Assembly: GCF_046105845.1 (NCBI RefSeq) | Contig: NZ_CP151004.1 | Reading direction: 5' to 3' (one strand) | Source: Escherichia coli | GTDB taxonomy: Bacteria; Pseudomonadota; Gammaproteobacteria; Enterobacterales; Enterobacteriaceae | Length of the DNA: 64,000 nucleotides | In this document: piece by piece, positions 1-64,000 of the stretch | Layout: each line of letters opens with the position of its first letter | Numbering within the stretch: position 1 is the first letter of the stretch | Notes under the pieces: generated by a model | Told to the model about the DNA's origin: nothing | Databases searched by the model: none | Seen by the model: the letters and a program-made list of their open reading frames with translations, nothing else | Translations under genes and position numbers: made by a program

Positions 1-527
1 TTCTGCGCCTGGCGTTCTTTGGCCCATTTATTGGTGCCATCGCGCGGTCGGTTGGTGGTGCTATTTCCGATAAATTCGGCGGAGTGCGGGTGACGTTGAT
101 CAACTTCATTTTTATGGCGATTTTCAGCGCCCTGCTGTTCCTTACCTTACCGGGCACAGGCTCCGGTAATTTCATCGCATTTTACGCCGTATTTATGGGG
201 TTGTTTCTGACCGCAGGTCTGGGAAGTGGTTCTACTTTCCAGATGATCGCCGTCATCTTTCGCCAGATAACCATTTATCGGGTGAAGATGAAAGGCGGTA
301 GTGATGAGCAAGCTCAGAGAGAAGCCGTCACCGAAACGGCGGCGGCTCTGGGCTTTATCTCAGCCATTGGCGCAGTGGGCGGCTTTTTCATTCCGCAGGC
401 GTTTGGCATGTCGCTCAATATGACCGGCTCTCCGGTAGGCGCGATGAAAGTGTTTTTAATCTTCTACATCGTTTGTGTGCTGCTGACCTGGCTGGTTTAT
501 GGTCGGCGGAAGTTCAGCCAAAAATAA
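1..527 (+). CDS. narU: nitrate/nitrite transporter NarU, C-terminal part (5' end outside window)
   Basis: Open frame runs from the window edge to the stop at 525-527; hydrophobic MFS-like C-terminus; sits immediately upstream of narZ as in the narU-narZYWV locus. Confidence 0.85.
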   Translation, partial: LRLAFFGPFIGAIARSVGGAISDKFGGVRVTLINFIFMAIFSALLFLTLPGTGSGNFIAFYAVFMGLFLTAGLGSGSTFQMIAVIFRQITIYRVKMKGGSDEQAQREAVTETAAALGFISAIGAVGGFFIPQAFGMSLNMTGSPVGAMKVFLIFYIVCVLLTWLVYGRRKFSQK

Positions 528-621
528 GAGATCGATGCCTGACACGTCTTATCAGGCTACAACCGTGTCGCACCCGACAAGGCATCAGATCCCAATTCAT
601 TCCTGGAGCAGGAGTTATGTC

Positions 622-3600
622 ATGAGTAAACTTTTGGATCGCTTTCGCTATTTCAAACAAAAGGGCGAAACCTTTGCCGATGGTCACGGACAGGTGATGC
701 ATAGCAACCGCGACTGGGAGGACAGCTATCGCCAGCGTTGGCAATTCGACAAAATCGTGCGTTCCACCCACGGTGTTAACTGTACAGGCTCCTGTAGCTG
801 GAAAATCTACGTTAAAAATGGTCTGGTGACCTGGGAAATCCAACAGACCGACTACCCGCGCACTCGCCCTGACCTGCCCAATCATGAACCTCGCGGCTGC
901 CCGCGTGGCGCAAGTTACTCCTGGTATCTTTACAGCGCTAACCGCCTGAAATACCCGCTCATTCGCAAACGACTGATTGAACTGTGGCGCGAAGCCCTCA
1001 AACAACACAGCGATCCGGTACTGGCGTGGGCATCGATTATGAACGATCCGCAAAAGTGCCTGAGCTACAAACAAGTGCGTGGGCGCGGCGGGTTTATCCG
1101 CTCCAACTGGCAGGAACTAAACCAGCTGATTGCCGCCGCTAACGTCTGGACCATCAAAACCTACGGCCCGGATCGCGTTGCCGGTTTCTCGCCGATCCCG
1201 GCGATGTCGATGGTTTCTTACGCCGCCGGAACACGTTATCTTTCACTATTAGGTGGCACCTGTTTAAGCTTCTACGACTGGTATTGCGACCTGCCGCCCG
1301 CCTCGCCGATGACCTGGGGCGAGCAAACCGACGTGCCAGAATCTGCCGACTGGTATAACTCCAGCTACATCATCGCCTGGGGGTCTAACGTACCGCAGAC
1401 ACGTACGCCGGACGCCCACTTCTTTACCGAAGTACGCTACAAAGGCACTAAAACCATCGCCATTACCCCTGACTACTCTGAAGTGGCCAAATTGTGCGAC
1501 CAGTGGCTGGCACCAAAACAAGGCACTGATAGCGCCTTGGCGATGGCAATGGGCCATGTGATTTTAAAAGAGTTTCATCTCGATAATCCCAGCGACTACT
1601 TTATCAACTACTGCCGCCGCTACAGCGACATGCCGATGCTGGTAATGCTGGAACCTCGCGACGATGGCAGCTACGTACCCGGGCGCATGATCCGCGCGTC
1701 TGACCTGGTAGATGGACTGGGCGAAAGCAACAATCCGCAGTGGAAAACCGTGGCGGTTAATACCGCAGGTGAACTGGTGGTGCCGAACGGTTCGATTGGT
1801 TTTCGCTGGGGAGAAAAAGGCAAATGGAATCTGGAATCTATTGCCGCCGGTACGGAAACCGAATTGTCATTAACCCTGCTTGGTCAACATGACGCCGTTG
1901 CAGGCGTGGCCTTCCCCTACTTTGGCGGCATTGAAAATCCGCATTTTCGTAGCGTAAAACATGATCCTGTCCTGGTGCGTCAATTACCCGTTAAAAACCT
2001 GACATTAGCCGATGGCAGCACCTGTCCGGTGGTTAGCGTTTATGATTTGGTACTGGCGAATTATGGCCTCGATCGCGGGCTGGAAGATGAAAACAGCGCG
2101 AAAGATTACGCTGAAATCAAACCGTACACCCCAGCCTGGGGTGAGCAAATTACCGGCGTGCCGCGCCAGTATATTGAAACCATCGCCCGTGAATTTGCCG
2201 ATACCGCCCATAAAACGCATGGGCGCTCGATGATTATCCTCGGTGCTGGCGTCAACCATTGGTATCACATGGACATGAACTACCGTGGGATGATCAACAT
2301 GCTGATCTTCTGCGGTTGTGTCGGGCAAAGCGGTGGCGGCTGGGCACACTATGTCGGTCAGGAAAAACTGCGCCCGCAAACCGGCTGGTTGCCACTGGCC
2401 TTTGCGCTCGACTGGAACCGACCACCGCGCCAGATGAACAGCACCTCGTTTTTCTACAATCATTCCAGCCAATGGCGCTATGAAAAAGTCTCTGCTCAGG
2501 AGTTACTTTCACCGATCGCCGATGCCAGTAAGTACAGCGGTCATCTGATTGATTTCAACGTTCGCGCCGAACGTATGGGCTGGCTACCTTCTGCGCCGCA
2601 GCTGGGGCGTAACCCGCTCGGGATTAAAGCTGAAGCCGACAAGGCCGGATTATCCCCCACAGAATTTACCGCCCAGGCGCTGAAATCGGGCGATTTACGC
2701 ATGGCCTGCGAACAACCAGATAGCGGCAGCAATCATCCGCGTAATTTGTTTGTCTGGCGTTCTAACCTGCTTGGCTCCTCCGGCAAAGGCCACGAGTATA
2801 TGCAGAAGTATCTGCTGGGGACCGAAAGCGGGATTCAGGGCGAGGAACTCGGTGCCAGCGACGGGATCAAACCGGAAGAAGTCGAGTGGCAAACTGCGGC
2901 GATTGAAGGCAAGCTCGACCTGCTGGTGACGCTCGACTTCCGTATGTCCAGTACCTGCCTGTTCTCCGATATCGTTCTGCCCACCGCCACCTGGTACGAA
3001 AAAGACGATATGAACACCTCGGATATGCATCCGTTTATTCATCCGCTTTCTGCGGCGGTCGATCCGGCGTGGGAATCACGCAGCGACTGGGAAATCTACA
3101 AAGGTATCGCCAAAGCCTTTTCGCAAGTGTGCGTGGGCCATCTTGGCAAAGAAACCGACGTGGTATTACAACCACTGCTGCATGACTCTCCGGCAGAACT
3201 CTCACAGCCGTGTGAAGTGCTCGACTGGCGCAAAGGCGAATGCGATCTGATTCCAGGTAAAACTGCGCCCAATATTGTGGCGGTGGAACGCGACTACCCT
3301 GCTACCTATGAACGCTTTACCTCGCTCGGGCCATTGATGGACAAACTTGGCAACGGCGGTAAAGGGATTTCGTGGAATACCCAGGATGAAATCGATTTCC
3401 TCGGCAAACTCAACTACACCAAGCGTGAAGGCCCGGCACAGGGGCGTCCGCTGATTGACACCGCCATTGACGCATCAGAAGTGATTCTGGCGCTGGCACC
3501 GGAAACCAACGGTCATGTTGCAGTCAAAGCGTGGCAGGCGCTGGGCGAGATAACCGGACGCGAACATACCCATCTGGCGCTGCACAAAGAGGACGAGAAG

Positions 3601-4362
3601 ATTCGCTTTCGCGATATTCAGGCGCAGCCACGTAAAATCATCTCCAGCCCCACATGGTCTGGTCTGGAAAGCGATCACGTCTCCTACAACGCCGGATATA
3701 CCAACGTTCATGAGTTAATTCCGTGGCGCACGCTGTCGGGACGCCAGCAGCTCTATCAGGATCATCCGTGGATGCGTGCTTTTGGTGAAAGCCTGGTGGC
3801 TTATCGCCCGCCTATCGACACCCGTAGCGTCAGTGAAATGCGCCAGATACCGCCAAACGGCTTCCCGGAAAAAGCACTTAACTTCCTGACGCCGCATCAG
3901 AAATGGGGCATTCACTCAACCTACAGTGAAAACCTGCTAATGCTGACCCTCTCTCGCGGTGGACCGATTGTCTGGATCAGCGAAACCGATGCCCGTGAAC
4001 TGACCATTGTCGATAACGACTGGGTGGAAGTGTTTAACGCCAACGGCGCGCTGACTGCCCGCGCGGTGGTCAGCCAACGTGTACCGCCGGGTATGACCAT
4101 GATGTATCACGCTCAGGAACGCATTATGAATATTCCTGGTTCGGAAGTAACTGGCATGCGCGGCGGCATTCATAACTCGGTCACCCGCGTTTGTCCGAAA
4201 CCAACGCATATGATTGGCGGTTACGCGCAGCTGGCCTGGGGCTTTAATTACTACGGCACCGTCGGCTCGAACCGTGACGAATTCATCATGATCCGCAAGA
4301 TGAAGAACGTTAACTGGCTGGATGATGAAGGTCGCGATCAGGTACAGGAGGCGAAAAAATGA
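622..4362 (+). CDS. narZ: respiratory nitrate reductase 2 (NRZ) alpha subunit, molybdoenzyme
   Basis: Track ORF 499..4362; true start taken at internal ATG (MSKLLDRFRYF...) giving 1246 aa; N-terminal HGVNCTGSCSW Fe-S motif typical of NarG/NarZ; stop overlaps narY start (ATGA). Confidence 0.95.
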   Translation: MSKLLDRFRYFKQKGETFADGHGQVMHSNRDWEDSYRQRWQFDKIVRSTHGVNCTGSCSWKIYVKNGLVTWEIQQTDYPRTRPDLPNHEPRGCPRGASYSWYLYSANRLKYPLIRKRLIELWREALKQHSDPVLAWASIMNDPQKCLSYKQVRGRGGFIRSNWQELNQLIAAANVWTIKTYGPDRVAGFSPIPAMSMVSYAAGTRYLSLLGGTCLSFYDWYCDLPPASPMTWGEQTDVPESADWYNSSYIIAWGSNVPQTRTPDAHFFTEVRYKGTKTIAITPDYSEVAKLCDQWLAPKQGTDSALAMAMGHVILKEFHLDNPSDYFINYCRRYSDMPMLVMLEPRDDGSYVPGRMIRASDLVDGLGESNNPQWKTVAVNTAGELVVPNGSIGFRWGEKGKWNLESIAAGTETELSLTLLGQHDAVAGVAFPYFGGIENPHFRSVKHDPVLVRQLPVKNLTLADGSTCPVVSVYDLVLANYGLDRGLEDENSAKDYAEIKPYTPAWGEQITGVPRQYIETIAREFADTAHKTHGRSMIILGAGVNHWYHMDMNYRGMINMLIFCGCVGQSGGGWAHYVGQEKLRPQTGWLPLAFALDWNRPPRQMNSTSFFYNHSSQWRYEKVSAQELLSPIADASKYSGHLIDFNVRAERMGWLPSAPQLGRNPLGIKAEADKAGLSPTEFTAQALKSGDLRMACEQPDSGSNHPRNLFVWRSNLLGSSGKGHEYMQKYLLGTESGIQGEELGASDGIKPEEVEWQTAAIEGKLDLLVTLDFRMSSTCLFSDIVLPTATWYEKDDMNTSDMHPFIHPLSAAVDPAWESRSDWEIYKGIAKAFSQVCVGHLGKETDVVLQPLLHDSPAELSQPCEVLDWRKGECDLIPGKTAPNIVAVERDYPATYERFTSLGPLMDKLGNGGKGISWNTQDEIDFLGKLNYTKREGPAQGRPLIDTAIDASEVILALAPETNGHVAVKAWQALGEITGREHTHLALHKEDEKIRFRDIQAQPRKIISSPTWSGLESDHVSYNAGYTNVHELIPWRTLSGRQQLYQDHPWMRAFGESLVAYRPPIDTRSVSEMRQIPPNGFPEKALNFLTPHQKWGIHSTYSENLLMLTLSRGGPIVWISETDARELTIVDNDWVEVFNANGALTARAVVSQRVPPGMTMMYHAQERIMNIPGSEVTGMRGGIHNSVTRVCPKPTHMIGGYAQLAWGFNYYGTVGSNRDEFIMIRKMKNVNWLDDEGRDQVQEAKK

Positions 4363-5903
4363 AAATACGTTCGCAAGTCGGCATGGTGCTTAACCTCGAT
4401 AAATGTATCGGCTGCCATACCTGTTCGGTGACCTGTAAAAACGTCTGGACCGGACGCGAAGGCATGGAGTACGCATGGTTTAACAACGTCGAAACCAAAC
4501 CGGGCATTGGTTATCCGAAAAACTGGGAAGATCAGGAAGAGTGGCAAGGCGGCTGGGTGCGTGATGTGAATGGCAAGATCCGCCCGCGTCTGGGCAGCAA
4601 GATGGGCGTAATAACCAAAATCTTCGCCAACCCGGTGGTGCCGCAGATTGATGATTACTACGAACCTTTCACCTTCGACTACGAACATTTGCATAGCGCA
4701 CCGGAAGGCAAACATATCCCTACTGCTCGCCCGCGTTCACTGATTGACGGCAAACGGATGGACAAAGTGATCTGGGGGCCAAACTGGGAAGAACTGCTGG
4801 GCGGCGAATTTGAAAAACGCGCCCGCGACCGCAACTTCGAGGCCATGCAAAAGGAGATGTACGGGCAGTTTGAAAACACCTTCATGATGTACCTGCCGCG
4901 CTTGTGCGAACACTGCCTCAATCCCAGTTGCGTGGCGACCTGCCCAAGCGGCGCTATCTACAAACGCGAAGAAGACGGCATTGTGCTGATCGATCAGGAT
5001 AAATGCCGTGGCTGGCGTTTGTGCATTAGCGGTTGTCCGTACAAAAAAATCTACTTCAACTGGAAAAGCGGCAAGTCAGAAAAATGTATCTTCTGTTACC
5101 CACGAATTGAGTCAGGCCAACCCACCGTGTGCTCAGAAACCTGCGTGGGTCGCATCCGGTATCTGGGCGTGCTGCTTTACGACGCCGACCGCATCGAGGA
5201 AGCGGCGAGCACCGAGCGCGAAGTTGACCTCTATGAACGCCAGTGCGAAGTGTTCCTCGATCCGCACGATCCCTCAGTGATCGAAGAAGCCCTGAAACAA
5301 GGTATTCCACAAAACGTGATTGAAGCTGCCCAGCGTTCGCCAGTCTACAAAATGGCGATGGACTGGAAACTGGCGTTACCGCTGCACCCTGAATACCGCA
5401 CCCTGCCGATGGTCTGGTACGTTCCTCCGCTGTCACCGATTCAGTCTTACGCTGATGCGGGCGGTTTGCCGAAAAGCGAAGGCGTGCTCCCAGCCATCGA
5501 GAGCCTGCGTATTCCTGTGCAATATCTCGCCAATATGTTAAGTGCTGGCGATACCGGTCCGGTACTGCGGGCGCTAAAACGGATGATGGCGATGCGCCAC
5601 TATATGCGTTCACAAACCGTGGAAGGCGTTACCGATACCCGCGCCATTGACGAAGTAGGCCTGAGCGTCGCCCAGGTCGAAGAGATGTATCGCTACCTCG
5701 CCATTGCCAACTATGAAGACCGTTTTGTCATTCCAACCAGTCATCGGGAAATGGCGGGCGATGCCTTCGCAGAACGCAATGGCTGCGGTTTTACCTTTGG
5801 CGACGGTTGCCACGGCTCGGACAGCAAATTCAACCTGTTCAACAGTAGCCGTATCGATGCCATCAACATCACCGAAGTGCGCGACAAAGCGGAGGGCGAA
5901 TAA
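4359..5903 (+). CDS. narY: respiratory nitrate reductase 2 beta subunit (Fe-S)
   Basis: 514-aa ORF with four ferredoxin-type Cys clusters (CIGCHTCSVTC, CEHCLNPSCVATCP, CRGWRLCISGCPYKK, CIFCYPRIESGQPTVCSETCVGR). Confidence 0.95.
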   Translation: MKIRSQVGMVLNLDKCIGCHTCSVTCKNVWTGREGMEYAWFNNVETKPGIGYPKNWEDQEEWQGGWVRDVNGKIRPRLGSKMGVITKIFANPVVPQIDDYYEPFTFDYEHLHSAPEGKHIPTARPRSLIDGKRMDKVIWGPNWEELLGGEFEKRARDRNFEAMQKEMYGQFENTFMMYLPRLCEHCLNPSCVATCPSGAIYKREEDGIVLIDQDKCRGWRLCISGCPYKKIYFNWKSGKSEKCIFCYPRIESGQPTVCSETCVGRIRYLGVLLYDADRIEEAASTEREVDLYERQCEVFLDPHDPSVIEEALKQGIPQNVIEAAQRSPVYKMAMDWKLALPLHPEYRTLPMVWYVPPLSPIQSYADAGGLPKSEGVLPAIESLRIPVQYLANMLSAGDTGPVLRALKRMMAMRHYMRSQTVEGVTDTRAIDEVGLSVAQVEEMYRYLAIANYEDRFVIPTSHREMAGDAFAERNGCGFTFGDGCHGSDSKFNLFNSSRIDAINITEVRDKAEGE

Positions 5904-6598
5904 TGCAGATCCTCAAAGTGATCGGCCTGTTGATGGAGTATCCGGACGAGCTGTTGTGGGAATGTAAGGAGGACGCGCTGGCGTTGATCCGCCGCGACGC
6001 ACCGATGCTTACGGATTTTACCCGCAACCTGCTTAACGCGCCGCTGCTGGATAAACAGGCCGAATGGTGCGAAGTGTTTGACCGTGGACGTACCACATCG
6101 CTGCTGCTGTTCGAACATGTTCATGCCGAGTCCCGCGATCGCGGCCAGGCAATGGTGGACCTGCTGGCGGAGTATGAAAAGGTCGGCCTGCAGTTGGATT
6201 GTCGAGAACTGCCCGATTATCTGCCGCTGTATCTGGAGTACTTAAGCGTACTGCCGGACGATCAGGCGAAAGAAGGCTTGCTCAACGTTGCGCCGATCCT
6301 CGCCCTGCTTGGCGGACGCTTAAAACAACGCGAGGCTCCGTGGTATTCGTTGTTTGACGCCCTGCTGCATCTGGCGGGAAGTACACTTTCAAGTGACAGT
6401 GTCACAAAACAAGTAAACAACGAGGAGCGCGATGACACCCGCCAGGCGCTTGATGCAGTGTGGGAAGAGGAGCAGGTGAAGTTTATTGAAGATAACGCCA
6501 CGGCGTGTGACAGCTCGCCGCTTAATCAATATCAGCGACGCTTTAGCCAGGATGTCGCGCCGCAATATGTCGACATCAGTGCGGGAGGTGGGAAATGA
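5903..6598 (+). CDS. narW: nitrate reductase 2 assembly chaperone (NarJ-like delta subunit)
   Basis: 231-aa ORF; 1-nt overlap (TAATG) with narY and 4-nt overlap with narV; position in operon. Confidence 0.9.
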
Positions 6599-7275
6599 TT
6601 CAGTATCTGAACGTCTTTTTTTATGATATCTACCCGTACATTTGTGCGACAGTGTTTTTCCTCGGCAGCTGGCTGCGCTACGACTACGGGCAGTATACCT
6701 GGCGCGCCTCCTCGAGTCAGATGCTCGATAAACGCGGGATGGTGATATGGTCGAATCTGTTCCATATCGGCATTTTGGGGATTTTCTTCGGGCACCTGTT
6801 CGGCATGTTAACGCCGCACTGGATGTACGCGTGGTTTTTGCCAGTGGCAGCGAAACAACTAATGGCGATGGTGCTCGGCGGTATTTGCGGTGTGTTGACG
6901 TTGATTGGCAGCGCAGGACTGCTGTGGCGCAGGCTGACTAATCAGCGTGTGCGTGCCACTTCCACTACGCCGGATATTATCATCATGAGCATTTTGCTGA
7001 TCCAGTGTCTGCTGGGGCTAAGTACCATACCGTTTTCAGCACAGTATCCTGATGGTAGCGAAATGATGAAGCTGGTGGGTTGGGCGCAAAGCATTGTCAC
7101 TTTCCGTGGTGGATCGTCAGAGATGCTCAACGGCGTAGCGTTCGTCTTCCGCTTGCATCTGGTGTTGGGAATGACCATCTTCCTGCTCTTCCCGTTCACC
7201 AGACTGGTGCATGTGTGGAGCGCGCCGTTTGAGTACTTTACTCGTCGGTATCAGATTGTGCGTTCGCGGCGATAA
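6595..7275 (+). CDS. narV: nitrate reductase 2 gamma subunit (cytochrome b, membrane anchor)
   Basis: 226-aa polytopic membrane ORF with conserved His residues; last gene of the narZYWV operon. Confidence 0.9.
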
Positions 7276-7354
7276 TTTTCACCCTGGCCGGATAGCCCTT
7301 CGCTCTCCGGCCACTTGCAGGCTATGATAGTTCTCCAGCCACAGGAGAACGTTA

Positions 7355-8248
7355 ATGAAACCGCAGGTTTACCACGTCGATGCTTTTACCTCACAACCGT
7401 TTCGCGGCAATTCTGCCGGTGTTGTTTTCCCCGCCGATAATCTCAGTGAAGCGCAAATGCAGCTTATCGCCCGCGAATTAGGTCATTCCGAAACTGCTTT
7501 TCTGCTGCACAGCGACGACAGCGATGTGCGCATCCGCTACTTTACGCCAACAGTTGAAGTGCCGATTTGTGGTCACGCGACAGTAGCTGCGCACTATGTA
7601 CGTGCGAAGGTGTTAGGTTTAGGAAATTGCACGGTCTGGCAAACGTCACTGGCAGGAAAACATCGCGTGACTATCGAAAATCACAATGATGATTATCGTA
7701 TTTCACTGGAACAAGGTCCGCCGGGCTTTGAACCGCCGCTGGAGGATGAAGTACGCGCGGCGATTATCAACGCATTGCATCTTACTGAAGACGATATTCT
7801 GCCGGGTTTGCCGATCCAGGTCGCGACGACCGGGCATTCTAAAGTGATGATCCCGTTGAAGCCGGAAGTGGATATCGACGCTCTTTCGCCTGACCTTAAT
7901 GCGCTGACCGCTATCAGTAAACAGATTGGCTGCAATGGTTTCTTCCCGTTCCAGATCCGCCCAGGCAAAAACGAAACCGACGGTCGTATGTTCTCGCCTG
8001 CGATTGGTATTGTGGAAGATCCGGTGACTGGCAATGCCAATGGCCCGATGGGTGCATGGTTGGTACATCACAACGTATTGCCCCACGATGGCAACGTGTT
8101 GTGTGTTAAAGGCCATCAGGGGCGCGCATTGGGGCGTGACGGCGTGATTGAAGTAACGGTGACAATTCGCGATAACCAACCGGAGAAAGTCACCATTTCT
8201 GGCACAGCGGTGATTTTGTTTCATGCCGAATGGGCAATTGAATTCTGA
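7355..8248 (+). CDS. yddE: PhzF-family isomerase-like protein
   Basis: 297-aa ORF; PhzF/DAP-epimerase-like fold recognised from sequence; synteny next to narV. Confidence 0.85.
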   Translation: MKPQVYHVDAFTSQPFRGNSAGVVFPADNLSEAQMQLIARELGHSETAFLLHSDDSDVRIRYFTPTVEVPICGHATVAAHYVRAKVLGLGNCTVWQTSLAGKHRVTIENHNDDYRISLEQGPPGFEPPLEDEVRAAIINALHLTEDDILPGLPIQVATTGHSKVMIPLKPEVDIDALSPDLNALTAISKQIGCNGFFPFQIRPGKNETDGRMFSPAIGIVEDPVTGNANGPMGAWLVHHNVLPHDGNVLCVKGHQGRALGRDGVIEVTVTIRDNQPEKVTISGTAVILFHAEWAIEF

Positions 8249-8255
8249 AACCGTT

Positions 8256-8323
8256 GCCTGATGCGCTTCGCTTATCAGGTCTATGTATGCCGGATAAGGC
8301 GTTTACGCCGCATCCGGCAACCT
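8256..8323. repeat. REP (repetitive extragenic palindromic) element pair
   Basis: Intergenic imperfect palindromes gcctgatgcg...cttatcagg and gccggataaggcgtttacgccgcatccggca match the enterobacterial REP consensus. Confidence 0.7.
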
Positions 8324-8331
8324 GACATAAA

Positions 8332-9177
8332 TTATTTTCCCGCCTCCGGGTGCGTATCAAACGCCGCCATCACCAGCGCTAACTCATCCACGGTAAAGCC
8401 ATGTTTCGCATCATCCACCCCCAGACCAAACTGTTCCTGCATCACGGCATATAACGACGCCACATCTGGTAGATTTCGCTGTTCCACCGCGTGCCCATTT
8501 TCATAATGGGTAAAATGAAAATTGGTCAGTGTCAGCTTGCCGCCGTCCGGCAAATGGCGGCACATCAGCAAATGATGGCGAAAATGCGACTGCGGCCAGT
8601 GCGCAGACCAGAAATTGCCCATTACATAATCGCTTTGTTGCTGCTCGCAGAGATCAAAACGGTACATCGACTGCCAGTGCTGATGATGATTAAACTGCAA
8701 CACCCAATCATCACCCTCCTGTAACAACCGATACTCTCCGTGTGGCGTGATCTGCACGAGATCGGGAACTAAACGAATCGGCGCGGTTAGCGTCTGTCCA
8801 CCGAAACCGACATCAGCAATCCATTTTTCCCCTTCCAGTTCCACCAACAGCAAACGATGGGTGCGCGGCGGTAATGCTGGCGGATTTGATAACACTACGC
8901 GCCCTAACAAGCTGCGAACGTTAAACCCCAGCTCGCGTAACACCCGCTCAAACACGCCATTCTGCTCAAAACAGTAACCGCCACGACGGGCTATCACCAG
9001 TTTCTCTTCCAGCGATTGATCATCAAGCTGTATTTCCCTCGGCAGCAAAACGTCGAGGTTTTCAAATGGAATGGTGCAATTGTGTTTCAGGTGCAATGCA
9101 CGAAGCGTATCAATATTGACCGCAGCAGCTCCCGACCAGTTAATACGGGCAAAATAGTGATTCAGAATGGGCGTCAT
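8332..9177 (-). CDS. nhoA: arylamine N-acetyltransferase (N-hydroxyarylamine O-acetyltransferase)
   Basis: 281-aa ORF; NAT-family sequence (…GGYCFEQNGVF… with catalytic Cys); synteny. Confidence 0.9.
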   Translation of the reverse strand: MTPILNHYFARINWSGAAAVNIDTLRALHLKHNCTIPFENLDVLLPREIQLDDQSLEEKLVIARRGGYCFEQNGVFERVLRELGFNVRSLLGRVVLSNPPALPPRTHRLLLVELEGEKWIADVGFGGQTLTAPIRLVPDLVQITPHGEYRLLQEGDDWVLQFNHHQHWQSMYRFDLCEQQQSDYVMGNFWSAHWPQSHFRHHLLMCRHLPDGGKLTLTNFHFTHYENGHAVEQRNLPDVASLYAVMQEQFGLGVDDAKHGFTVDELALVMAAFDTHPEAGK

Positions 9178-9349
9178 CAGGCGTTTCCCTTAGTGGTTTT
9201 CTCAACTTATAACCTGGAATAGACGCCGCACCGGCTATTTTGTGCGATCGCGGACATGCATCACGTTTGCAAATCGCCAATCCCGTTAATTTCGTTACTT
9301 ATTGCGTTACGGACTACGCTTAAAAAAACCTTCTTCGCGAGGCGATACC

Positions 9350-9919
9350 ATGAGCCGATTTATCCCCGTCGAATTACACCATGCCAGCCGTCTGTTAAAT
9401 CATGGCGCAACTGTCATGATCACCAGTTTCGATGAGCAATCCCAGCGGCGTAACATTATGGCAGCAGCCTGGTCAATGCCGGTGGAGTTTGAACCGCCAC
9501 GTGTGGCGATTGTGGTAGATAAATCGACATGGACCAGGGAGTTGATTGAACGTAATGGTAAGTTTGGCATCGTTATCCCGGGTGTTGCAGCAACTAACTG
9601 GACGTGGGCGGTGGGAAGTGTGTCGGGGCGTGATGAAGATAAGTTTAATTGCTATGGTATTCCGGTTGTGAAAGGTCCGGTGCTTGGTTTGCCGCTGGTC
9701 GAGGAAAAATGTCTGGCGTGGATGGAGTGTCGCCTGCTACCTGCGACTTCTGCGCAAGAAAAATACGACACACTGTTTGGCGAGGTAGTATCAGCAGCGG
9801 CAGACGCACGGGTATTTGTCGAAGGCCGCTGGCAGTTTGATGATGATAAACTCAATACACTACATCATTTAGGTGCTGGCACGTTTGTTACCAGCGGCAA
9901 GCGTATTACCGCTGGCTAA
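9350..9919 (+). CDS. yddH: flavin reductase-like domain protein
   Basis: Track ORF 9302..9919; start placed at internal ATG (MSRFIPVELHH...) giving 189 aa; flavin-reductase-like fold. Confidence 0.8.
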   Translation: MSRFIPVELHHASRLLNHGATVMITSFDEQSQRRNIMAAAWSMPVEFEPPRVAIVVDKSTWTRELIERNGKFGIVIPGVAATNWTWAVGSVSGRDEDKFNCYGIPVVKGPVLGLPLVEEKCLAWMECRLLPATSAQEKYDTLFGEVVSAAADARVFVEGRWQFDDDKLNTLHHLGAGTFVTSGKRITAG

Positions 9920-9984
9920 AGAATCATATGCAGCGACCGGTTTTTTAAGCAATGTTTCCATATGAGTTAAAAGCACATTTTATT

Positions 9985-10140
9985 TCACGATTGTATATTC
10001 TTAGTGAAGATTAATTTATCCTCACCAACATCATAGTAATTGCGTATTATAGCTTCATTGATAAAGCCCTGTTTTGTATAAAATGCGCGGGCGGCACTAA
10101 AATCGATATGGCTGGAGGTCTCTACTAAAAGTAGTCTTGC
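9985..10140 (-). pseudogene. GNAT (RimI-like) acetyltransferase, C-terminal remnant only
   Basis: Minus-strand open frame without start codon translates to ...RLLLVETSSHIDFSAARAFYTKQGFINEAIIRNYYDVGEDKLIFTKNIQS*, matching the C-terminal acetyl-CoA-binding end of RimI-like GNATs; lies in an AT-rich tract. Confidence 0.45.
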
Positions 10141-10531
10141 GTGATTGGGACAGGTCAAGAAAAAGCAGTTTTGCAGTTTTTTATTTCAGGGCACAGTTGC
10201 GAAAATTGAATCCCTTATGGACTAATGTGAGAAAATTCCGAGGTATGACTGTTTTGATATAGTGGACAATCAAGCGTCTCGAATTAACAATGAATTTCAG
10301 GTGCCAAGCCTTACAATTTGTAGCATGACGGATATAGGACAACATTAGGAAATCGGACAGAAAATTCATCATAATAAAATGACAACTTATCTCTTTCTCT
10401 CACTTTCTGAGAAATTTCACAAAAGTATAAACTAAGCCAATATGCCTTTATATATAAAAAATACTCATGCTTATTTTTATCGGAAAAATCCAAAATTTTG
10501 TCAAGACCATCAAAAATATCTTTATCATGAT

Positions 10532-11448
10532 CTATATGTACTCTTGATGATGGATCGCTGTGGCGAACTTTTCTGCGGTTAAATCAGCAGAACTGATATA
10601 ATATCTGACCGTCATTTCTGGCTCTTTCTTTTGTTCTGCTATTATGGACCGAAAGGAGACTGCAACGCATAATTTCTTCAGTCCTTTCCATTCAAACGTG
10701 AAATCAATAAGTTCATCAGGGACATCGCAAACAATATGAAGACGGATTTCTTCTCTGCCGTGACTCTTTTCACTAATGGCGTAACTGTCATGTTCTGGAT
10801 TATTTAATTCTTTCAGTGGAAATTTTTCCTCAAAGGCTTTATTAAGCCGCCCCTGATTTCCTTTTACAGCGAATAAATAATCACCGCCCTGTTTTGTATC
10901 TTCTCTGCAATATCTTTCTGGCAACCCATCGCATCAGTTGTGATGATTTTTCCTTTAATATCCAGCATGTTAAGAAGTTCAGGGATAGCTGTAATTTCAT
11001 TGGATTTCTCATCCGTCCTGATCTGTCCGATGACCAGACTGTGCATTGTTGAGAACGCACTAATGACATGAATCGCTCCCTTGCGGCGACTCTTGTCATA
11101 AGAATGCCGGAGTGTTTTTCCATCAATTGCGATGACGTCTTTATCATCTGAAGAATGGCAGTCACGCATCCAGTTAATAAAGCACTCGTGAAATTTTGCA
11201 GGACTGATACAGGATACAACTCTGGCAATGGTATCGTGAACAGGAATACCATTATCAAAATTACCATATTGCTTCAAAAAATCGAGATGTGTTTCCCCAA
11301 AATCCTCTATATCTTCCCAGCCTTCTGCACCCGAAATAACGGCACAAATAGTCAACAGTAGAATATCCGATAATTTATGTTCCACTTTCCAGGCTTGTCT
11401 GTAATCGGGGATAATAGAAATATGTCCCATCAATTTTTTAAGTTCCAT
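10532..11448 (-). mobile_element. H-repeat-associated (ISAs1-family) transposase pseudogene, frameshifted and 3'-truncated (YdcC-like)
   Basis: Two overlapping minus-strand ORFs (10864..11448 and 10532..10924) together read [32 protein letters not shown]... and ...[27 protein letters not shown]..., characteristic of H-repeat proteins; a frameshift near 10890-10920 and loss of about the last 75 codons; surrounded by AT-rich sequence. Confidence 0.8.
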
Positions 11449-11836
11449 TTTGTTCTCCTTAATTATGTAAGGAGTATTTGATCATGTATAAGCAATAAAA
11501 ACAGCTTCAGGAAATAAGGAATATCGCAATTTTTAAACATAAAATGCGAATCGTTCAATACAAAAAAGCAGCGTTGCGTAATCTTTCCCTGATTAAATAC
11601 GCTACCGCCCTACCCTGATGACATGATCTGCACTGCACTATCATATCGACATGTTTCTCTACATGCGAAAAGATGTTTTATTTTTGGATTATATTAAATT
11701 GATATTTCATATAAAAAACGAAATTACATCAATCATATAAATAGTTGTACCAACTTTAATTACTATTCATAGCAAACAAATGGATATCCAGTTAACTACG
11801 CCAGTGATTCATTAACATTAACCTCCGGCATTATTG

Positions 11837-12454
11837 TTAAATAATTTCATTCCTTTTTAATACTTCTTGTAATTTCGGTAACTGACATACAGCATCAGCA
11901 ATCGCACTGATATTCGTAGCATTATCCTGAAACCATTCATGCCCCGGCCCCCATGTGCGCATGGTGCAGAGATAACAGTCCACCAGCGTTAGTTGCTCAC
12001 CAAAGGCATAAGGTTCAGCGGTCAATTGTGAATTCAGCCAGATATAAAGCGATTTGCGATATTCAATTACATTCCTCTTTAACTGTTCAGGCGCGTCAGG
12101 AGCCCAACGCTCAGGGTAATCGGCGAAAGTGAATGTTGGATAGACATTAGCAACCAGCCAGACCAATAGCCGTTGAAACTGCTGACGTTCGGCGCGCCCA
12201 AGCGGTGGCGCAAGGTCCGGGCGACGATCGAGAACCATCAATGCAATCGCCGCTGTCTCCGTCATAATCTCGTCATTTTCCAGCGCCAGTGTCGGAATCT
12301 GACACAACGGGTTCAGGGTTTTCAATAACTCGCGTGAAGTTCCCTCGTGGTCAAAACCACTGACATCAACGAACTGATAAGGAATATCAGCCAGTGTTAG
12401 CATCAGCTCACTGATTGTAGAGCCCCATCCGGGTACGCCATACACCTTAATCAT
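11837..12454 (-). CDS. yncG: glutathione S-transferase-like protein
   Basis: 205-aa ORF with GST N- and C-terminal domain features; synteny upstream of ansP. Confidence 0.85.
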   Translation of the reverse strand: MIKVYGVPGWGSTISELMLTLADIPYQFVDVSGFDHEGTSRELLKTLNPLCQIPTLALENDEIMTETAAIALMVLDRRPDLAPPLGRAERQQFQRLLVWLVANVYPTFTFADYPERWAPDAPEQLKRNVIEYRKSLYIWLNSQLTAEPYAFGEQLTLVDCYLCTMRTWGPGHEWFQDNATNISAIADAVCQLPKLQEVLKRNEII

Positions 12455-12720
12455 ATGTCCCTCACAATCTTTTAAAGATTAAGTGTAGGACAGTACACAG
12501 GTTAACCAGCAAAAGGATTTGTCATTTTTTCGTCAGTTGTATTATTCCCCTTCAGGATTGTAAGGGGATGTTTTGCATCGTTTATCGATAACGGGTAGGA
12601 TGCTGCGCCGATAGTTTTATACCCATAAAGAATAATGGTGATAACTATCATCGCCAGGATGAATAAACATTGTTCATGGCAACTTATATGACTTTTTCAT
12701 TAAAGCAATCAGGGAGAGCA

Positions 12721-14220
12721 ATGAGTAAACACGACACCGACACTTCAGATCAACACGCCGCGAAACGCCGCTGGCTTAATGCCCACGAAGAGGGGTATCA
12801 CAAAGCGATGGGCAATCGCCAGGTGCAGATGATCGCCATTGGCGGCGCGATTGGCACCGGCTTGTTTTTAGGTGCAGGAGCCCGACTGCAAATGGCGGGG
12901 CCAGCACTGGCACTGGTCTATTTAATCTGCGGCCTGTTTTCATTTTTTATTCTGCGTGCATTGGGTGAGCTGGTGTTACACCGCCCTTCCAGTGGCAGTT
13001 TTGTCTCTTATGCCCGTGAGTTTTTAGGAGAGAAAGCCGCTTACGTTGCAGGCTGGATGTACTTCATCAACTGGGCGATGACGGGGATTGTCGATATTAC
13101 CGCCGTTGCACTGTATATGCATTACTGGGGTGCGTTTGGCGGCGTGCCGCAGTGGGTCTTTGCGCTCGCTGCGCTGACCATCGTTGGCACCATGAATATG
13201 ATTGGTGTGAAATGGTTTGCCGAGATGGAGTTCTGGTTTGCGCTTATTAAAGTGCTCGCCATTGTGACCTTTTTGGTCGTGGGTACAGTGTTCCTCGGTA
13301 GTGGTCAGCCGCTGGATGGCAACACCACTGGCTTTCATTTAATTACCGATAACGGCGGCTTCTTCCCCCACGGTTTGCTACCTGCGCTGGTGTTGATTCA
13401 GGGCGTAGTGTTTGCTTTTGCCTCCATTGAAATGGTGGGTACAGCTGCCGGAGAATGTAAAGATCCGCAGACCATGGTGCCTAAAGCGATTAACAGTGTG
13501 ATTTGGCGTATTGGCCTGTTTTACGTCGGCTCCGTGGTGTTGCTGGTTATGTTATTGCCGTGGAGCGCGTATCAGGCGGGGCAAAGTCCGTTCGTGACGT
13601 TTTTCTCTAAACTGGGTGTGCCGTACATCGGCAGCATTATGAACATTGTGGTGCTGACCGCTGCCCTCTCCAGCCTGAACTCAGGTCTGTACTGCACCGG
13701 ACGTATTCTGCGCTCGATGGCGATGGGCGGTTCCGCACCGAGTTTTATGGCGAAAATGAGTCGTCAGCATGTGCCGTATGCCGGGATTCTGGCGACACTG
13801 GTTGTGTATGTCGTCGGCGTATTCCTCAACTATCTGGTGCCGTCGCGCGTATTTGAGATTGTGTTGAACTTCGCGTCGCTGGGAATCATCGCTTCATGGG
13901 CGTTTATCATCGTGTGCCAGATGCGCCTGCGTAAAGCGATTAAAGAAGGCAAAGCAGCGGATGTCAGTTTTAAACTGCCTGGCGCGCCCTTCACTTCCTG
14001 GCTGACATTACTGTTTTTGCTGAGCGTCCTGGTGCTGATGGCGTTCGATTACCCGAACGGGACTTATACCATCGCGGCGCTGCCGATTATCGGTATTCTG
14101 CTGGTTATAGGCTGGTTTGGTGTGCGCAAACGCGTTGCTGAAATTCACAGCACTGCGCCAGTCGTCGAGGAAGATGAAGAACAACAGGAAATTGTGTTTA
14201 AACCTGAAACGGCGAGTTAA
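12721..14220 (+). CDS. ansP: L-asparagine permease (APC family amino-acid transporter)
   Basis: Track ORF 12670..14220; start at internal ATG (MSKHDTDTSDQ...) gives 499 aa; 12-TM amino-acid permease signature. Confidence 0.9.
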   Translation: MSKHDTDTSDQHAAKRRWLNAHEEGYHKAMGNRQVQMIAIGGAIGTGLFLGAGARLQMAGPALALVYLICGLFSFFILRALGELVLHRPSSGSFVSYAREFLGEKAAYVAGWMYFINWAMTGIVDITAVALYMHYWGAFGGVPQWVFALAALTIVGTMNMIGVKWFAEMEFWFALIKVLAIVTFLVVGTVFLGSGQPLDGNTTGFHLITDNGGFFPHGLLPALVLIQGVVFAFASIEMVGTAAGECKDPQTMVPKAINSVIWRIGLFYVGSVVLLVMLLPWSAYQAGQSPFVTFFSKLGVPYIGSIMNIVVLTAALSSLNSGLYCTGRILRSMAMGGSAPSFMAKMSRQHVPYAGILATLVVYVVGVFLNYLVPSRVFEIVLNFASLGIIASWAFIIVCQMRLRKAIKEGKAADVSFKLPGAPFTSWLTLLFLLSVLVLMAFDYPNGTYTIAALPIIGILLVIGWFGVRKRVAEIHSTAPVVEEDEEQQEIVFKPETAS

Positions 14221-14333
14221 TTGCAAAATTGCCCGGCTACGTGCCGGGCAAATTCAAATTACTGACGAAGGTGCCGGATACGGCGTGATAAAAGTCAGGC
14301 AAGTCTCTCCGTTTTCACCCTCGCCCATGTCGT

Positions 14334-15395
14334 TTATAGCGCAATACGAATCACATCGTCCGGCTGGGTTGCTTCCTGCTGTTTAGTGGATTTTTGTTTC
14401 ACACTGACATACAGCGTTTTACCATCGGCAGACAGCGCCAGGCTGTTCGGATGAGTCGGCGTATCGAACGTTTTCACCACTTTATAGCTTTTCGCGTCAA
14501 TCACACTGACTTTACCTGCCTGACGATGCGTTACGTAGGCTTCATTACGCGCGGGGTTAAACAGCACAGCCAGTGATTCCGGTGCCGCAACCTTCGCCAG
14601 AATATTGCCATTGCGGGTATCGACCACTAACACTTCTGCCGCTTTAGAATCGGTGATAAATGCACGCTGCCTGGCGGTATCAAGGCTGATGTTGATAAAG
14701 AAGTGCTCTTTGCCATCATCCAGCAGCTTTTTACGGCTGAGGATTTTATTGTCGGCGGTGTCGATGGTAATCAATTCGCCGTCAGCGTTAGTGGTGTAAA
14801 GACGTTTGCCTTTGCTATCCAGCGCTAAACCGGTACTCATTTTACCGGTGTTCTGGATGGCGGTTTTCAGTTTGATATTCTCGCCATCAACGACCCAAAT
14901 CACGCTATCTTTACCAATACCACTGATGTAAACGGTGTTCGTGGCATCATCAGCTACCAGCTCACGCGGTTGCAGCGGGCGCACCTCTTCCGTGCGCTTA
15001 CGATCATCCAGCACCAGACGGCCTTTCACTTCGCCCGTTTTGGCATCTATCGCCGTGACCGCGCTGTTTACGGTGTTACCAAACCACAACGTCTGAGTCG
15101 TGTTATTGATGGTGGCACCAAACGGCTTGAGATCGTTATGGATCGCCTGCGTCACTTCCAGAGTGACCGGATCAAGACGATAAACCACGCCACCTTTATC
15201 CAGTTTGCGGCTTTGCGAAGTGGCGAGCCACAGCGCGTTTTCTTGCTGGCTATAAGCCATTTCGTAGGCACCTTTACCTACCGCTTTACGCAGCATTTCT
15301 TCTGCGGCCTGCGTACTGAATGATGAAGCAACAAGCAATGAACCTAACAGTAATGAACCACGCAGGCGCGATGAAAACAGATGACGTAAATGCAT
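14334..15395 (-). CDS. yncE: periplasmic beta-propeller (PQQ-like repeat) protein
   Basis: 353-aa ORF with signal peptide and repeated beta-propeller blades. Confidence 0.85.
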   Translation of the reverse strand: MHLRHLFSSRLRGSLLLGSLLVASSFSTQAAEEMLRKAVGKGAYEMAYSQQENALWLATSQSRKLDKGGVVYRLDPVTLEVTQAIHNDLKPFGATINNTTQTLWFGNTVNSAVTAIDAKTGEVKGRLVLDDRKRTEEVRPLQPRELVADDATNTVYISGIGKDSVIWVVDGENIKLKTAIQNTGKMSTGLALDSKGKRLYTTNADGELITIDTADNKILSRKKLLDDGKEHFFINISLDTARQRAFITDSKAAEVLVVDTRNGNILAKVAAPESLAVLFNPARNEAYVTHRQAGKVSVIDAKSYKVVKTFDTPTHPNSLALSADGKTLYVSVKQKSTKQQEATQPDDVIRIAL

Positions 15396-15636
15396 GACGA
15401 CTCCCTTTGATGAACCGATATTTTTGCTGCTTCACAATGCTTCGCTAAGCGTAATCATCGTTACGCTCTTGTTATAAATGGGAATGGTAATCATTATTTT
15501 CTCAAATGTGGAGCATTTCTTGCCGTTACGACTACAATTTTCTCAATTACTTAACGTATCGTGCCGTTTCGTTTTCCATAAATTTACAATTTTATTACCA
15601 TGGCGGCGTTTTCCCATTCTTAACCTGGCTTTTTTC

Positions 15637-17739
15637 ATGAAGATTTTTTCCGTCCGACAGACCGTTTTGCCCGCACTGCTTGTCCTTTCCCCCGTTGTTT
15701 TTGCCGCTGATGAACAGACCATGATTGTCAGTGCCGCACCGCAGGTGGTTTCAGAACTGGATACCCCAGCAGCCGTGAGCGTGGTGGATGGCGAGGAGAT
15801 GCGCCTGGCAACACCGCGCATTAACTTGTCCGAATCACTGACCAGCGTGCCTGGTTTGCAGGTACAAAACCGGCAGAACTATGCGCAAGATTTACAGCTG
15901 TCGATTCGCGGATTTGGCTCCCGCTCCACTTACGGAATTCGCGGTATTCGCCTGTATGTGGACGGTATTCCCGCCACCATGCCCGACGGACAAGGGCAAA
16001 CATCCAACATCGATTTAAGCAGTGTACAAAATGTGGAAGTGCTGCGCGGCCCCTTCTCTGCCCTGTATGGCAACGCCTCCGGCGGGGTGATGAATGTCAC
16101 TACGCAAACCGGACAGCAACCGCCAACCATTGAAGCCAGTAGTTACTACGGCAGTTTTGGCAGCTGGCGCTATGGGCTGAAAGCAACGGGCGCAACGGGC
16201 GACGGCACACAGCCTGGCGATGTCGATTACACCGTCTCAACCACGCGCTTTACGACCCACGGCTATCGTGACCATAGCGGCGCACAGAAAAATTTGGCCA
16301 ATGCCAAACTGGGCGTACGCATTGATGAAGCCAGTAAATTAAGCCTGATTTTCAATAGTGTGGATATCAAAGCAGATGATCCTGGTGGATTAACCGAAGC
16401 AGAATGGAAGGCGAATCCGCAACAAGCGCCACGCGCTGAACAGTACGACACGCGAAAAAGCATCAAGCAAACTCAGGCTGGGTTGCGCTATGAACGTAGC
16501 CTGAGCGCACAAGATGATATGAGTGTAATGATGTATGCCGGAGAGCGAGAAACGACCCAGTACCAGTCAATACCCATGGCACCACAACTTAACCCGTCGC
16601 ATGCGGGCGGCGTGATTACTCTGCAACGCCATTATCAGGGGATAGACAGCCGCTGGACACACCGTGGCGAGCTGGGCGTTCCGGTCACGTTCACTACTGG
16701 CCTGAACTACGAAAACATGAGTGAAAACCGCAAGGGCTACAATAACTTCCGCCTGTATAGCGGCGTGCCGGAATACGGGCAAAAAGGTGAGTTGCGCCGC
16801 GACGAACGCAATCTGATGTGGAACGTCGATCCCTATTTACAGACACAGTGGCAGCTGAGTGAAAAACTGTCGCTGGATGCTGGCGTGCGCTACAGTTCCG
16901 TGTGGTTTGATTCCAACGACCATTACGTTACTCCGGGTAACGGCGATGACAGCGGTGATGCCAGTTATCACAAATGGCTACCTGCCGGATCGTTAAAATA
17001 TGCAATGACCGATGCCTGGAATATCTATCTGGCAGCCGGGCGTGGTTTTGAAACGCCGACGATTAATGAGCTGTCTTATCGTGCTGACGGTCAAAGCGGT
17101 ATGAACTTTGGTTTAAAACCATCCACCAACGATACAATTGAGATCGGCAGTAAAACGCGTATTGGTGATGGGCTGCTTAGTCTCGCATTGTTCCAGACCG
17201 ACACCGATGATGAAATTGTTGTTGATAGCAGTAGCGGTGGGCGTACGACTTACAAAAATGCCGGAAAGACCCGTCGTCAAGGCGCTGAACTGGCATGGGA
17301 TCAACGTTTCGCGGGAGATTTTCGCGTAAACGCGTCCTGGACCTGGCTCGATGCGACCTATCGCAGCAATGTGTGCAATGAACAGGATTGTAACGGTAAC
17401 CGGATGCCAGGGATCGCCCGTAATATGGGCTTTGCGTCGATAGGTTATGTACCGGAAGATGGCTGGTATGCAGGTACGGAAGCGCGTTACATGGGCGATA
17501 TTATGGCAGATGATGAAAATACGGCCAAAGCGCCGTCTTATACTCTCGTCGGCTTATTCACCGGGTATAAATACAATTACCACAATTTAACTGTGGATTT
17601 ATTTGGTTGTGTCGATAATTTATTCGATAAAGGATACGTTGGTTCTGTCATTGTCAATGAGTCAAACGGGCGATATTACGAACCTGCGCCCGGGCGAAAT
17701 TATGGTGTCGGCATGAATATTGCGTGGCGATTTGAGTAA
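15637..17739 (+). CDS. yncD: TonB-dependent outer-membrane receptor
   Basis: Track ORF 15478..17739; start at MKIFSVRQTVLPALLVLSPVVFA (signal peptide) gives 700 aa; plug domain and C-terminal ...NIAWRFE ending typical of TonB-dependent receptors. Confidence 0.9.
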   Translation: MKIFSVRQTVLPALLVLSPVVFAADEQTMIVSAAPQVVSELDTPAAVSVVDGEEMRLATPRINLSESLTSVPGLQVQNRQNYAQDLQLSIRGFGSRSTYGIRGIRLYVDGIPATMPDGQGQTSNIDLSSVQNVEVLRGPFSALYGNASGGVMNVTTQTGQQPPTIEASSYYGSFGSWRYGLKATGATGDGTQPGDVDYTVSTTRFTTHGYRDHSGAQKNLANAKLGVRIDEASKLSLIFNSVDIKADDPGGLTEAEWKANPQQAPRAEQYDTRKSIKQTQAGLRYERSLSAQDDMSVMMYAGERETTQYQSIPMAPQLNPSHAGGVITLQRHYQGIDSRWTHRGELGVPVTFTTGLNYENMSENRKGYNNFRLYSGVPEYGQKGELRRDERNLMWNVDPYLQTQWQLSEKLSLDAGVRYSSVWFDSNDHYVTPGNGDDSGDASYHKWLPAGSLKYAMTDAWNIYLAAGRGFETPTINELSYRADGQSGMNFGLKPSTNDTIEIGSKTRIGDGLLSLALFQTDTDDEIVVDSSSGGRTTYKNAGKTRRQGAELAWDQRFAGDFRVNASWTWLDATYRSNVCNEQDCNGNRMPGIARNMGFASIGYVPEDGWYAGTEARYMGDIMADDENTAKAPSYTLVGLFTGYKYNYHNLTVDLFGCVDNLFDKGYVGSVIVNESNGRYYEPAPGRNYGVGMNIAWRFE

Positions 17740-17747
17740 TTACCTTG

Positions 17748-17772
17748 ATGCCCGGTATTTGCCGGGCATTTA
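17748..17772. terminator. stem-loop, likely bidirectional intrinsic terminator between yncD and mcbR
   Basis: atgcccgg-tattt-ccgggcat hairpin followed by a T-rich run, between convergent genes. Confidence 0.55.
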
Positions 17773-17774
17773 AT

Positions 17775-18440
17775 TTAACGATTGTATTGCTGGTATAAAA
17801 TAGCAATATTTTGTTGCATAATTTCAGCAAGAAAATGTCTGCATCCCTCTTTGTCTTTTGCTTTTAACGCGGCGAGTAATAGACGATAGTTTTCTATACG
17901 CTCCCGTAATTCCGCTGGATTAATCGCTTCATAGAGATAATGTAAACCAGGTCCCATCCTGACCCACAGTTGCTCAATCATCTCACACAAGATGGGCATA
18001 TTTGAACGATAATAAATCGCTAAGCGAAATAGCCTGTTCGCATTAATGATTTGTTCCATTTCGCCCTTTTCTTGCGCCTGCTGTAATTTCTCGAGCAATT
18101 CCTCGAGTTCCGCCAGGTCTTGCGGGGTGAGGTTTTCAACAGCCAGAGCAACTGCCATTAATTCCAGTTCGTAGCGGATCCGATTGATTTCGTCTAATTG
18201 ACGTTTCCCCACTTCCGGAACTGTAAATGCTTGCGCTGGTGCGACAGAAAGCGCATTCACCGAAACCAGACGTAATAATGCTTCACGCACAGGTGTAATA
18301 CTCATACCTAATTGCTCCGCCAGATTTTTAGTAATCAGGCGTGCGCCAGGTTTTAGTGCTCCAATACTAAGCTGATGTTTCAGGTCGTTCTCAACCTTCA
18401 TAGTTAAACTGATATGCGGTATTTTTTCCGTTCCAGGCAT
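17775..18440 (-). CDS. mcbR: GntR-family transcriptional regulator (colanic acid/biofilm regulator McbR)
   Basis: 221-aa ORF with N-terminal winged-HTH GntR domain and FCD-type C-terminal domain. Confidence 0.85.
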   Translation of the reverse strand: MPGTEKIPHISLTMKVENDLKHQLSIGALKPGARLITKNLAEQLGMSITPVREALLRLVSVNALSVAPAQAFTVPEVGKRQLDEINRIRYELELMAVALAVENLTPQDLAELEELLEKLQQAQEKGEMEQIINANRLFRLAIYYRSNMPILCEMIEQLWVRMGPGLHYLYEAINPAELRERIENYRLLLAALKAKDKEGCRHFLAEIMQQNIAILYQQYNR

Positions 18441-18638
18441 GTTATTTCCTTCAGGTGTTTTCGTTCCAACTCTGCCAGCACAGCAGAAGTCGTTTACCTG
18501 GCGTATGAAGCTGAATAATCATTATCCACTCACCTTTATTGTTATTAGCTACAGAACAGAGAAGTGGTAAGTTAATTAAAGCTGGAAATAAGCTTTTTGT
18601 CTGGATTTTTATGGCGACTTTACGCCGCCGTCGTATCT

Positions 18639-19676
18639 TTAATCATCACCCGCCACGCGGATCACCACTTTGCCGAAGTTTTTACCCTTCAGCAGGCCGA
18701 TAAATGTCTGTGGCGCATTCTCTAAACCGTCAGTAATTTCTTCGCGGTAGTGGATTTTATCCTCTTTCACCCATTGCCCCATCTCCTTCTGAAACTCATG
18801 GATGCGGTGACCATAATCCTGAGCGATAATAAATCCTTGCAAGCGAATACGTTTTTTCAGCACTGTAGCCATCAACAGAGGTAAACGATCCGGACCGGGT
18901 GGTAGCTCTGTAGCGTTATAGCTGCTCACTAAGCCACAAACGGGAATGCGCGCAGATGTATTAAGTAAAGGTAGCACTGCATCAAATACCTTACCGCCCA
19001 CGTTTTCATAATAGATATCAATACCTTTTGGGCACGCTTTCGCCAGTTGTTCGGCAAAATCATCCGCATGGTGATCAAGGCATACATCGAAGCCTAACAC
19101 CTCGGTAGCATGGCGGCATTTTTCCGCGCCACCGGCTATCCCCACCACCCTGCAACCTTTAAGTTTGCCGATTTGACCCACCGTCGCCCCCACTGGTCCT
19201 GTCGCCGCAGCTACCACCAGCGTTTCGCCCTCTTTGGGCTGACCGATATCCAGCAGCCCCATATAAGCGGTAAAGCCTGGCATCCCCAGCACACCCAGCG
19301 ACCACGATGGATTTTGCGGATGATCGCCAAGTTTCACCAGTTCATCACCACTGGATATGTCATAGTCCTGCCATCCACTGTAGCCCAGTACCCAGTCGCC
19401 AGGCTGATAATCAGGATGATTCGACTCCACGACACGGCTCACCGTGCCGCCGACCATCACGCCGCCAATATCAACAGGCGGTGAATAAGATGGCTCATCG
19501 CTCATACGTCCACGCATATACGGGTCCAGGGACAAATAAACTGTGCGCAGTAACACCTGTCCTTCACCCGGTGTGGCGACATCATCTTCTTCAAGACGGA
19601 AATTCTCCGGAACCGGTGCGCCATGCGGACGCGAGGCCAGAACCCAACGGCGGTTACGCTGCTTTTGTTGCCCCAT
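18639..19676 (-). CDS. curA: NADPH-dependent curcumin/dihydrocurcumin reductase (MDR-family oxidoreductase)
   Basis: Track ORF 18639..19769; start at internal MGQQKQRNRRWVL... gives 345 aa; zinc-independent MDR fold with nucleotide-binding motif AAATGPVG. Confidence 0.85.
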   Translation of the reverse strand: MGQQKQRNRRWVLASRPHGAPVPENFRLEEDDVATPGEGQVLLRTVYLSLDPYMRGRMSDEPSYSPPVDIGGVMVGGTVSRVVESNHPDYQPGDWVLGYSGWQDYDISSGDELVKLGDHPQNPSWSLGVLGMPGFTAYMGLLDIGQPKEGETLVVAAATGPVGATVGQIGKLKGCRVVGIAGGAEKCRHATEVLGFDVCLDHHADDFAEQLAKACPKGIDIYYENVGGKVFDAVLPLLNTSARIPVCGLVSSYNATELPPGPDRLPLLMATVLKKRIRLQGFIIAQDYGHRIHEFQKEMGQWVKEDKIHYREEITDGLENAPQTFIGLLKGKNFGKVVIRVAGDD

Positions 19677-19856
19677 AATGCTCTCCTGTGCTTTTAGCAT
19701 GAATCCATCAATAGTAGCAGGCTCACGGGATTGGTTTTGTTTGCAGCCGTCACATCCCCTCTGCAACACGCAATAATTTCATCGAGGAATCCGTTGCTTC
19801 GGGCTGTTTTCGATAGTATTGATAACATCATCATCATTATTTTATCGAGGCCAGAC

Positions 19857-20375
19857 ATGTCCATCCGTTTTGCCCGCAAAGCCGACTGTGCTGCCATTGC
19901 GGAAATTTATAACCACGCCGTGTTGTATACGGCGGCTATCTGGAATGACCAAACGGTGGATGCAGATAACCGCATTGCCTGGTTCGAAGCGCGGACTTTA
20001 GCAGGTTATCCGGTGCTGGTGAGTGAAGAAGATGGCGTCGTTACAGGATATGCCTCGTTTGGCGACTGGCGTAGTTTCGATGGTTTTCGCCATACCGTGG
20101 AACATTCGGTTTATGTCCATCCCGATCATCAGGGCAAAGGTCTTGGGCGTAAATTGTTAAGCCGATTGATTGATGAAGCGCGGGATTGCGGGAAGCATGT
20201 CATGGTCGCCGGGATCGAATCGCAAAATCAGGCGTCTTTGCATCTGCACCAGTCGTTGGGATTTGTCGTCACCGCACAAATGCCGCAGGTAGGCACTAAA
20301 TTTGGGCGCTGGCTGGATCTGACATTTATGCAGTTGCAACTCGACGAGCGCACTGAACCGGACGCGATTGGATGA
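19857..20375 (+). CDS. mnaT: GNAT family L-amino-acid N-acyltransferase
   Basis: Track ORF 19731..20375; start at MSIRFARKADC... gives 172 aa; GNAT motifs (QGKGLGRKLL). Confidence 0.85.
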   Translation: MSIRFARKADCAAIAEIYNHAVLYTAAIWNDQTVDADNRIAWFEARTLAGYPVLVSEEDGVVTGYASFGDWRSFDGFRHTVEHSVYVHPDHQGKGLGRKLLSRLIDEARDCGKHVMVAGIESQNQASLHLHQSLGFVVTAQMPQVGTKFGRWLDLTFMQLQLDERTEPDAIG

Positions 20376-20821
20376 ATCAGTCGCTTACCCTTGCTTTTTT
20401 GATTGCCGCCGGAATTGGTCTGGTAGTCCAGAACACGTTGATGGTGCGCATCACCCAGACCTCCTCTACCATTCTCATCGCCATGTTGCTGAACTCTTTG
20501 GTAGGAATTGTGCTGTTCGTTTCTATTTTATGGTTTAAACAAGGCATGGCGGGGTTTGGCGAACTGGTGTCCAGCGTGCGCTGGTGGACACTTATACCTG
20601 GCTTGCTGGGATCGTTTTTTGTCTTCGCCAGTATCAGCGGATATCAGAATGTGGGAGCGGCGACAACTATTGCGGTACTGGTCGCCAGCCAGCTGATTGG
20701 CGGTCTGGTGCTGGATATCTTCCGCAGCCATGGCGTACCACTACGGGCGTTGATCGGCCCAATTTGTGGCGCAATTTTACTTGTGGTTGGTGCCTGGCTG
20801 GTGGCCAGGCGCACATTTTAA
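20372..20821 (+). CDS. ydcZ: inner-membrane protein, DUF606 family
   Basis: 149-aa hydrophobic ORF overlapping the mnaT stop by 4 nt. Confidence 0.8.
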   Translation: MNQSLTLAFLIAAGIGLVVQNTLMVRITQTSSTILIAMLLNSLVGIVLFVSILWFKQGMAGFGELVSSVRWWTLIPGLLGSFFVFASISGYQNVGAATTIAVLVASQLIGGLVLDIFRSHGVPLRALIGPICGAILLVVGAWLVARRTF

Positions 20822-21055
20822 TCAGAGGATGGTGCCACCTTTGGTTAACTGTTCGTGGCGCGCTTCCATATCTTCTTTATGCTTGCGACCGTGATGGGCG
20901 ATCGCTGTGCGCAGACGCTGCTGCTGGGTGTAGCGATCTTCCCGACTTAACTCCGCGTCATCGCTCAGGGCGATTAATAATTCGTTCATATGGGCAATGA
21001 CGCTCTCTTCAATCGCGGCATCCACGCGCGCGATGACTTCATCCAGATGCGACAT
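20822..21055 (-). CDS. ydcY: small uncharacterized protein
   Basis: 77-aa ORF in conserved position; acidic/helical. Confidence 0.7.
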   Translation of the reverse strand: MSHLDEVIARVDAAIEESVIAHMNELLIALSDDAELSREDRYTQQQRLRTAIAHHGRKHKEDMEARHEQLTKGGTIL

Positions 21056-21140
21056 ACTTTCTCCTTAGCCACTTGTGAAATTTATCGATTCATCCAAATG
21101 ATATAAGTCTGCGTGGTGCCGTCAAGCCAGTGAGTAAGAT

Positions 21141-21314
21141 TTAAAACAGTGAAAACAACAGCGCCACCGGGAAACTCATCGGCCATGTTGCCCCCACCAG
21201 AAAGGCGCTTAAGAAACGGATGCGTTTCTTATCGTGAGAAAGAAACCAGGTGATAAGAAATGCGATTGCTGCCATAACCGCATAAAAAACAAGCATGTGT
21301 TGATAGAGAGACAT
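21141..21314 (-). CDS. ortT: small membrane toxin-like protein (orphan GhoT-like toxin OrtT)
   Basis: Track ORF 21141..21389; start at internal MSLYQHMLVFYAVMAAIAFL... gives 57 aa with two predicted TM helices. Confidence 0.7.
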   Translation of the reverse strand: MSLYQHMLVFYAVMAAIAFLITWFLSHDKKRIRFLSAFLVGATWPMSFPVALLFSLF

Positions 21315-21508
21315 GTACGGGCGTCCAGCCAGATGAATAAAACGCGCGCAAATATGCGTCATTTTTTGACGTGCATCAAGTTTTTTCACCAGTTTGAGAA
21401 AAAATCATCAAACAGCAACTTGCCCTTATCCATCTTCAGAATGAGTATTATTGCGGATTTTCTTAACCCGTACTATACACATAGGGGCAATGATAAAAGG
21501 TGGCAAAA

Positions 21509-21604
21509 ATGAATGTTTCCAGTAGAACTGTAGTACTGATAAATGTCTTTGCTGCTGTTGGTTTGTTTACTCTTATCTCTATGAGATTTGGCTGGTTTAT
21601 TTGA
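21509..21604 (+). CDS. yncL: 31-aa single-TM small protein
   Basis: ATG preceded by strong SD (aaggtgg); translation MNVSSRTVVLINVFAAVGLFTLISMRFGWFI*; followed by a long inverted repeat (cgtactgtcagag...ctctgacagtacg). Confidence 0.65.
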   Translation: MNVSSRTVVLINVFAAVGLFTLISMRFGWFI

Positions 21605-21700
21605 TGTAGTGATTTTGCACGCAGCACGTACTGTCAGAGAAATCAGTGCTCTGACAGTACGCAAGATCTTCTCATACTCTTACGATCTGCAATATTATCC

Positions 21701-23125
21701 TTAATGTTTAACCATGACGTGGCGGACGACGGTGTAATCCTCCAGCCCATAAAGTGACATATCCTTGCCGTAACCAGAAAGTTTCTGCCCACCGTGCGGC
21801 ATTTCACTTACCAGCATGAAATGGGTATTGACCCAGGTACAACCATATTGCAGCCGCGCGCTGACGCGATGCGCCCTGCCCACATCTTTCGTCCATACCG
21901 AGGATGCAAGTCCGTACTGGCTGTCATTTGCCCAGTTTACCACCTGTTCTTCATTGTCGAAGAGCGTAACACTCACTACCGGACCAAATACCTCTTTTTG
22001 CACGATGGCATCGTCCTGTAATGCGCCAGCCAGTAGCGTCGGCGCATAGTAATAGCCATTACCCTTGCGCTTTTCACCGCCAGTGATCACTTTGATGTGC
22101 CCTGTCGCTTTCGCCTCTTCTACTGCCTTGCTGACGCGTTCGAGATGCGCCAGCGAGCTTAAAGGTCCAAGCTCCGTAGACTCGTCATCCGGCGCACCAG
22201 ATTTTAACGTTGCCACCGCAGCACCCAGTTTTTCCACCAGCGTATCGTAAATGCCTTTTTGCGCGTAGATCCGACAAGCCGCAGTACAATCCTGTCCGGC
22301 ATTGTAATAGCCAAATGTACGTACACCTTCGACCACTGCTTCAATATCCGCATCATCAAAAACAATCACTGGCGCTTTGCCACCAAGTTCCATATGAGTA
22401 CGCTTAATGGAGGGCGCGGTATGGCTGATGATATGCTCGCCGGTGGCGATAGAGCCCGTCAGCGACACCATCCGCACTTTGGGATGACCGGTCAGCGGAT
22501 CGCCCACCGTTTTGCCTCTGCCAAACAGTACGTTAATCACGCCTGCCGGGAAGATATCTTTCGCCAGCTCTGCCAACTTCAACGCGGTCAGCGGGGTAAT
22601 TTCTGATGGTTTAAGCACTACACAGTTCCCTGCCGCCAGCGCCGGAGCCAGTTTCCACGCGGCCATCATCAGCGGATAATTCCACGGTGCGATCGAAGCC
22701 ACGACCCCCAACGGATCGCGACGGATCATCGAAGTATGACCTTCAAGATATTCACCTGCCGCCAGACCATTCAGACAGCGCGCCGCACCAGCGAAAAAGC
22801 GAAAAACATCGACAATCGCCGGGATTTCATCATTGAACGCACTATGCAGCGGTTTGCCACAATTACGGGACTCCAGTTCGGCGAAAACCTGACCATTTTC
22901 TTCGATAACATCAGCCAGTTTCAGCAGACATTCCGCACGCACTTTCGGCGTGGTTTGCCCCCATTCGGCAAATGCTGCATCTGCCGCGCGCACAGCAGCA
23001 TCGACCTGCTCTGCGGATGCCTCGGCAATCTCCAGTAAAACGTCCCCCGTTGCCGGATTATAGACAGGCTGTTTTTCCCCTTCGCCGCTAACCAGTTCTC
23101 CGTTAATCAGTAACTTATGTTGCAT
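21701..23125 (-). CDS. patD: gamma-aminobutyraldehyde dehydrogenase (aldehyde dehydrogenase family)
   Basis: 474-aa ORF with ALDH catalytic Cys/Glu motifs; follows ydcSTUV in the same orientation. Confidence 0.9.
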
Positions 23126-23146
23126 AGCATATTCCTGTATCAGTGG

Positions 23147-23941
23147 TTATTGACCATTGTCGCCTTCGCGGGTTAGCCACCAGGCCCCCAGGATCGGCAA
23201 GGTTGTTACCAACATAACCAGCAGTGCCACCACGTTGGTTACCGGTACATCACGCGGTCGCCCAAGCTGATTGAGCAACCACAACGGTAACGTTCGTTCA
23301 TGACCTGCCGTAAAGGTCGTCACGATGATTTCATCGAACGACAAGGCAAACGCCAGCATTCCTCCTGCCAGTAGCGCCGAACTGAGATTCGGCAACACTA
23401 CGTAGCGGAAGGTTTGCCAGCCATTGGCCCCAAGATCCATTGACGCCTCAACCAGACTCCACGAGGTGCGGCGAAAACGGGCGATGACATTGTTAAACAC
23501 CACCACTACGCAAAAAGTCGCATGACCGACCACGATGGTGAAAAATCCCGGCTCCAGATTGATGGTTTTAAAGGCGGTTAATAACGCCAGACCAGTGACA
23601 ATGCCCGGCAGCGCAATGGGCAGCAGCAGTAACAGCGAAATGGCGTTTTTGCCGAAAAAGTCTCGTCGCCACAGCGCGGCAGCGGCCAGCGTCCCTAACA
23701 CCAGCGCCATTAATGTCGCCAGCGCCGCCACTTTAAGTGACAGTGTCACGGCATCAAGAATATCACTACGCTGTGCTGCCACGCTAAACCAGCGCAGCGT
23801 CAGGCCCTGCGGTGGAAAACTAAACGCCGCATCTTCAGTGTTAAACGCATAGGCGGCGATAATCAGGATGGGAAAATGTAGGAAAACCACGCCGCCCCAG
23901 GCCGCCAGTTTGAGGAAAAACGGTGCGCGTTCAGAGTGCAT
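23147..23941 (-). CDS. ydcV: ABC transporter permease (polyamine-type)
   Basis: 264-aa ORF, 6-TM permease with EAA-like loop; overlaps ydcU. Confidence 0.85.
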
Positions 23942-24872
23942 CGAACGCTCCCAGACGTTTCACGAACGCCAGGTACAGTGCGATGAGAACAATCGGCACC
24001 AGGGTGAATGCCGCCGCCATCGGCATATTGCCAATCGCTCCCTGCTGGGAATAAACCATATTGCCGATAAAATATCCTGGAGGGCCAACCAGCTGCGGAA
24101 CAATAAAATCGCCCAGTGTGAGTGAAAAGGTAAAGATAGAGCCAGCGGCAATACCAGGGATTGCCAGCGGCAGCACCACATAGCGAAAGGTTTGCCGTGG
24201 ACGCGCGCCAAGATCAGCCGACGCCTGCAACAATGACGGCGGCAAACGCTCAAGCGCCGCCTGCACGGGCAGGATCATGAACGGCAGCCAGATATAGAGA
24301 AACACCAGAAAGCGCCCCAGCCCGGAAGTTGACAGCGTATTGCCGCCCACCGCAGGTAATGTAAGGAACGCAGTCAGCAGTGGTTCCAGCCCAAGATGTT
24401 GTAAAAACCACTGAGCCACGCCATCTTTTGCCAGCAATAACGTCCAGGCATAGGCTTTAACAATGTAGCTCGCCCACATCGGCAACATTACCGCAATATA
24501 AAAAAACGCTTTCATTTTCCCGCTGGTATAGCGCGCCATATACCACGCCATTGGAAAAGCCAGAATGGCGCTGGCGATAGTGACTGCCACAGCCATAGTC
24601 AGCGTGCGGAGAATGATGTCGTAATTCGCCGGATTAAACAGCGCACGGATATTCGCCAGCGTCAGTTCCGGCGTTACCGACATGGTGAAATCGTCAAAGG
24701 TATAAAATCCCTGCCATAACAGTGTCAGCAGCGAGCCGAAATAGACAATGCCAAACCACATTAGCGGGCCAAGCAGCAGTAAAAACAGCCCCAGCCCCGG
24801 ATTACGCCAGAAGAAACCGGACACCTTACCCAGACCTGGACGTGAAGGTGATTGCAATACATTCATCGCCAT
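23931..24872 (-). CDS. ydcU: ABC transporter permease (polyamine-type)
   Basis: 313-aa permease ORF directly downstream of ydcT. Confidence 0.85.
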
Positions 24873-25886
24873 TCACCTCTCCTCAACCAGCGGCACCATC
24901 ACATCACGCGACCAGGAAACCATCACCTGTTGTCCGGGCGTGAGCGTGGCAGGCAGTTCTTCGCCTGTCATATTGGCCTGACTCACCAGCAGTTTTTCAC
25001 CGCCGTTCAGTCTCAGTTCAAAACGAGTTGCCGCTCCCTGATATTGCACTGCCTGGATCGTGCCATTAGCCTGCACTTCGCCGGGGGTGTTGAAGCGGAT
25101 ATGTTCCGGTCGCAGGGCGAAGCTTCCCGTCATGCCACAAAGTTTCTCTGCCATCAGTCCATCAAAAACATTCGATGTACCAACGAACCCGGCAACAAAC
25201 GGCGTGCGCGGGCGCATATAGAGATCGCGCGGGGAATCGACCTGCTCAATGCGTCCATTATTGAAAACCGCAACACGATCAGACATCGATAACGCTTCGC
25301 CCTGATCGTGGGTAACGAAGATAAAAGTGATACCGAGAGACTGTTGCAGCTTTTTCAGTTCCAGTTGCATCTGCTCACGCAATTTGAGATCCAGCGCGCC
25401 GAGCGGTTCATCCAACAGCAATACGCGCGGTTCATTCACCAGTGCTCTGGCAATAGCAACCCGTTGGCGCTGACCACCAGAAAGTTGTGACGGTTTACGT
25501 TGCTGTACAAACCCCAACGCCACTTTCTCCAGCGCCTCTTGCGCCATCGCATGCCGCTGTTTTTTATCCACGCCTTTGACCATCAGCCCGTAGGCGACGT
25601 TGTCAAGAATCGACATATGCGGAAATAGCGCGTAGTCCTGAAAGACGGTATTCACGTCCCGCTCCCACGGTGGCAGATTGCTGGCGGGTTTACCAAAGAT
25701 AGAGATAGCCCCGCCGGAAAGCTGTTCGAATCCGGCAATCAGGCGCAGGCAGGTGGTTTTGCCGGAACCGGACGGCCCCAGCATAGAGAAGAACTCACCA
25801 TCTTTTATCGCAATACTGACGCCATCTACTGCGCGCACGTCACCGTACAACCGCGAGACGTTATCAAACTCCACTGCGTACGTCAT
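24873..25886 (-). CDS. ydcT: ABC transporter ATP-binding protein
   Basis: 337-aa ORF with Walker A (GPSGSGKTT), signature (LSGGQRQRV) and Walker B motifs. Confidence 0.9.
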   Translation of the reverse strand: MTYAVEFDNVSRLYGDVRAVDGVSIAIKDGEFFSMLGPSGSGKTTCLRLIAGFEQLSGGAISIFGKPASNLPPWERDVNTVFQDYALFPHMSILDNVAYGLMVKGVDKKQRHAMAQEALEKVALGFVQQRKPSQLSGGQRQRVAIARALVNEPRVLLLDEPLGALDLKLREQMQLELKKLQQSLGITFIFVTHDQGEALSMSDRVAVFNNGRIEQVDSPRDLYMRPRTPFVAGFVGTSNVFDGLMAEKLCGMTGSFALRPEHIRFNTPGEVQANGTIQAVQYQGAATRFELRLNGGEKLLVSQANMTGEELPATLTPGQQVMVSWSRDVMVPLVEER

Positions 25887-25903
25887 AAAACACCCCAGCG
25901 AAG

Positions 25904-27049
25904 TTAGCGACCGCCCATAATGGCAATGTAATCCTGCGTCCAGCGACTGTAGGGAACAAACTTGCCCCCTTCTGCGATAGGCGTTTTCCAGAAGGCGATT
26001 TTATCGAAATAGTTAAAACCGTTGGTTTCACAACCTTTTTCGCCTAATAACGGACTGGCTTTACACCCTTCCGGCACTACCGGTAACGAGCCAAACCAGG
26101 CCGCCACATCGCCCTGCACTTTTGGCGTTAATGACCAGTTCATCCATTTGTAGGCGCAAACCGGATGTTTCGCTTCACTATGTAGCATGGTGGTGTCAGC
26201 CCAACCGGTAACGCCCTCTTTCGGGAATACGGTCGCGACAGGCTGGCCTTCGGCTTTCAGGGCGTTGGCCTGATAGGGCCATGCACTGGAAGCAACCACA
26301 CCCTCGTTTTTGAAATCGCTCATTTGTACGGTAGTGTCATGCCAGTAGCGATGGATCAAACTATGTTGATCGCGCAGCACTTTCAGCACCGCCTGGTACT
26401 GTTCTTCGGTGAGTTGATACGGATCGCTGATGCCCAACTGCGGCTGAGTGGCTTTAACGAACAACGCAGCGTCCGCAATGTAGATAGGGCCATCATAAGC
26501 CTGAACGCGGCCTTTATTGCTCTTGCCGTCCGGCAGATTCTGCTCAACAAAAACCACTTGCCAGCTATCCGGCGGCGTCGGGAAGGTTTTAGTGTTGTAC
26601 ATCAGCAGGTTCGGCCCCCATTGGTAAGGTGTGCCGTAAACTTTGCCGCCAACGTTAAACCAGTCGCCTTTAACCACGCGCGGATCGAGCGCTTTCCAGT
26701 TGGGAATCAAGGCGGTATTAATCGGCTGCACGCGTTTGCCCATAATCAAACGCAGCGAGGCATCGCCAGATGCCGTAACCAGATCGTAACCCCCTTTGGT
26801 CATCAGACTGACCATTTCATCGGATGTCGCGGCGGTTTTCACATTCACCGCGCAGCCTGTCTCTTTTTCGAATTGCGTTACCCAGTCGTATTGTTTATCA
26901 GTTTGTCCGCGTTCGATGTATCCCGGCCAGGCGATAATATCCAGTCTCCCTTCCGGTTTATCTAAATTGGTAGGTGGTTCGGCGGCGTGAGCGGTCATTA
27001 TTGTCATGCTGAGCGCACACAGGCTGCTGCGGGCAAATGTCTTGCTCAT
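25904..27049 (-). CDS. ydcS: periplasmic substrate-binding protein of ABC transporter (PotD/PotF-like)
   Basis: 381-aa ORF with signal peptide; polyamine-binding-protein fold. Confidence 0.85.
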   Translation of the reverse strand: MSKTFARSSLCALSMTIMTAHAAEPPTNLDKPEGRLDIIAWPGYIERGQTDKQYDWVTQFEKETGCAVNVKTAATSDEMVSLMTKGGYDLVTASGDASLRLIMGKRVQPINTALIPNWKALDPRVVKGDWFNVGGKVYGTPYQWGPNLLMYNTKTFPTPPDSWQVVFVEQNLPDGKSNKGRVQAYDGPIYIADAALFVKATQPQLGISDPYQLTEEQYQAVLKVLRDQHSLIHRYWHDTTVQMSDFKNEGVVASSAWPYQANALKAEGQPVATVFPKEGVTGWADTTMLHSEAKHPVCAYKWMNWSLTPKVQGDVAAWFGSLPVVPEGCKASPLLGEKGCETNGFNYFDKIAFWKTPIAEGGKFVPYSRWTQDYIAIMGGR

Positions 27050-27293
27050 AAGGTCTTACTCCTGTCGTAATTAATTGTTCAGCCGCCGTGCCGTAAAAAT
27101 ATCTCCTTGTTTAACCATAGACGGCGGCTTGCAGGCACACCTTCGCCCCTGAGAAAATTTAATCAGGTTGTGAGCTACCGCGCATTATGCCGTCTGTAAG
27201 ATTATCTTCTGGAGTATAGACAAGGAGTTAGGAAATATGACTGCTATTCGAAATTCATATTACTTAACCTGAGAGGAATTAAATTAAACGCTA

Positions 27294-28700
27294 TTACAGT
27301 CGTTCTTGAATAAGTTTGCCTAATTGTTTAACCGCCTGTTCTTCGCGCTCGCCCCACTGCCACGCGGTATTAAAACGGAAAAAACGTGACCAGTTTTCAC
27401 CGGTAGAAAACATTTTACCCGGCGCAATACTGATATGATGCGTCAGTGCCGCCAGGCTTAATTCGCCCGCATCTAACGGCGCGGGGAGCTCCAGCCAGAG
27501 AAAATAACCGCTGTCATTATGATGAATTTTCACTTCCGCAGGCAGATAACGCAGCAGTGCCTGCCAGGCACGTTGTTTACGCTCCGCAAGCTGGCGACGC
27601 AAGCGACGAAGATGGGCGTCGTATCGGCGCGTGGAAAGGTAATCCACCAGTGCAAGCTGCATCGGTGAGCTGGTGGAAAGCGTACTCATCAACTGCAAGC
27701 GTTGAATTTTACGTGCATGTTTTCCGGCGGCGATCCAACCAATACGAAAACCAGGCACCAGACATTTCGAAAACGAAGAGCAATGCAAAACGCCATCGTG
27801 GCGATCCCACGCTTTCGCAGGCAGCGGTTTTTCCCGTCCAAAATAAAGTTCGCTGTACACGTCATCTTCAATCAGCGTTACGTTGTACTGATTGAGCAAC
27901 GCTACCAGCCTCGCTTTTTTTTGCGGCGTTAAGGTAAATCCGAGTGGATTCTGGCTATTAGTCATCAGCCAGCACGCTTTCACCGGATACTCCTGCAACG
28001 CCAGTTCCAGCGCCTTGAGATCAATCCCTTCGTTAACATCCGTCGCCACCGATAACGCCTTCAGCCGTAACCGCTCCAGCGCCTGCAACGCGCCGTAGAA
28101 ACAAGGATTCTCTACTATCACCCAATCGCCCGGTTCAGTGACCGCTTGCAAACTGAGGTTTAATGCCTCTAACGCCCCGGCGGTAATGACAATTTCATCA
28201 GGAGAAATAGTGATGCCCTGTAAGGCATAGCGACGAGCAATAGCCTGACGCAGTTCTGCGTTTCCTGGCGGTAAGTTTTCAATCACGCTCATCGCCGTGG
28301 CGGTTTTGCTTACCTGCGCCAGCGAGCGGTTGAGTTGTTGGAGGGGGAAAAGTCGCGGGTCGGGAAAGGCCGAGGCAAACGGAACGACCGACGGATCGCG
28401 ACTGGCCTGCAACATATCAAAAATATAGGTGTTGATATCGACTGCTTCATCTCGAGTGACTGGAATGACTGGCGCTTTCGGCATTTTTATTGCCTGTGGC
28501 GCAACGTAATAACCCGACTGCGGTCGCGCGATAATATATCCCTGACTTTCGAGCAACTGATAGGCATGGCTGACAGTCATAAAGCTCATGCCAGAAAGCG
28601 CCACCTGGTCACGCAACGAAGGCAAACGATCTCCGGGTTGCCAGATACCCGACGCAATCTGCTCGCGTAATTGTTCTGCAAGCTGCTGGTATTTTTTCAT
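27294..28700 (-). CDS. ydcR: MocR-type regulator (GntR HTH fused to aminotransferase-like PLP domain)
   Basis: 468-aa ORF; N-terminal wHTH plus class-I aminotransferase-like domain. Confidence 0.85.
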   Translation of the reverse strand: MKKYQQLAEQLREQIASGIWQPGDRLPSLRDQVALSGMSFMTVSHAYQLLESQGYIIARPQSGYYVAPQAIKMPKAPVIPVTRDEAVDINTYIFDMLQASRDPSVVPFASAFPDPRLFPLQQLNRSLAQVSKTATAMSVIENLPPGNAELRQAIARRYALQGITISPDEIVITAGALEALNLSLQAVTEPGDWVIVENPCFYGALQALERLRLKALSVATDVNEGIDLKALELALQEYPVKACWLMTNSQNPLGFTLTPQKKARLVALLNQYNVTLIEDDVYSELYFGREKPLPAKAWDRHDGVLHCSSFSKCLVPGFRIGWIAAGKHARKIQRLQLMSTLSTSSPMQLALVDYLSTRRYDAHLRRLRRQLAERKQRAWQALLRYLPAEVKIHHNDSGYFLWLELPAPLDAGELSLAALTHHISIAPGKMFSTGENWSRFFRFNTAWQWGEREEQAVKQLGKLIQERL

Positions 28701-28778
28701 TATCGAATCGTAATTATGTGCAGATGATTCGGCAGTCTATATCAGTTGTTAAAAATGACAACTTTTCGTTAACTGTAA

Positions 28779-29019
<241 letters not shown>

Positions 29020-29193
29020 TATCTCCGTGTGTAATGTGCTCGAAAATAGCACTTAATCGCCGCAACGGCAGAATGCAATGCAAAATCAGGAAGGAAGATT
29101 CCAGAATTTCTTTGCGCTAATTTGCAAAACTGAATAATAACCTAAAGAAACTATCGGCATCATAGCGGTAAAAGGTAAGAAAAAGGTGGCAGG

Positions 29194-29424
29194 ATGTTTA
29201 CGAAGGCGTTATCGGTTGTCTTATTAACGTGTGCGCTGTTCTCAGGACAACTCATGGCAGGGCACAAAGGACATGAATTTATGTGGGTAAAGAATGTGGA
29301 TCATCAGCTACGTCATGAAGCGGACAGCGATGAATTGCGTGCCGTGGCGGAAGAGTCGGCGGAAGGTTTGCGCGAGCATTTTTACTGGCAAAAATCGCGC
29401 AAACCAGAAGCGGGACAGCGTTGA
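29194..29424 (+). CDS. yncJ: small secreted protein, DUF2554
   Basis: 76-aa ORF with signal peptide (MFTKALSVVLLTCALFSGQLMA). Confidence 0.75.
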   Translation: MFTKALSVVLLTCALFSGQLMAGHKGHEFMWVKNVDHQLRHEADSDELRAVAEESAEGLREHFYWQKSRKPEAGQR

Positions 29425-29430
29425 GTCATT

Positions 29431-29465
29431 TGTTGCCGGATGCGGCATGACGCCTTACCCGGCAG
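29431..29465. repeat. REP-like palindromic element
   Basis: ttgccggatgcggcatgacgccttacccggca resembles the REP consensus; intergenic between convergent yncJ and ydcP. Confidence 0.5.
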
Positions 29466-29515
29466 GCAATATCATGCAGATTTGATGAGTTGTGAGTAAC
29501 CAGAAAACTGGCGTT

Positions 29516-31519
29516 TTACCCTTTTCGCTTCGGTAAAGTTTTCAGCAGCTCATCCGGACTTACGGATGCCACTACGCTTCCCGGTAACGGCATTTTCAGT
29601 ATGTGATTTTTGATTTTGCCAATGACGTGCATCTCGCATGGGCGGCAATCAAACTTTAGCGTTAATACTTCATCGCCGTTAACCAGTTGCATTGGCGTCG
29701 CCTTCCAGCTTTTGATATTGCCTTTCGCCTGTTTCGGGCACAGATTGAAGGCAAAGCGCAGACAATGCTTAGTGATCATCACCGGGACTTCGCCCTTCTC
29801 TTCATGTGCCTCATACGCCGCGTCAATCAGCTGCACACCATAGCGATGATAAAATTCACGCGCTTTCTGGTTGTATACGTTCGCGAGGAAACTCAAATGC
29901 GTTTGCGGATAAACCGGCGCAGGATCAGCAACCGGTTTACGGCTGCCGCGCTGGTAACTGGCAAGACGCGCAGCATCTAGCATGTCGGCGGCTTCACGGC
30001 GGAACTGGTTTAACAGACTGTTTGGTACAAACAGCGCACCCGGCAAATTAATTTGCACATCGCGGGCGTAATAGATGGTTTGCCCCAGTTTTGCCAGACC
30101 ATCCTTTAGATTGTTCATTGCTTTTTCGGCGTTATTGGCTTCGTCGAACTGCCCGTCCAGCGTATGCGTGATGCTGACACCCTCTTCACTGGTGAGGGTC
30201 AGAATCAGTTGTTCCTGCCAGCCGCCCAGTTCAATGTCTACCGCCACCCGACGTTCGCTGGAGGTTTTTGTCAGTGCCTGCTGCCAGTTATGATCAAGAT
30301 TACGGTTTAGTGGGTGATGCGGGCGAATTTTGTGCAACTCTGCTGGCATTTCATTGGGCCAGACGCGGTACTGATTTTCTCCGGTTTTCTCGACCGTATT
30401 GGCACGAAAGCCGACGACTTCACGTTTAATCATCACGTTCAGGCCATCGCCATTTGCTAACGGCTCGGTGACGGCAACATCGAGATGATCCTTCGCCACT
30501 TTTAATACTTCACCGACCGGGAGGCCGATAAACTTGGGGGAGTCGAACGCGCCGATATCCCCTTTACGGGCATTCACAAAATAATCTGTGCTACCACGGT
30601 GGAAAGTCTTTTCCGTCGATGGAACAAAGAAATGTTCAGTACGACCTGATGAAGCACGCGTCAGATCGCCACGTTCTTCAATAATGGCATCCAGCATCTG
30701 GCGATAATGGGCGGTGATATTCTTCACGTAGCTCATATCTTTGTAACGCCCTTCAATCTTGAAGGAGCGTACACCAGCATCAATCAGCGCGCCGAGGTTG
30801 GCAGTCTGATCGTTATCTTTCATCGACAGCAGATGTTTTTCATAGGAAACCACCCGCCCCTGATCGTCTTTCAATGTGTATGGCAAACGGCACGCCTGCG
30901 AGCAATCGCCACGGTTGGCGCTACGCCCTGTTTGCGCATGAGAAATGTAGCACTGACCCGAATAGGCCACGCACAGTGCGCCATGAATAAAGAATTCAAT
31001 GGTCGCGTCCGTGGCCTGGTGAATCGCGCGGATCTGCTCAAGATTCAGCTCTCGCGCCAGCACAATCTGCGTGAAGCCAACATCGGAGAGGAACTTCGCT
31101 TTTTCTACTGTACGAATGTCGCACTGCGTACTGGCGTGCAGTTCAATCGGCGGAATATCAAGTTCCAGAATCCCCATATCCTGAACAATCAGCGCATCGA
31201 CGCCGGTCTGGTAGAGGTCAGTAATCAGCCGTTGCGCGGGTTCCAGCTCATCATCATGCAAAATTGTGTTAAGCGTGACGAAAATTTTTGCACCATAACG
31301 ATGGGCAAACGGCACCAGCTCGGCAATATCTTTCAGGCTATTGCTGGCATTATGACGGGCACCAAAACCAGGGCCGCCGATATAAACAGCATCGGCACCG
31401 TGCAAAATAGCTTCGCGGGCAATGGCGGCATCGCGTGCCGGACTTAACAGTTCAAGACGATGAGAAGATACGGTCACTTTCTTATCCAGTAGCTGAAAAA
31501 TGGCGGCTATTTTAGCCAC
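29516..31519 (-). CDS. ydcP: peptidase U32 family protein (collagenase-like)
   Basis: 667-aa ORF with U32 peptidase features; exact start uncertain (possibly an internal start about 14 codons in). Confidence 0.85.
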   Translation of the reverse strand: MAKIAAIFQLLDKKVTVSSHRLELLSPARDAAIAREAILHGADAVYIGGPGFGARHNASNSLKDIAELVPFAHRYGAKIFVTLNTILHDDELEPAQRLITDLYQTGVDALIVQDMGILELDIPPIELHASTQCDIRTVEKAKFLSDVGFTQIVLARELNLEQIRAIHQATDATIEFFIHGALCVAYSGQCYISHAQTGRSANRGDCSQACRLPYTLKDDQGRVVSYEKHLLSMKDNDQTANLGALIDAGVRSFKIEGRYKDMSYVKNITAHYRQMLDAIIEERGDLTRASSGRTEHFFVPSTEKTFHRGSTDYFVNARKGDIGAFDSPKFIGLPVGEVLKVAKDHLDVAVTEPLANGDGLNVMIKREVVGFRANTVEKTGENQYRVWPNEMPAELHKIRPHHPLNRNLDHNWQQALTKTSSERRVAVDIELGGWQEQLILTLTSEEGVSITHTLDGQFDEANNAEKAMNNLKDGLAKLGQTIYYARDVQINLPGALFVPNSLLNQFRREAADMLDAARLASYQRGSRKPVADPAPVYPQTHLSFLANVYNQKAREFYHRYGVQLIDAAYEAHEEKGEVPVMITKHCLRFAFNLCPKQAKGNIKSWKATPMQLVNGDEVLTLKFDCRPCEMHVIGKIKNHILKMPLPGSVVASVSPDELLKTLPKRKG

Positions 31520-31549
31520 AAGCGCGACGTTGCGAAATAGTTTTCCCGC

Positions 31550-32086
31550 TTAACTGCGCGGGTAATGGATGAGGGAATGAAAATGTACGATTTGCTCCCC
31601 ACCATTACGATAGACATGCGTGACGTCTGCAGCAAATCGAGCGCCTTCCCCACAATTAAGGCTCTGCCATTCACCATCAACGCACAGATCAAGTTGCCCA
31701 TCAATGACGACAACATGTTCGATTACTCCCTTCTCATGGGGCGTCGATTCACTTATTGCACCAGGTGCCATCTGAATCGAGAAGTGTTCAAAGCAGAGTT
31801 GTGGATCATAAGGAAACAGCGAAGTGATCACCATCGCCTGCTGTTGCGGATCATAAACTGAAGGCGTAGCGGACTGCGGCGGAGAAATAAATGTCGAAAA
31901 TGGCACATTCAACCCGGTGGCAATTTTCCATAATGTCGCGACCGTCGGGCTGGACTCATTACGCTCAATCTGCCCTAACATCGCTTTAGAAACGCCCGTC
32001 GCTTCTGCCAGTCGCGAAAGACTCCAGCCGCGCTGCTGACGTAGTTGTTTAAGTGTGGTGGATAAAAAGCGAGTGAGATTTTCCAT
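31550..32086 (-). CDS. ydcN: XRE-family HTH regulator with C-terminal cupin domain
   Basis: 178-aa ORF; N-terminal HTH (LSRLAEATGVSKAMLGQIERNESSPTVATLWKIA) plus cupin fold. Confidence 0.85.
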   Translation of the reverse strand: MENLTRFLSTTLKQLRQQRGWSLSRLAEATGVSKAMLGQIERNESSPTVATLWKIATGLNVPFSTFISPPQSATPSVYDPQQQAMVITSLFPYDPQLCFEHFSIQMAPGAISESTPHEKGVIEHVVVIDGQLDLCVDGEWQSLNCGEGARFAADVTHVYRNGGEQIVHFHSLIHYPRS

Positions 32087-32177
32087 GTGACTCCTCCGGC
32101 AAAGCGGAAGTTTATCACTTGTGCGTTATAACGGACAAATGCTACGGTGCCTGTACGCTATAACGCACGAGGTGACC

Positions 32178-33350
32178 ATGCGTCTGTTTTCTATTCCTCC
32201 ACCCACGCTACTGGCGGGGTTTCTGGCGGTATTAATTGGCTACGCCAGTTCAGCGGCAATAATCTGGCAAGCAGCGATTGTCGCCGGAGCCACCACTGCA
32301 CAAATCTCTGGCTGGATGACGGCGCTGGGGCTGGCAATGGGCGTCAGTACGCTGGCTCTGACATTATGGTATCGCGTACCTGTTCTCACCGCATGGTCAA
32401 CGCCTGGCGCGGCTTTGTTGGTCACCGGATTACAGGGACTAACACTTAACGAAGCCATCGGCGTTTTTATTGTCACCAACGCGTTAATAGTCCTCTGCGG
32501 CATAACGGGACTCTTTGCTCGTCTGATGCGCATTATTCCGCACTCGCTTGCGGCGGCAATGCTTGCCGGGATTTTATTACGCTTTGGTTTACAGGCGTTT
32601 GCCAGTCTGGATGGTCAATTTACGTTGTGTGGCAGTATGTTGCTGGTATGGCTGGCAACCAGGGCCGTTGCGCCGCGCTATGCGGTAATTGCCGCGATGA
32701 TTATTGGGATCGTGATCGTTATCGCGCAAGGTGACGTTGTCACAACTGATGTTGTCTTTAAACCCGTTCTCCCCACTTATATTACCCCTGATTTTTCGTT
32801 TGCTCACAGCCTGAGCGTTGCACTCCCCCTTTTTCTGGTGACGATGGCATCGCAAAACGCACCGGGTATCGCAGCAATGAAAGCAGCTGGATATTCGGCT
32901 CCTGTTTCGCCATTAATTGTATTTACTGGATTGCTGGCACTGGTTTTTTCCCCTTTCGGCGTTTATTCCGTCGGCATTGCGGCAATCACCGCGGCTATTT
33001 GCCAAAGCCCGGAAGCGCATCCGGATAAAGATCAACGTTGGCTGGCAGCTGCCGTTGCCGGCATTTTCTATTTGCTCGCAGGTTTGTTTGGTAGTGCCAT
33101 TACCGGGATGATGGCTGCCCTGCCCGTAAGTTGGATCCAGATGCTGGCAGGTCTGGCGCTGTTAAGTACCATTGGCGGCAGTTTGTATCAGGCGCTGCAT
33201 AATGAGCGTGAGCGAGACGCGGCGGTGGTGGCATTTCTGGTAACGGCAAGTGGATTGACGCTGGTCGGGATTGGTTCTGCGTTCTGGGGATTAATTGCCG
33301 GAGGCGTTTGTTACGTGGTGTTGAATTTAATCGCTCACAGAAACCGATAA
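32178..33350 (+). CDS. ydcO: BenE-family membrane transporter
   Basis: Track ORF 32121..33350; start at MRLFSIPPPTLLAG... gives 391 aa; polytopic membrane protein. Confidence 0.85.
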   Translation: MRLFSIPPPTLLAGFLAVLIGYASSAAIIWQAAIVAGATTAQISGWMTALGLAMGVSTLALTLWYRVPVLTAWSTPGAALLVTGLQGLTLNEAIGVFIVTNALIVLCGITGLFARLMRIIPHSLAAAMLAGILLRFGLQAFASLDGQFTLCGSMLLVWLATRAVAPRYAVIAAMIIGIVIVIAQGDVVTTDVVFKPVLPTYITPDFSFAHSLSVALPLFLVTMASQNAPGIAAMKAAGYSAPVSPLIVFTGLLALVFSPFGVYSVGIAAITAAICQSPEAHPDKDQRWLAAAVAGIFYLLAGLFGSAITGMMAALPVSWIQMLAGLALLSTIGGSLYQALHNERERDAAVVAFLVTASGLTLVGIGSAFWGLIAGGVCYVVLNLIAHRNR

Positions 33351-33384
33351 TAAAAAGCGCCATCTTACGATGGCGCGGCTGGAA

Positions 33385-34053
33385 TTACTTTTTGTTAACG
33401 TCAAACATAGTGGCATCGGTCGCCATGTCATCAATAACTTGTTTAATATTTTCGAAAGCCATTGGCGTACTTTCGTTATTCAGGTCTTTACCTTCGCCCT
33501 GACGAACGACTTTGATAACCGGTTTATTAGTCGCTGCATCAATCAGCTCACCTTCAAAATACAGGCGAGTATCCATGGTACGGTGGCCCGTCGCCATTTG
33601 CGTCCCCGCGACCACTAATGCGACAGGAACCACTTCATAGAATTGCAGCCCTTCTTTGCTGGTATCAACACCGGTAATGGCCCCACGGAAAATCAGACTA
33701 CGCGGCCCAGCGGTGGTAACCAGTGGTTTACGCTGCGCTATCGCTTCTTTCATTTCGGTGTTGGTATAGTTCAAAATTTTATCCAGAACTTTCTGCCCTA
33801 CCTGGGTAGAAGGTTTTGGCACCGGATAATAAGTGATTGGGTTCCAGACGATGCTGTCATATTTGCTTTGATCAAAACTCGGGTCTACCCAACGTAAAAC
33901 AGGTTTACCTGTTGCTGAGGTTGTTTCTTTTAAATCAGAGTAATTGTTTAAAAAACCAGAATATTTATCTGGCTGGGTGATTTTAGAGGCACAACCAGAC
34001 AGAGCCAACAAGCCGCATAAAGCTGCAACTTTCGCAAATGATGTGGTACGCAT
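33385..34053 (-). CDS. ydcL: lipoprotein, DUF3313
   Basis: 222-aa ORF with lipobox (LALSGC); convergent with ydcO, separated by about 35 bp containing a hairpin. Confidence 0.85.
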   Translation of the reverse strand: MRTTSFAKVAALCGLLALSGCASKITQPDKYSGFLNNYSDLKETTSATGKPVLRWVDPSFDQSKYDSIVWNPITYYPVPKPSTQVGQKVLDKILNYTNTEMKEAIAQRKPLVTTAGPRSLIFRGAITGVDTSKEGLQFYEVVPVALVVAGTQMATGHRTMDTRLYFEGELIDAATNKPVIKVVRQGEGKDLNNESTPMAFENIKQVIDDMATDATMFDVNKK

Positions 34054-34355
34054 GAATAGTTTCCTGAGATGATTATATTACTTTCTAAGTTATAGCAAAA
34101 AGCGCCGCTTCGTGTTGTGGCAAAAAAAGTGTTGGTGAAAATAAATTTTTTAGCCCCTTTTCAGACGACATAGTCAATGCCGAAAAAGGGGCTAAGTCAA
34201 TCATCAGTAGTTAAATTTCAGTAAGTTAAGCGGCTAAAAAACTTCGACTACTGTGATTAATTTCACATCCCTTCGATAAAAAATATGCTTACCGAAAAGA
34301 AGAACAGTAAACCATCTCAGCGTGGGGAATTTTCACGCGCTTTGTTCTTACCGGA

Positions 34356-34949
34356 TCATTTTTTACGTGCCAGCATCGTGGCGAAACGCAGTTTAATACG
34401 ATTACCGTTGGCGTCGGTGCGGTGCAGCTCGCCGACGTCTTCATTGTATTTCACCCTCTCCCAGCCTTCGTAATATCGACGTAATTCTCCCTCTTTGAAG
34501 GCAAACGGGAAGCCGACGGTACATGGATAATCAGCGGTATCCATCGCCGCCACAATCAGGTTGTAACCGCCAGGTTTCGTGCAACGTTGCATATTGGCAA
34601 TCAGCCCTGGGATGGTTTTAGCCTCAAGGAACATCAGCACCACAGTCGAAATAATAAAATCGTACTGTCCATCAAATGTGAGGTTATTCAGATCAACGAC
34701 CCGGGTGTGTAAATTATCCAGATTTTCAATGGACTTAATGCGCTCGACGTTGGCGATACTCATGGCATTTTTATCCCATGCGTCAACATCATAACCATTG
34801 GCTGCCAGGTAAAGACTGTTACGACCATTGCCACAGCCCAGATCCAGCGTTTTACCCGGTTTAACCACTTTCACCGCTTCCAGCACTTCAGAGTGTGTGC
34901 GGGTTAATTCATATTTATCAGTAAAATAGTTTTCATCACGAATGATCAT
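34356..34949 (-). CDS. tehB: tellurite resistance SAM-dependent methyltransferase
   Basis: 197-aa ORF with SAM-binding motif ([15 protein letters not shown]); overlaps tehA stop. Confidence 0.9.
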
Positions 34950-35938
34950 TCTTTGTCCTCTGCTTTCATTAAAACGGCGCGCTCGGTTCTGACTAACAAT
35001 TTTCCCTGCATCAGAAGCGCAAAAGTACGGATGAGCAGTATTGCAATAATAAAATTGGTAAAGATAAACAGCGGCACCGCCAGCGTATGGAAAAATCCAT
35101 TATCGCTGCCACTCCCCAGATGCAAACCGGTGGTTGCCAGTGCAGATACGCCGAACGAGAAACTCCAGAATGAAGCATTAAATGGCTGGGAGAGATACCA
35201 TGGCATCAGACGTAGCATAAACAGCAGTTGCAGCAGTCCATAACCGAAAAGCATTTTCGCCAGCGTGTCACCCTCGCCGCCGTTGACGCTCAGCCAGGCA
35301 CTACAGGCCACCAGCGCAGGAGCGAGCTGAATGCCGAGTGATGTCCGCAGCGCCGTGGGTAATTCTCCCGAACTGCGCAGACGCTGCAAGATCACCGGTT
35401 CAAGGCTTAGCCATGAGAAAACGCCTGCGCCTAAAAACACCAGACCGGCGTCGGTGTAGCCCAACGCACCACAGGCCATTGCGCTGATAAAGTTGTTGGC
35501 AACTGTCGGCAGATACAGTCCAGGCGTGGTAGCTTCTTCAGGATGAGATCCGCGCCATAATCCCGCAGTTTGCCAGGCGGCATAAGCCAACTGTACAACG
35601 ACACCAAAACTGAACAGGCATACCGCCAGTGGGCGAAACCACGGAACAAAACCAATCGCCACCAGCATCGTCGTTGCCGGAAACAAACTCACAAAACTGC
35701 TCAGCACTGGATGGCGAACTTCCGCCAGCACGCTATGCGGAAAGCGTATGAGTCGGGTAATAAATGCGCTAGTCAATAATCCCCAGATGATCATCGCCAG
35801 AATCACCAGCCCATCCCCTAACCAGTGGCTGACCTGCCAAACCTGGCTGGCATAGCGCCAGGCAAATCCCATCCCTATCGTCCCCAACACAATACCAAAG
35901 TAGCCTGCCGGCAAATTGAGCACTTTATCGCTCTGCAT
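34946..35938 (-). CDS. tehA: tellurite resistance / C4-dicarboxylate transporter family membrane protein
   Basis: Track ORF 34946..36046; start at internal [15 protein letters not shown]... gives 330 aa; 10-TM protein. Confidence 0.9.
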
Positions 35939-36061
35939 CTTCTTACTCATTTTGTTTAATTTATAAAGTATATTTGAAATGCATTTTATGGAATTTTCTC
36001 GAGCATAGCCAGAGCCGCAGAATTTGCTACGGTTATAGTAAGTCACCTGTGGGAAAACGCT

Positions 36062-37042
36062 ATGCGCAAATATCGTCTAAGTGAAGAACAGCGAGCCTTT
36101 AGTTATCAGGAAGATGGCACTAAAAAAAGTGTGTTATTACGGCAAATTATCGCCATTAGCGATTTTAACGATGTGATAGCAGGAACCGCTGGCGGCTGGA
36201 TCGATCGCGAAACGGTGTTAGCACAGGAAGGAAATTGCTGGATTTACGACCAGAATGCTATTGCGTTCGGCGGAACGGTGATATCCGGGAATACGCGTAT
36301 CACCGGCACCAGCGTGCTGTGGGGAGAGGTTTACGCAACGGATAATGTCTGGATCGATAATAGTGAAATCAGCCAGGGTGCATATATAAGTGACAGTGTC
36401 ACCATTAGTGACTCATTAGTTTGCGGTCAATGTAGAATATTTGGTCACGCCTTAATTGATCAACATTCTATGATCGTCGCCGCACAAGGCTTAACGCCCG
36501 ACCATCAACTCCTGCTACAAATTTATGATCGCGCGAGGGTTAGCGCCTCGCGTATTGTCCACCAGGCACAAATTTATGGCGATGCCGTCGTCCGGTATGC
36601 TTTTATTGAACATCGCGCCGAAGTTTTTGATTTTGCCAGTATTGAAGGTAATGAAGAGAACAACGTCTGGCTATGCGATTGCGCTAAAGTTTACGGTCAC
36701 GCGCAGGTGAAAGCTGGCATAGAAGAAGATGCCATTCCGACGATTCATTACAGTTCACAGGTGGCGGAATATGCCATTGTGGAAGGTAATTGTGTGTTAA
36801 AACATCATGTCTTGATTGGCGGAAATGCCGTGGTATGTGGCGGACCGATTCTGCTCGACGAGCACGTTGTCATACAAGGTGAGAGCCGTATTACAGGTGC
36901 GGTGATAATTGAAAACCATGTGGAGTTAACCGACCACGCCGTCGTTGAAGCCTTTGATGGCGACACGGTTCATGTCCGTGGCCCAAAAGTCATTAACGGC
37001 GAGGAGCGCATTACGCGAACGCCGCTGGCAGGGTTATTGTGA
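36062..37042 (+). CDS. ydcK: uncharacterized left-handed beta-helix (hexapeptide-repeat-like) protein
   Basis: 326-aa ORF with many repeated I/V-x-G-x-x-x-I motifs; 3' end overlaps convergent rimL by about 9 nt. Confidence 0.8.
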
Positions 37043-37573
37043 ATCGATAATACGCGCGTATAAGTTCACATCATCATAGGCATCATTCAGGAACTCAGCC
37101 TGTTTCAGACAACCTTCAAGGATAAAACCATTGCGCAAAGCGACTTGGTTGCTTTGCGCATTGTCCACCCGACATTTGATCACGAAGCGTCTAAGTTCAC
37201 CAGACTGAGCGTAATGATGAATCAATGCCTTCAGCGCCTGAGAAATGATCCCCTGCCCCTGATGAGATTCGTCCAGCCAGTAGCCGATTTCAGCGGTTTT
37301 ATTCAGTGGTTCAATACGATTAAACGAGATAACGCCGATAAGTTCATCTTCTTTGAAAATCATGAACATTTTGGCATAGCCGCGTTGATGCAACATCACA
37401 TTACCCTGCACCGTTTTTCGCGTGTCCTCTTCACTCTGAACAAACTGCGGCCAGTTTAGCGACTGCTGTAACCAGGTTTTATTTTTACAGATTAACTGAT
37501 AAAGAGGTATGACATGACTTTCTGCAACAGCATGTAATTCAAGTGATTCACTTACTTTTATCGTTTCAGTCAT
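37034..37573 (-). CDS. rimL: ribosomal protein L7/L12 serine N-acetyltransferase (GNAT)
   Basis: Track ORF 37034..37588; start at [14 protein letters not shown]... gives 179 aa; GNAT motif ([10 protein letters not shown]). Confidence 0.85.
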
Positions 37574-37635
37574 CTTATCTCCAGTCAATCCATGCAGTTG
37601 TTAAAAAAGCCGCCTGGTTGGCGGCTTAGGAAAGT

Positions 37636-37860
37636 TTACACCTCTTTGACGCTCTCCTGCTGCAGGATTTTGAGCATCTCATCTTTTAACTGTAACTTTT
37701 GTTTTTTCATGCGGACCACTTCCGCATTGTACCCTCGACCGTCGGAACCTTCCTTTCTGGCAATTTCATGATCAAGTTTATTGTGTTTATCGAACAAGGA
37801 CATAAAGCGAGGATTTTCGTTTTTCAGACGGGATATTAAATCTCGGTATTCTGGAAACAT
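37636..37860 (-). CDS. ydcH: small DUF465-family protein
   Basis: About 74-aa ORF (MFPEYRDLISRLKNENPRF...), coiled-coil-like. Confidence 0.75.
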   Translation of the reverse strand: MFPEYRDLISRLKNENPRFMSLFDKHNKLDHEIARKEGSDGRGYNAEVVRMKKQKLQLKDEMLKILQQESVKEV

Positions 37861-37999
37861 ACGCACTCCCTGTTAGTGGCTGACAAGGTGTATCTGAAAT
37901 ACACACTATCAGATTACTCATTTAACTTAGGGAAAAATGCGAGCGGGATCGTGTTTAACCAGACGGCACCTCCCGAAGAAGGTGCCGAAGAAAAAACGA

Positions 38000-39655
38000 T
38001 TAACTCATCACGCGGTCGTCAACATACTGACGTTTATCCGGCGCTGGCGGGAAATACTGATACAGCCATGTTTCACTGATAGCGTCGCCCTGACAACGCA
38101 GATACATCCGCATATCGACCGGATCAGTGGAGTCCGAAGTCGGATACCAGTCAAACTGAATACGATAACCATCAATGGGTTCAATATAGAGAATTTCGAT
38201 TTGCTTCGCTTCCCCACTGGAAAGCGTAATCACCGGCTCAATGCCTTTTGGTGCGGCAGCTTTCAGATCACCACCAACGAAATCGACGGCAAAACGACGC
38301 GCCCATTTTTCGGGATAGTGTTCACCTGGCGCCCAACCTTCCGGGAAACCGCCCATGCCGGTACGCGTCGCCATAACGCGCGCTAATGGGCAATGAACAG
38401 GCGGTTGCCCACTCCAGTACAGACGATACTGGAATGCAAACTCATCACCCGCTTTTACAGCTTTTTCTGGCTGCCAGAAGCAGACAATGTTATCCAGCGT
38501 TTCGCCCGTTGTTGGGATTTCCATCAGGCCGATGGTGCCCTTACCCCACTTGTTACGCGGTTCCACCCACAGACTTGGGCGTTTGTTATACCAGCCCATA
38601 ATGTCCTGATAATGAGAGAAATCACGATCCAGTTGCAATAAACCAAACCCTTTCGGGTTGTTGTCGGTGTAAGCATTGAACTGCAATTTTTGCGGATTGT
38701 TCAGCGGACGGCAAATCCACTCGCCGTTGCCCCGCCACATGGACAGACGATCAGAGTCATGGATTTGCGGATGAATGGTGTCGCACATCCGACGTTCATT
38801 AGTACCGCAGCTGAACATGCTGGTCATCGGCGCAATGCCCAGCTGTTTAATGTCTTTGCGCGCATACAGGTGATTTTCCACATCCATAATCACCTGACTT
38901 TTCTCACAATGGATAGTGAACTTATAGGCACCAGTAATGCTGGCGCTATCGAGCAACGCATAAACGGTAAAGGTGGTTGCCCCCGGTTTTACCGTATCAA
39001 ACCAGAAGGCGGTAAAGTCGGGGAATTCTTCTTTACTGTCGGTGTAAGTGTCGATCGCCAGGCCGCGAGCCGATAGACCGTATTGATATGTATCATCAAC
39101 CGCGCGGAAATAACTCGCGCCGAGGAATGATACGACATCACGGCGCGCCAGTTCGGGGGCTTTAAACACGCGAAAACCGGCAAAACCGAGATCACTTTGC
39201 CCTTCTAATTGTTTGGTATCAACACCCGCATCGTTGTATTTGAACAACTCCGGGCGAAAGTGAATTTCACGCGCCAGATGTGTTGCGGGATCAACAGAAA
39301 ACATACGAACGCGGCGACGGAATCCCATTCCCATATGGAAGAACTGAGCGTCCAGTTGACGGTTCTCAACGTTATGCCAGAGCGATTTTTCGGCGTCGTA
39401 TTGAATACTGTTATAAGCCTGCGGCGTCATTGTCGCCAGAGTGTCAGGTAACGGACGCGGCGCACCACGCCACGCGGTTTGCGCTAAGTCGTGCGCCATT
39501 GACTGTAGAATGGAGAAGTCAAAACGCTGGGTTTGCCCGTCGGCAATATCAGAATCTGCCGCGAATGCCGCCTGAGAAAAAAGAGAAGCAATGCCGCTGG
39601 TACCGCACACGGCGGCCATAGCCATTGAACCTTTAATAAATCGTCTACGATCCAT
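38000..39655 (-). CDS. opgD: osmoregulated periplasmic glucans biosynthesis protein D
   Basis: 551-aa ORF with twin-arginine signal ([18 protein letters not shown]...AFA); MdoG/MdoD family. Confidence 0.9.
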
Positions 39656-39879
39656 ACCTGAAAGTGAGTCCTTCTGGTGTTGTGAATGGTCCCGCGCTGG
39701 TCGTTTTCAGCGGCAAGAAAGTGCTTATTTATGACCGCTCACTCTAGACAATATTTATTAATAATCCAATTGTTGAACTGAGAGAATATGCATAAATCGG
39801 CAATTTTTTTATGTCGATGGGATGAGCCTGATTCGTTTGTAAAATCAGGCAAATTTTTGCAAAGGCGGATGGTCAGAAT

Positions 39880-41223
39880 TTAAAGCAAACCACAGCGACG
39901 TTTACTGCGTTCTTCCGCTTCCTGATAAAGCTGGAACTCATCCATAACCGGGCAGCCCAACGCCTGCTCAAATGCTTCGCGACTGGCATTACCGTGACTG
40001 CGTGCCTGCGTTTCATTACCCAGATTTGACTGGAAGATCCCCGCCGCGCTAACAGGCAAGAAATCTTCATAGGTAATGGGTTGCGCCACTACCCAACCAC
40101 GTTCAATTAAGGGCTGTGGATCGTCTCCGGGATGAATCGCCTGACGATGCGCCTCACCCGAAGGCGTCAGACGGTACCGGAACCATGCCAGCCCTTGCTG
40201 ACGCATTAAAAACTCACTATCAGGAAAAGCGCGGAAGGTTTCCTGTAAATGCATTTGGTGAGTGAGATTATCCTGCCCGGTTCCAGCGTTCCGCAGTAGA
40301 TCATCATACAGTTGTCGTCCTTTCGGCGTTAATGCCACGCCACGCTGCTCTATTTCACCAAAGCGCGCGGTATGCGTGCCCTGTTTCTGCCCTGCAAACA
40401 ACACCGTCTCTTCCAGTGCTTTAAAGCTGGTCTGGCGTAGTAAAATCGGTACCTCGCGGCGCGGCGGCCCTTCGATCAGAATTTTGGGTTCAATCCCGCA
40501 TTCAGGCATCATCGACTGCACCCGGTCAATATCCAGCGTACGTGGCGTCAGGTGGTTGATATGGCATCCAGGAAAACAGACCACATCAGCAATCAACCGA
40601 TGTTCGTTGTGCAAGGCGCGATAGGTTTCTTCATCTACCGTTGCTGACTGGTGCCAACGAAACGTTTCCAGGGCTTCCTGCACAAACTCCTGTGCCTGTG
40701 TTTCGTTAAAACCGCCCCGCTGCTCATATTCCTCTAACAGTTGTCGACAACGTGGGGTGAAGATATCGCGCTGACGCAGAATCTCCGCCGCTTTCTGGCG
40801 CAAAATTTCGTTCTCGATAAGCTCAAGGCGGAGTAATGAAGTAAAAACGCGGAAGGGATTACGCGCCAGAGAAGCATCATCAATGGGCCGAAATGCTGTC
40901 GAATGTACCGGCACCCCCGCCTGCGAGAGATCGTAATAGCTCACCGGGTACATCCCCATAATGGCAAACATCCGCCGAAGAGTAGCAAGCTCTTGTGCAG
41001 TCCCAACACGAATCGCCCCATGACGTTCAACATTCAGTCGCGCCAGCTCGTCTGCATTTACCATTTTTTCGTGCAGTTGAGGATTGTTTTCCAGCACAGC
41101 CAGATTCACATCAGCTACCAGTTCCAGCAGCGTGCCGTACTGCGGAACTTCTTGCTGGTACATGGCTGACATTGCCTGCGAAAACTGTTCCCGAATCTCA
41201 TCCGCCGTGATGCTGTTCGCCAT
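39880..41223 (-). CDS. ydcJ: DUF1338-family protein (putative metalloenzyme)
   Basis: 447-aa ORF in conserved position between opgD and ydcI. Confidence 0.8.
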   Translation of the reverse strand: MANSITADEIREQFSQAMSAMYQQEVPQYGTLLELVADVNLAVLENNPQLHEKMVNADELARLNVERHGAIRVGTAQELATLRRMFAIMGMYPVSYYDLSQAGVPVHSTAFRPIDDASLARNPFRVFTSLLRLELIENEILRQKAAEILRQRDIFTPRCRQLLEEYEQRGGFNETQAQEFVQEALETFRWHQSATVDEETYRALHNEHRLIADVVCFPGCHINHLTPRTLDIDRVQSMMPECGIEPKILIEGPPRREVPILLRQTSFKALEETVLFAGQKQGTHTARFGEIEQRGVALTPKGRQLYDDLLRNAGTGQDNLTHQMHLQETFRAFPDSEFLMRQQGLAWFRYRLTPSGEAHRQAIHPGDDPQPLIERGWVVAQPITYEDFLPVSAAGIFQSNLGNETQARSHGNASREAFEQALGCPVMDEFQLYQEAEERSKRRCGLL

Positions 41224-41439
41224 AGTATCTGCCTCCAGTGGTCAGTAATCTGGAGTGTAGGTAACCGCATTCACTCCGGCGGGAAGAATTTACAAACTGT
41301 GATCTCGCCGCGAAAACATCAATATTATCCATTTTGCTGTAACATAATTGCTTTAATTGTTAATAATATTTTGCAATCAAGTTATCATAATCAAACAACT
41401 TCACTTGTCAGCGACACCGCTTCGTTTTTAACATCGCTT

Positions 41440-42363
41440 ATGGAAAAAAATAGTCTGTTTAGTCAGCGCATCCGTTTGCGCCACCTTCATACATTCGTAG
41501 CTGTCGCACAACAAGGAACTTTGGGGCGCGCGGCTGAAACCCTTAATTTGAGTCAACCTGCGCTCTCTAAGACATTGAATGAACTGGAGCAACTGACGGG
41601 CGCTCGCTTGTTTGAGCGTGGTCGTCAGGGGGCGCAACTTACCTTACCCGGCGAACAATTTTTAACGCATGCAGTCAGAGTTCTTGACGCCATCAACACT
41701 GCCGGACAGTCGCTTCATCGTAAAGAAGGTCTTAATAATGATGTCGTCAGGGTTGGTGCACTACCTACTGCGGCACTGGGGATATTACCTTCGGTTATAG
41801 GTCAGTTTCATCAGCAACAAAAAGAGACGACCTTGCAAGTTGCAACAATGAGTAACCCTATGATTCTGGCAGGTTTAAAAACCGGGGAAATCGATATCGG
41901 CATTGGTCGGATGTCAGATCCTGAACTGATGACCGGGCTTAATTACGAACTGCTGTTTCTTGAATCGCTGAAGCTGGTTGTCCGCCCTAATCACCCGCTA
42001 CTTCAGGAGAACGTAACGCTAAGCCGGGTGCTGGAATGGCCGGTTGTTGTATCACCAGAAGGCACTGCGCCACGCCAGCATTCAGATGCATTAGTGCAGA
42101 GCCAGGGCTGTAAAATTCCTTCGGGCTGTATCGAAACACTGTCTGCTTCTCTATCTCGTCAACTTACGGTTGAATACGACTACGTGTGGTTTGTCCCTTC
42201 TGGCGCTGTAAAAGACGACCTGCGTCATGCCACGCTGGTGGCCCTACCTGTTCCGGGTCATGGTGCAGGCGAACCGATTGGAATACTGACCCGCGTAGAT
42301 GCGACGTTCTCTTCTGGTTGCCAGTTGATGATTAACGCTATTCGAAAATCAATGCCGTTCTGA
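41440..42363 (+). CDS. ydcI: LysR-family transcriptional regulator
   Basis: Track ORF 41299..42363; start at MEKNSLFSQRIRLRHLHTFVAV... gives 307 aa; N-terminal LysR HTH (LSQPALSKTLNELE). Confidence 0.85.
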   Translation: MEKNSLFSQRIRLRHLHTFVAVAQQGTLGRAAETLNLSQPALSKTLNELEQLTGARLFERGRQGAQLTLPGEQFLTHAVRVLDAINTAGQSLHRKEGLNNDVVRVGALPTAALGILPSVIGQFHQQQKETTLQVATMSNPMILAGLKTGEIDIGIGRMSDPELMTGLNYELLFLESLKLVVRPNHPLLQENVTLSRVLEWPVVVSPEGTAPRQHSDALVQSQGCKIPSGCIETLSASLSRQLTVEYDYVWFVPSGAVKDDLRHATLVALPVPGHGAGEPIGILTRVDATFSSGCQLMINAIRKSMPF

Positions 42364-42400
42364 AAGGTGAAGGGATCTGTCGATCCCTCCTTAAACATTT

Positions 42401-44041
42401 TCACACTGTAGCGAAACTAACTGGTTCACCAGCTCCGCGAGGTACTGCCGACACGGAATGTTTGTTCAGACGAAATACGTCCACCGCCTCAGCTAATCGT
42501 GCCGCCTGTTCTTCAAGGGACACCGCCGCCGCTGAGGCCTCTTCTACCAGAGAAGCATTCTGTTGCGTCACCTTATCCATTTCAGAAATCGCCTGGCTAA
42601 CCTGCGTTATGCCCCTACTTTGCTCATCCGAGGCGGCGGCAATTTCCTGCATGATATGTGTGACACTCGCGACGGCATCAACAATAGTGCTCATGGTTTT
42701 CCCGGCCGTGGCCACCTCATCCGATCCCAGGTCAATTAACCTGACTGATTCACTGATCAAGCCTTCAATCTCTTTCGCCGCCTGAGCGCTGCGGCTTGCG
42801 AGTGTCCGTACTTCGCTGGCGACAACGGCAAATCCACGCCCTTGCTCACCCGCTCGCGCGGCTTCAACGGCAGCATTCAGTGCCAGAATATTCGTCTGGA
42901 AAGCAATACTGTTGATGACGGCGGTGATCTCAGAAATTTTCTTCGAACTCGTGGAGATAGCGCCCATCGTTTTTACTACACCGGAAACCGTCTGCCCGCC
43001 ATTGCAGGCTTTAATAGAAGCCTCTTGCGCCAGTTTGCTGGCATGATGCGCGTTATCTGCATTCTGTTTCACCGTCGCAGTAAGTTGCTCCATGCTGGCG
43101 GCAGTTTGTTCGATAGCCGCCGCTTGTTCTTCGGTGCGAGATGACAGGTCCGCATTGCCAGCTGAAATTTCGCTGGTGCCACGATAAATCTCTTCCGCAC
43201 CCTGTCGAACAGTCCCTACTGTCATCCCCAGTGAATGCTGCATTTGCTGTAAATGACGACTTAAGCGACCGATTTCATTACGACCTGCCGGATCATCATT
43301 CATCGTCAGATCGCCACTGGCGATTTTTTCAATCCGTTGTGCGGCATGTTGCAGTGGACGAATGACAATCCGACGTAGCACCATAAATGTTATCAGTGTC
43401 ATGACCAGGGCAAGCACAAACGCGCCAATCATGAACATCCCACCCAGGCGGGTGCGCTGATGGGCCAGTTCCGCCAGTTGGTTGGCTCTGGTGCTACGTA
43501 TCTTAACGGCTTTGCTCAAAATATCGGTATAAGCATTATCCAGCGGTCGGATCTGCTCACTTTCATGATTGATAATCGCTTCAAACATGCCATTTTTGGC
43601 ATATTTCAACATCGGTTGCATACCCGTGATATAAGCCTGGAAGCGTTGATTTAATTCAGTGTCGAGGGCTTCATCAGCAGGTGTTTTCACCGACCGATTC
43701 TGATAAGCACGATACCCTTGCTGCGACTGTTTAATCTCCGATTCGGCTTGCGCAATATTTCGCTTCATTGCTTCCATTTCCGCAATACGACTCGCTGCCC
43801 CGGCCTGAATCATATTGACCCGGGCTGAACGCAAAAAATCTGAACTGTTCGCTAACCCGGTCCGAATCTCAATTTCCGCAGTAACATCCCGCTGATCGCG
43901 ATCGGCCTGCCAGAGGAAATAGCCAGCCAGAGCTGAACTTAATGCGAATAGAACTAAGATACCGCCAAGAATGCAGGCAAATAACGGAACCAGCCTGATG
44001 TGATGCAAAAAACCTAATCGCTGTGAGGGAGTTGTATTCAT
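42401..44041 (-). CDS. trg: methyl-accepting chemotaxis protein III (ribose/galactose sensor)
   Basis: 546-aa ORF: two TM segments, periplasmic domain, HAMP, conserved MCP signalling domain and methylation sites. Confidence 0.9.
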
Positions 44042-44329
44042 TACCGTTGTCTCTCTTCCAGGTTTACTCCTGATAGAAAGTCATCGGCACTTGACGGTAA
44101 TTTCTTACGACCAAAAACCTCTTTGCGTCACATTTTTACAACAATTATGGCAGAGAAGATTAATGCCATTGGAATGAAGAGAGTAACGAATGATTAAACT
44201 GGCTAAACCGAATGACGAAAAATTCTGGAAAACAGCACGCAATTTCGTCAGGTGATTATTTTCGTCCCTAAGGAAACCACATAGGATGCTCACGGGTGCC
44301 TGAGACTTTCTGTTTTCAGGCTAACCGGG

Positions 44330-44381
44330 AATCAGAAAGACGAAGGCCCCGACCGATATTTCTATCAACCGAGGCCAACGA

Positions 44382-44400
<19 letters not shown>
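44330..44400 (-). ncRNA. sokB: predicted Sok-type antisense RNA against the mokB/hokB leader (coordinates approximate)
   Basis: Inferred from hok/sok locus architecture: the antisense regulator overlaps the mok translation-initiation region (mokB ATG at 44382). Not verified at nucleotide level. Confidence 0.3.
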
Positions 44401-44589
<189 letters not shown>

Positions 44590-44653
44590 GGGCAAGCGCG
44601 GGGATTTTCCCCGCGCATCTGACTAGCGGATTCATTTTCTCATGGCACCCCTT

Positions 44654-44833
44654 TTACACTTCAGTAGTGCATGTTTTTTTCGATGCACTAATAGAACCAT
44701 CATTACAGACAAATTTGCCGCCTGCCGTACAGTGTGAGATCCCCCCTTTAGAACCAGAACAGGGTTTGCGCCCGGCATCGGCATAAAAGGAAACAAGCGC
44801 TCCCATAACCAAGATAAGTGCCAGTTTTTTCAT
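44654..44833 (-). CDS. ydcA: small secreted Cys-rich protein
   Basis: 59-aa [62 protein letters not shown]; signal peptide plus 4 Cys; SD (ggaggt) upstream. Below the track length cut-off, so hand-called. Confidence 0.65.
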
Positions 44834-45003
44834 ATAACCTCCATGGTTTATCGAATCTTATGTTCGATTTGAACGTTATACGCTGGTTTATTTTGATACC
44901 GTTGATGAGATCAAAGATCGGGTGAATTGATTAAAGATAAGCCAGATGGACGTATGGACCAGGATTATGGTTTTATTTGTCATACAAATAAATATAATAG
45001 GCG

Positions 45004-45067
45004 CTTCCGATGTAGGCCCGTATTCTTCGCCTGTACCACGGGTCGGTTTTAGTACAGGCGTTTTCTT
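45004..45067 (+). ncRNA. rydC: Hfq-dependent small RNA RydC
   Basis: Sequence cttccgatgtaggcccgtattcttcgcctgtaccacgggtcggttttagtacaggcgttttctt matches the RydC sRNA as I recall it, including the pseudoknot-forming 5' region and a 3' terminator hairpin (cgcctgtac...gtacaggcg + U-run); lies between ydcA and cybB. Confidence 0.75.
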
Positions 45068-45077
45068 TAAATATCCT

Positions 45078-45608
45078 TCAGGAACGTTTACGCGGCATCA
45101 TGCGTAGAAGTGTGTTGTCCTTCCAGAAATAATGGTGTGCCAGTGCAGCCGCAGCGTGCAACCCGATGACAAAGTATCCCATATTCGCCAGCGTTTCATG
45201 CCACGACTTTAAGCTATCAACCCGTTCGAAATTGGCCTCTGATGCATAAGGCATCGTCATACCAAACGCAAACCACGGGTTACCCCGGTTATACATCATC
45301 ACCAAACCAATCACTGGCAGCGCAATAAACAGGAGATAGATCACCAAATGTCCCAAATGCGCCAGTCCCGTCATCATCGGTTTTGGCTTAGGTATAATCG
45401 GCGGGGTTGGGTATTTCAGCCTTAACAAAAGACGAACCACCATCAGCACGAGAATTGTGATGCCACAGGAAACATGAATCATGTTGATGAGCGGCCGATC
45501 GCTACGTGGGAAGAAACCACGAAACTCCATTGCGCAATACGCTGCGATAACCAGCAAAAAGACCAGCCAGTGAATGCTGATTTGTAACCTTGAGTATTTA
45601 TTTTCCAT
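45078..45608 (-). CDS. cybB: cytochrome b561 (superoxide:quinone oxidoreductase)
   Basis: Track ORF 45078..45644; start at MENKYSRLQISIHWLVF... gives 176 aa; 4-TM di-heme cytochrome b with conserved His. Confidence 0.9.
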   Translation of the reverse strand: MENKYSRLQISIHWLVFLLVIAAYCAMEFRGFFPRSDRPLINMIHVSCGITILVLMVVRLLLRLKYPTPPIIPKPKPMMTGLAHLGHLVIYLLFIALPVIGLVMMYNRGNPWFAFGMTMPYASEANFERVDSLKSWHETLANMGYFVIGLHAAAALAHHYFWKDNTLLRMMPRKRS

Positions 45609-45796
45609 AACATTTCCTGCTTTAAAACAATTTGCCGTTAACATAACGAGCTTTTCTTAAAATTTCATTAAATATTGTTCACCCGTTTTCAGTACGTTAC
45701 GTTTCACGGCAAGAATGTAGATTGCCCATCCCGCCATCCTGGTCTAAGCCTGGAAAGGATCAATTTTCATCCGAACGTTCCTGACAGGAGAAGACC

Positions 45797-46798
45797 ATGA
45801 GTAAAGTTGGTATTAACGGTTTTGGTCGTATCGGTCGACTGGTGTTGCGTCGATTACTTGAAGTCAAAAGCAACATAGACATTGTTGCTATTAATGATCT
45901 CACTTCCCCAAAAATTCTCGCCTACCTGTTGAAACATGATTCAAACTACGGACCGTTCCCCTGGAGCGTTGATTTTACGGAAGATTCACTTATCGTTGAT
46001 GGAAAAAGTATCGCGGTTTACGCCGAAAAAGAGGCTAAAAATATTCCATGGAAAGCGAAAGGCGCAGAAATCATTGTCGAATGTACTGGCTTTTATACCT
46101 CCGCCGAGAAATCGCAGGCGCACCTTGATGCTGGTGCGAAGAAGGTGTTGATTTCCGCCCCTGCCGGTGAAATGAAAACCATCGTTTATAACGTCAATGA
46201 CGACACACTGGATGGCAACGACACCATTGTTTCCGTGGCGTCATGCACCACTAATTGTCTTGCACCGATGGCCAAAGCCTTGCACGACAGTTTCGGAATA
46301 GAAGTCGGCACGATGACGACCATTCATGCCTATACCGGCACTCAGTCACTGGTGGATGGTCCGCGAGGTAAAGATCTACGCGCTTCACGTGCAGCGGCAG
46401 AAAATATCATTCCCCACACTACAGGTGCGGCAAAAGCCATTGGTCTGGTGATCCCGGAACTGAGCGGCAAACTGAAAGGTCATGCGCAACGCGTGCCGGT
46501 GAAAACAGGTTCGGTGACTGAGCTGGTATCGATTCTCGGAAAAAAAGTGACTGCCGAAGAGGTGAATAACGCACTTAAACAAGCAACCACCAATAACGAG
46601 TCATTTGGTTATACCGATGAAGAAATAGTCTCTTCCGATATCATTGGCAGCCATTTCGGTTCGGTGTTTGATGCCACGCAAACGGAAATTACCGCCGTGG
46701 GCGATTTACAACTGGTGAAAACGGTCGCCTGGTACGATAACGAATATGGCTTCGTCACGCAGCTTATTCGCACCCTCGAAAAGTTCGCTAAACTCTGA
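45797..46798 (+). CDS. gapC: glyceraldehyde-3-phosphate dehydrogenase C, apparently intact
   Basis: Uninterrupted 333-aa ORF with NAD-binding GFGRIGR motif and catalytic SCTTNC motif; strong SD (caggag) upstream. Confidence 0.9.
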
Positions 46799-46803
46799 CG
46801 CGC

Positions 46804-46835
46804 AAAGGCGGAGGGGAAAACCTCCGCCTCTTTTA
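46804..46835. terminator. bidirectional intrinsic terminator between gapC and aldA
   Basis: aaaggcggagg-ggaaaa-cctccgcct hairpin flanked by an A-run and a T-run, between convergent genes. Confidence 0.7.
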
Positions 46836-46839
46836 CTCA

Positions 46840-48279
46840 TTACGACTGTAAATAAACCACCTGGGTCTGCAGGTATTCATGCAAGCCATGTTTGCCATCT
46901 GCGCCGCCAATACCCGATTTACGCCATCCGGCGTGGAATCCTTGCATAGCTTCGAAGTTTTCACGGTTGATGTAAGTTTCACCAAACTTCAGCCCTTTAA
47001 TGGCTTTCATCGCGACGTTCAGATTTTGGGTATAGAGTGATGAGGTCAGGCCGTAATCACTGTCATTAGCCATTGAGATAGCCTCTTCCAGCGTGTCAAA
47101 TGCGACCACTGGCAGCACCGGGCCAAAGGTTTCCTCGTGCATAATCGACATTTCCTGGCGAACATCCAGCAGCAATGTCGGCGGATAATAATATCCTTTC
47201 CCCTCTACCGCTTTGCCACCCAACGCCACTCTCGCCCCTTCTTCTACTGCGCGCGCCACTTTTTGCTCGACCCTTTCCAGCGCCGCGGCGTTAATCAACG
47301 GCCCCATCGCAATGTCGTTGCGTTCAGCGGGGTTACCAAATTGAACCGCCTGCATCGCTTCACCCAGCCGATTGACGAACTGATCATAAATGCCTTTCTG
47401 TACATAAACACGTTCTGCACAGTTACACACTTGCCCACTATTAATGACGCGTGAATCAACGATGGCTTTGACTGCCAGTTCAAGATCGGCATCGTCCATT
47501 ACGATAGCCGGTGCTTTACCCCCCAATTCCAGGCACACTTTGGTGATGTTTTTCGCCGCAGTCGTCATAATCTTTTCACCTGCAGAGACGCTGCCTGTCA
47601 TACTGACCATTGCGACCTTTGGGTTACCCGCCAGTTCTTGCCCAACGGTTTCACCACGCCCCAGAACAAGGTTAAACACGCCGCGCGGAAGGCCTATTTC
47701 ATCGACGATTTTGGCGAATGCAATCGCATTGTTTGGCGTAAATTCACTGGGTTTAATGACGATGGTATTACCGGTCAAAAGAGCGGGAGCCATTTTGCGG
47801 GCAATGAGGAAGAACGGGAAGTTCCACGGCAGAATGCCGGTAGTCACGCCAAGCGCACGTTTAAACAGAAGAATATTTTCTCCTGGACGATCGCTTTGAA
47901 TAATCTCGCCTTCATAACGCCGTGCCCACTCCGCCATGTAATCGATATAGTCCGCAGTAAAAGCCACTTCGACTTCAGCCAACTGCTGGATCTTGCCCCC
48001 TTCTTCAACAATCAGCGCACTGATTTCACTGGCGCGTTCGCGGATCCCGGCGGAGATTTTGCGCAACCAACTGGCGCGTTCAATAGCAGGCAACGCTTCC
48101 CATTCTGGTTGTGCACGTTCTGCTGCATCGATTGCTTTACGGGCATCCTCGGCCTGACCATCGGGAATGCGGGAAATGACCGCCTCTGTAGCAGGGTTTA
48201 CCACATCAATCCATGCGTCTCCACGCCAGGTAACAAACTGTCCATCAATATACATAGGATGTTGAACGGGTACTGACAT
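46840..48279 (-). CDS. aldA: lactaldehyde/glycolaldehyde dehydrogenase (NAD-dependent ALDH)
   Basis: 479-aa ORF with ALDH signature and catalytic Cys (GQVCNCAERV). Confidence 0.9.
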   Translation of the reverse strand: MSVPVQHPMYIDGQFVTWRGDAWIDVVNPATEAVISRIPDGQAEDARKAIDAAERAQPEWEALPAIERASWLRKISAGIRERASEISALIVEEGGKIQQLAEVEVAFTADYIDYMAEWARRYEGEIIQSDRPGENILLFKRALGVTTGILPWNFPFFLIARKMAPALLTGNTIVIKPSEFTPNNAIAFAKIVDEIGLPRGVFNLVLGRGETVGQELAGNPKVAMVSMTGSVSAGEKIMTTAAKNITKVCLELGGKAPAIVMDDADLELAVKAIVDSRVINSGQVCNCAERVYVQKGIYDQFVNRLGEAMQAVQFGNPAERNDIAMGPLINAAALERVEQKVARAVEEGARVALGGKAVEGKGYYYPPTLLLDVRQEMSIMHEETFGPVLPVVAFDTLEEAISMANDSDYGLTSSLYTQNLNVAMKAIKGLKFGETYINRENFEAMQGFHAGWRKSGIGGADGKHGLHEYLQTQVVYLQS

Positions 48280-48475
48280 GGGCGACTCCTGTGATTTATA
48301 TGTTTGTTTTCGGTGAATACATTGTTAATTAACATCAATCATCAAAGAGACGGCATCGTGAAAGGACAATTCTGTGAAGGGCTTCATAAAAACAAGTGTA
48401 AAAGGAATAAAAGGCAGAAATAAACGTCAGGAGTCATGCCCGTTTGCAAACAAGTGGTTCACAAACGGGCAATTT

Positions 48476-49276
48476 TTAACGTAACGAGCGACTTTCCATC
48501 GCCTCGATGAGCACCGCATCGTGTTTCAGCGTTTGCCATGCATGGATGACTTCTGCCGGAAAATCAACGTGAACGATAAAATCTCGCCCGCGGGGACCGT
48601 AGCCATCGCTATCATCGCGTAAACGCGGCAGCTCGCCAGTGAGTAGTGAGAGATAACGCTCAACCGGCCATAATCCTTGCAACGGATTAACAAAGATTAC
48701 ACTGTCTGCGTTGTTTCCTAGCTGAGGAACGAATCCGGGATAACTTAACCAGCGTGGTGCATCGGGATTGTCCCCAGTCATACGGCGGAACGTCGCCATC
48801 GTGCGCCGCTGCATGGTGGGGTCCTGAACAACGATAGCCGTATGAACTCGTTCTACGGCCTGATTCAATAGCGCGATGCTAAAGCGTGCGTTTTCACCGC
48901 AGTTTGTTGACTGGTCTTCAATCCAGATTTTTTCATGCGGAATGTGCCAGAACTGATGAGCGATATCCGCCAGGATGGTCGCTTCTGCTCTGCCAGTGGT
49001 GCGGATAGTGTTGTAGTGCGGATGCTGTGCGATGGCACTATACAAAAAAGTTGTCGAGTGACCGATACCACCACTAATCAGTAGAGGAATTTGCTGATCG
49101 CGGGCAATCTTGCATGCCGCATCGATAGTTGGCATAACCGCATTGCCTGCAAGGATCACGCAATCGGCCTGATACGGCATCTCACCGGAGAAATCATCCT
49201 GCGCCAGCCACTGACCGATAACATTTATGGCATCTATGGTTGCCGGCGAAAGCGTCGGAAACGGGGTAATGTTCAT
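48476..49276 (-). CDS. ydcF: DUF218 (YdcF-like) domain protein
   Basis: 266-aa ORF; conserved position between aldA and hrpA. Confidence 0.8.
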
Positions 49277-49490
49277 GGTTCCTCCTTATCGTTCCCTTAA
49301 GAATACTGCGTGAGATAATAGTGAGAAGCGGAGCACTCTGAAAGGAGGAAGTCGTATTTCCTTAACCGCCACTCCGCAAGCCTGACATATCTTTTAAGGA
49401 AATGCTGTAGATAAACATTATTCATCTTGCAGCTGAGAATTGTATTTTTCTGAATTCCTGAATTTTTGCCCTTACCGTTTTAGAATTAAT

Positions 49491-49524
49491 AAAAAACCCG
49501 GCGCTAAATGCTTACCGGGTTTTA
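49491..49524 (-). terminator. intrinsic terminator downstream of hrpA
   Basis: aacccgg...ccgggtt hairpin; on the minus strand it is followed by a U-run. Confidence 0.6.
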
Positions 49525-49547
49525 GATTTATCAGGCAAATAGCAGTG

Positions 49548-52500
49548 TTAACCGCTAATCTGCTCCATCGCCTGCAAAATACGCTTATCTGAAATCGGAT
49601 AAGGCGTACCAAGTTGTTGAGCGAAGTAACTAACGCGCAACTCTTCTATCATCCAACGGATCTCTTTAACGTCTTCATCCTCACGACGTGCGGGCGGTAG
49701 TTTGTTGAACCATTGCTGCCACGCCTGCTGGACGTTTTCGACTTTCAGCATCTGAGCACGGTCGCGATGCGGATCAACCGCCAGTTTTTCCAGTCGTTTT
49801 TCAATCGCCTGCAAATAACGCAGCGTGTCGCCCAGCCGTTTAAAACCGTTGCCAGTGACAAAACCGCGATACACCAGCCCGCCCATCTGCGCTTTAATGT
49901 CAGAAAGCCCCAGCGCCATGGTCATATCCACCCGCCCTTTCAGGCGTTTGTTGATATTGAACACTGCCGTAAGGATTTGCTCGACCTGCTTTGCAATATC
50001 CACCACCGTGTCGTTCAGTTCAGCGCGAACTTTTTCATGCAGCGCAGCAAAGCCTTCTTCCGTCCAGACCGGGCCACCATTGGCGTCGATCAGTTGATCC
50101 ACACCGCAGGAGATACAGTCGTCGATCAGCTCCAGCACTTTGCCATACGGGTTAAAGTACAGCCCAAGTTTGGCTTTGTTTGGCAACTTCTCATGCAAGT
50201 ATTTGATTGGTGAAGGAATATTCAGCAGCAGTAAACGACGAAGACCGTTCCACATCGCTTGCTTTTGTTCCAGCGGGTTATCAAACAGTTTGATCGCCAC
50301 GCTGTCGCGCTCATCCACCAACGCTGGCCACGCCTTCACTTTGTAGTTGCCACGCTTCTGTTCGTAGCTTTCCGGCAGCTGACCAAAACTCCAGATATGT
50401 AAGCCGCTCTGCTCGATACCGTCATCCGCCACCGCAGACAGCGTTTCCTGCACTTTGCCTTTCAGAGCATCTTTCAGATCCTGTAATGAGCGCCCTTCTT
50501 TTAACTTCTTGTTTTTGTCATCCACCACACGGAAGGTGATTTTCAGGTGATCGGGCACCTGATCCCAGTGCCAGTCTTCGCGGTCAACGGTGACGCCAGT
50601 CATCCGCCGTAGCTCTCGTTCAAGACTGTCGAGCAACGGCAATTCCAGCGGTGTGACGCGGCCTAGAAACGCTTCGGCGTAGGTTGGCGCGGGCACAAAA
50701 TTACGGCGTACTGGTTTCGGCAACGATTTAATCAGAGCAATCACCAGTTCGCGGCGCAGACCGGGGATCTGCCACTCAAACCCGCTCTCCTCAACCTGGT
50801 TAAGTAACGGCAGCGGGATATGCACAGTCACACCGTCAGCATCTGCCCCCGGCTCAAACTGATAGCTCAAACGCAGTTTGAGATTGCCCTGATGCCAGAA
50901 GTTCGGGTAATCCAGCTTGCTGATCTTTTCCGCCCCTTCTTTGATCAACATGCTCTTTTCAAAGTTGAGCAAATCAGGCGTTTCGCGGCTGACTTTTTTC
51001 CACCAGCTGTCGAAGTGACGTGCGGAGATCACATCGTGGCTGATGCGCTGGTCGTAAAACTCAAACAGCGTTTCGTCATCCACCAGAATATCGCGGCGAC
51101 GTGTTTTGTGTTCCAGTTCTTCCACTTCGGCCCGTAGTTTCAGGTTTTCACGGAAGAATGCGTGACGCGTCTGCCAGTCACCTTCCACCAGCGCGTGGCG
51201 AATAAAGAGTTCACGACATAACGCCGGATCGATCTGGCTGTAGTTGACCTTGCGCGCGGCAACAATCGGCAAGCCATAAACAGTGACTTTTTCCGTTGCC
51301 ATCACCGCGCCCTGCGCCCGTTCCCAGTGTGGTTCGCTGTAGGTGCGTTTAATTAAATGCTGAGCAACTGGCTCCACCCATTCTGGATCGATGCGTGCCG
51401 CAATGCGCCCCCACAGGCGGCTGGTTTCTACCAGTTCCGCCACCATTACCCATTTCGGCGGCTTTTTGAATAAACCAGAACCGGGAAAGATGGAAAAACG
51501 CGCGTTACGTGCGCCGGTATATTCTTGTTTATCGGCATCTTTCATGCCGATATGGGAAAGCAAACCGGTCAGTAAGGCGATGTGAATTTCGCGATACTCC
51601 GCCGGTTCGCTGTTAACCGGAATGCCAAGTTCTTTCACCACCTGGCGCAACTGGGTGTAGATATCCTGCCATTCGCGCACGCGCAGATAGTTGAGATAAT
51701 CGGTACGACACAGGCGACGGAAGGCGTTAGAAGAAAGCGCCTTTTGCTGCTCGCCAAGATAATTCCACAGATTTACAAACGCGAGGAAGTCGGATTCTTT
51801 GTCGTGGAAGCGACGATGTTTTTCGTCCGATGCCTGCTGTTTGTCCATTGGTCGCTCACGCGGATCCTGAATGGAGAGCGCGGACGTGATAATCATCGCC
51901 TCACGCACGCAGCCATGTTTTTGCGCTTCCAGCACCATACGCGCCAGACGAGGATCGACAGGCAATTGCGAAAGCTGGCGACCGAGCGGCGTTAGTTTAT
52001 AGGCGCTGGCCTGTTCATCAGTGGTGATCGCACCCAGCTCTTCAAGCAGACGCACGCCATCCTGGATATTGCGTTTATCCGGTGCTTCGACAAACGGGAA
52101 CGCCGCGATATCACCCAGCCCCAGCGCGGTCATCTGCAAAATAACCGAGGCCAGGTTGGTACGCAGAATCTCCGGATCGGTAAACTCCGGGCGCGAGAGG
52201 AAATCGTCTTCGGAATAGAGACGAATACAGATCCCTTCAGACACACGACCACAGCGGCCTTTACGCTGATTGGCAGACGCCTGCGAAATCGGCTCAATCG
52301 GCAAACGCTGCACTTTGGTGCGATAGCTGTAGCGGCTGATACGTGCTGTACCGGGGTCGATAACGTATTTAATCCCCGGTACGGTCAGCGAGGTTTCCGC
52401 GACGTTGGTCGCCAGCACAATACGCCGTCCGCTGTGCGACTGGAACACGCGGTTCTGTTCGCTGTTCGAAAGCCGCGCATAAAGCGGCAAGATTTCGGTA

Positions 52501-53450
52501 TGCCGCAGATTTAGCTTGTTCAGCGCATCGGCGGTATCGCGAATTTCCCGCTCACCGCTCATAAAGATCAGAATGTCGCCTGGGCTTTCCTGACTCAGTT
52601 CGTCTACGGCGTCAAAAATCGCCTGCAGCTGATCGCGCTCGGTGTCATCGGCTTCTTCAACAATCGGTCGATAGCGCACTTCCACCGGATAGGTCCGACC
52701 GGAGACTTCGATAATCGGCGCATTATTAAAGTGGCGCGAAAAGCGTTCCGGGTCGATAGTCGCGGAAGTGATAATGATTTTTAGGTCAGGACGCCGCGGT
52801 AGCAACTCTTTCAAATAGCCGAGCAGAAAATCGATATTCAGGCTGCGTTCGTGCGCTTCGTCAATAATGATAGTGTCGTACTGCATCAGCAGGCGGTCTT
52901 GCTGGATCTCCGCCAGCAGGATACCGTCGGTCATCAGCTTGACCATCGTGTTATCACTAACGTGATCACTGAAACGCACTTTGTAACCGATGCAACCGCC
53001 CGGCTCCGTTTTCAGCTCTTCCGCAATACGGTTCGCCACCGTTCGCGCAGCCAGACGACGCGGCTGGGTATGGCCGATCAGCCCTTTAATCCCGCGCCCC
53101 AGCTCCATACAGATTTTCGGTAGCTGAGTCGTTTTACCGGAACCCGTTTCCCCGGCGACGATCACTACCTGGTGATCACGAATTGCTTCGAAAATGTCCT
53201 GCTTTTTCTGACTAACCGGCAAATTGTCCGGATAAGTGATTTCCGGTCGTGCCGCTTCACGCAGCAGGACTTTCCCTGCCGCATGGTCAATCTCTTTCGC
53301 CATCTCCTGGAAAATGGCCTGTTGTGCATCAGGATTTTTAACCTTCTTCACGCCGTGCAGACGGCGAGAAAAACGCAGTCTGTCGCGCAGCATCAGCGAA
53401 TCCAGCCGCTGCTGCAAGGCCGTAAAGGTCAATTTTTGTTGTTCTGTCAT
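49548..53450 (-). CDS. hrpA: ATP-dependent RNA helicase HrpA (DEAH-box)
   Basis: 1300-aa ORF with Walker A (GETGSGKTTQLP), DEAH motif (DEAHERS) and HA2/OB-fold C-terminal region. Confidence 0.95.
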   Translation of the reverse strand: MTEQQKLTFTALQQRLDSLMLRDRLRFSRRLHGVKKVKNPDAQQAIFQEMAKEIDHAAGKVLLREAARPEITYPDNLPVSQKKQDIFEAIRDHQVVIVAGETGSGKTTQLPKICMELGRGIKGLIGHTQPRRLAARTVANRIAEELKTEPGGCIGYKVRFSDHVSDNTMVKLMTDGILLAEIQQDRLLMQYDTIIIDEAHERSLNIDFLLGYLKELLPRRPDLKIIITSATIDPERFSRHFNNAPIIEVSGRTYPVEVRYRPIVEEADDTERDQLQAIFDAVDELSQESPGDILIFMSGEREIRDTADALNKLNLRHTEILPLYARLSNSEQNRVFQSHSGRRIVLATNVAETSLTVPGIKYVIDPGTARISRYSYRTKVQRLPIEPISQASANQRKGRCGRVSEGICIRLYSEDDFLSRPEFTDPEILRTNLASVILQMTALGLGDIAAFPFVEAPDKRNIQDGVRLLEELGAITTDEQASAYKLTPLGRQLSQLPVDPRLARMVLEAQKHGCVREAMIITSALSIQDPRERPMDKQQASDEKHRRFHDKESDFLAFVNLWNYLGEQQKALSSNAFRRLCRTDYLNYLRVREWQDIYTQLRQVVKELGIPVNSEPAEYREIHIALLTGLLSHIGMKDADKQEYTGARNARFSIFPGSGLFKKPPKWVMVAELVETSRLWGRIAARIDPEWVEPVAQHLIKRTYSEPHWERAQGAVMATEKVTVYGLPIVAARKVNYSQIDPALCRELFIRHALVEGDWQTRHAFFRENLKLRAEVEELEHKTRRRDILVDDETLFEFYDQRISHDVISARHFDSWWKKVSRETPDLLNFEKSMLIKEGAEKISKLDYPNFWHQGNLKLRLSYQFEPGADADGVTVHIPLPLLNQVEESGFEWQIPGLRRELVIALIKSLPKPVRRNFVPAPTYAEAFLGRVTPLELPLLDSLERELRRMTGVTVDREDWHWDQVPDHLKITFRVVDDKNKKLKEGRSLQDLKDALKGKVQETLSAVADDGIEQSGLHIWSFGQLPESYEQKRGNYKVKAWPALVDERDSVAIKLFDNPLEQKQAMWNGLRRLLLLNIPSPIKYLHEKLPNKAKLGLYFNPYGKVLELIDDCISCGVDQLIDANGGPVWTEEGFAALHEKVRAELNDTVVDIAKQVEQILTAVFNINKRLKGRVDMTMALGLSDIKAQMGGLVYRGFVTGNGFKRLGDTLRYLQAIEKRLEKLAVDPHRDRAQMLKVENVQQAWQQWFNKLPPARREDEDVKEIRWMIEELRVSYFAQQLGTPYPISDKRILQAMEQISG

Positions 53451-53641
53451 AACGTTAGTGGGCAGTAGGCTGCCTGATTAATTTTCTTTTAAATGATAGA
53501 TATAGAGTACCACATCGCGGCTTTCTATGCGTTGTTCAATAAATTCGAACATAGGCTTCGATTTATTGCGCTATCTCTGTGGCAGGATTGTGAATAAAGT
53601 GTCAACAAGCAACGGGGCATCGCCCATTCAAACATCTATAA

Positions 53642-54256
<615 letters not shown>

Positions 54257-54369
54257 CCGGACACGGTCTTGATGTGGACTGTAGATATTCAGTCCACATC
54301 TTAATCCGCTTACCTGTTTTCTATCGCTTTGTGCTCTTCCTTAAGCACAATCTGCGAGCGCCTGACTCG

Positions 54370-55230
54370 TTATTCTCGCGAAATACCATCCAACGTAGAC
54401 AACACTTCCTCAGAAAGATGCAATTTTTCAGCAGCCATATTCTCCCGTAAATGCGCAACAGAAGACGTCCCTGGGATCAGCAAAATATTCGGTGAACGTT
54501 GTAACAGCCACGCCAGCGCCACCTGCATTGGTGTTGCACCCAGGCTCGCAGCAACATCGGAAAGCGTGGAAGATTGCAGCGGCGTAAAGCCCCCGAGCGG
54601 AAAGAACGGCACGTAGGCAATGCCATCGCGGGCCAAATCATCAATCATTGCGTCATCAGCACGATGAGCAATGTTGTATTCGTTCTGCACACAGACGATT
54701 TCGGTAATCTTACGCGCCTCTGCAACCTGCGTCGGTGTGACGTTGCTCAGGCCAATATGTTTTACCAGGCCTTGTTGTTGCATCTCTGCCAGCACGGTCA
54801 GGCTGGCTTCAATCGATCCTTCCGCCGGGCCATGACCATCCCCCATCATGACGCGCAGGTTAACCACATCCAGTACGTCCAGACCGAGATTACGTAGATT
54901 ATCGTGCACCGCTTTTTGCAGCTCTGCCGGAGAAAATGCGGGCAACCAGGAAGCGTCCTCTCCACGCCGCGCACCAATTTTAGTGACAATTGTCAGGTCG
55001 TCAGAGTAAGGATGTAGCGCTTCGCGGATAATCTGATTGGTGACGTGCGGACCATAAAAGTCGCTGGTATCAATATGATTGACGCCCAATGCCAGCGCCT
55101 CGCGCAGCACGGTTATAGCAACGTGGCGATCTCTTGGGGGGCCAAAAACCCCAGGGCCTGCCAGTTGCATCGCGCCATAACCAAGACGGTTAACGGATTT
55201 TGTACCGAGAGTAAATGTGTTGCTGCTCAT
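54370..55230 (-). CDS. ydbC: aldo/keto reductase family oxidoreductase
   Basis: 286-aa ORF with AKR fold motifs. Confidence 0.85.
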   Translation of the reverse strand: MSSNTFTLGTKSVNRLGYGAMQLAGPGVFGPPRDRHVAITVLREALALGVNHIDTSDFYGPHVTNQIIREALHPYSDDLTIVTKIGARRGEDASWLPAFSPAELQKAVHDNLRNLGLDVLDVVNLRVMMGDGHGPAEGSIEASLTVLAEMQQQGLVKHIGLSNVTPTQVAEARKITEIVCVQNEYNIAHRADDAMIDDLARDGIAYVPFFPLGGFTPLQSSTLSDVAASLGATPMQVALAWLLQRSPNILLIPGTSSVAHLRENMAAEKLHLSEEVLSTLDGISRE

Positions 55231-55460
55231 CGCACCCTGCCCTGTAGTAAAACGGATTAAGAAAAATCAGTATAGAAACGAAAAGAGATAAATAATGCGA
55301 AGGCGTAAACAAGATTACTGGATGAGTTGCTCTATTGTCCTTGAAGACACCAAACCAAAACGCCTAAAGCATCGCATCCGGCAATAAAAAACCGCAACCT
55401 GTATCAGCGTTGCGGTTTGTGTATCACATGCTAAAAATTAGAACGTCCAGCATCAGGACG

Positions 55461-56051
55461 TTACTGTTTCGGTCGCAGATTCTCATCAAATACCAGGCGT
55501 TTCCTGCCAGGTTCAACTTCCCGCAATGGCTCGACTTGATGTAACGTCTGCTTACAGCGTGTCACCAGCACCTGGTACTCATGCGTACCCTGCTTTTTCC
55601 ATGCCAACTCCTGCTCACTGAGTTCACGAATCGCTTTCGCCGGGCTGCCGACAATCAGGTAATTAGCTGGCATTTCTGCTTTGGCTTTCACAAATGCGGA
55701 TGCGCCAACAATGCTGTTCTCGCCAATCACCGCACCGTCTATCACTACCGCGTTCATTCCCACTAATGCATTGCGGCGGATAATGCAGCCGTGAAGGATA
55801 GCGCTATGACCAATATGTCCATCTTCTTCCACGACAGTATCCTGCTCGGGAAAACCGTGCATAACGCAATTATCCTGAATGTTCGCGCCATTTTTCACCA
55901 CGATACGATCAAAATCGCCACGCAGGCTGGCATTTGGCCCAACGTAAACGCCCTTGCCGAGAATAACATCGCCGATCAATACCGCTGTCGGATGAACAAA
56001 ACTCTCTTGTGGTACAACCGGAGTCAGACCGTCTATCTGATAAATTGGCAT
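55461..56051 (-). CDS. paaY: hexapeptide-repeat (gamma-carbonic-anhydrase-like) thioesterase PaaY
   Basis: 196-aa [50 protein letters not shown]...; intact, although the rest of the paa cluster is not present in the window. Confidence 0.85.
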
Positions 56052-56179
56052 AACGCCTCCTGTTCAATATTCAAGCCGCCAAAACGTTGAAAATACAGGC
56101 TTCCCGGCGCAGGCAATTCACCGACCGAGGTTTCACCTTTTTCACTAACGAACGCTAAAGCAGCAGGCGCTACGCGCTG
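56033..56179 (-). pseudogene. paaX: paaX remnant: last about 48 codons of the phenylacetate repressor
   Basis: Minus-strand frame ends ...[49 protein letters not shown], the PaaX C-terminus; the N-terminal part of the track ORF (to 56326) is unrelated and is antisense to the feaR fragment. Confidence 0.7.
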
Positions 56180-56392
56180 ATAAAGTTTGCCGATAAAGGT
56201 TTGGTAGTCGCGCAATATATCCGTAACCGTCGTCTCGATTTTTGTGCAGATGCGATTCGCCATGCCGCAGATGATGAAAAACTGGCAGGCATTGGCTTTC
56301 ATTGGGGATTTTCCGACCAGAGTCATTTTTCAACGGTATTTAAGCAACGCTTTGGGATGACGCCAGGCGAGTATCGACGTAAATTCCGCTAA
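56159..56392 (+). pseudogene. feaR: AraC-family regulator remnant, C-terminal HTH only (feaR-like by position)
   Basis: Open frame begins right after a stop at about 56156 and reads ...DFCADAIRHAADDEKLAGIGFHWGFSDQSHFSTVFKQRFGMTPGEYRRKFR*, a typical AraC second HTH; no N-terminal domain; abuts the paaX remnant. Confidence 0.6.
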
Positions 56393-56563
56393 CTAATTCG
56401 CGTTGCATGTACAGCAACGCGAATTAGTTAAAACAGATATTTGACTATGCATTTTTCAGGGCGAAAGGCAATTTGACAGGAATTTTTGAATATTCACCTT
56501 GTTTCCGGAAAATAGAATAATCGCCTTCTCCTGTAGCGTTATCCCGATATTGCGGTTTTGCTA

Positions 56564-56890
56564 TTAAAATTTTCGCACCCATTTACCGTTTATCCCTTGT
56601 ACATATTCCCCCGGTTTAGCCCGAGCTACGAGCTTTTGCCCGGCGAGTTTCGCGATATCATCTACCGAGACATTATTTTGCTTTGCCAGTTGTTGGTAAC
56701 TCGCTTTACGTTCGGCATTAATGTCGTTTACTAATTTCTCTGTTTCAGCATCTGTTTTCAGCGCAACCAGATAACCATAAAATGTTTCCCCTACCCGCCC
56801 CTGAGTTCTGGCTTCATCCAGAGTCAATGCCATTACATTGCTGCTTACCAGCCCAACAAGAAACGCACAAAGAAGTAATGTTTTCTTCAT
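56564..56890 (-). CDS. ydbL: DUF1318 periplasmic protein
   Basis: Track ORF 56564..56971; start at MKKTLLLCAFLVGLVSSNVMA... gives 108 aa. Confidence 0.8.
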   Translation of the reverse strand: MKKTLLLCAFLVGLVSSNVMALTLDEARTQGRVGETFYGYLVALKTDAETEKLVNDINAERKASYQQLAKQNNVSVDDIAKLAGQKLVARAKPGEYVQGINGKWVRKF

Positions 56891-56897
56891 CATCGCC

Positions 56898-57083
56898 TCA
56901 AAAAAGATCGCTACGAGTCTCAAGCAGCTCTTCGACATCTTTGTCTGCCTTGATGATGATCTCATGCTCAATTTTAACGTTCATATTGATAGTGATTGGT
57001 TCCTTAGGTGCAGCGACTTCAATGCGAGGCGTACAGCCAACCAGCATAAAAGATGACGTCAACGCAGCCAGTAAAATTTTCAT
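56898..57083 (-). CDS. ynbE: small lipoprotein
   Basis: 61-aa ORF with lipobox (MLVGC); stop/start overlap with ydbH. Confidence 0.8.
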   Translation of the reverse strand: MKILLAALTSSFMLVGCTPRIEVAAPKEPITINMNVKIEHEIIIKADKDVEELLETRSDLF

Positions 57084-59719
57084 TGTTTTTCCTCACACTC
57101 TTTTCCTTGCGGACAGTCATTTCCCGGCAGACGTGCGTTCTGCTCCAACCATGCCTGGAGATTATCGCCAAAGCGTAAACTGCGCCACAGCGTAAAAATA
57201 TTCTCTTCGTGATGGTAATTAAGGTTTACCGTACCGCTTTTACCATCAACGCGACTGGTACCTGTAATGTTGGCCTGCATGGTTAATAAACCGAGATTAT
57301 CTAAGTTAATTTTTGTCGATGAACGGCTAATTTCCATATAGCGCAACCAGTTAATTGCTGAACCCGCAGTCATATTGTCTTTTACCACCGCATCAGCAGT
57401 GTCTTTATCCAGCCGCAAGGTCATTGGCCCGCTATTTGCCAGCCAACCATCTTTCACTATCCATTTTTCGTTGTTTAGCCATAACGGCAATGCACCACTA
57501 AATGCCCCGGACATGGCGAATTGTTTCGGATTGACGGCGCTAACCAGTTCGCTGGATGAGAGATTATTCAGCCGCAACAGCGCCGGGTCATGTTGCGGCA
57601 TACGTAATTGTTTCATCAGCACGTTACCGCCTAACACATCGACGCTAACATCAGTCAACAGCAATGGTTCTTCTTCAGTCCACGGATAACGCCCTTGCAA
57701 ATCAGCCGTAATATTTTTCGCTGTCACCAGATTAATCACTTCGGCAATTCGCAACGTAACGGGGCCGCGAGTCCCCAGATGCCAGGCTCCATCGGCAAAA
57801 CGGAAAGGCAGGACAAAATCGACACCGTTAACCTGATTATCTGGCATCCAGGCACTACCGCCTTTCAACACACCGTGCCCTCCCGCGCGGAATCCTTGTT
57901 CAGGCGCAGCAGAAAATGCAACCTGGGCATACAGTTCGCCATCGCGTAAGTTCATCTTCCAGTCGGGTGGCACCAGCGGCTGGAATACAGTTAGTGATTG
58001 TTTAGGCCACCAGGCGTTACCGCGCAGACGAATACCGTCCCAGCGACCATTTACCCGAACCGGGCCAATCTCACCAGCATGTAAATCGCCTTTAAAGAGG
58101 AAATACGTCGGATCGCGTCCATCGACGCTAAATTTTAAGGTTGATGGCGGTAACACACTGCCGCCAGTGAACAGCGTTTGCCCGGCGTCCAGTGACAGCG
58201 CGCCGCTAAAGGAGGGATGCTGTGCGTCACGTACCCAGACGACGGGCTTATCGAGAATTAGTCGCGGCTTTTCTACCGTCATCGTACCGTATTGTAACTG
58301 GTCGAAACCGGTGGAGAGATCGGTCAGCGTAATCGTGCTGTCATGCCACTCACCCTTTCCTGCGACATCCCAGGTGGCATTCATCGGTGTAAAACTGCCT
58401 TTTCCCCAGTAGCGCCACTGCCAGCGGCCAGCGTCAGGGAGAAAATCATTCGCCAGTCCATCCATATGCAGCACGAAATCGCCCAGTTCATTTTCATGCG
58501 CCTGCAAAATGGCCTGCAAACGTCCGTCAACACCACGTTGGGTGACTTTTACACCCGCTAAAGGCCAGCGGATTTCATCGATGTCCAGCGAATCGATGAC
58601 TCTTCCCTTCGAACGTAATAACGCGCCTGGCTCAAAGGCCAGCGTTGGGTCAGTCAGACTTCCGCTTAGCTGCGCAGGTAAACGGGCATATAAAATGAGG
58701 TCCGCCTGTTTCGCTTCACCGGTCAGTTGCATAGGCAGCTGGCTGTTATCCATGCTTAATTTTCCAGGGCCAAAATTAAGCACCGCGTTGCCCTTACCCG
58801 CTTGCCCCTGGGTCAGCACACTCAGTCGTCCGCTGACCAGAGCGTTCTCGAGCCCTGCCTGCCAGTTGTCGACTTTGACACCCAGTCGGCCACTCAAAGG
58901 AAAACCTGCATACGGCCAGCTCCAGCGACCATCGCTTACGGTCAATTGTTGACGAGTAATTTGCCACGGCAGATCGAGCAACGGATCACCGTTATCCTGT
59001 GCCAGCACAATCAATTGCCCGCTATTTTCCTGCCAGTCCAGCTCGGCATCCACCAGTGAAGGCTCCTGCGGCAAGTTTAACGTCGCAGTAGCATGACCAC
59101 TTACAGGAAGTCCATCCGGCACGAGCGGCATAGTAAATTCCCCCACCAGTTTAACCGGCGGCTGATTTTCAAACGCGACGACATCCAGTTCGCTGACTGT
59201 AAGTTGTTGCCCTTTCAGCTGGCCTTGAAATTTAACTTTTTCGCCCTGATAACGCAGTTGCTGGATATCAGAGGTTAACGCGAGAGAGAGTTTTCCCTGC
59301 CACTCCTGCCAGGGAGAAAAAATCAGTTTATCGATATTGATCCAGGTGTTAGGCAACATGGCCTGCCACTGCGCGAGGGTTTTTGGAGCGGCAGGCGATT
59401 GCTCCGTCTGCGGCAATTTCGCCAGACAAGCAGAATCAAGTTCTACCGTGCCGACGTTCAATAACCAGCGGCTGGGATGTGAAAGGCTGGCGTTGGTGAT
59501 ATGCGCAAGCTGACAATCTCCCACCAGATAACGGAGATCGGGGATGATTAAACCTTTACGCGTAATACGTGGGCTTTCATCTAATGCAATACGTGTCCCG
59601 AGCGGTAGCCAGATGCCCGCCAGCGTGGGAACCCACAAGCCGAGCGTCATCAGCAGCGTCAACGGCACAAGAATAATCAGTAATAACAGCGCGAGAACGG
59701 CTTTATTTTTACCCAGCAT
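57080..59719 (-). CDS. ydbH: large AsmA-like/DUF748 envelope protein
   Basis: 879-aa ORF with N-terminal TM anchor; first gene of the ydbH-ynbE-ydbL unit. Confidence 0.85.
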   Translation of the reverse strand: MLGKNKAVLALLLLIILVPLTLLMTLGLWVPTLAGIWLPLGTRIALDESPRITRKGLIIPDLRYLVGDCQLAHITNASLSHPSRWLLNVGTVELDSACLAKLPQTEQSPAAPKTLAQWQAMLPNTWINIDKLIFSPWQEWQGKLSLALTSDIQQLRYQGEKVKFQGQLKGQQLTVSELDVVAFENQPPVKLVGEFTMPLVPDGLPVSGHATATLNLPQEPSLVDAELDWQENSGQLIVLAQDNGDPLLDLPWQITRQQLTVSDGRWSWPYAGFPLSGRLGVKVDNWQAGLENALVSGRLSVLTQGQAGKGNAVLNFGPGKLSMDNSQLPMQLTGEAKQADLILYARLPAQLSGSLTDPTLAFEPGALLRSKGRVIDSLDIDEIRWPLAGVKVTQRGVDGRLQAILQAHENELGDFVLHMDGLANDFLPDAGRWQWRYWGKGSFTPMNATWDVAGKGEWHDSTITLTDLSTGFDQLQYGTMTVEKPRLILDKPVVWVRDAQHPSFSGALSLDAGQTLFTGGSVLPPSTLKFSVDGRDPTYFLFKGDLHAGEIGPVRVNGRWDGIRLRGNAWWPKQSLTVFQPLVPPDWKMNLRDGELYAQVAFSAAPEQGFRAGGHGVLKGGSAWMPDNQVNGVDFVLPFRFADGAWHLGTRGPVTLRIAEVINLVTAKNITADLQGRYPWTEEEPLLLTDVSVDVLGGNVLMKQLRMPQHDPALLRLNNLSSSELVSAVNPKQFAMSGAFSGALPLWLNNEKWIVKDGWLANSGPMTLRLDKDTADAVVKDNMTAGSAINWLRYMEISRSSTKINLDNLGLLTMQANITGTSRVDGKSGTVNLNYHHEENIFTLWRSLRFGDNLQAWLEQNARLPGNDCPQGKECEEKQ

Positions 59720-59926
59720 GGGTAGTTAATATCCTGATTTAGCGAAAAATTAAGCATTCAATACGGGTATTGTGGCATGTTTAACCGTTCAGTTGAAGGT
59801 TGCGCCTACACTAAGCATAGTTGTTGATGAATTTTTCAATATCGCCATAGCTTTCAATTATATTTGAAATTTTGTAAAATATTTTTAGTAGCTTAAATGT
59901 GATTCAACATCACTGGAGAAAGTCTT

Positions 59927-60916
59927 ATGAAACTCGCCGTTTATAGCACAAAACAGTACGACAAGAAGTACCTGCAACAGGTGAACGAGTCCTTTGGCTT
60001 TGAGCTGGAATTTTTTGACTTTCTGCTGACGGAAAAAACCGCTAAAACTGCCAATGGCTGCGAAGCGGTATGTATTTTCGTAAACGATGACGGCAGCCGC
60101 CCGGTGCTGGAAGAGCTGAAAAAGCACGGCGTTAAATATATCGCCCTGCGCTGTGCCGGTTTCAATAACGTCGACCTTGACGCGGCAAAAGAACTGGGGC
60201 TGAAAGTAGTCCGTGTTCCAGCCTATGATCCAGAAGCCGTTGCTGAACACGCCATCGGTATGATGATGACGCTGAACCGCCGTATTCATCGCGCGTATCA
60301 GCGTACTCGTGACGCCAACTTCTCTCTGGAAGGTCTGACCGGCTTTACTATGTATGGCAAAACGGCAGGCGTTATCGGTACCGGTAAAATCGGTGTGGCG
60401 ATGCTGCGCATTCTGAAAGGTTTTGGTATGCGTCTGCTGGCGTTCGATCCGTATCCAAGTGCGGCGGCACTGGAACTCGGTGTGGAGTATGTCGATCTGC
60501 CAACCCTGTTCTCTGAATCAGACGTTATCTCTCTGCACTGCCCGCTGACACCGGAAAACTACCATCTGTTGAACGAAGCCGCCTTCGATCAGATGAAAAA
60601 TGGCGTGATGATCGTCAATACCAGTCGCGGTGCATTGATTGATTCTCAGGCGGCAATTGAAGCGCTGAAAAATCAGAAAATTGGTTCGTTGGGTATGGAC
60701 GTGTATGAGAACGAACGCGATCTGTTCTTTGAAGACAAATCCAACGACGTGATCCAGGATGACGTGTTCCGTCGTCTGTCTGCCTGCCACAACGTGCTGT
60801 TTACCGGGCACCAGGCATTCCTGACAGCAGAAGCACTGACCAGTATTTCTCAGACTACGCTGCAAAACTTAAGCAATCTGGAAAAAGGCGAAACCTGCCC
60901 GAACGAACTGGTTTAA
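59927..60916 (+). CDS. ldhA: fermentative D-lactate dehydrogenase (2-hydroxyacid dehydrogenase family)
   Basis: 329-aa ORF with NAD-binding GxGxxG (GVIGTGKIG) and catalytic residues. Confidence 0.95.
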   Translation: MKLAVYSTKQYDKKYLQQVNESFGFELEFFDFLLTEKTAKTANGCEAVCIFVNDDGSRPVLEELKKHGVKYIALRCAGFNNVDLDAAKELGLKVVRVPAYDPEAVAEHAIGMMMTLNRRIHRAYQRTRDANFSLEGLTGFTMYGKTAGVIGTGKIGVAMLRILKGFGMRLLAFDPYPSAAALELGVEYVDLPTLFSESDVISLHCPLTPENYHLLNEAAFDQMKNGVMIVNTSRGALIDSQAAIEALKNQKIGSLGMDVYENERDLFFEDKSNDVIQDDVFRRLSACHNVLFTGHQAFLTAEALTSISQTTLQNLSNLEKGETCPNELV

Positions 60917-60922
60917 TCTTGC

Positions 60923-60950
60923 CGCTCCCCTGCATTCCAGGGGAGCTTAT
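60923..60950 (+). terminator. intrinsic terminator after ldhA
   Basis: gctcccctg-cattc-caggggagc hairpin followed by ttattc. Confidence 0.5.
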
Positions 60951-61026
60951 TCAGATAATCCCCAAAGACCTTTCATCCTCTATTCTTAAAATAGTCCTGA
61001 GTCAGAAACTGTAATTGAGAACCACA

Positions 61027-61449
61027 ATGAAGAAAGTAGCCGCGCTCGTTGCGCTAAGCCTGCTGATGGCGGGATGTGTAAGTAATGACAAAATTGCTGT
61101 AACCCCAGAGCAGCTACAGCATCATCGCTTTGTGCTGGAAAGCGTAAACGGTAAGCCCGTGACCAGCGATAAAAATCCGCCAGAAATCAGCTTTGGTGAA
61201 AAGATGATGATTTCCGGCAGCATGTGTAACCGCTTTAGCGGTGAAGGCAAACTGTCTAATGGTGAACTGACAGCCAAAGGGCTGGCAATGACCCGTATGA
61301 TGTGCGCTAACCCGCAGCTTAATGAACTCGATAACACCATTAGCGAAATGCTGAAAGAAGGTGCACAAGTGGATCTGACCGCGAACCAGTTAACGCTGGC
61401 GACCGCGAAACAGACATTAACTTATAAGCTAGCGGATTTAATGAATTAA
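61027..61449 (+). CDS. hslJ: heat-shock lipoprotein HslJ (META domain)
   Basis: Track ORF 61015..61449; start at MKKVAALVALSLLMAGC (lipobox) gives 140 aa. Confidence 0.85.
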   Translation: MKKVAALVALSLLMAGCVSNDKIAVTPEQLQHHRFVLESVNGKPVTSDKNPPEISFGEKMMISGSMCNRFSGEGKLSNGELTAKGLAMTRMMCANPQLNELDNTISEMLKEGAQVDLTANQLTLATAKQTLTYKLADLMN

Positions 61450-61712
61450 TAGCTGCCACAGCTCCCGGCGGCAAGTGACTGTTCGCTACAGCGTTTGCCG
61501 TTGGGTAATGCACACATCCCAATCGCCGTACCATCCAGTTGACGGGCAACAGAAAGCGAACCGCCGATCATTGCACAATTTGCTTCTCCACTACTGGACA
61601 TCGACGCTTTTAAACCTGGCGCTACGTGCGCCGCAGTCGCCTGCTGAACAGGTTCACTACTACACGCCGACAACAATAAAGCGGCACACCCTACCCAAAA
61701 CGCTGCTCGCAT
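61446..61712 (-). CDS. ydbJ: small periplasmic DUF333 protein
   Basis: 88-aa ORF with lipoprotein-like signal (LLLSAC). Confidence 0.75.
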   Translation of the reverse strand: MRAAFWVGCAALLLSACSSEPVQQATAAHVAPGLKASMSSSGEANCAMIGGSLSVARQLDGTAIGMCALPNGKRCSEQSLAAGSCGSY

Positions 61713-61985
61713 CTTTTCTTCCTCTGATCTTCAAGCCAAACGACACCGCCATAAATAATAGGCAGCACAGAGGGCGACGTCGAGAGCTGTCCTGCGCGTT
61801 GCCCCGCATTTTTACTTTTTTATGGCTATTTTTTTGCCCTCTGTTTGATCAAAACATTCATTACGCTGATGTGGGGGACACAAAAGCGAAAATGCAGAAG
61901 AAAGCCATTTGCTAAAATTGAAAGATAACTACTGGGCGCGCAGCAATTTCGTGCGCCCCTCATTTGCGCAATGTAAGGGTGTCAT

Positions 61986-64000
61986 ATGATTACTATTGAC
62001 GGTAATGGCGCGGTTGCTTCGGTGGCGTTTCGCACCAGTGAAGTTATCGCCATCTACCCTATTACCCCCAGTTCCACGATGGCAGAACAGGCTGATGCAT
62101 GGGCAGGAAACGGCTTAAAGAACGTTTGGGGAGACACACCACGCGTGGTTGAAATGCAGTCGGAAGCGGGTGCTATCGCTACCGTGCATGGCGCTTTGCA
62201 GACGGGTGCCCTTTCAACATCGTTTACGTCATCGCAGGGTTTGCTGCTGATGATCCCGACGCTGTACAAACTGGCAGGCGAACTGACGCCATTTGTCCTG
62301 CATGTAGCGGCACGTACCGTTGCCACACATGCACTCTCTATTTTTGGCGATCATTCCGACGTTATGGCGGTGCGCCAGACGGGTTGCGCGATGTTGTGTG
62401 CAGCAAACGTCCAGGAAGCGCAAGACTTTGCTCTTATTTCGCACATCGCGACGCTGAAGAGTCGCGTGCCATTTATTCATTTCTTTGATGGTTTCCGCAC
62501 GTCCCACGAGATCAATAAAATTGTCCCGCTGGCCGATGACACTATTCTTGAACTGATGCCGCAGGCCGAAATTGATGCTCATCGCGCCCGGGCACTCAAC
62601 CCGGAACATCCGGTGATCCGCGGTACGTCCGCCAATCCTGATACTTATTTCCAGTCTCGCGAAGCCACCAACCCATGGTACAACGCGGTCTATGACCATG
62701 TTGAGCAGGCGATGAATGATTTCGCTGCCGCGACAGGTCGTCAGTATCAGCCGTTTGAGTATTACGGGCATTCGCAAGCGGAACGGGTGATTATCCTGAT
62801 GGGCTCTGCCATTGGTACCTGTGAAGAAGTGGTTGATGAACTGCTAACCCGTGGCGAAAAAGTCGGCGTGCTGAAAGTTCGCCTGTACCGTCCCTTCTCC
62901 GCCAAACACTTGCTACAAGCTCTGCCGGGATCCGTACGCAGCGTGGCGGTACTGGACAGAACCAAAGAACCAGGTGCCCAGGCAGAACCGCTCTATCTGG
63001 ATGTGATGACCGCACTGGCAGAAGCCTTTAATAATGGCGAGCGCGAAACCCTGCCCCGTGTCATTGGTGGGCGCTATGGTCTTTCATCCAAAGAATTTGG
63101 CCCGGACTGTGTACTGGCGGTATTTGCCGAGCTCAACGCGGCTAAACCGAAAGCGCGCTTTACGGTTGGTATTTACGATGATGTGACCAATCTGTCACTG
63201 CCGTTGCCGGAAAACACCCTGCCAAACTCGGCGAAACTGGAAGCCTTGTTTTATGGCCTTGGCAGTGATGGCAGCGTTTCCGCGACCAAAAACAATATCA
63301 AGATTATCGGTAATTCCACGCCGTGGTACGCACAGGGCTATTTTGTTTACGACTCCAAAAAGGCGGGCGGCCTGACGGTTTCTCACCTTCGCGTGAGCGA
63401 GCAGCCGATTCGTTCCGCTTATCTCATTTCCCAGGCTGATTTTGTTGGCTGCCACCAGTTGCAGTTTATCGATAAATATCAGATGGTTGAACGTTTAAAA
63501 CCTGGCGGCATTTTCCTGCTCAACACGCCGTACAGCGTAGATGAAGTGTGGTCGCGCTTGCCGCAGGAAGTTCAGGCCGTGTTAAACCAGAAAAAAGCGC
63601 GCTTCTATGTGATTAACGCGGCGAAAATCGCCCGCGAATGTGGCCTGGCGGCCCGTATTAATACCGTCATGCAGATGGCTTTTTTCCATCTGACGCAAAT
63701 TCTGCCTGGCGATAGCGCCCTCGCAGAATTGCAGGGTGCGATTGCCAAAAGTTACAGTAGCAAAGGTCAGGATCTGGTGGAGCGCAACTGGCAGGCTCTG
63801 GCGCTGGCGCGTGAATCCGTAGAAGAAGTTCTGTTGCAGCCGGTTAATCCGCACAGCGCCAATCGACCGCCTGTGGTTTCCGATGCCGCTCCTGATTTCG
63901 TGAAAACCGTTACCGCGGCGATGCTCGCCGGGCTTGGTGATGCCCTCCCCGTTTCGGCGCTGCCGCCAGACGGCACCTGGCCGATGGGCACCACGCGCTG
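61986..64000 (+). CDS. ydbK: pyruvate:flavodoxin/ferredoxin oxidoreductase, N-terminal part (3' end outside window)
   Basis: ATG at about 61986 opens a frame to the window end (MITIDGNGAVASVAFRTSEVIAIYPITPSS...), the PFOR N-terminus; not in the track because no stop lies inside the window. Confidence 0.85.
   Translation, partial: MITIDGNGAVASVAFRTSEVIAIYPITPSSTMAEQADAWAGNGLKNVWGDTPRVVEMQSEAGAIATVHGALQTGALSTSFTSSQGLLLMIPTLYKLAGELTPFVLHVAARTVATHALSIFGDHSDVMAVRQTGCAMLCAANVQEAQDFALISHIATLKSRVPFIHFFDGFRTSHEINKIVPLADDTILELMPQAEIDAHRARALNPEHPVIRGTSANPDTYFQSREATNPWYNAVYDHVEQAMNDFAAATGRQYQPFEYYGHSQAERVIILMGSAIGTCEEVVDELLTRGEKVGVLKVRLYRPFSAKHLLQALPGSVRSVAVLDRTKEPGAQAEPLYLDVMTALAEAFNNGERETLPRVIGGRYGLSSKEFGPDCVLAVFAELNAAKPKARFTVGIYDDVTNLSLPLPENTLPNSAKLEALFYGLGSDGSVSATKNNIKIIGNSTPWYAQGYFVYDSKKAGGLTVSHLRVSEQPIRSAYLISQADFVGCHQLQFIDKYQMVERLKPGGIFLLNTPYSVDEVWSRLPQEVQAVLNQKKARFYVINAAKIARECGLAARINTVMQMAFFHLTQILPGDSALAELQGAIAKSYSSKGQDLVERNWQALALARESVEEVLLQPVNPHSANRPPVVSDAAPDFVKTVTAAMLAGLGDALPVSALPPDGTWPMGTTR

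Follow-up and report, generated by a model that had tools for sequence, protein, structure and literature searches.

An Escherichia coli narU-ydbK region lacking about 41 kb of K-12 sequence, chiefly as a result of old deletions marked by gene stubs

Introduction

How does a stretch of Escherichia coli chromosome keep the gene order of the K-12 ydbK-to-narU interval within 64,000 bp, when K-12 itself devotes 104,429 bp to it? The stretch considered here, called the window below, comprises 64,000 nucleotides of contig NZ_CP151004.1 (RefSeq assembly GCF_046105845.1). A first-pass annotation, made from the sequence alone, had noticed the compaction (against a K-12 length of roughly 100 kb), listed several K-12 segments as missing, and read the gaps as places where accessory DNA tends to insert.

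Part of this interval is known to vary among strains. The paa/fea/tynA genes form a "region of genomic heterogeneity" of E. coli between ydbH-ynbE-ydbL and ynbC-ynbD-azoR (Goldstone et al. 2016, PMC4951805; Elovaara et al. 2015, PMC4640556), in which partial paa deletions and a variable full-length ydbA have been described (PMC4951805; PMC4640556). A 33-kb area flanking tynA is missing from CFT073, and O157:H7 lacks tynA (PMC4640556). We conclude that the window is the narU-ydbK region minus some 41 kb of K-12 sequence, most of it lost in old deletions whose traces are gene stubs, and that its compaction is ordinary between-strain variation in a region whose variability has already been published. 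The junction-level description and the polarity of the changes come from the present analysis and not from PMC4951805 or PMC4640556.

Collinearity with K-12

A BLASTN "dot-plot" against MG1655 (NC_000913.3, positions 1,430,001-1,560,000) places the window on 1,438,770-1,543,198 in inverted orientation, as eight collinear blocks running from K-12 position 1,543,198 (inside narU) to 1,438,770 (inside ydbK). The gene order and the compaction had thus been recognized correctly, and the dot-plot check that the first-pass annotation proposed did find gaps. Seven K-12 segments, 41,322 bp in sum, have no counterpart in the window, and 909 bp of the window have none in K-12:

K-12 1,446,589-1,464,337 (17,749 bp): the 5' part of feaR, feaB, tynA, paaZ, paaA-K, and most of paaX
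K-12 1,465,063-1,474,004 (8,942 bp): ynbG and ydbA with IS2D and IS30C
K-12 1,475,085-1,482,129 (7,045 bp): ydbD, ynbA-C, and most of ynbD
K-12 1,503,161-1,504,908 (1,748 bp): exactly the annotated IS609
K-12 1,509,242-1,509,685 (444 bp): hicA and the 5' 178 bp of hicB
K-12 1,526,863-1,531,696 (4,834 bp): yncH, rhsE, ydcD, yncO, and yncI
K-12 1,532,714-1,533,273 (560 bp): the 3' end of ydcC and pptA, replaced by 624 unrelated bp

Nearly all segments that had been named as missing are indeed absent, with the exception of paaY, which is intact. The stubs of feaR, paaX, ynbD, ydbA, and hicB had been overlooked, as had the loss of pptA; the rhsE block is gone as stated, but a decayed ydcC copy survives.

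Identity to MG1655 is 96-98% block by block, the GC content of the window is 50.2%, and its identity to any of 5,426 complete genomes is at most 98.7%, so that none of the complete RefSeq genomes reaches 99%. The source is a rarely sequenced, non-K-12 E. coli lineage, as had been proposed for the non-K-12 part. Its exact HrpA protein is RefSeq WP_409023336.1. The exact RlhA protein is widespread, being present in unrelated lineages. All allele frequencies given below were counted among the 5,426 complete genomes. At the gap edges, the junction alignments show short microhomologies only.

Deletions that left gene stubs

The largest gap and the two that follow it lie close together, around an orphan paaY and an intact pdxI:

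56182..56392, plus strand: feaR' stub, the 3' 211 bp of feaR (K-12 alignment, gene-by-gene table)
56033..56184, minus strand: paaX' stub, the 3' 152 bp of paaX, adjoining feaR' (K-12 and junction alignments)
55461..56051, minus strand: paaY, intact, 196 aa, orphan (100% coverage, 98.1% identity, intact open reading frame)
55438..55460: junction of the 8.9-kb ynbG-ydbA deletion (junction alignment)
54370..55230, minus strand: pdxI (ydbC), intact, with an "island-type" 3' end (gene-by-gene table, junction alignment)
54257..54369: 113-bp azoR-pdxI spacer, made up of the azoR-ynbD intergenic region and a ynbD 3' stub of about 57 nt

The 17.7-kb fea-tynA-paa deletion has its junction at the left edge of feaR' (56182-56184), with a microhomology of about 2-3 bp. 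Strains 042, VCSW7, and Rb-50 have an identical junction, at which RefSeq annotates a partial HTH protein, and the deletion is found in 259 of the complete genomes (4.8%). The sole paa gene kept in the window is paaY, whose product has Hexapep domains. Since the gene is intact in every compared genome that has lost the other paa genes (4/4 deletion-bearing genomes), this thioesterase may have a paa-independent role; a pN/pS comparison of the orphan gene had few substitutions to draw on and is compatible with constraint as well as with relaxation. With the deletion, paaY follows the ydbH-ynbE-ydbL operon on the same strand, an arrangement in which it could be expressed by read-through.

At the ydbA site, the last 20 nt or so of ydbA, stop codon included, directly abut the stop codon of paaY. 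This sequence aligns with the 3' end of the K-12 ydbA pseudogene and with that of the intact autotransporter genes of 19KM1831 and ST2747; an 11-bp gap falls inside the stub, and microhomology is less clear there. The junction is common to 042 and VCSW7 and, save for point substitutions, to Rb-50, and the deletion is present in 2,032 complete genomes (37%).

The spacing of 113 bp between azoR and ydbC had been given correctly in the first-pass annotation. It results from a 7.0-kb deletion with its junction at 54367-54369 and a CGA microhomology, present in exactly 145 of the complete genomes (2.7%). The ynbD 3' stub is shared with 19KM1831 and ST2747, whereas the outgroups and a few E. coli strains such as Rb-50 have a pdxI-terminator-azoR junction without any ynbD sequence. 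Because of these island-free junctions, we take pdxI-terminator-azoR to be the ancestral state and the ydbD-ynbABCD island (46.6% GC, compared with 50.2% for the window) to have once been inserted there.

The fourth deletion is the smallest:

28779..29017, minus strand: hicB' stub, the C-terminal 79 codons, with the HTH_3 domain only (K-12 alignment, domain search)

Its junction, at 29017, shows 1-2 bp of microhomology. Coverage cannot be used to count this junction, since BLAST pieces 444 bp apart merge; we therefore relied on absence of the 444-bp hicA segment, seen in 1,170 of the 5,426 genomes (approximately 22%), and on sampled rows, where the junction appears in other genomes as single-piece 601-bp matches (6 of 40 evenly sampled rows). 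The hicA/hicB' junction allele is accordingly shared by at most about 22% of complete genomes.

The IS609 site and the Rhs locus

The fifth site is of a different kind:

33346..33353: empty IS609 target (in K-12 orientation, TTTTTAT and TATCGG are contiguous in the window)

In K-12 the element breaks the ydcO stop codon at a TTAT-type target, without duplication; the site in the window bears neither duplication nor scar. The window spaces ydcO and ydcL by 34 bp, against the 35 bp or so estimated beforehand. The empty site is found in 2,135 complete genomes (39%), and IS609 occupies the ydcL-ydcO site in about 55-60% of complete E. coli genomes, so it is not specific to K-12; the count of IS609 at ≥80% coverage (4,307) mixes in copies from other loci and was left out as a site frequency. 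This is the only clean insertion relative to the window; the four deletion gaps are not empty targets.

The sixth site, between yncG and yddH, holds variable vgrG/Rhs cargo in other strains. In the window it is reduced to three parts:

11592..11838: AT-rich spacer, from the ISAs1 end to the yncG stop codon (K-12 similarity stops at 11566)
10552..11591, minus strand: decayed ydcC, an ISAs1-family "H-repeat" transposase gene of the Rhs locus (K-12 alignment; DDE_Tnp_1_assoc and DDE_Tnp_1 domains)
9928..10551: window-only stretch of 624 bp in place of K-12 pptA and the ydcC 3' end (matches AF40 and ETEC1738)

A frameshift divides the ydcC copy into open reading frames of 194 and 130 aa, and 239 bp are missing from its 3' end; the terminus of the element (...TCTTTCCCTGA) is at about 11591. 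The stretch unmatched in K-12 (11567-11838) has 33% GC. Where K-12 holds yncH, rhsE, ydcD, yncO, and yncI, the spacer corresponds to the flank of a second, different ISAs1 copy beside yncG in strain AF40. The 624-bp stretch ends at the junction of a 679-bp internal deletion (between 10551 and 10552), with a GAT microhomology. On the minus strand of this stretch, a 57-aa open reading frame (9985-10158) by eye resembles the C-terminal end of an acetyltransferase, a candidate assignment.

Gene-by-gene comparison found no similarity to K-12 rhsE or ydcD in the window, and the 6.9 kb that hold the Rhs core in AF40 are absent. Of what makes up an Rhs element (a YD-repeat core open reading frame tipped by a C-terminal toxin, plus an immunity gene and, in many cases, vgrG upstream), the window has none, an ISAs1/H-rpt remnant being all that is left. 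The Rhs/T6SS-effector locus has collapsed to remnants. A possible cause, though no more than that, is that the two copies of ISAs1 in an Rhs locus like that of AF40 recombined homologously; the two copies in AF40 are, however, about 83% identical over the terminal 127 bp only and 63-68% elsewhere, and recombination between copies of this type leaves a 5-bp difference at the junction unexplained.

Origin of the gaps

The compactness is very probably the sum of independent, mostly old structural polymorphisms: four deletions in the ancestry of the lineage, an empty IS609 site, and the collapse of the Rhs locus. Truncated K-12 genes stand at the edges of four gaps (feaR', 211 bp, with paaX', 152 bp; ydbA, about 20 nt; ynbD, about 57 nt; hicB', 239 bp), and the state of the window is therefore derived from a K-12-like one by deletion. 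Breakpoint microhomologies are short (CGA, about 2-3 bp, 1-2 bp, and GAT), which indicates illegitimate recombination. By this mechanism, the lineage would have lost feaR'-feaB-tynA-paaZ...paaX' (17.7 kb), ynbG-ydbA (8.9 kb), ydbD-ynbABCD (7.0 kb), and hicA with the 5' part of hicB (0.44 kb), each loss leaving truncated gene stubs and three of them 1-3 bp of microhomology. IS609 would either never have been received or have been lost through replacement by an empty allele, and of the variable vgrG/Rhs toxin locus that separates yncG from yddH, collapse would have left a single decayed ISAs1 (H-repeat) copy.

Of the six junction alleles, five also occur in other E. coli, in varying company: of the alleles of the window, ST2747 has only the ydbD-ynbD deletion, and the fea-paa and ydbA deletions are found together in 042 and VCSW7; in 19KM1831 paa is entirely absent, and ydbA and hicAB are kept. 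As identical junctions occur in genomes that differ by 2-5% nearby, the deletion alleles probably passed from lineage to lineage when flanking core DNA recombined homologously. This spread, like the order of events, is an inference.

The opposite polarity, in which the window is the ancestral uninterrupted backbone and the K-12 extras are accessory DNA inserted at the gap points, is improbable for the region as a whole. It describes IS609 well, with its precise empty site, no duplication, and a TTAT target typical of IS200/IS605 elements. Historically it also holds for ydbD-ynbABCD, given the island-free pdxI-azoR junctions and the lower GC content of the island, and the yncG-yddH interval carries different vgrG/Rhs cargo by strain. 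However, gene stubs contradict it at four of the six sites: with the 3' ends of ynbD, ydbA, paaX, feaR, and hicB in its junctions, the window descends from an occupied state. The intact paaY argues against it too, as does the outgroup evidence for the paa-ydbA and ydbD-ynbD sites, which are either occupied in outgroups or show another, ancestral junction. Among the matches listed in a PdxI scan of GTDB representatives, from which the outgroups (L004-L008) were drawn, Pseudocitrobacter faecalis (L006) has paaK-paaX-paaY-ydbA-pdxI-azoR-hrpA, with paa-ydbA at the same position, and a divergent Escherichia (L005) has ydbA-pdxI-azoR. Nor do the gaps resemble integrase- or tRNA-associated islands: no tRNA or tmRNA gene was found within the 64-kb window, no integrase is annotated in the K-12 segments missing from it, and none of these marks a gap boundary. 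The first-pass reading of the gaps as insertion points thus fails at the four stub-bearing sites, stands for IS609, and has some truth in deeper time, through the former insertion of ydbD-ynbABCD and the variable yncG-yddH cargo. On that deeper scale the paa-ydbA block, too, may have been acquired as an island, since pdxI lies beside ydbL or ynbE in E. albertii (L004) and in an Enterobacter (L008), with no paa or ydbA.

Adaptive, coordinated streamlining, in which the losses of aromatic-amine catabolism, a toxin-antitoxin system, an autotransporter, and a T6SS effector were selected together as niche adaptation, is likewise improbable. All six variable sites of the 100-kb region are in their smallest known state together, a combination that no genome among the 5,426 complete ones shows, and the HrpA protein of the lineage is carried on contigs of at most 4.74 Mb, small for E. 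coli. Yet, the Rhs allele apart, each of them also turns up in unrelated lineages, combined differently, as would be the case for independent neutral or weakly selected polymorphisms, and one region cannot represent a whole genome.

That segments were lost or collapsed when the source genome was assembled can be dismissed with near certainty: repeats of the IS and Rhs kind are a frequent cause of broken or collapsed assemblies, and the yncG-ydcC' junction occurs in 0 of the 5,426 complete RefSeq genomes, but an independent short-read assembly (Logan ERR4034258) spans all junctions in one 58.5-kb contig, 99.99% identical over window positions 39548-63450 and 8290-22454 and with an equal coordinate offset at both ends, leaving the total length unchanged; five further assemblies have the collapsed yncG-ydcC'-yddH junction (at least six other assemblies of the same lineage in all), and the other junction alleles are present in 145 to 2,135 complete genomes.

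Implications and comparison with known systems

Read as a set of independent polymorphisms, the window yields a few practical points and otherwise matters little beyond bookkeeping. Its gene content suggests that the strain no longer has the HicAB toxin-antitoxin pair, the YdbA autotransporter, or the local Rhs effector and no longer grows on phenylethylamine and phenylacetate; it is predicted to be unable to use either compound as a carbon source. In annotations of this lineage, feaR', paaX', hicB', and ydcC' are best marked as fragments of pseudogenes. A segment missing relative to K-12 is not readable as an insertion hotspot unless its junctions are inspected, most gaps here being deletions with stubs, and IS609, an apparent K-12 "extra," is the commoner allele in E. 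coli.

The closest published parallel is the paa/fea/tynA heterogeneity region, which occupies the same chromosomal interval and shows the same type of presence/absence mosaic. The window differs in carrying one specific deletion allele (with breakpoints within feaR and paaX, sparing paaY), which 4.8% of complete genomes have, and it joins this allele with the ydbA and ydbD-ynbD deletions. K-12 IS609, an IS200/IS605-family element with a tnpA remnant (yncK) and tnpB (insQ), sits 3' of TTAT without duplication between ydcL and ydcO, and its insertion turns the ydcO stop codon TAA into TAT-TGA; the window has the exact unoccupied target, without the element. The type II toxin-antitoxin system HicAB lies at the same position in K-12, between yncJ and ydcR, and the stub matches the 3' end of hicB at 98.3% identity, but the deletion has removed the toxin gene along with the N-terminal half of the antitoxin, and only the DNA-binding HTH_3 part is left. 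Finally, K-12 RhsE and the vgrG-Rhs T6SS effector islands with their ISAs1 "H-repeat" share the yncG-yddH locus and a 96% identical ydcC-type ISAs1 with the window, which in place of an Rhs core, vgrG, or immunity gene retains about 0.9 kb of AT-rich remnants and a frameshifted, truncated ISAs1 copy.

Collinearity with K-12

The complete window was aligned by BLASTN with annotated K-12 MG1655 (NC_000913.3, 1,430,001-1,560,000), a check that the first-pass annotation had proposed. The alignment is collinear in reverse orientation, from the interior of narU (1,543,198) to the interior of ydbK (1,438,770), and this span occupies 104,429 bp in K-12 versus 64,000 bp here, close to the sizes given by the first-pass annotation (about 100 kb versus 64 kb). 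The collinearity is gapped: seven K-12 segments, 41,322 bp in sum, have no counterpart in the window, 909 bp occur only in the window, and the matched blocks share 95.7 to 98.3% identity.

Matched blocks (window; K-12)
Block 1: 1-9927; 1,543,198-1,533,274
Block 2: 10552-11566; 1,532,713-1,531,697
Block 3: 11839-29017; 1,526,862-1,509,686
Block 4: 29017-33349; 1,509,241-1,504,909
Block 5: 33350-54369; 1,503,160-1,482,130
Block 6: 54367-55446; 1,475,084-1,474,005
Block 7: 55460-56184; 1,465,062-1,464,338
Block 8: 56182-64000; 1,446,588-1,438,770

The absences listed by the first-pass annotation are real: tynA, feaB, and nearly the whole paa cluster; ydbA with IS2 and IS30; ydbD-ynbABCD; IS609/insQ; hicA; and the rhsE block. 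The short spacings hold as well (azoR-pdxI, 113 bp; ydcO-ydcL, 34 bp). The list needs amendment in that paaY is kept, remnants of feaR, paaX, hicB, and ydcC are present, and pptA is additionally missing. Gene by gene, all remaining K-12 genes of the interval are present and intact, minor exceptions aside. The missing segments have GC contents of 43.8% to 52.2%, versus 50.2% for the window, with a clear AT shift confined to ydbD, the rhsE block, and the ydcC-pptA piece. A search of the 64-kb window for tRNA genes found none, and no integrase is among the annotated features of the missing K-12 segments.

Identity to K-12 dips to 94% in yddE and yddH (7355-9919, beside the Rhs locus) and to 95.9% in hrpA (49548-53450), versus 97 to 99% elsewhere, which suggests imported or older alleles adjoining variable sites. 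gapC (45797-46798, plus strand) is an intact 333-amino-acid open reading frame, whereas the K-12 copy (b4493) is a pseudogene; it is also annotated as intact ("gap") in strains VCSW7, 19KM1831, and ST2747. ydcA (44661-44833, minus strand) has 173 bp versus 174 bp in K-12, a 1-bp difference that alters the C terminus; a 59-amino-acid YdcA-family frame is still called on the Logan contig described below.

A rarely sequenced lineage

No complete genome is at least 99% identical over 25-kb stretches, the best being the dog isolate 19KM1831 at 98.7%. HrpA of the window exactly matches RefSeq WP_409023336.1, annotated as Escherichia coli. In Logan assembly ERR4034258, a single 58.5-kb contig matches window positions 39548-63450 and 8290-22454 at 99.99% identity, and the coordinate offset is equal at both contig ends, so the intervening junctions all have the same length. 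The yncG-ydcC'-yddH arrangement recurs in two NCBI and three further Logan assemblies (99.5 to 99.99% identity). We conclude that the compaction is real and typical of a rarely sequenced lineage. The first-pass reading of a lineage distinct from K-12 thus stands; its reading of the gaps as points of accessory DNA insertion is not supported as stated, and this is the sole substantive correction. Relative to K-12, the gaps are mostly deletion scars rather than vacant insertion sites.

Junction anatomy

Deletion and insertion were judged from printed, aligned junction sequences. The 17.7-kb fea-paa gap runs from the interior of feaR to that of paaX, with 2 to 3 bp of microhomology; strains 042 and VCSW7 share this junction, and Rb-50 departs from it by point substitutions only. 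At the 8.9-kb ydbA gap, about 20 nucleotides of the ydbA 3' end, including the stop codon, abut that of paaY; in 19KM1831 and ST2747, which have intact autotransporter genes, the 3' end of these genes aligns with the stub, and the junction is also found in 042, VCSW7, and Rb-50. The 444-bp hic gap comprises hicA and the 5' part of hicB, with 1 to 2 bp of microhomology. By their junctions, all three gaps are deletions.

56182-56184: feaR'/paaX' fusion; 211 bp of feaR and 152 bp of paaX left
55461-56051, minus strand: paaY, intact, retained
28779-29017: hicB', last 79 codons, HTH_3 domain only

All four genomes compared that carry the fea-paa deletion retain an intact orphan paaY; pairwise pN/pS is 0.08 to 0.50 where such genomes are involved versus 0.07 between the two operon-bearing genomes, on counts too small to be decisive. 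The paaX'-paaY remnant now lies downstream of ydbH-ynbE-ydbL (ydbL, 56564-56890, minus strand) in the same orientation.

The 113-bp azoR-pdxI spacer consists of the azoR-ynbD intergenic region and about 57 nucleotides of the ynbD 3' end, and the 7.0-kb ydbD-ynbABCD gap joins 3 nucleotides past the pdxI stop codon at a CGA microhomology. Outgroups were taken from a PdxI scan of species-representative genomes, among the matches listed. In Pseudocitrobacter faecalis and in L005, a divergent genome labeled E. coli and about 90% identical to K-12, an alternative pdxI 3' end is followed by a hairpin terminator without ynbD sequence; E. coli Rb-50 (L090 4357-5264) shares this ancestral pdxI-terminator-azoR junction. 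These junction types therefore define three states: island-free ancestral, island inserted, and secondarily deleted. On this comparison, most E. coli carry the inserted island, whose ydbD start is also present in E. albertii, and the window has the secondary deletion; the pre-island junction is kept by a minority, Rb-50 and probably A25 and E2348/69, whose match patterns are nearly identical to that of Rb-50. In this minority, pdxI has a different 3' end and only 93% identity to the window pdxI; when the ydbD-ynbABCD island was inserted, the 3' end of pdxI and its terminator were therefore replaced. L005 (NZ_JAATUR010000058.1, "Escherichia coli strain SCPM-O-B-8794," a GTDB species representative) is only about 89.5% identical to both K-12 and the window across 10 kb (azoR to hokB); it probably represents a cryptic clade, or some other Escherichia species, catalogued as E. 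coli.

Between yncG and yddH, other strains carry vgrG, an Rhs core, immunity genes, and one or two ISAs1 copies. Strain AF40 has 6.9 kb that are absent from the window (a pentapeptide-repeat gene, the Rhs core, and the second ISAs1 copy), as are a further 679 bp, with a GAT microhomology at the latter junction. In place of pptA are 624 bp that match AF40 and ETEC1738 but not K-12.

10552-11448: ydcC' (rhsE-block H-repeat transposase), frameshifted, without its 3' end; DDE_Tnp_1 domains

The window ISAs1 terminus (...TCTTTCCCTGA) adjoins the same flank as the second ISAs1 copy of AF40, which suggests a deletion that joined the ends of two copies in direct orientation. We offer this mechanism as an inferred one, because the two AF40 copies share only about 83% identity at the relevant end and 5 bp at the junction are unexplained.

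At the 1,748-bp IS609 gap the site is precisely empty, with the K-12 flanks TTTTTAT and TATCGG directly joined in the window. The element inserts within the stop codon of ydcO (window 33348-33350; K-12 1,504,905-1,504,908), which reads TAA here and TAT-TGA in K-12, where IS609 lengthens YdcO by one residue.

Frequencies and combinations

Junctions among 5,426 complete RefSeq E. coli genomes
ydbD-ynbD deletion junction with ynbD stub: 145 (2.7%)
feaR'/paaX' junction: 259 (4.8%)
pdxI-paaY junction (no ydbA): 2,032 (37%)
Empty ydcL-ydcO site: 2,135 (39%)
444-bp hicA segment absent: 1,170 (22%)
yddH-ydcC'-yncG arrangement of the window: 0 (0%)

IS609 with both flanks occurs in 13 of 24 evenly sampled rows, so that the site is occupied in roughly 55 to 60% of genomes, which marks an old insertion and no K-12 peculiarity. 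A hic junction identical to that of the window was found in 6 of 40 evenly sampled rows. The stub-type azoR-pdxI junction and the ydbA and fea-paa deletions occur together in none of the 5,426 genomes. ST2747 has the ydbD-ynbD deletion only, and 042 and VCSW7 are deleted for fea-paa and ydbA. In 19KM1831 the ydbD-ynbD deletion is combined with complete absence of paa, but ydbA is intact and both hicAB and a large vgrG-Rhs island are retained. Such combinations are expected of independent polymorphisms, which recombination among strains would have reshuffled.

From K-12 annotations, the lineage is predicted to have lost catabolism of phenylethylamine via phenylacetate to the TCA cycle (tynA, feaB, paa), together with the YdbA autotransporter, the ydbD-ynbABCD genes, the HicAB toxin-antitoxin pair, PptA, and a local Rhs effector. 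Goldstone et al. (PMC4951805) found full-length ydbA to be variable and described several independent internal paa deletions, and Elovaara et al. 2015 (PMC4640556) reported that CFT073 lacks a 33-kb area around tynA and that O157:H7 isolates lack tynA. The variability of the region was therefore already known, and the compaction is ordinary pan-genome variation; the present analysis contributes the anatomy of the junctions, their polarity, and the frequencies for this particular combination of alleles.

Follow-up and report, generated by a model that had tools for sequence, protein, structure and literature searches.

Short spacing between genes is common in Escherichia coli: 24% of same-strand gene pairs are spaced by −8 to +6 nt, and such short spacing is 4.5-fold enriched among pairs whose products belong to the same complex (249 short-spaced versus 111 long-spaced) (Huber et al., 2023; PMC10666635). 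Because such spacing is frequent, especially in complex-encoding pairs, three successive overlaps in the operon of an enzyme complex are unremarkable. For the membrane-bound nitrate reductases in particular, a survey of ~350 species gave a median NarG–NarH spacing of −1 nt (quartiles −4 to +12, n = 366) and a median NarH–NarJ spacing of −1 nt (quartiles −4 to +2, n = 353), and Supplementary Table S2 of the same study lists the exact K-12 narZYWV pairs (−4, −1, −4) (Huber et al., 2023; PMC10666635). The two E. coli paralogs are described in the literature as differently regulated, with narGHJI activated by FNR and NarL, whereas narZYWV is expressed under stress and in stationary phase.

How translation is coupled in E. 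coli is disputed. Four of five native −4 pairs were coupled in experiment, and removal of the Shine–Dalgarno (SD) sequence lowered reinitiation by 60–100% in those four; the native −4 pair bioBF was uncoupled, and another tested pair showed ~40% de novo initiation (Huber et al.). Local structure has been proposed to be needed at coupled pairs for the suppression of de novo starts (Huber et al., 2019), although this is not an agreed defining feature. Ribosome profiling under RRF depletion has been used to argue against reinitiation as the main means of coupling in E. coli, overlapping pairs included (PMC7538156). Our literature search found no published experiments on translational coupling in narZYWV or narGHJI, and a full-text search found no reports of proportional synthesis together with coupling.

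Gene content and identity of the locus

The window analyzed here, 64,000 nt of E. coli DNA, contains near its 5′ end an alpha–beta–delta–gamma series of nitrate reductase genes on one strand, as read from the table of open reading frames and from NarG, NarH, NarJ-type, and NarI profile matches above their cut-offs. All four reading frames (narZ, narY, narW, and narV) are intact, as the open reading frame table and the sequence itself show. SD energies in the following list are those of the duplex with the 16S rRNA 3′ end.

1–527, + strand: narU (nitrate/nitrite transporter), truncated at the window edge so that its 3′ part remains; TAA stop at 525–527; matches positions 289–462 of 462 of the NarU profile NF011608; K-12 b1469 lies in the same place.
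534–586, no strand assigned: REP-like inverted repeat (GATGCCT...AAGGCATC) in the 94-nt narU–narZ spacer, from the sequence and from alignment with K-12, SC418, and pECTOK.
605–614, + strand: narZ SD region GGAGCAGGAG, with the ATG 7 nt further on; moderate strength (−6.9 kcal/mol).
622–4362, + strand: narZ, alpha subunit of nitrate reductase Z (NarG family, Mo-bisMGD catalytic subunit), 1246 aa; ATG at 622, TGA at 4360–4362; full-length match to TIGR01580 (narG) at 2333 bits (cut-off 1084).
4346–4351, + strand: narY SD AGGAGG within the final narZ codons (..Q-E-A-K-K-stop), 7 nt 5′ of the ATG; −12.3 kcal/mol.
4359–4362, + strand: narZ/narY junction ATGA (−4), with narY ATG 4359–4361 over narZ TGA 4360–4362 (context aaaaATGAaaa).
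4359–5903, + strand: narY, nitrate reductase Z beta (Fe-S) subunit, 514 aa; TAA at 5901–5903; TIGR01660 (narH), 981 bits, above cut-off.
5891–5896, + strand: narW SD GGAGGG within the narY 3′ end, 6 nt 5′ of the ATG; −10.0 kcal/mol.
5901–5905, + strand: narY/narW junction TAATG (−1), the last A of narY TAA 5901–5903 being the first base of narW ATG 5903–5905 (context gaaTAATGcag).
5903–6598, + strand: narW, NarJ-type molybdenum-cofactor assembly chaperone, 231 aa; TGA at 6596–6598; NF011628, 511 bits, above cut-off, positions 1–231 of 231.
6583–6590, + strand: narV SD GGGAGGTG within the narW 3′ end, 4 nt 5′ of the ATG; −15.1 kcal/mol, the strongest in the operon.
6595–6598, + strand: narW/narV junction ATGA (−4), with narV ATG 6595–6597 over narW TGA 6596–6598 (context ggaaATGAttc).
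6595–7275, + strand: narV, nitrate reductase Z gamma (membrane cytochrome b) subunit, 226 aa; TAA at 7273–7275; TIGR00351 (narI), 426 bits, above cut-off.
7355–8248, + strand: yddE (PhzF-family isomerase), starting 79 nt 3′ of narV with no overlap; NF007625, 549 bits; K-12 b1464.

The encoded proteins are 99.5, 99.6, 97.8, and 99.6% identical to K-12 NarZ, NarY, NarW, and NarV, and 79, 78, 56, and 71% identical to NarG, NarH, NarJ, and NarI, respectively; the best match of the narW product is the NarW-specific model NF011628. Judged by this closer likeness and by its place between narU and yddE, the operon is the Z paralog and not the A paralog, and we identify the locus as the ordinary narZYWV nitrate reductase Z operon of an Escherichia chromosome, as the gene names in the original prediction had it. 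Its span of 622–7275 runs exactly from the narZ start to the narV stop. A plasmid-borne origin, prompted by the 100% identity of NarY to plasmid copies, was rejected: the plasmid DNA is only ~97% identical, identity to chromosomes goes up to 98.9%, and synteny over the flanking 25 kb is chromosomal.

A scan of positions 1–7600 for promoter-like and terminator-like sites gave counts at or under shuffle expectation, with no promoter-like or + strand terminator-like site at the junctions beyond chance. An Rfam scan of the whole window returned no match within the narZYWV operon, and no tRNAs were found.

Junctions and start codons

Direct inspection of the junctions bears out, to the base, the predicted overlaps ATGA, TAATG, and ATGA (4, 1, and 4 nt). 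These overlaps depend on start codons that are not arbitrary, since profile alignments, structure alignments, and RefSeq annotation agree on them: the NCBIfam profiles for NarZ, NarY, NarW, and NarV begin aligning at residue 1–2 of each protein; NarY residues 1–506 pair with residues 1–506 of the solved NarH chain (1Q16_B), and NarV residues 2–225 pair with NarI 1–224 (1Q16_C); and the same four starts are used in the RefSeq annotation of K-12 and of five other Escherichia records. An in-frame ATG at 499 was considered as the narZ start and rejected; it lies inside narU, the profile alignment begins at the Met of 622, and all annotations use the equivalent of 622. The overlaps had been recorded as expected for this operon and without novelty, which is correct: the K-12 pairs were already tabulated, and the narZYWV overlaps are an already published, ordinary feature.

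Shine–Dalgarno sites and RNA structure at the junctions

Each downstream ATG has an SD 4–7 nt 5′ of it, within the last codons of the preceding gene. Strength was calculated as duplex energy with the 16S 3′ end in 22-nt windows, for which the operon background has a mean of −4.3 kcal/mol and 4.6% of windows lie at or below −9 kcal/mol; the internal sites of narY, narW, and narV (−10 to −15 kcal/mol) exceed that of the first gene. In both spacing (−8 to about +6 nt) and placement of the SD in the upstream gene, all three junctions have the features expected of translationally coupled overlapping pairs.

The same sites also admit a reading in which the genes are merely packed compactly: free 30S subunits would start each cistron at its own strong, exposed SD, the strength of each site would set relative outputs, and the −4 and −1 overlaps would persist through mutational accessibility and pressure for an SD near the stop codon, not through linked translation. 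The excess of the internal SDs over that of narZ fits this reading, as do the uncoupled bioBF and the genome-wide RRF-depletion data, which favor de novo initiation (PMC7538156). Yet most of the tested native E. coli −4 pairs are coupled, and at overlaps of 1–4 nt the terminating ribosome covers the next start, so that the two events would not be fully independent (argued in PMC12548453). We regard compact packing as the sole explanation as rather unlikely, though it deserves serious consideration.

Folding of 80-nt windows centered on the junctions, compared with dinucleotide shuffles, gave minimum free energies of −13.8, −17.6, and −14.5 kcal/mol for narZ/narY, narY/narW, and narW/narV (z = +0.81, +0.08, and +0.96, respectively). 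In these three windows there is no local structure masking the internal ribosome-binding sites beyond that of the shuffled controls; the SD is mostly unpaired in the predicted narY and narV folds, and the predicted pairing of the narW SD is a short, weak local stem. Local structure that would suppress de novo initiation, a proposed requirement for coupling, is accordingly not seen in the junction 80-mers. Junction RNAs that are no more structured than shuffles are again compatible with compact packing. They speak against a further mechanism, in which the downstream ribosome-binding sites would be buried, opened only by a ribosome translating the upstream gene, and then used for de novo starts by other ribosomes, as in atpHA and rplJL. 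Such unfolding has been documented as a way of coupling in E. coli, and it is the one favored by Saito et al., but the 80-nt junction windows, which cover local pairing, fold no better than their shuffles; in the absence of masking structure beyond these controls we rank it last, as a highly improbable account of narZYWV.

Conservation across nar operons

Conservation was judged from the published cross-phylum statistics and from 12 annotated plasmid or chromid operons. Junction geometry and junction sequences of narZYWV are constant in sampled E. coli alleles of 94.3–95.5% DNA identity, and 29 of 29 full-length, spread-sampled E. coli hits gave a single ungapped match of 2401 nt. The −4/−1/−4 arrangement also occurs in plasmid copies and in a Cronobacter copy; the junction sequences too are the same in a plasmid copy and, but for some substitutions in the SD regions, in Cronobacter. 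The narG-type arrangement is −4/−4/−1 in all copies from E. coli, Klebsiella, and Salmonella. Of 16 operons sampled across Proteobacteria, 12 have ATGA at the alpha/beta junction. The overlaps are thus non-random in the sense of being conserved. That both paralogous operons retain overlap despite two register-shifted junctions looks more like maintenance than accident, which counts against compact packing as the full explanation.

Gaps are nevertheless tolerated in orthologous operons, in keeping with compact packing: at the equivalent junctions, annotated nar operons have spacings of +11/+9/+4 nt in Thermus, +26/+54 nt in Caballeronia, and +297 nt in Moraxella. Since functional-looking nar operons with gaps of +4 to +297 nt exist, coupling is no requirement of this enzyme family.

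NarW and subunit stoichiometry

In the solved enzyme (1Q16) the only chains are alpha, beta, and gamma, NarJ having been solved separately; NarW matches the NarJ chaperone structure 8JZD. NarW is an assembly chaperone and not a subunit of the mature enzyme. Only narZ/narY joins two genes that both encode subunits, and Huber et al. (PMC10666635) scored both narY/narW and narW/narV as ‘CMPLX not.’ Because they involve the chaperone gene narW, these two junctions cannot concern subunit stoichiometry, and the proposal that the overlaps indicate stoichiometric co-translation of the NRZ complex was therefore overstated.

Translational coupling of narZYWV

The overlaps suggest, and do not prove, linked translation of narZYWV. 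The wording ‘complete translational coupling’ in the original prediction holds insofar as spacings of −4 and −1 belong to the class predictive of coupling; it goes too far in that an overlap is a statistical indicator only, with one of five tested native −4 pairs (bioBF) uncoupled.

We consider it likely that termination–reinitiation, or a site kept open at the overlap, positively links the translation of narZYWV, with some independent initiation besides. A ribosome ending narZ, narY, or narW would halt 1–4 nt from the next start with the SD still beneath its anti-SD, and could therefore restart there (termination–reinitiation), or would at least keep that start accessible to a fresh 30S subunit. 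In this way the four genes would be positively linked in their translation on a single mRNA. Because the downstream starts have strong, exposed SDs in unstructured RNA, some independent initiation is probable too and could uncouple the amounts, so that the expected outcome is coordinated output, not necessarily equimolar. At the two junctions flanking narW, linkage would couple the supply of chaperone to that of subunits and would not set subunit stoichiometry.

Past correct annotation, these textbook-style compact operon junctions matter little. The useful correction is that overlap predicts translational coupling and does not demonstrate it, and that independent initiation has scope at internal ribosome-binding sites that are strong and exposed.

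Comparison with known systems

In atpHA and rplJL, as in nar, adjacent cistrons of a complex lie on one mRNA; those pairs need inhibitory RNA structure and can yield unequal outputs, whereas no such structure is predicted at the nar junctions. The tested native E. coli −4 pairs hyfHI, astDB, ydbH/ynbE, as well as menDH (Huber et al., 2019, 2023) are closer in form, with ATGA and an SD in the upstream gene as in nar, and some of them likewise encode subunits of redox enzyme complexes. For these pairs coupling was measured, and local structure was predicted at the overlap of the coupled pairs; the nar junctions are known from sequence, and no such structure is evident.

The closest system is narZYWV of K-12 (b1468–b1465), which has the same gene order, the same lengths (3741, 1545, 696, and 681 nt), the same −4/−1/−4 junctions, and the same neighbors, narU and yddE. 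The 25 nt 5′ of each internal start are identical and there is no junction difference; the K-12 operon differs in its ~96.7% DNA identity across the junction-containing 2.4 kb and in a 13-nt indel in the narU–narZ spacer, where alignment with K-12, SC418, and pECTOK shows the window to be 13 nt longer than K-12.

The paralogous narGHJI operon (nitrate reductase A), proposed earlier as the comparison, shares the alpha–beta–chaperone–gamma order, and all three of its junctions overlap too, its alpha/beta junction being likewise ATGA, with AGGAG from conserved Gln–Glu codons. Its overlaps are 4/4/1 against 4/1/4 in narZYWV, which amounts to two junctions shifted by one codon; its internal SDs, at −6.5 to −9.5 kcal/mol, are weaker, and its proteins are 56–79% identical.

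The Z-type and G-type registers differ, and the internal SDs of narZYWV clearly surpass in strength both those of narGHJI and that of narZ itself. From these differences one could propose that selection actively maintains the overlap and that the Z operon is tuned for a higher ratio of beta, chaperone, and gamma to alpha than the A operon, which would be deliberately non-stoichiometric synthesis fitting a weakly expressed, stress-phase enzyme; we think this improbable. With their shared architecture, shifted registers, and differing SD strengths, the two nar paralogs form a convenient matched natural test pair for the disputed coupling mechanism.

Gene boundaries and junctions of narZYWV

The four products of the nitrate reductase Z (NRZ) operon score far above the curated cut-offs of the NCBIfam profiles for narG, narH, the NarW/NarJ chaperone model and narI, and NCBIfam identifies the flanking genes as narU (truncated by the window edge) and yddE. 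Identity to K-12 NarZ, NarY, NarW and NarV is 99.5, 99.6, 97.8 and 99.6%, versus 79, 78, 56 and 71% to NarG, NarH, NarJ and NarI of the paralogous nitrate reductase A. The ORF table and direct reading give four intact genes:

narZ, + strand: ATG at 622, TGA at 4360-4362; 1246 aa
narY, + strand: ATG at 4359, TAA at 5901-5903; 514 aa
narW, + strand: ATG at 5903, TGA at 6596-6598; 231 aa
narV, + strand: ATG at 6595, TAA at 7273-7275; 226 aa

The span of 622-7275 in the original prediction matches the narZ start to the narV stop exactly, and re-reading of the sequence bears out the overlaps proposed for all three junctions: 4 nt at narZ/narY (caggaggcgaaaaaATGAaaa), 1 nt at narY/narW (gcggagggcgaaTAATGcag), and 4 nt at narW/narV (gcgggaggtgggaaATGAttc). 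The narY and narV starts are backed by structure: residues 1-506 of NarY align with the same residues of the solved NarH chain, while residues 2-225 of NarV align with 1-224 of NarI, relative to which NarV has one additional residue following Met1. An in-frame ATG at 499, listed mechanically as the narZ start, was rejected; it sits within narU, the family profile begins at the Met of 622, and every annotation has a start equivalent to 622.

Overlaps in published data and in related operons

The overlaps are an already known, correct and ordinary observation: spacings of -4, -1 and -4 nt are explicit for K-12 in the E. coli table of Huber et al. (2023; PMC10666635). In that study, 707 of 2,987 same-strand E. 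coli pairs (24%) lie at -8 to +6 nt, and short spacing is 4.5-fold enriched in same-complex subunit pairs (249 short vs 111 long); given this base rate and enrichment, three overlaps are expected and not surprising, as the original prediction itself held. Overlapping or abutting same-strand neighbours elsewhere in the region likewise indicate that such junctions are common: two - strand ORFs of the window (34946-36046 and 34356-34949) share 4 nt at 34946-34949, and in a matching E. coli genome (L020) mnaT/ydcZ overlap by 4 nt (20595-20598), ydcU/ydcV by 11 nt (24155-24165), and ydcT/ydcU abut with a 0-nt gap (25096-25097).

Conservation within E. coli was assessed with a 2,401-nt query containing the three junctions, for which 30 spread hits were sampled from 5,415 matching records. 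Full-length, ungapped 2,401-nt matches made up 29 of these (99.4%-94.3% identity); the remaining hit is partial and on a plasmid record. The -4/-1/-4 annotation and the junction sequences are unchanged in three of the most divergent E. coli alleles, in a conjugative-plasmid copy and in an environmental isolate, and a narZ-type operon on a Cronobacter plasmid shares this geometry. Spacings of -4/-4/-1 characterise the narG-type operons in each of E. coli, Klebsiella and Salmonella; thus, both paralogues overlap at every junction in enterobacterial copies. The published spacings agree with this conservation, with medians of -1 nt for NarG-NarH (quartiles -4 to +12, n=366), NarH-NarJ (quartiles -4 to +2, n=353) and NarJ-NarI (Huber et al., 2023).

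Outside the enterobacteria, junction geometry is looser.

Annotated spacings (nt) of nar operons outside the enterobacteria, in the order alpha/beta, beta/chaperone, chaperone/gamma; negative values are overlaps, positive values gaps
Tistrella: -4, +4, -1
Ralstonia: -4, -1, +7
Paracoccus: -4, -4, +13
Methylovirgula: -4, -1, +12
Rhodococcus: -1, -4, +4
Streptomyces: +1, -4, -1
Thermus: +11, +9, +4
Caballeronia: -4, +26, +54
Moraxella: +297, +1, -4

The alpha/beta ATGA is the best conserved junction (12 of 16 operons), and among the operons sampled only enterobacterial ones overlap at three of three junctions, Streptomyces being the nearest other case. The gaps in related operons imply that the enzyme does not require overlap. 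The 297-nt narG-narH insert of Moraxella osloensis pMOSL2 (L007 4704-5000), at the position of the ATGA overlap of most Proteobacteria, carries inverted repeats (ccccaccccaaccctcccc ... gggggagttagagggggtt) and resembles a short mobile or repetitive element.

Translation initiation signals and probable coupling

Upstream of each internal start, the final codons of the preceding gene contain a strong Shine-Dalgarno (SD) site:

4346-4351, + strand: narY SD, AGGAGG, 7 nt 5' of the start; -12.3 kcal/mol
5891-5896, + strand: narW SD, GGAGGG, 6 nt 5' of the start; -10.0 kcal/mol
6583-6590, + strand: narV SD, GGGAGGTG, 4 nt 5' of the start; -15.1 kcal/mol

The SD of narZ itself is weaker (-6.9 kcal/mol), and only 4.6% of 22-nt windows within the operon reach -9. 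The predicted folds of junction-centred 80-nt windows are no more stable than those of dinucleotide shuffles (z = +0.81, +0.08 and +0.96), so there is no sign of a hairpin hiding the ribosome-binding sites. Consensus scans of the junctions found no promoter-like or + strand terminator-like sites above shuffle expectation, and Rfam and tRNA scans gave no match inside the operon.

Of five native E. coli -4 pairs assayed, four were coupled, one of these with ~40% de novo initiation, and bioBF was wholly uncoupled; SD removal cut reinitiation by 60-100% in coupled pairs (PMC6728339). Coupling drops steeply with spacing (PMC10666635). On RRF depletion, ribosome density ratios of neighbouring genes were unchanged, overlapping pairs included, and the authors considered reinitiation not dominant, favouring structure melting and de novo initiation (PMC7538156); a 2025 review regards the coupling mechanism as not firmly established (PMC12548453). 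Our literature search found no experiment on coupling of nar genes. Since the overlap class is predictive of coupling, translation of the narZYWV genes is likely to be positively linked to some degree. SD-assisted termination-reinitiation would be the most probable route, probably accompanied by a measure of independent initiation.

Of the 'complete translational coupling' originally predicted, the overlaps are real and of a predictive class, but 'complete' exceeds the evidence, as the strong, exposed SDs would permit independent starts; local structure, suggested as needed to suppress de novo starts (Huber et al., 2019; PMC6728339), is not seen at these junctions. The further claim of stoichiometric co-translation of the NRZ complex also exceeds the evidence, because narW, which borders two of the three junctions, is a chaperone gene and not a subunit gene: NarW is a NarJ-type assembly chaperone, the solved enzyme comprises alpha, beta and gamma only, NarJ is described in a literature review as a maturation chaperone, and narY/narW and narW/narV are marked as not complex-forming (Huber et al., 2023). 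The potential for independent starts, the chaperone role of NarW and the gapped relatives together make both terms overstated. Tuning of the Z operon to non-equimolar output has a low probability.

Genomic context

The window represents part of an Escherichia chromosome, with the synteny yddE-nhoA-yddH ... ansP-yncE-pqqU-mcbR-curA ... patD-ydcVUTS-ydcR-hicAB-rlhA; a plasmid origin was rejected on identity and synteny. Among 5,426 complete E. coli genomes, the top identity to window 1-32000 is only 98.9% in the nar region and 97.5% in the next 25 kb. Such divergence is unusual within E. coli chromosomes and suggests an Escherichia lineage that is cryptic or poorly sampled. Environmental isolates, from sediment and soil, give the best nar-region matches. 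The best-matching E. coli genomes have an extra ~8 kb between yddH and yncG/ansP (L020 3000-12700), with an RHS core protein, ISAs1 transposases and, in some, vgrG; the window lacks this block (about 9900-12700).

The block fdnG-yddG-(narU)-narZYWV-yddE-nhoA-yddH-pptA (window 1-9200) also occurs, ~97% identical, on ~40 large plasmids of E. coli and E. fergusonii (e.g., pECTOK-001_1, NZ_AP018396.1), many poultry-derived and at least one typed as conjugative; evidently, plasmids have captured a terminus-region respiratory gene block. The narU-narZ spacer (528-621) contains a REP-like inverted repeat (534-586) that is 13 nt longer in the window and isolate SC418 than in K-12 and pECTOK. Rfam detects a sok-type antitoxin RNA (44294-44445, 110 bits) and the sRNA RydC (45004-45067, 90 bits), both expected in this part of the E. 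coli genome.

Comparison with K-12 and narGHJI

K-12 narZYWV (b1468-b1465) has the same gene lengths and annotated overlaps as the window, and the same 25 nt preceding each internal start. In narGHJI, by comparison, two junctions differ in register by one codon, the additional residue of NarV relative to NarI being an example, and the internal SDs (-7.4, -6.5 and -9.5 kcal/mol) are clearly weaker than those of narZYWV (-10 to -15 kcal/mol). This contrast between paralogues, 4/1/4 with strong SDs versus 4/4/1 with weaker SDs, could provide a natural test bed for the disputed coupling mechanism.

Follow-up and report, generated by a model that had tools for sequence, protein, structure and literature searches.

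The window analysed here, a 64-kb stretch of Escherichia coli DNA, was found to carry on its minus strand the last third of a gene for a 155-aa N-acetyltransferase of the GNAT family. This feature is best regarded, with a probability of roughly 0.93, as what is left, without function, of the 3' end of a stand-alone GNAT gene that was acquired horizontally and truncated by one 466-bp deletion. It is part of a gene that is intact at the orthologous locus, its start codon and promoter are missing, and the missing part is absent nearby; the feature is thus an ordinary pseudogene remnant. The sequence-only reading had described an orphan C-terminal GNAT fragment without a start codon on the minus strand, and this was borne out, as 51 of 51 residues are those of the C-terminus of the intact gene found at the same locus. 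The features of the region, in window coordinates, are as follows.

6595-7275: narV
7355-8248: yddE
8332-9177: nhoA
9302-9919, plus strand: yddH (flavin reductase family), core flank, from Pfam Flavin_Reduct (E=4.7e-21) and RefSeq at homologous loci
9920-9966, minus strand: diverged 3' remnant of pptA, about 45 nt, core-side boundary, from alignment with K-12 pptA/yddH
9985-10143, minus strand: 3' remnant of the gene for the 155-aa GNAT N-acetyltransferase, from tblastn, nucleotide identity and alignments
10143/10144, no strand: junction of the 466-bp deletion relative to strain 2012C-4502, from global alignment and junction sequences
10144-10310, minus strand: former intergenic DNA (once separating the GNAT promoter region from the orphan gene upstream), aligned to the 2012C-4502 locus
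10311-10551, minus strand: 3' remnant (about 80 codons) of a gene for a 211-aa hypothetical protein, cut by ISAs1, from the AGR6137 annotation and translation
10552-11566, minus strand: remnant of an ISAs1-family element (H-repeat, ydcC-like), aligned to the ydcC elements of strains 1190 and K-12
10532-11448: split ISAs1-family transposase
11837-12454, minus strand: yncG (glutathione S-transferase homologue), opposite core flank, from Pfam GST_N_2 and GST_N_3
from 12670: ansP

The open minus-strand frame extends between a TGA at about 10189-10191 and the TGA stop at 9985-9987. Its GNAT-derived part comprises only 9988-10140, that is, the 51 codons for residues 105-155 of the parent protein (ARLLLVETSSHIDFSAARAFYTKQGFINEAIIRNYYDVGEDKLIFTKNIQS). 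Upstream of the remnant the frame stays open for another 15 codons or so; the approximately 42 bases at 10144-10185 were originally situated over 157 bp upstream of the GNAT start and are in frame by chance. The interval 9985-10185 first ascribed to the acetyltransferase is accordingly GNAT-derived up to about 10143, while 10144-10185 is not. The sole start-like codon in the frame is a TTG at 10158, which mechanically gives a 57-aa ORF (9985-10158). In the six RefSeq loci examined that have the remnant, it is unannotated.

When the intact protein WP_123000022.1 was searched against the 64-kb window by tblastn, its residues 105-155 aligned with 10140-9988 with all 51 positions identical (E=3.7e-30), and the last 159 nt of the corresponding coding sequence in strain 2014C-3075 were identical in the window at 158 positions. 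The fragment is 64% identical to the Yokenella homologue P0037 (E=2e-22), and alone it retrieved the GNAT structure PDB 2r7h (E=4.3e-6), fragment residues 2-46 aligning with residues 129-173 of that chain. It also aligned with positions 101-129 of the 132 in the NCBIfam rimI profile TIGR01575, at a score under the cut-off (E=2.4e-4, 21.2 bits). A Pfam scan of the 66-aa frame and of the 51-aa core matched no GNAT model, even at E<=10 and E<=1. The intact parent, on the other hand, exceeds the gathering cut-offs of both Acetyltransf_7 (E=7.5e-12, 45.9 bits against 27) and Acetyltransf_1 (E=1.2e-11, 45.3 bits against 20.7). As the fragment is unseen by Pfam, its GNAT membership follows from its 100% identity to the parent. 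For the same reason the Acetyltransf_1 search, by which the sequence-only reading expected the fragment to be recognised, gave no match despite true homology.

The C-terminal motif B region (strand 5, helix 4 and strand 6) is present in the fragment. Motif A, the acetyl-CoA pyrophosphate loop (Q/R-x-x-G-x-G/A), corresponds to Q84-R-Q-G-V-G89 in the parent and is absent from the window remnant; as it lies inside the deleted DNA, the window holds a GNAT relic and no functional GNAT. The former description of the fragment as the acetyl-CoA-binding end is apt for the C-terminal end with motif B but not for the main pyrophosphate loop, which was deleted. The N-terminal half was sought by tblastn within the 64-kb window, where the N-terminal 104 residues of the parent returned only noise (best E=0.47). 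A weak tblastn match to the motif-A region of the parent was seen at 37103-37279 (E=2.1, 24% identity over 63 aa), which could be a separate, unrelated GNAT gene or noise.

The extent of the deletion was read from the alignment with strain 2012C-4502, which has an undeleted GNAT reading frame (with the nonsense change K127*) and shares its upstream DNA with the window. Missing from the window are positions 4185-4650 of that strain's locus (466 bp), comprising 103 N-terminal codons (residues 1-103/104) and 157 bp 5' of the ATG; this stretch contains motif A as well as the start codon and the probable promoter region. Because of the sole mismatch, at 10141, the position of the junction is ambiguous by three bases (10141-10143). 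The junction sequences were inspected for microhomology and repeats, and nothing convincing was detected. On the far side of the junction, 10144-10310 aligns with positions 4651-4813 of the 2012C-4502 locus at 83-93% identity and gave no match in Pfam and none in Rfam. An identical junction occurs in the alignments of strains 1190 and AGR6137. At least 80% of the remnant and its post-deletion flank is covered in 237 of the 5426 complete E. coli genomes, the remnant being 96-100% identical across them. The converse polarity, with the 466 bp as an insertion in other strains, was excluded in practice, since the extra DNA encodes the N-terminal two-thirds of the protein that is conserved in the family in other genera.

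The intact allele used for comparison, WP_123000022.1 (155 aa, 468-bp gene), is located between yddH and ISEc1 in 2014C-3075, and its locus, strand and 3' flank are as in the window. Relative to this gene the window is without codons 1-103/104 and the 157 bp upstream, and therefore contains a remnant and not a gene. The intact 155-aa sequence is on record from 58 contigs, and the gene is mostly broken in E. coli. The GNAT gene or pieces of it were found in 660 of the 5426 complete genomes (about 12%), always at the yncG-pptA locus. Two other inactivated alleles keep the 5' part. WP_001563339.1 (126 aa, K127*), at positions 4026-4493 of the 2012C-4502 locus, is the same gene at the same locus and carries the annotation of a 126-aa GNAT. 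WP_000470661.1 (71 aa), from UTI89 and other B2 strains, has W72* and a 1-nt deletion at position 290 of the coding sequence; in UTI89 this allele is located at locus positions 3026-3493, and in B2 strains it is annotated as a 71-aa 'hypothetical protein' or 'acetyltransferase'. In contrast to the K127* and W72* alleles, the window allele keeps only the 3' part and has an independent lesion. Such repeated independent inactivation fits a dispensable gene.

A second GNAT copy was observed in R32_14_1F (locus positions 4022-4486). It is intact, shares 408 of 468 nt, adjoins a 5'-truncated ISAs1 fragment, and is near genes for a large glycosyltransferase and a lysine-N-methylase. Homology of this sequence to the window begins about 18 bp past the stop codon, roughly at the start of the pptA remnant of the window, which hints at a shared module boundary.

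The GNAT remnant is followed upstream by 167 bp of former intergenic DNA, then by the 3' part of an orphan gene, and the ISAs1 remnant starts 408 bp from it. The ORF at 10864-11448 matches Pfam DDE_Tnp_1_assoc (E=1.8e-33) and DDE_Tnp_1 (E=2.8e-12); relative to intact copies, the transposase gene is 258 bp short at its 3' end, and the element has a 1-nt frameshift at 10891/10892. The outer edge of the 258-bp deletion falls within a few bases of the junction between the element and the orphan gene. The 211-aa protein encoded by the latter is intact in AGR6137 (WP_001032567.1; locus positions 3352-3987), downstream of M35-peptidase and ISAs1 genes, and the window ORF 10311-10493 is its C-terminus. 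No match to this protein was found in Pfam, NCBIfam or PADLOC; that it may be an immunity-type gene of the Rhs/T6SS locus is a guess. The upstream ORFs 10181-10372 and 10311-10493 were also considered as a frameshifted GNAT N-terminus and rejected, as 10311-10551 belongs to the unrelated orphan gene and 10144-10310 is intergenic.

From the proximity of the transposase remnant the sequence-only reading had suggested a destroyed cargo gene, wording that implies a part for the transposase; that the gene was cargo of the element is conjectural. Truncation by an ISAs1/H-repeat transposase, through insertion or through a deletion adjacent to the element, would be in keeping with a distance of only 408 bp. 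In 2014C-3075 an ISAs1 copy or fragment also lies 116 bp 5' of the GNAT ATG, and in R32_14_1F one lies beside the second copy. However, IS sequence is present at neither end of the 466-bp deletion, and the gene that the element interrupts is the 211-aa orphan, not the GNAT gene. Furthermore, 2012C-4502 has the same IS insertion site with the GNAT reading frame undeleted, whereas AGR6137 has the deletion with no IS at that site. As each event occurs without the other, the two are separable, and an IS-driven truncation is largely refuted and judged very improbable; the gene was destroyed by the 466-bp deletion, and the element lies 408 bp away in another gene.

Two further readings concern the frame itself. 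The 57-aa ORF initiated at the TTG might be expressed as a small protein that has gained a new function, given an open frame and a remnant so well conserved among the 237 genomes mentioned above. Its conservation is, however, no higher than that of the adjacent non-coding and pseudogene DNA (93-97%), no Shine-Dalgarno-like sequence precedes the TTG at 10158, and the leftover strand-helix-strand piece does not contain the fold core. The gene's own promoter region was lost with the deletion, no sigma-70-like promoter was found on the minus strand in 9850-10650, and an Rfam scan identified no family. Expression with a function of its own is therefore scarcely credible, even if read-through translation of the frame from the IS side may occur. 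The identity of the remnant protein to the intact allele means that sequence decay is unusable as evidence of neutrality. A chance match in a spurious ORF would agree with the silence of Pfam on the fragment and with the AT-rich character of the region, but it is refuted by the matches to the syntenic gene (E=3.7e-30), to another genus (E=2e-22) and to a GNAT structure (E=4.3e-6), and its likelihood is practically nil.

The yncG-pptA interval is Rhs locus 6 of E. coli, which is hypervariable (Jackson et al. 2009, PMC2935791). The literature found on the locus consists of an Rhs locus map, with nothing on this GNAT. In K-12 the locus contains rhsE, ydcD, yncI and ydcC, while other strains have an intact RHS core protein with small downstream genes, some strains have VgrG and Rhs, and UTI89 has VgrG and an M35 peptidase. 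In the window all Rhs and VgrG genes are gone, and the IS remnant and two gene tails are left. No yncH was recognisable in the window, and the segment between the IS remnant and yncG (11567-11836) is not clearly homologous to either K-12 yncH or Rhs sequence. At the core boundaries, yncG is 96.5% identical to its K-12 counterpart, and yddH, a 570-bp gene in RefSeq for which the listed ORF begins at an upstream TTG, abuts the remnant of pptA, the gene for a 4-oxalocrotonate tautomerase homologue, which is about 73% identical to K-12 over 9920-9964. The G+C content is 37.7% in the GNAT remnant, 32.5% in 10144-10552 and 39% in the IS, compared with 50-51.5% in the flanking core, and this difference points to acquired DNA. 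The decay of an island, also put forward in the sequence-only reading, thus agrees with the position at Rhs locus 6, with the G+C contrast (38% against 51%) and with the loss of Rhs and VgrG.

Over the core segment 21000-29000 every complete E. coli genome is 95-99% identical to the window; the closest match there, strain 19KM1831 (99.0%), has a full VgrG/Rhs island instead. None of the 5426 complete genomes covers at least 80% of window positions 9300-12500. An intact-pptA edge is present in 4653 of these genomes and GNAT sequence in 660, which fits the two being alternative right-hand edges of the locus that are apparently mutually exclusive.

From these data we infer a horizontal origin for the GNAT gene, which once occupied the pptA/yddH edge of Rhs/T6SS locus 6. 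A single old deletion of 466 bp took residues 1-103/104, among them the loop Q84-R-Q-G-V-G89, together with the start codon and the promoter region. The protein thereby lost its N-terminal arm and central strands along with motif A, and strand 5, helix 4 and the C-terminal strands were left over. Judged from the GNAT fold, such a relic alone would be unable to fold as a GNAT domain or to bind acetyl-CoA; it has no start site of its own and is probably silent. The insertion of ISAs1 was a separate event that cut the other orphan gene, 168-408 bp upstream, and the 258-bp and 1-nt lesions inside the element would be later and distinct from the GNAT deletion. Locus 6 of the window can be viewed as a record of stepwise decay, with pptA truncated, the GNAT gene deleted, the orphan gene cut, the IS degraded, and Rhs and VgrG gone.

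The stretch should be annotated as a pseudogene fragment (GNAT family N-acetyltransferase), and its significance goes little further. Remnants this short escape Pfam alone but are readily resolved by comparison with a syntenic intact allele. The shared junction of the 466-bp deletion could act as a marker of lineage or recombination.

The parent is a single-domain GNAT of 155 aa. Homologues with 62-77% identity occur in Salmonella enterica, Enterobacter, Enterobacillus, Phytobacter, Kluyvera, Citrobacter, Serratia, Yokenella and Aeromonas, and homologues with 45-50% identity occur in many metagenomes, with generic names only. The neighbours in Phytobacter are MarR and MFS genes and an IS3-type element; in Salmonella the gene lies in a P4-type integrase island that includes DUF3987, AlpA and CbtA/CbeA, and in Yokenella folD and a TetR gene are nearby. 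A conserved partner gene was sought in these three neighbourhoods and none was found, all contexts being different, and the gene thus travels alone. The best explanation is that the parent was a stand-alone accessory GNAT, dependent on acetyl-CoA, whose substrate is not inferable from its neighbours. It is highly unlikely that the intact enzyme served the island, for example by acetylating (detoxifying) a small-molecule or peptide product linked to the Rhs/T6SS locus. In E. coli the gene has undergone no fewer than three separate inactivations, each of them at the distal edge of an effector-immunity locus of the T6SS/Rhs kind. If such a role existed, the repeated GNAT loss would track the loss of the cognate effector, rather than simple neutral decay.

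Among known proteins, the solved structure closest to the parent by sequence is PDB 2r7h, described as a putative D-alanine N-acetyltransferase of the GNAT family, a function that is itself putative. The match spans residues 47-151 of the parent (E=3.3e-12) at moderate identity, the N-terminal 46 residues being unaligned. Type II toxin-antitoxin systems include GNAT toxins of the TacT/AtaT/ItaT type. Like the parent, these toxins are small stand-alone GNATs on mobile or variable DNA; a small co-oriented antitoxin gene was looked for beside the homologues in the E. coli, Phytobacter, Salmonella and Yokenella contexts and no recurrent partner was found, while the NCBIfam matches of the parent included no toxin family and PADLOC gave no match. 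RimI, the bS18-alanine N-acetyltransferase, gives the highest score of the named NCBIfam families with the parent as well as with the fragment, with local similarity in the strand 5/helix 4/'RNYY' region, and the parent matched the RimI chains in PDB (2cnm, 5isv, 9mto) at E values of 5e-5 to 1e-4. The earlier term 'RimI-like' is acceptable as a loose resemblance but not as an identification, as the parent reaches 45.3 of the 86.4 bits required by TIGR01575 and 27.3 of the 173 required by NF007025, far under the equivalog cut-offs, and is thus not RimI. RimI is encoded by a conserved, single-copy core gene, whereas the parent is an accessory, low-GC, island-borne gene present, whole or in pieces, in about 12% of E. 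coli genomes.

Follow-up and report, generated by a model that had tools for sequence, protein, structure and literature searches.

The closest described relative of the first gene treated here is the E. coli K-12 protein OrtT (YdcX), an antitoxin-less toxin that exerts its toxicity at the protein level, causing cell lysis, lowered ATP levels and raised persistence (Islam, Benedik and Wood 2015, PMC4344625). According to the same study, OrtT is neutralised neither by YdcY, GhoS or the flanking RNA nor by any clone of a genomic library, and it is induced by four triggers of the stringent response, namely TMP, SHX, mupirocin and RelA. It is 63% identical to GhoT, the toxin of the type V system GhoT/GhoS, and reveals a similar membrane-damaging action (PMC4344625).

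The second gene, yncL, has also been described in the literature. Translation of YncL in K-12 and its increase in minimal medium and upon heat shock are attributed to Hemm et al. (2008/2010 and 2010, respectively), as cited in PMC12542507. When YncL was made in exponential phase, the membrane was depolarised and the nucleoid condensed, as with YohP, and the sensitivity to magainin-2 increased (PMC12542507). In Salmonella, the yncL transcript corresponds to STnc1110, which is sigma-S-dependent; a translational lacZ fusion was expressed, and a Flag-tagged YncL was not detected (PMC5437024). YncL was further reported to be cleaved by RseP in vivo, though the cleavage was not reproduced in vitro (PMC10470546), and interactome datasets list the sRNAs RprA and KilS as partners of the yncL mRNA. 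YohP/STnc1330 resembles YncL/STnc1110 in having about 30 aa, one transmembrane helix and a short monocistronic sigma-S-dependent transcript (PMC12542507, PMC5437024), as well as in the depolarisation and nucleoid condensation that follow overproduction (PMC12542507). The functional data on both OrtT and YncL come from K-12 and Salmonella, mostly from plasmid overexpression, and the literature cited here reports no loss-of-function phenotype for yncL.

The stretch of E. coli DNA analysed here (64,000 nucleotides, referred to as the window) carries both genes side by side, in the following arrangement.

20822-21055, minus strand: ydcY (DUF2526), downstream neighbour of ortT; assigned by Pfam PF10735 and RefSeq.
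21141-21314, minus strand: ortT (ydcX, K-12 b1445), encoding a 57-aa inner-membrane orphan toxin of the GhoT/OrtT family with two transmembrane helices.
21351-21379, minus strand: putative sigma-70-type promoter of ortT, with -35 TTGATG (21379-21374), a 17-nt spacer and -10 CATATT (21356-21351).
21451-21479, plus strand: putative promoter of yncL, with -35 TTGCGG (21451-21456), a 17-nt spacer, C at -13 (21473) and -10 TATACA (21474-21479).
21497-21503, plus strand: Shine-Dalgarno sequence of yncL, AAGGTGG, 5 nt before the ATG, read from the sequence.
21509-21604, plus strand: yncL (K-12 b4598), encoding a 31-aa stress-response membrane peptide with a single transmembrane helix; assigned by NF000537 and RefSeq.
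21627-21661, no strand assigned: hairpin with a perfect stem of 13 bp and a loop of 9 nt, flanked by the convergent genes yncL and patD, whose stops are at 21604 and 21701, respectively.
21701-23125, minus strand: patD (gamma-aminobutyraldehyde dehydrogenase), convergent neighbour of yncL; assigned by open reading frame and RefSeq.

The gene order ydcZ-ydcY-ortT-yncL-patD is common to the window and K-12 MG1655, and RefSeq gives these very names at the locus, with ortT labelled as "orphan toxin OrtT" and yncL as "stress response membrane protein YncL". When the RefSeq locus was mapped to the window, ortT came to lie at 21141-21314 (minus), yncL at 21509-21604 (plus) and patD at 21701-23125 (minus). 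By megablast, the region was matched in 5,415 of 5,426 complete E. coli genomes, with an identity of at least 95% in every matching record, and both small genes are annotated by RefSeq/PGAP in every E. coli record shown. The original prediction had placed two small membrane-peptide genes beside patD, and all of its features are indeed present where it had located them. We are highly confident that the region represents the core-genome E. coli locus ydcY-ortT<>yncL-patD with two independently transcribed divergent genes, together with the mechanism proposed below for both peptides and the hairpin. As for the gene identities, no contradicting evidence was found: both genes are already known, annotated and experimentally studied. 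Since every testable defining feature of both families was found, this is the correct identification of two known genes.

OrtT of the window is 100% identical to K-12 OrtT (b1445) over 57 aa, and it matches Pfam PF10753 (Toxin_GhoT_OrtT) over positions 1-55 of the 55-position profile with 96.9 bits (E = 8e-28), the cut-off being 22.1. The Kyte-Doolittle profile displays two hydrophobic segments, roughly residues 6-26 and 34-57, on either side of the basic loop SHDKKRIR, in agreement with the published transmembrane residues 6-26 and 34-54 (PMC4344625). Profile match, K-12 identity and hydropathy together bear out the earlier assignment as a 57-aa OrtT-like protein with two transmembrane helices from a family of membrane-damaging orphan toxins. 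Compared with K-12, no difference was seen at all, the likeness extending to ydcY downstream, yncL upstream, the two-helix layout and F38. Residue 38, F in the window, is F, V, A or I across genera, all of them hydrophobic.

An 82-aa form of the ortT frame, extended to a GTG at 21389, was rejected. Across species, indels that are not multiples of three occur just upstream of the ATG, and the extension is therefore not coding. Many of the database homologues of OrtT (P0001-P0120) are 63-97 aa long instead of 57, the gene callers having chosen upstream GTG or TTG starts; judging from the same indels, these over-long entries are artefacts of start choice.

The orphan status of ortT is also seen in its surroundings, as its neighbours are the DUF2526 gene ydcY and yncL, and no GhoS homologue is adjacent. 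OrtT resembles GhoT in Pfam family, size and predicted fold, whereas the locus differs from ghoT/ghoS in its neighbours, and GhoS fails to neutralise the toxin, as noted above. Type I toxin-antitoxin systems such as hokB/sokB share with the locus the small hydrophobic membrane-depolarising peptide on a short transcript. In contrast to these systems, the ortT/yncL locus has no match to an antisense or overlapping RNA: when 19000-24000 was searched against Rfam at E <= 1, neither an antisense RNA nor an STnc1110 family came up, the sole match being mir-1923, which is below threshold (21.4 bits with E = 0.68, where the gathering score is 94). The flanking RNA tested in K-12 also did not act against OrtT (PMC4344625), and the intergenic distances are short.

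Elsewhere in the window, two Rfam matches passed the gathering score, namely the sok antitoxin RNA (RF01794) at 44294-44445 on the plus strand with 109.7 bits, and the sRNA RydC (RF00505) at 45004-45067 on the plus strand with 90.5 bits. The matches at 44294-45067 presumably represent the known hokB/sokB-rydC neighbourhood of E. coli. In that case, a true type I toxin-antitoxin locus lies in the window at a distance of about 23 kb from ortT.

The second gene had been described in the original prediction as a 31-aa "yncL-like" hydrophobic frame; it is yncL itself, as evidenced by the RefSeq annotation, by a match to the NCBIfam equivalog NF000537 (72.5 bits, cut-off 35, positions 1-30 of 30) and by the identity of 30 of its 31 residues with K-12 b4598. 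A Pfam profile search of the window proteins gave no match for YncL, and the precomputed database annotation of YncL homologues does include PF28073:YncL. Besides the sequence, the window and K-12 share the position between ortT and patD, the Shine-Dalgarno sequence and the downstream hairpin. Hydropathy analysis gave two segments in OrtT, as described above, and one in YncL, a single stretch at about residues 7-25 (Kyte-Doolittle, GRAVY 1.39).

The only difference from K-12 YncL is the conservative change at residue 13 (codon 21545-21547), which is V in the window and F in K-12. Other E. coli have L and several Citrobacter have I at this residue. In 27 aligned sequences of 31 codons, position 13 is I, L or V; all variants are hydrophobic and lie within the transmembrane helix.

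A frame of 31 codons alone means little, because the 3-kb stretch around the locus contains 60 open reading frames of at least 20 aa; the coding support for yncL comes from the profile match and from the substitution pattern across species given below. The near-consensus Shine-Dalgarno sequence noted earlier could be confirmed as AAGGTGG at 21497-21503, and all but one of 28 species, the window included, keep GGTGG at 4-6 nt from the start codon, the exception being the isolate RIT691. The mechanical list of open reading frames had proposed a 34-aa form of yncL from GTG 21500, which was rejected. This GTG lies inside the Shine-Dalgarno sequence, and 1-nt indels in the spacer put it out of frame with yncL in 6 of 28 species; the start is therefore ATG 21509. 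The earlier remark that such small proteins fall below the usual length limits for open reading frames is right for the classical cut-offs, but the two genes are not missed nowadays, being annotated by RefSeq/PGAP.

One database protein, P0122 (82 aa), consists of YncL fused to a read-through tail of 51 aa that runs over the hairpin towards patD. Its tail fits the window sequence from 21509 onward if the TGA stop becomes a Leu codon. A longer hypothetical protein with yncL, "group_9935 (yncL)", was reported to show a suggestive association with conjugation efficiency in 13 isolates (PMC8954029), and the P0122 variant may be the source of this entry.

The two genes are divergent and 194 bp apart. 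An alignment of 18 species revealed conserved blocks on both sides of this region: ATTGCGG and CCGTACTATAC, nearly invariant, on the yncL side, and AATATGC and CATCAAG on the ortT side. The ortT promoter blocks are kept also in genera without yncL. From sequence and conservation, we placed a putative promoter in front of each gene (see above). Sigma-S prefers a C at -13, and the putative yncL promoter, which has this base, appears to be of the sigma-S type. Such an assignment fits the RpoS dependence of the lacZ fusion to Salmonella yncL (STnc1110) (PMC5437024). A consensus promoter scan found neither of the two; the -10 of the yncL promoter has A as its last base, and the ortT promoter, with 8 of 12 consensus positions, stays under the threshold.

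Upstream of ortT, the conserved block 21338-21385 contains two small palindromes and is kept even in genera without yncL. The first palindrome, ACGCGCGCAAATATGCGT, is followed by T6 on the plus strand and looks terminator-like according to the scan, yet no plus-strand gene lies upstream of it; the second is TTGA-N6-TCAA (21366-21379). Overlapping the putative ortT promoter, this block could be a candidate binding site for a regulator.

Past the yncL stop codon by 22 nt begins an inverted repeat whose arms (21627-21639 and 21649-21661) have 13 nt each, are 100% complementary and form 7 G-C pairs. Of the "long perfect inverted repeat" announced in the original prediction, "perfect" is accurate with 13 of 13 positions complementary, and "long" is generous. 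On the plus strand the sequence folds with -21.6 kcal/mol (z = -5.0; none of 200 shuffles was as stable), and on the minus strand with -22.5 kcal/mol (z = -4.4). Nearly all species have a strong hairpin after yncL, with a stem sequence that differs among genera. In the alignment of 18 sequences, both sides were changed in 7 of 14 pairs, paired cells amounted to 82.9% compared with 32-54% for controls with slid partners, and the observed covariation score was reached by no shuffle.

We consider it likely that this hairpin is the shared 3'-end structure of the convergent yncL and patD transcripts. No T-run was found 3' of the stem on either strand, the sequence continuing with CAAGATCTTCTC on the plus strand and with TGCTGCGTGCAA on the minus strand, and the structure is therefore a 3'-end hairpin and not a canonical intrinsic (Rho-independent) terminator. 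A terminator scan did not report 21627-21661, where the stable stem-loop is present and the U-tract absent; its two weak sites were located inside ortT and in the ortT upstream block. Since an RNA-seq analysis also listed patD-yncL among the overlapping convergent pairs ("excludons") (PMC12288877), the hairpin may be a leaky terminator or just a barrier to exonucleases.

The hairpin might instead belong to patD, as terminator or stabiliser of the ydcSTUV-patD operon that yncL merely adjoins. It folds equally well on the patD strand, with the values given above, and genera without yncL still have a strong GC-rich hairpin of unrelated sequence after patD (L056, L057, L058, L061). However, Citrobacter loci without patD within 2.5 kb (e.g., L013, L014, L026, L081) still have a hairpin after yncL, and RIT691 (L064), which has no patD orthologue adjacent, carries a textbook bidirectional terminator after yncL at the same place. 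An exclusive attachment to patD thus appears rather unlikely to us, though it is the strongest of the alternatives, and the two roles are mutually compatible in any case. A 3'-end structure shared by both transcripts is the reading that we follow here.

For the comparison among species, ortT loci were fetched from 80 species, with one genome per species, via OrtT alignment, and were then searched for YncL. A yncL frame directly upstream of and divergent from ortT was found in 27 other species, the carriers being Escherichia, Citrobacter, Salmonella, Intestinirhabdus and the Enterobacteriaceae isolate RIT691. Another 52 of the 80 loci have ortT without an adjacent yncL, among them those of Enterobacter, Kosakonia, Lelliottia, Leclercia, Phytobacter, Pantoea, Cedecea and Buttiauxella, and in 36 of these 52 loci patD still lies within the fetched flank. 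In the short spacers between patD and ortT (133-263 nt; L044, L049, L056-L058, L061) there is no remnant of yncL, and the conserved block proximal to ortT is retained. Among 1.84 billion representative proteins, which were searched exhaustively, there were only 9 relatives of YncL at E <= 1e-3, all of them at least 63% identical, which means that the family is narrow. YncL differs in this confinement to a small set of Enterobacteriaceae from comparators of the YohP type.

The neighbourhood of yncL varies on its outer sides. Only the Escherichia loci, 5 of the 27 that bear yncL, have ydcY next to ortT. Loci L083-L086, which have a divergent yncL, carry an alpha/beta hydrolase gene instead of ydcY beside ortT, and a gene for a 40-aa small protein (precomputed Pfam PF28118, KPN01023) at about 3559-3682 on the plus strand, about 1 kb from yncL. 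In Dryocola boscaweniae (L080), the spacer between patD and ortT contains, at 249-347, a 32-aa hydrophobic frame (MKIGYLFPIAIIVSAVVLLAWFIIGGYAMPGA) in the position and orientation of yncL, without similarity to it; this may be an unrelated small membrane protein in the same slot or a chance frame.

On its inner side, YncL stands divergent beside a GhoT/OrtT gene in all 28 loci and also in two divergent lineages (63-70% identity) with different outer neighbours. This constancy raises the question of whether ortT<>yncL forms a two-peptide module for membrane depolarisation, in which YncL would tune OrtT as antagonist, partner or synergist. Every YncL homologue found adjoins a GhoT/OrtT gene even where the outer neighbours are others, and each of the two peptides, when produced, lowers membrane potential or proton-motive force. 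Judging from the UTR-F primer, the "UTR" construct of the OrtT study holds codons 1-8 of yncL only (PMC4344625), so that full-length YncL was not co-expressed with OrtT there. Nevertheless, ortT occurs without an adjacent yncL in most of the species sampled, as given above, which means that YncL is not required for tolerating OrtT, and the genomic-library screen yielded no antitoxin (PMC4344625). With a gap of only 194 bp between the genes, their co-retention may reflect no more than a small target for rearrangement in a well-syntenic family, and the regulation of the two genes appears different, with sigma-S for yncL and with ppGpp and predicted sigma-E/sigma-H promoters for ortT. We regard a joint module as improbable and keep to two divergent genes that are transcribed independently; if the module were true, OrtT would not be truly "orphan".

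Frame conservation in relatives, the check that the original prediction had named for yncL, was examined in the same loci, and the frame proved to be conserved. The ATG is kept in all 27 other species, with 31 codons in 26 of them and 30 in RIT691. Substitutions were counted in 27 distinct DNA sequences of 31 codons, from the window and 26 species. The variable columns at codon positions 1, 2 and 3 number 9, 6 and 27 of 31, respectively, and the pooled pN/pS is 0.166. In comparison with the window, dS reaches 1.0-1.6 and dN stays at or below 0.18, with ATG and stop kept. The pattern by codon position and the pN/pS value argue for a translated and selected peptide and, on these counts, the yncL frame is under purifying selection across species.

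That the 31 codons are instead a chance frame within a non-coding small RNA, with the RNA and not the peptide conserved, could draw on the first cataloguing of Salmonella STnc1110 as non-coding and the undetected 3xFlag-tagged YncL (both PMC5437024), on the pairing of the yncL mRNA with RprA and KilS and on the abundance of short frames by chance, but this is effectively refuted by the substitution pattern, with frame length, start and stop kept at the dS values just given, and it is further opposed by the Shine-Dalgarno sequence at a fixed distance, the NF000537 equivalog match, the lack of a matching Rfam family, the expressed translational lacZ fusion of Salmonella (PMC5437024) and the detection of the protein in E. 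coli (Hemm et al., as cited in PMC12542507). The peptide is clearly under selection, and a dual function of the RNA is conceivable beside it.

For a mechanism, we combined gene identity, frame selection, the conservation of the Shine-Dalgarno sequence and promoter blocks, and the covariation of the hairpin, all computed here, with toxicity, depolarisation and regulation as given in the literature, and we infer where exactly the promoters lie and what the hairpin does. [quoted passage not shown] From a putative sigma-S-type promoter, yncL would be transcribed as a short, sRNA-sized, monocistronic mRNA, whose translation from the strong AGGTG Shine-Dalgarno sequence would give the 31-aa peptide with a single transmembrane helix. 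YncL would be expected to build up under stress or in stationary phase and, when overproduced, to cause a partial depolarisation, which would trigger nucleoid condensation as well as the phage-shock response. For the two convergent transcripts, those of yncL and of ydcSTUV-patD, the 3' ends are most likely set or stabilised by the 13-bp hairpin.

As a discovery, the locus offers little, since both genes are part of the reference annotation, with curated HMMs and experimental study behind them, though two genes of fewer than 60 codons were correctly recognised from the raw sequence by the original prediction. The new points are modest. The distribution of yncL is narrower than that of ortT, and yncL is always adjacent to ortT. 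The neighbour constructs of the OrtT study (PMC4344625) do not include the co-expression of full-length YncL and OrtT. Finally, the yncL promoter, Shine-Dalgarno sequence, coding sequence and hairpin make up a compact conserved module between patD and ortT.

Follow-up and report, generated by a model that had tools for sequence, protein, structure and literature searches.

Convergent genes that share the bases of their stop codons, such as ydcK and rimL of Escherichia coli, raise the question of whether the shared end is a selected device by which the two genes restrain each other or only the place at which two reading frames came to terminate. We addressed it for one locus in a 64,000-nt stretch of an E. 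coli chromosome (contig NZ_CP151004.1 of assembly GCF_046105845.1), referred to below as the window. Most likely, ydcK and rimL form an ordinary, ancient tail-to-tail overlap, which is frozen by selection on the RimL stop, has its transcripts ended by Rho and causes little interference. Existing annotation and catalogues already include the overlap, which carries no dedicated element.

According to direct reading and the list of open reading frames, ydcK (+ strand, 36062-37042, 326 aa, stop TGA at 37040-37042) and rimL (− strand, 37034-37573, 179 aa from the annotated ATG, stop TAA on the complement of 37034-37036) have in common exactly the stretch 37034-37042, and the overlap of about 9 nt claimed in the first-pass annotation is correct to the base. 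The overlap, TTATTGTGA, is read as Leu-Leu-stop on the plus strand and as Ser-Gln-stop on the minus strand, ydcK ending in ...G L L TGA and rimL in ...D S Q TAA. In the register of ydcK, window positions 37028-37048 are GCA GGG TTA TTG TGA ATC GAT, the five triplets from GGG to ATC being 37031-37045. The frames stand in the 123:321 codon register, in which either stop codon lies opposite, and is complementary to, a sense codon of the other gene: the rimL stop pairs with the YdcK Leu codon TTA and the ydcK stop TGA with the RimL Ser codon TCA.

Both are genuine genes on opposite strands, as judged by Pfam, RefSeq and orthologues in 38 loci, and their stop regions share bases. The product of ydcK is a left-handed β-helix/β-solenoid protein of the YdcK family, with matches to the Pfam families B_solenoid_ydck and LbH and with its function unassigned; the coding region is further supported by the reading frame list and by orthologous loci in RefSeq. 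RimL is the ribosomal protein L7/L12-serine acetyltransferase, a GNAT protein matching Pfam Acetyltransf_3 with E=1e-22, in agreement with the reading frame list and the annotation. It acetylates ribosomal protein L12 and detoxifies microcin C-type compounds. The mechanical start of the rimL reading frame is a TTG at 37588, five codons 5′ of the annotated ATG (37573, the RefSeq choice), which has no bearing on the 3′ overlap. An identical 9-nt overlap is present in the PGAP/RefSeq annotation of K-12 EMG2 (ydcK 1663-2643 on the plus strand and rimL 2635-3174 on the minus strand of the extracted locus) and of strain A10. The same overlap also follows from the MG1655 v2 coordinates used by Huang et al. 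2020 (PMC7373196), namely, 1496962-1497501 for rimL and 1497493-1498473 for ydcK.

Within the species the junction is nearly universal. A 61-nt junction query was found once per genome in 5412 of 5426 complete E. coli genomes, and among the matches listed both genes are annotated beneath the match in every one. The 2-kb query covering 35900-37900 was likewise found in 5412 of the 5426, at 95-99% identity, with only 3 of the 5412 reaching at least 99%; five of the 2-kb matches lie on records labelled as plasmids. In E. coli LHM10-1 the match to the 2-kb query falls into two separate places and ydcK carries no gene name in the annotation, pointing to an insertion in the ydcK of this strain.

For a wider view we scanned one genome per species with YdcK, which gave 38 usable loci, and placed both stops in each of them by tblastn and in-frame extension; the matches included neither Salmonella nor Klebsiella. 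A convergent rimL lies immediately 3′ of ydcK in 37 of the 38 loci, and this adjacency is retained even where tehA or ydcH has been lost. The overlap is exactly 9 nt in 31 of the 38, with nine different 9-mers and in at least eight genera, and is therefore not a chance feature of one genome. The 9-nt group comprises Escherichia species and clades, E. albertii, many Citrobacter, Pluralibacter, Yokenella, Trabulsiella, Superficieibacter electus and other Enterobacteriaceae, and YdcK identity within it is as low as 54%. The exceptions are one Superficieibacter species with a gap of +3, three loci of Cedecea and Dryocola with a gap of 0, a Buttiauxella MAG with a gap of +22, one isolate with a 4-nt overlap and one MAG in which rimL has been replaced. 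In this last case, a Pluralibacter MAG (locus 3481-3491), a convergent ORF for an hrpA-like helicase occupies the place of rimL and ends 9 nt past the ydcK stop; it represents either a rearrangement or an assembly chimera.

Several assemblies in this survey look mislabelled or contaminated: the ydcK-rimL locus on a contig labelled 'Chryseobacterium sp. 18061' is enterobacterial and has exactly the junction sequence of 'Citrobacter sp. 18056', a 237-bp 'Alkalicoccobacillus porphyridii' contig has 97% protein-level identity to E. coli ydcK, and in a MAG labelled 'uncultured Raoultella' the junction matches Citrobacter braakii. As a separate observation, YdcK and RimL diverge much faster than their neighbours, with 84-89% identity within Escherichia clades vs 96-99% for TehA, OpgD and YdcH, and with 45-78% across genera vs 73-93% for the neighbours.

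Alignment of the C-termini points to how the overlap may have formed. YdcK ends at the same aligned residue everywhere, with RTPL[AL]G[LS][LF]* in the overlap group (RITRTPL[AL]G[LS][LF]* being conserved in 32 loci) and PFYGVF* in the outgroups. The conserved part of RimL extends to YARI[IV][DE], which is also where the protein ends in the outgroups Cedecea, Dryocola and Buttiauxella; their two stops are adjacent or separated by 22 nt. Members of the overlap group have a further 2-4 RimL residues that vary (SQ, SSE-type, PASK and others); the last two codons of this tail lie over the YdcK stop and the last YdcK sense codon, the RimL stop itself falling over YdcK codon −2. A shift of the stop codon would have let the RimL C-terminus run across the ydcK stop to the first in-frame antisense stop, which is at YdcK codon −2. 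From these alignments we infer that the overlap arose by extension of RimL into ydcK.

The same position shows what has held the geometry in place. YdcK codon −2 is TTA in 19 sequences, TCA in 11 and CTA in 2, that is, an antisense stop in all 32 overlap sequences; TTA, CTA and TCA are precisely the three codons that have a stop as complement. In the remainder of these ydcK genes, the three types account for only 21% of the Leu codons and 10% of the Ser codons. The residue at −2 toggles between Leu and Ser, and the antisense stop is retained. Loss of the RimL stop would usually add tens of residues to the protein (range 1-309). Because losing the stop usually lengthens RimL by tens of residues and codon −2 is always an antisense stop, ordinary purifying selection on the RimL stop suffices to freeze the 9-nt geometry, and regulatory selection is not needed. 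The overlap is also dispensable, since one Superficieibacter species has lost it.

Such an origin is in line with what is known about convergent overlaps in general. E. coli has 58 convergent CDS overlaps by the count of Lillo & Krakauer 2007, whose data are fitted by a model of stop-codon mutation; only 20% of the genes in these overlaps had a predicted intrinsic terminator. The ydcK-rimL pair has the same shared stop regions in the 123:321 register, which accounts for 33% of their convergent overlaps of at least 5 nt, its sequence is consistent with a stop-codon mutation followed by extension to the next antisense stop, and, like ~80% of such genes, it has no predicted intrinsic terminator. 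Nothing essential differs, except that the ydcK-rimL geometry is unusually well preserved across genera. The pair provides a clean textbook example of how a shifted stop codon creates a convergent overlap, which is then frozen as the stops become sense codons of the partner.

We then considered how transcription ends at the locus. A consensus scan of 35800-38200 detected no hairpin-plus-U-tract terminator 3′ of either stop; its two plus-strand matches, both inside ydcK, are at chance level (2 found vs 2.3 expected from shuffled sequences). A promoter scan of the region returned no sites, and no Rfam families matched at E<=1. Because there is no intergenic DNA and no intrinsic terminator, each RNA polymerase must enter the coding region of the partner, which bears out what the first-pass annotation had claimed for both transcripts. 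Its further statement, that the overlap leaves no room for independent terminators, presupposes that termination needs intergenic space and is not supported, because a termination signal can sit inside the partner, as a Rho region reported by Adams et al. does in ydcK.

This region is listed in Supplementary file 2 of Adams et al. 2021 (PMC7815308) on the plus strand of MG1655, with the peak at 1499587, the class 'antisense ydcK', a Rho score of 4.31 and p = 1.5e-8. Coverage at the peak was 82 upstream and 20 downstream without bicyclomycin, and 137 and 144, respectively, with it. Coordinates were calibrated by checking the 61-mers of the Adams et al. table on thrL and by placing the ydcH 3′ end at 1498877, whereby the last base of the ydcH stop, 1498875, equals window position 37636; the v2 coordinates of Huang et al. 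agree after addition of 1976, and K-12 and the window are colinear at the locus. The peak falls at about window position 36924, ~110 nt past the rimL stop and within the last ~40 codons of ydcK, the position being coarse (~±100 nt), with 800-nt windows used in the method. Because this bicyclomycin-sensitive Rho region lies inside ydcK, rimL-strand read-through is actively limited by a Rho signal embedded in ydcK. The 3′ untranslated extension of the rimL transcript accordingly spans approximately 36824-37033 (− strand; peak ±100 nt), a Rho zone antisense to the last ~70 codons of ydcK. The Term-seq data of the same study also contain a 'primary' 3′ end for ydcH, upstream of rimL and 2 nt past the TAA (MG1655 1498877, window 37624-37636), with no obvious terminator there.

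The composition of the RNA fits this picture in both directions. It is C-rich and G-poor, with C/G of 1.3-2.3 downstream of rimL and 1.1-1.5 downstream of ydcK, and a rut-like composition is present downstream of both stops, although this is a weak criterion, most RNA antisense to coding DNA being similar. Once the ribosome has left at the stop codon, such untranslated, C-rich, G-poor antisense RNA is a substrate for Rho. In the rimL direction, the published bicyclomycin data show that Rho terminates transcription ~110 nt into ydcK. The composition downstream of ydcK is compatible with Rho loading, and the ydcK-direction transcript would presumably be ended by Rho as well; its 3′ untranslated extension, which has no intrinsic terminator, would cover about 37043-37300 on the plus strand, antisense to the 3′ half of rimL. 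The Adams et al. 2021 tables list neither a Rho region of class 'antisense rimL' nor a curated Term-seq 3′ end of either gene, and the SMRT-Cappable-seq supplements make no mention of rimL, ydcK or ydcH. With its bicyclomycin-sensitive drop in coverage, on the rimL strand inside ydcK and in C-rich, G-poor RNA, the locus matches the suppression of antisense read-through by Rho described by Adams et al. 2021, but is documented in one direction only and with a position good to ~±100 nt. It illustrates how E. coli can end transcripts by Rho inside a neighbouring gene where intergenic space is lacking.

Entry of each polymerase into the opposite gene would give the two mRNAs short complementary 3′ ends and, with them, low levels of antisense RNA and dsRNA. 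Published data agree with such modest levels. In total RNA of the wild type, sense and antisense signals are 35.9 and 9.2 RPM for rimL and 66.1 and 5.0 RPM for ydcK, compared with 54.9 and 0.17 RPM for ydcH, and the dsRNA captured with p19 in six libraries amounts to 5-39 RPM for rimL and 5-221 RPM for ydcK, with 133-221 RPM for ydcK in four replicate libraries (Huang et al. 2020, PMC7373196). Sense RNA in the RNase III mutants rnc-14 and rnc-38 is 17.4 and 17.4 RPM for rimL and 25.5 and 9.1 RPM for ydcK (same source), so that neither gene rises in either mutant, these being single RPM values and not a designed test. The absent rise is the opposite of what strong RNase III-mediated repression predicts and constitutes weak evidence against it. 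Both rimL and ydcK are weakly expressed, and their antisense RNA and dsRNA are modest. Mutual interference between them is possible, unproven and probably small, given their weak transcription and the limit that Rho sets to read-through. Overlapping transcripts as such are nothing special: according to Conway et al. 2014, 276 of 370 convergent operons (~75%) have overlapping 3′ ends, with a mean overlap of 286 nt, which makes transcript overlap the rule in E. coli, with or without overlap of the coding regions.

The alternative that survives best, although we regard it as unlikely, is that the pair is a functional excludon, in which RimL and YdcK are expressed in a mutually exclusive way, owing to convergent transcription and/or cleavage of the 3′ duplex by RNase III, and selection keeps the tail-to-tail order on that account. 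ExcludonFinder (NAR 2025, PMC12288877) has rimL-ydcK as one of 165 convergent excludons that recur in at least 50% of 58 MG1655 transcriptomes, a call that counts against the ordinary-overlap reading; by the definition of the tool, however, any expressed pair with overlapping CDSs qualifies. The same paper reports higher synteny of excludon pairs, and at our locus both the adjacency in 37 of 38 loci, kept despite loss of tehA or ydcH, and the 9-nt geometry across at least eight genera could reflect more than inertia. Yet selection on the two stop codons fully accounts for the conserved geometry, and the genes persist in the one Superficieibacter species that lost the overlap as well as in the outgroups that do not have it. 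Duplex RNA does form, as indicated by the p19-captured ydcK dsRNA of 133-221 RPM and by the ratio of antisense to sense rimL RNA, 0.26 in the wild type, and this too speaks for an excludon; against it, Rho truncates read-through in the rimL direction, the rnc mutants show no increase in sense RNA and expression of both genes is weak. YdcK and RimL have no known functional link, and a literature search on the function of ydcK yielded nothing informative.

A further reading, in which the junction, kept at 9 nt in many enterobacterial genera, is a selected regulatory coupling, with rimL transcription tuning down YdcK through 3′ antisense RNA or the reverse, appears to us very improbable. If true, it would hint at a functional relationship between RimL and YdcK. 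Compared with convergent excludons as described by Conway et al. 2014 and by ExcludonFinder (2025), the locus has the same necessary 3′ transcript overlap and belongs to the published E. coli excludome, but reciprocal repression, their defining consequence, would be weak here, as argued by the rnc-mutant and Rho data. The pair could nevertheless serve as a simple test case for the regulatory effect of excludons called from RNA-seq coverage. Conway et al. 2014 cite dnaQ-rnh and ilvA-ilvY as classical E. coli examples of convergent overlap. Both show the same overlapping convergent transcription of neighbouring chromosomal genes, but those pairs have been studied experimentally, whereas ydcK-rimL is known from genome-wide data alone.

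It is also quite doubtful that the genes terminate independently, with the end of the ydcK transcript set by an embedded intrinsic terminator or a 3′-stabilising hairpin at 37132-37160. A 13-bp hairpin, GCGCAAAGCGAC-UUG-GUUGCUUUGCGC, can form there in the ydcK-direction RNA (+ strand), 90-118 nt past the ydcK stop, from a near-perfect inverted repeat inside rimL that encodes AQSNQVALR. Its local ΔG of about −25 kcal/mol makes it a strong structure, a G-U pair makes it fold better in the ydcK direction than in the rimL mRNA, and a location inside the partner would be in keeping with the 20% of convergent-overlap genes for which Lillo & Krakauer 2007 predicted an intrinsic terminator. But the hairpin, the sole strong one 3′ of either stop, has no U tract (the tail is AUUGUCC), was not called by the terminator scan and has no Term-seq 3′ end in the Adams et al. 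2021 tables. Folding of the whole region gives a z-score of only −1.6 in the ydcK direction, and the RNA downstream of rimL shows no unusual folding (z = −0.6). Moreover, a strong stem is confined to E. coli sensu stricto, with K-12 having a weakened form, and E. albertii, other Escherichia clades and Citrobacter have none. Lacking a U tract and conservation outside E. coli sensu stricto, the hairpin was rejected as an embedded terminator; it is probably an incidental by-product of the rimL coding sequence. Bidirectional intrinsic terminators can lie between convergent genes. The task is the same at ydcK-rimL, where two converging transcripts have to be ended in one place, but this locus, which has neither an intergenic hairpin nor flanking A/U tracts, uses none.

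Finally, it is scarcely credible that one ORF end is wrong and the genes do not truly overlap, an outcome that the first-pass annotation had foreseen in the form of shifted stops and that the general tendency of short overlaps to stem from mis-called ends could favour, but which we rejected because the stop codons are fixed by their frames, both frames have family matches, conservation of both C-termini reaches the stops in 32 sequences and the antisense-stop codon is under visible selection.

The ordinary tail-to-tail overlap that we favour is no rarity. Strain A10, the closest genome, has 12 convergent pairs within the 50 kb surrounding the locus; two of these overlap and a third has a gap of zero, the distances being 83, 392, 112, 35, 0, 401, 91, 34, −9, 37, −23 and 41 nt. 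In the window itself, ydcZ (+) and ydcY (−) abut at 20821/20822 with zero gap, and hokB (+) and yncP (−) overlap by 23 nt at 44567-44589; yncP-hokB likewise appears in the ExcludonFinder list (PMC12288877). The ydcK-rimL finding itself matters little and opens no new question. As to the surrounding DNA, the aligned window blocks contain nothing that corresponds to the A10 segment with PAAR, VgrG and an M35 peptidase (a T6SS cluster) or to the A10 gene for a CatB-related acetyltransferase between yncL and patD, and the part of the window at ~7300-29000 is not colinear with A10, the block offsets changing upstream of ~29017.

Follow-up and report, generated by a model that had tools for sequence, protein, structure and literature searches.

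Does Escherichia coli possess a second functional glyceraldehyde-3-phosphate dehydrogenase (GAPDH) besides GapA, and is the broken gapC gene of K-12 the rule or the exception in the species? The question is raised by a gapC frame found in the 64,000-nucleotide stretch of E. coli DNA analysed here (contig NZ_CP151004.1), referred to below as the window. A sequence-only reading of the window had described this frame as continuous, described its K-12 counterpart as a pseudogene, and proposed that a second functional GAPDH may be encoded. On the analysis reported below, which is largely one of sequence, the window very probably encodes a GapC that is complete and able to catalyse, a type I phosphorylating NAD+-dependent GAPDH that is a paralogue of GapA and likely a conditional accessory isozyme.

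The gapC locus in the window

Both the list of open reading frames and the raw sequence show gapC running in one frame from its ATG through 333 codons to a TGA, with no internal stop (Table 1). The predicted product aligns without gaps and over its full length to a solved GAPDH chain, and hence there is no concealed frameshift. The uninterrupted gene described from the letters alone is thus borne out, and the features that had been listed with it were also found, namely the SCTTNC and GFGRIGR motifs (at aa 149 and aa 8-14, respectively) and a good Shine-Dalgarno (SD) sequence, AGGAG, 6 nt before the ATG. A search for a hidden frameshift or stop found neither, and the catalytic residues were present on alignment. 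The SD is kept across 17 Enterobacteriaceae in an alignment of the upstream spacer, and the terminator hairpin that follows the gene has a predicted fold of -19.7 kcal/mol (z = -3.6).

The gene order in the window is trg-hokB/sokB-cybB-gapC-aldA-ydcF-hrpA, and the order at gapC is the same in K-12, O157:H7 and strain 19KM1831. The window is 98-99% identical to several strains over 24 kb, there are no mobile elements near gapC, and the region is ordinary E. coli core genome. Across E. coli genomes the gapC region is 95-99.6% identical to that of the window. The gapC coding sequence is identical to that of 19KM1831 (product RefSeq WP_000048646.1), and the nucleotide haplotype is a rarer one, with only one of 5417 genomes sharing ≥99% identity over the 1.4-kb region.

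Several further features of the neighbourhood were recorded. Relative to 19KM1831 the window is a mosaic: identity is complete (100%) over gapC and the 3' portion of aldA (45840-47339) but 95-98% a few kb upstream, around 43800-44600, and this looks like a recombination patch in the sequence. When K-12 is the comparator, gapC is ~96% identical and its flanks ~98%, the extra differences being nearly all synonymous. A full-length match to the small RNA RydC lies at 45004-45067 (+), immediately beyond cybB on its 3' side (90.5 bits, gathering score 48), and a match to the sok antitoxin RNA sokB lies at 44294-44445 (+; 109.7 bits), adjoining the hokB toxin ORF (~44380-44550). The small overlapping yncP is annotated as frameshifted in the closest genome, 19KM1831, aldA is annotated as frameshifted in E. 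coli EC21Z-063, where gapC is intact, and strain SCPM-O-B-7615 carries an extra Hok-family toxin gene at the hokB region.

Table 1. Positions of gapC, its parts and its neighbours in the window
Feature	Position	Strand	Basis
cybB (cytochrome b561), divergent neighbour; regulatory spacer common to cybB and gapC	45078..45608	-	ORF list, annotated genomes
TTAACA-N19-TTTCAT, published gapC promoter hexamers; overlaps the most conserved intergenic block	45638..45668	+	Pattern match
Nearly invariant spacer block ATTGCC	45721-45726	+	Alignment
Nearly invariant non-coding element CTAAGCCTGG, ~45 nt upstream of the gapC ATG	45744..45753	+	Alignment
Shine-Dalgarno region ACAGGAG (AGGAG core)	45784..45790	+	Sequence
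gapC CDS, type I NAD-dependent GAPDH	45797..46798	+	ORF list, TIGR01534, PF00044/PF02800, PDB 7C5F
GFGRIGR codons, Rossmann-fold dinucleotide-binding motif	45818..45838	+	Alignment
Codon 39, AAA (Lys) in the window, TAA (stop) in K-12	45911..45913	+	K-12 alignment and genome census
Cys150 codon TGC, catalytic, within SCTTNC	46244..46246	+	Sequence and conservation
His177 codon CAT, catalytic	46325..46327	+	Sequence and conservation
A7 homopolymer, GGA AAA AAA, codons 248-250; site of the K-12 -1 frameshift	46540..46546	+	K-12 alignment
Intrinsic terminator, 9-bp G+C-rich hairpin then CTTTT, between convergent gapC and aldA	46806..46835	+	Terminator scan
aldA (aldehyde dehydrogenase), convergent, downstream of gapC	46840..48279	-	ORF list, annotated genomes

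The K-12 allele among E. coli genomes

In RefSeq, gapC of K-12 BW25113 is annotated as a pseudogene ('frameshifted; internal stop'), as the sequence-only reading had stated, and pairwise alignment located both lesions. The K-12 gene (gapC_1/gapC_2, b1417/b1416) occupies the corresponding locus, flanked by the same genes and with promoter spacer and terminator also in common with the window, and is 96.4% identical to the window gene at the nucleotide level. The 30 differences comprise two lesions, absent from the window, and 28 substitutions. The first lesion changes codon 39 (K39) from AAA to TAA at window position 45911, and the second removes one nucleotide from the A7 run, leaving an A6 run that reads GGA AAA AAG TGA and meets an immediate stop. 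Among the 28 substitutions only R18G, with the glycine in K-12, and I29V alter the protein.

In order to establish how common each state is, the region was compared with 5426 complete E. coli genomes, 5417 of which include the gapC locus. Codon 39 was typed using 31-mers centred on it, a megablast match requiring agreement at the central base, and was resolved in 5233 of the 5417. The K-12-type TAA was found in 1154 genomes and AAA in 4079, either in the background of the window (3711) or in that of O157 (368). For the K-12 A6 frameshift allele, at least 1035 genomes matched a 68-mer exactly, a lower bound because the 68-mer seed matched in only 3905 genomes. All seven of the non-K-12-type records examined have an annotated intact gapC, as does GPEC606. 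The length of the region match (1400 bp as opposed to 1401 bp) had been considered as a proxy for the frameshift and was dropped, as the indel in GPEC606 is intergenic and its gapC intact. Hence, an intact gapC is the majority state in E. coli, at ~75%. Five of the region matches are on records labelled as plasmids, which could be mis-assigned replicons or large plasmids derived from the chromosome.

Of 40 evenly spaced records among the 1154 with the TAA allele, ~70% are from sources outside the laboratory, namely humans, pigs, chickens, a dog, vegetables, fish, a frog or marine sediment, and gapC of a pig isolate from Canada and a chicken isolate from Korea is identical to that of K-12 at every base. 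The same null allele thus occurs without change in many isolates from humans, pigs, chickens and the environment, and K-12 shows a widespread natural polymorphism rather than an effect of domestication in the laboratory. Its pseudogene represents one of the naturally inactivated forms of gapC and does not represent the ancestral state.

Other routes to inactivation were also seen. In SCPM-O-B-7615, gapC and aldA are truncated in association with IS1A, and premature stops in gapC were found in Kosakonia oryziphila, in an Enterobacterales MAG and in Citrobacter amalonaticus, the assembly of the last showing one extra base (+1) in this A-run, which could be a homopolymer sequencing error. As this run is A7 in E. 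coli and A6 in most other genera, slippage should be somewhat more likely in E. coli. With null alleles in ~21% of E. coli genomes and stops in three of 80 other species, gapC must be dispensable in some lineages.

The presence of an intact gapC is already known and is the usual state of the species. Reports of the intact gene in natural isolates go back to 1998, the papers of 1996 and 1998 being cited in PMC10614358 and PMC2949598, and an intact GapC is also recorded in UniProt (P58072) and in crystal structures from 2020-2021. With the gene, the pseudogene status in K-12, the natural intactness, the activity and the structure all on record, the window carries little weight as a discovery. 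A modest refinement concerns the K-12 null allele, whose natural spread qualifies the older claim that laboratory strains "accumulate" gapC mutations.

Selection, family membership and activity of GapC

When one genome per species was examined, full-length gapC relatives were found throughout the Enterobacteriaceae, sharing 90-93% identity in Citrobacter and 84-89% in Klebsiella, Enterobacter, Kosakonia, Kluyvera and Leclercia. The gene is intact in 77 of 80 cross-species loci and is adjoined by a divergent cybB in most of the Enterobacteriaceae loci examined. In all of the 78 aligned GapC sequences the residues G8, G10, R11, G13, D34, S149, C150, T151, H177, T180, R198, T209, R232, N315 and E316 are invariant.

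Comparison of the window gapC with eight more intact alleles from E. coli and with those of E. albertii and one additional Escherichia species (Nei-Gojobori) gave dN/dS values of 0.01-0.04 at dS 0.10-0.82. Values this low across dS up to 0.8 are incompatible with neutral drift, and they argue against the view that gapC, though intact in the window, is physiologically idle, having no lesion yet, making no contribution to fitness and decaying as it has in K-12. That view gains something from the null allele in 1154 of the 5426 genomes, from the further routes to inactivation (the IS1-associated truncation and the stops in three other species), from the absence of codon bias in gapC and from the H-NS site reported in the spacer (PMC3946193). 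However, many genera have kept the gene together with the residues for catalysis and the neighbouring cybB, non-coding blocks upstream are conserved too, and we consider it very improbable that gapC is idle.

The predicted protein includes the two domains expected of a GAPDH, Pfam PF00044 (Gp_dh_N, aa 3-102) and PF02800 (Gp_dh_C, aa 155-313), and scores 446.7 bits against the NCBIfam equivalog model for type I GAPDH, TIGR01534 (cut-off 367.2), over model positions 1-330 of 330. It carries the NAD-selecting Asp34 and the phosphate-site residues Thr180, Arg198, Thr209 and Arg232 (GapC numbering), all of which align with their GapA counterparts. Against the models for Epd, TIGR01532 and NF010058, the scores were 276.5 and 279.8 bits, far under the curated cut-offs of 530.55 and 539, and hence GapC is not an Epd member. 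Against the model for the ArsJ-associated GAPDH (NF033735) the score was 307.3 bits (cut-off 450), and no arsJ gene was found in the gapC neighbourhood. GapC also falls below the cut-offs of the models for other GAPDH subfamilies. The divergent cybB, the convergent aldA and near-identity to annotated gapC genes place it in the cybB-gapC-aldA orthologue group.

The housekeeping GapA is likewise a type I phosphorylating GAPDH with the same domains, catalytic Cys and His and NAD-binding Asp. When its sequence was aligned with that of GapC, as the sequence-only reading had suggested, the two were 47% identical, with the catalytic, phosphate-site and NAD-site residues in correspondence. In contrast to gapC, gapA is at a different locus and has an extreme codon bias. 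The closest group outside the Enterobacterales, the type I GAPDHs of the Lactobacillales (e.g. Enterococcus), shares 68-72% identity with GapC over the full length and is thus nearer to it than is E. coli GapA, though these genes lack the cybB/aldA context; in the Lactobacillales this protein is the main glycolytic enzyme. PDB chains of the Streptococcus/Staphylococcus type such as 4QX6 and 3K73 match the window GapC at about 410-415 bits. Epd (GapB), the erythrose-4-phosphate dehydrogenase of gamma-proteobacteria, has the fold and the catalytic Cys in common with GapC.

GapC of E. coli O157:H7 (UniProt P58072) is encoded by the same gene at the same cybB/aldA locus, has the same catalytic and NAD-binding residues and differs from the window protein at two positions, I29V and N132K. 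Closer still is EcGAPDH1 (PDB 7C5F, 7C5G, 7C5I and related entries, about a dozen in addition to 7C5F), which is identical to the window GapC at 332 of 333 residues, the one difference, Val29 in place of Ile29, being conservative. This variant forms NAD-bound tetramers with a Km for glyceraldehyde-3-phosphate (G3P) of 0.73 mM and a high kcat, measured at pH 10 and 50 C, conditions that are not physiological; replacing the cysteine (C150A) abolishes its activity and H177A is ~8000-fold less active (PMC8615399). A literature search on expression or secretion of the GapC protein in EHEC returned nothing relevant, and for strains whose gapC is intact neither the protein nor a phenotype was met with as direct evidence. 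The proposal of a second functional GAPDH is supported by the sequence features, by purifying selection and by the crystallised, active I29V variant, and it very probably holds for the protein predicted from the window.

GAPDH paralogues have repeatedly been adopted for other roles, and GapC could be a protein of the GAPDH fold with a different main job, either as an Epd/GapB-like enzyme, a partner of ArsJ, an NADP-dependent gluconeogenic enzyme or a moonlighting surface protein, particularly as it has sub-threshold matches to these families and its nearest relatives outside the Enterobacterales (~70% identity) are those of the Lactobacillales, some of which have been reported to be surface-exposed. 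Such a role is very unlikely, as GapC passes the type I GAPDH cut-off and falls far short for Epd (276-280 bits, cut-offs 530-539) and the ArsJ-associated group (307 bits, cut-off 450), no arsJ is nearby, the NAD-specifying Asp34 is invariant, and an enzyme nearly identical to GapC has been reported to bind NAD and to act on G3P (PMC8615399). Finally, the K-12 frameshift site is a homopolymer, which is error-prone on some sequencing platforms, but that the frame in the window was restored by a miscalled base or similar assembly artefact, the true sequence being K-12-like, is hardly credible when the independent TAA at codon 39 is also absent, the coding sequence differs from that of K-12 at 28 other positions and is identical in an independently sequenced genome, and AAA at codon 39 is common to 4079 genomes.

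The spacer shared with cybB and the likely role of GapC

Published data place regulatory signals between gapC and cybB. Genomic SELEX with the RpoD holoenzyme detected promoters and an H-NS site in this spacer, and TTAACA-N19-TTTCAT was proposed as the gapC promoter (PMC3946193); a sigma-S ChIP-seq peak also lies within it (PMC4447067). Both hexamers of this pair are weak, and their spacing is 19 nt. As a simple scan of 45500-46950 for the sigma-70 consensus promoter found no match, the assignment of the gapC promoter rests on the published SELEX and ChIP data together with conservation.

An alignment of 17 Enterobacteriaceae revealed nearly invariant non-coding blocks at 45638-45768, far more conserved than their surroundings. 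One, TTAAAAnTTCATTAA, overlaps the published -10 hexamer, and the others are ATTGCC and CTAAGCCTGG (Table 1). These blocks may be sites for regulators shared by the divergent cybB and gapC. By resemblance of pattern, the spacer may also include a Cra-like half-site and, at the gapC SD, a CsrA-like ACAGGA. A structured leader that sequesters the SD was considered and dropped, the fold being weak and without covariation: the consensus fold of the gapC leader from 12 species has seven weak pairs and -2.7 kcal/mol with no compensatory change, and the pairing between leader and SD is a weak 4-bp CCUG/CAGG, also without covariation. An Rfam search of 44000-47000 found no family in the leader or the spacer blocks, sokB and RydC being the only matches and lying elsewhere. 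A longer cybB frame of 188 aa is available if the ATG at 45644 is taken as its start (45078-45644, -), the RefSeq form being 176 aa with its start at 45608. The shorter form is more plausible because the longer one would enter a conserved spacer block.

The effective number of codons (ENC) is 54 for gapC, similar to those of its neighbours aldA (51) and cybB (57), and 28 for gapA. The unbiased codon usage of gapC and the strong bias of gapA argue against a bulk glycolytic function for gapC. The published transcription data agree with a conditional role. The gapC transcripts are rpoS-dependent and increase under carbon limitation even in K-12 (PMC2759082; PMC4512719), and in EPEC gapC mRNA was detected and is CsrA-dependent (PMC6333774). 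According to the summaries in PMC2949598 and PMC1796617, Espinosa-Urgel & Kolter (1998) reported that the gapC promoter is preferentially active in fresh water and that the gene is intact in environmental isolates. From the codon usage and the published transcription, GapC is most likely an accessory isozyme whose expression is conditional, and it is unlikely to be a main glycolytic enzyme.

Transcription of gapC would start in the spacer shared with cybB and end at the gene's own hairpin terminator. Going by the GAPDH family and by the structures solved for the I29V variant, His177 would activate Cys150 for its attack on G3P, the hydride would pass to NAD+ bound in the N-terminal Rossmann domain, with Asp34 selecting NAD over NADP, and inorganic phosphate would then release 1,3-bisphosphoglycerate. 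The enzyme would probably be present at a low level, as an accessory isozyme of stationary phase, nutrient-poor conditions or (cool) fresh water.

A more far-reaching reading, which we regard as doubtful, is that gapC and cybB, the latter encoding cytochrome b561 of the membrane, have long been regulated together as a stress module in which GapC covers for GapA when the latter is limiting or inactivated, the K-12-type allele being a segregating loss-of-function polymorphism. GapC would then supply GAPDH activity under, for example, starvation, low temperature or oxidative stress. If this were true, the double-lesion allele, which roughly one fifth of the sequenced E. coli carry in a form that does not vary between continents or hosts, would mark lineages that no longer meet that niche.

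Whatever the role of GapC, K-12 is atypical at this locus. Hence, metabolic models and findings on the essentiality of gapA that were obtained from K-12 may not transfer to the ~75% of E. coli that have a second intact GAPDH gene.
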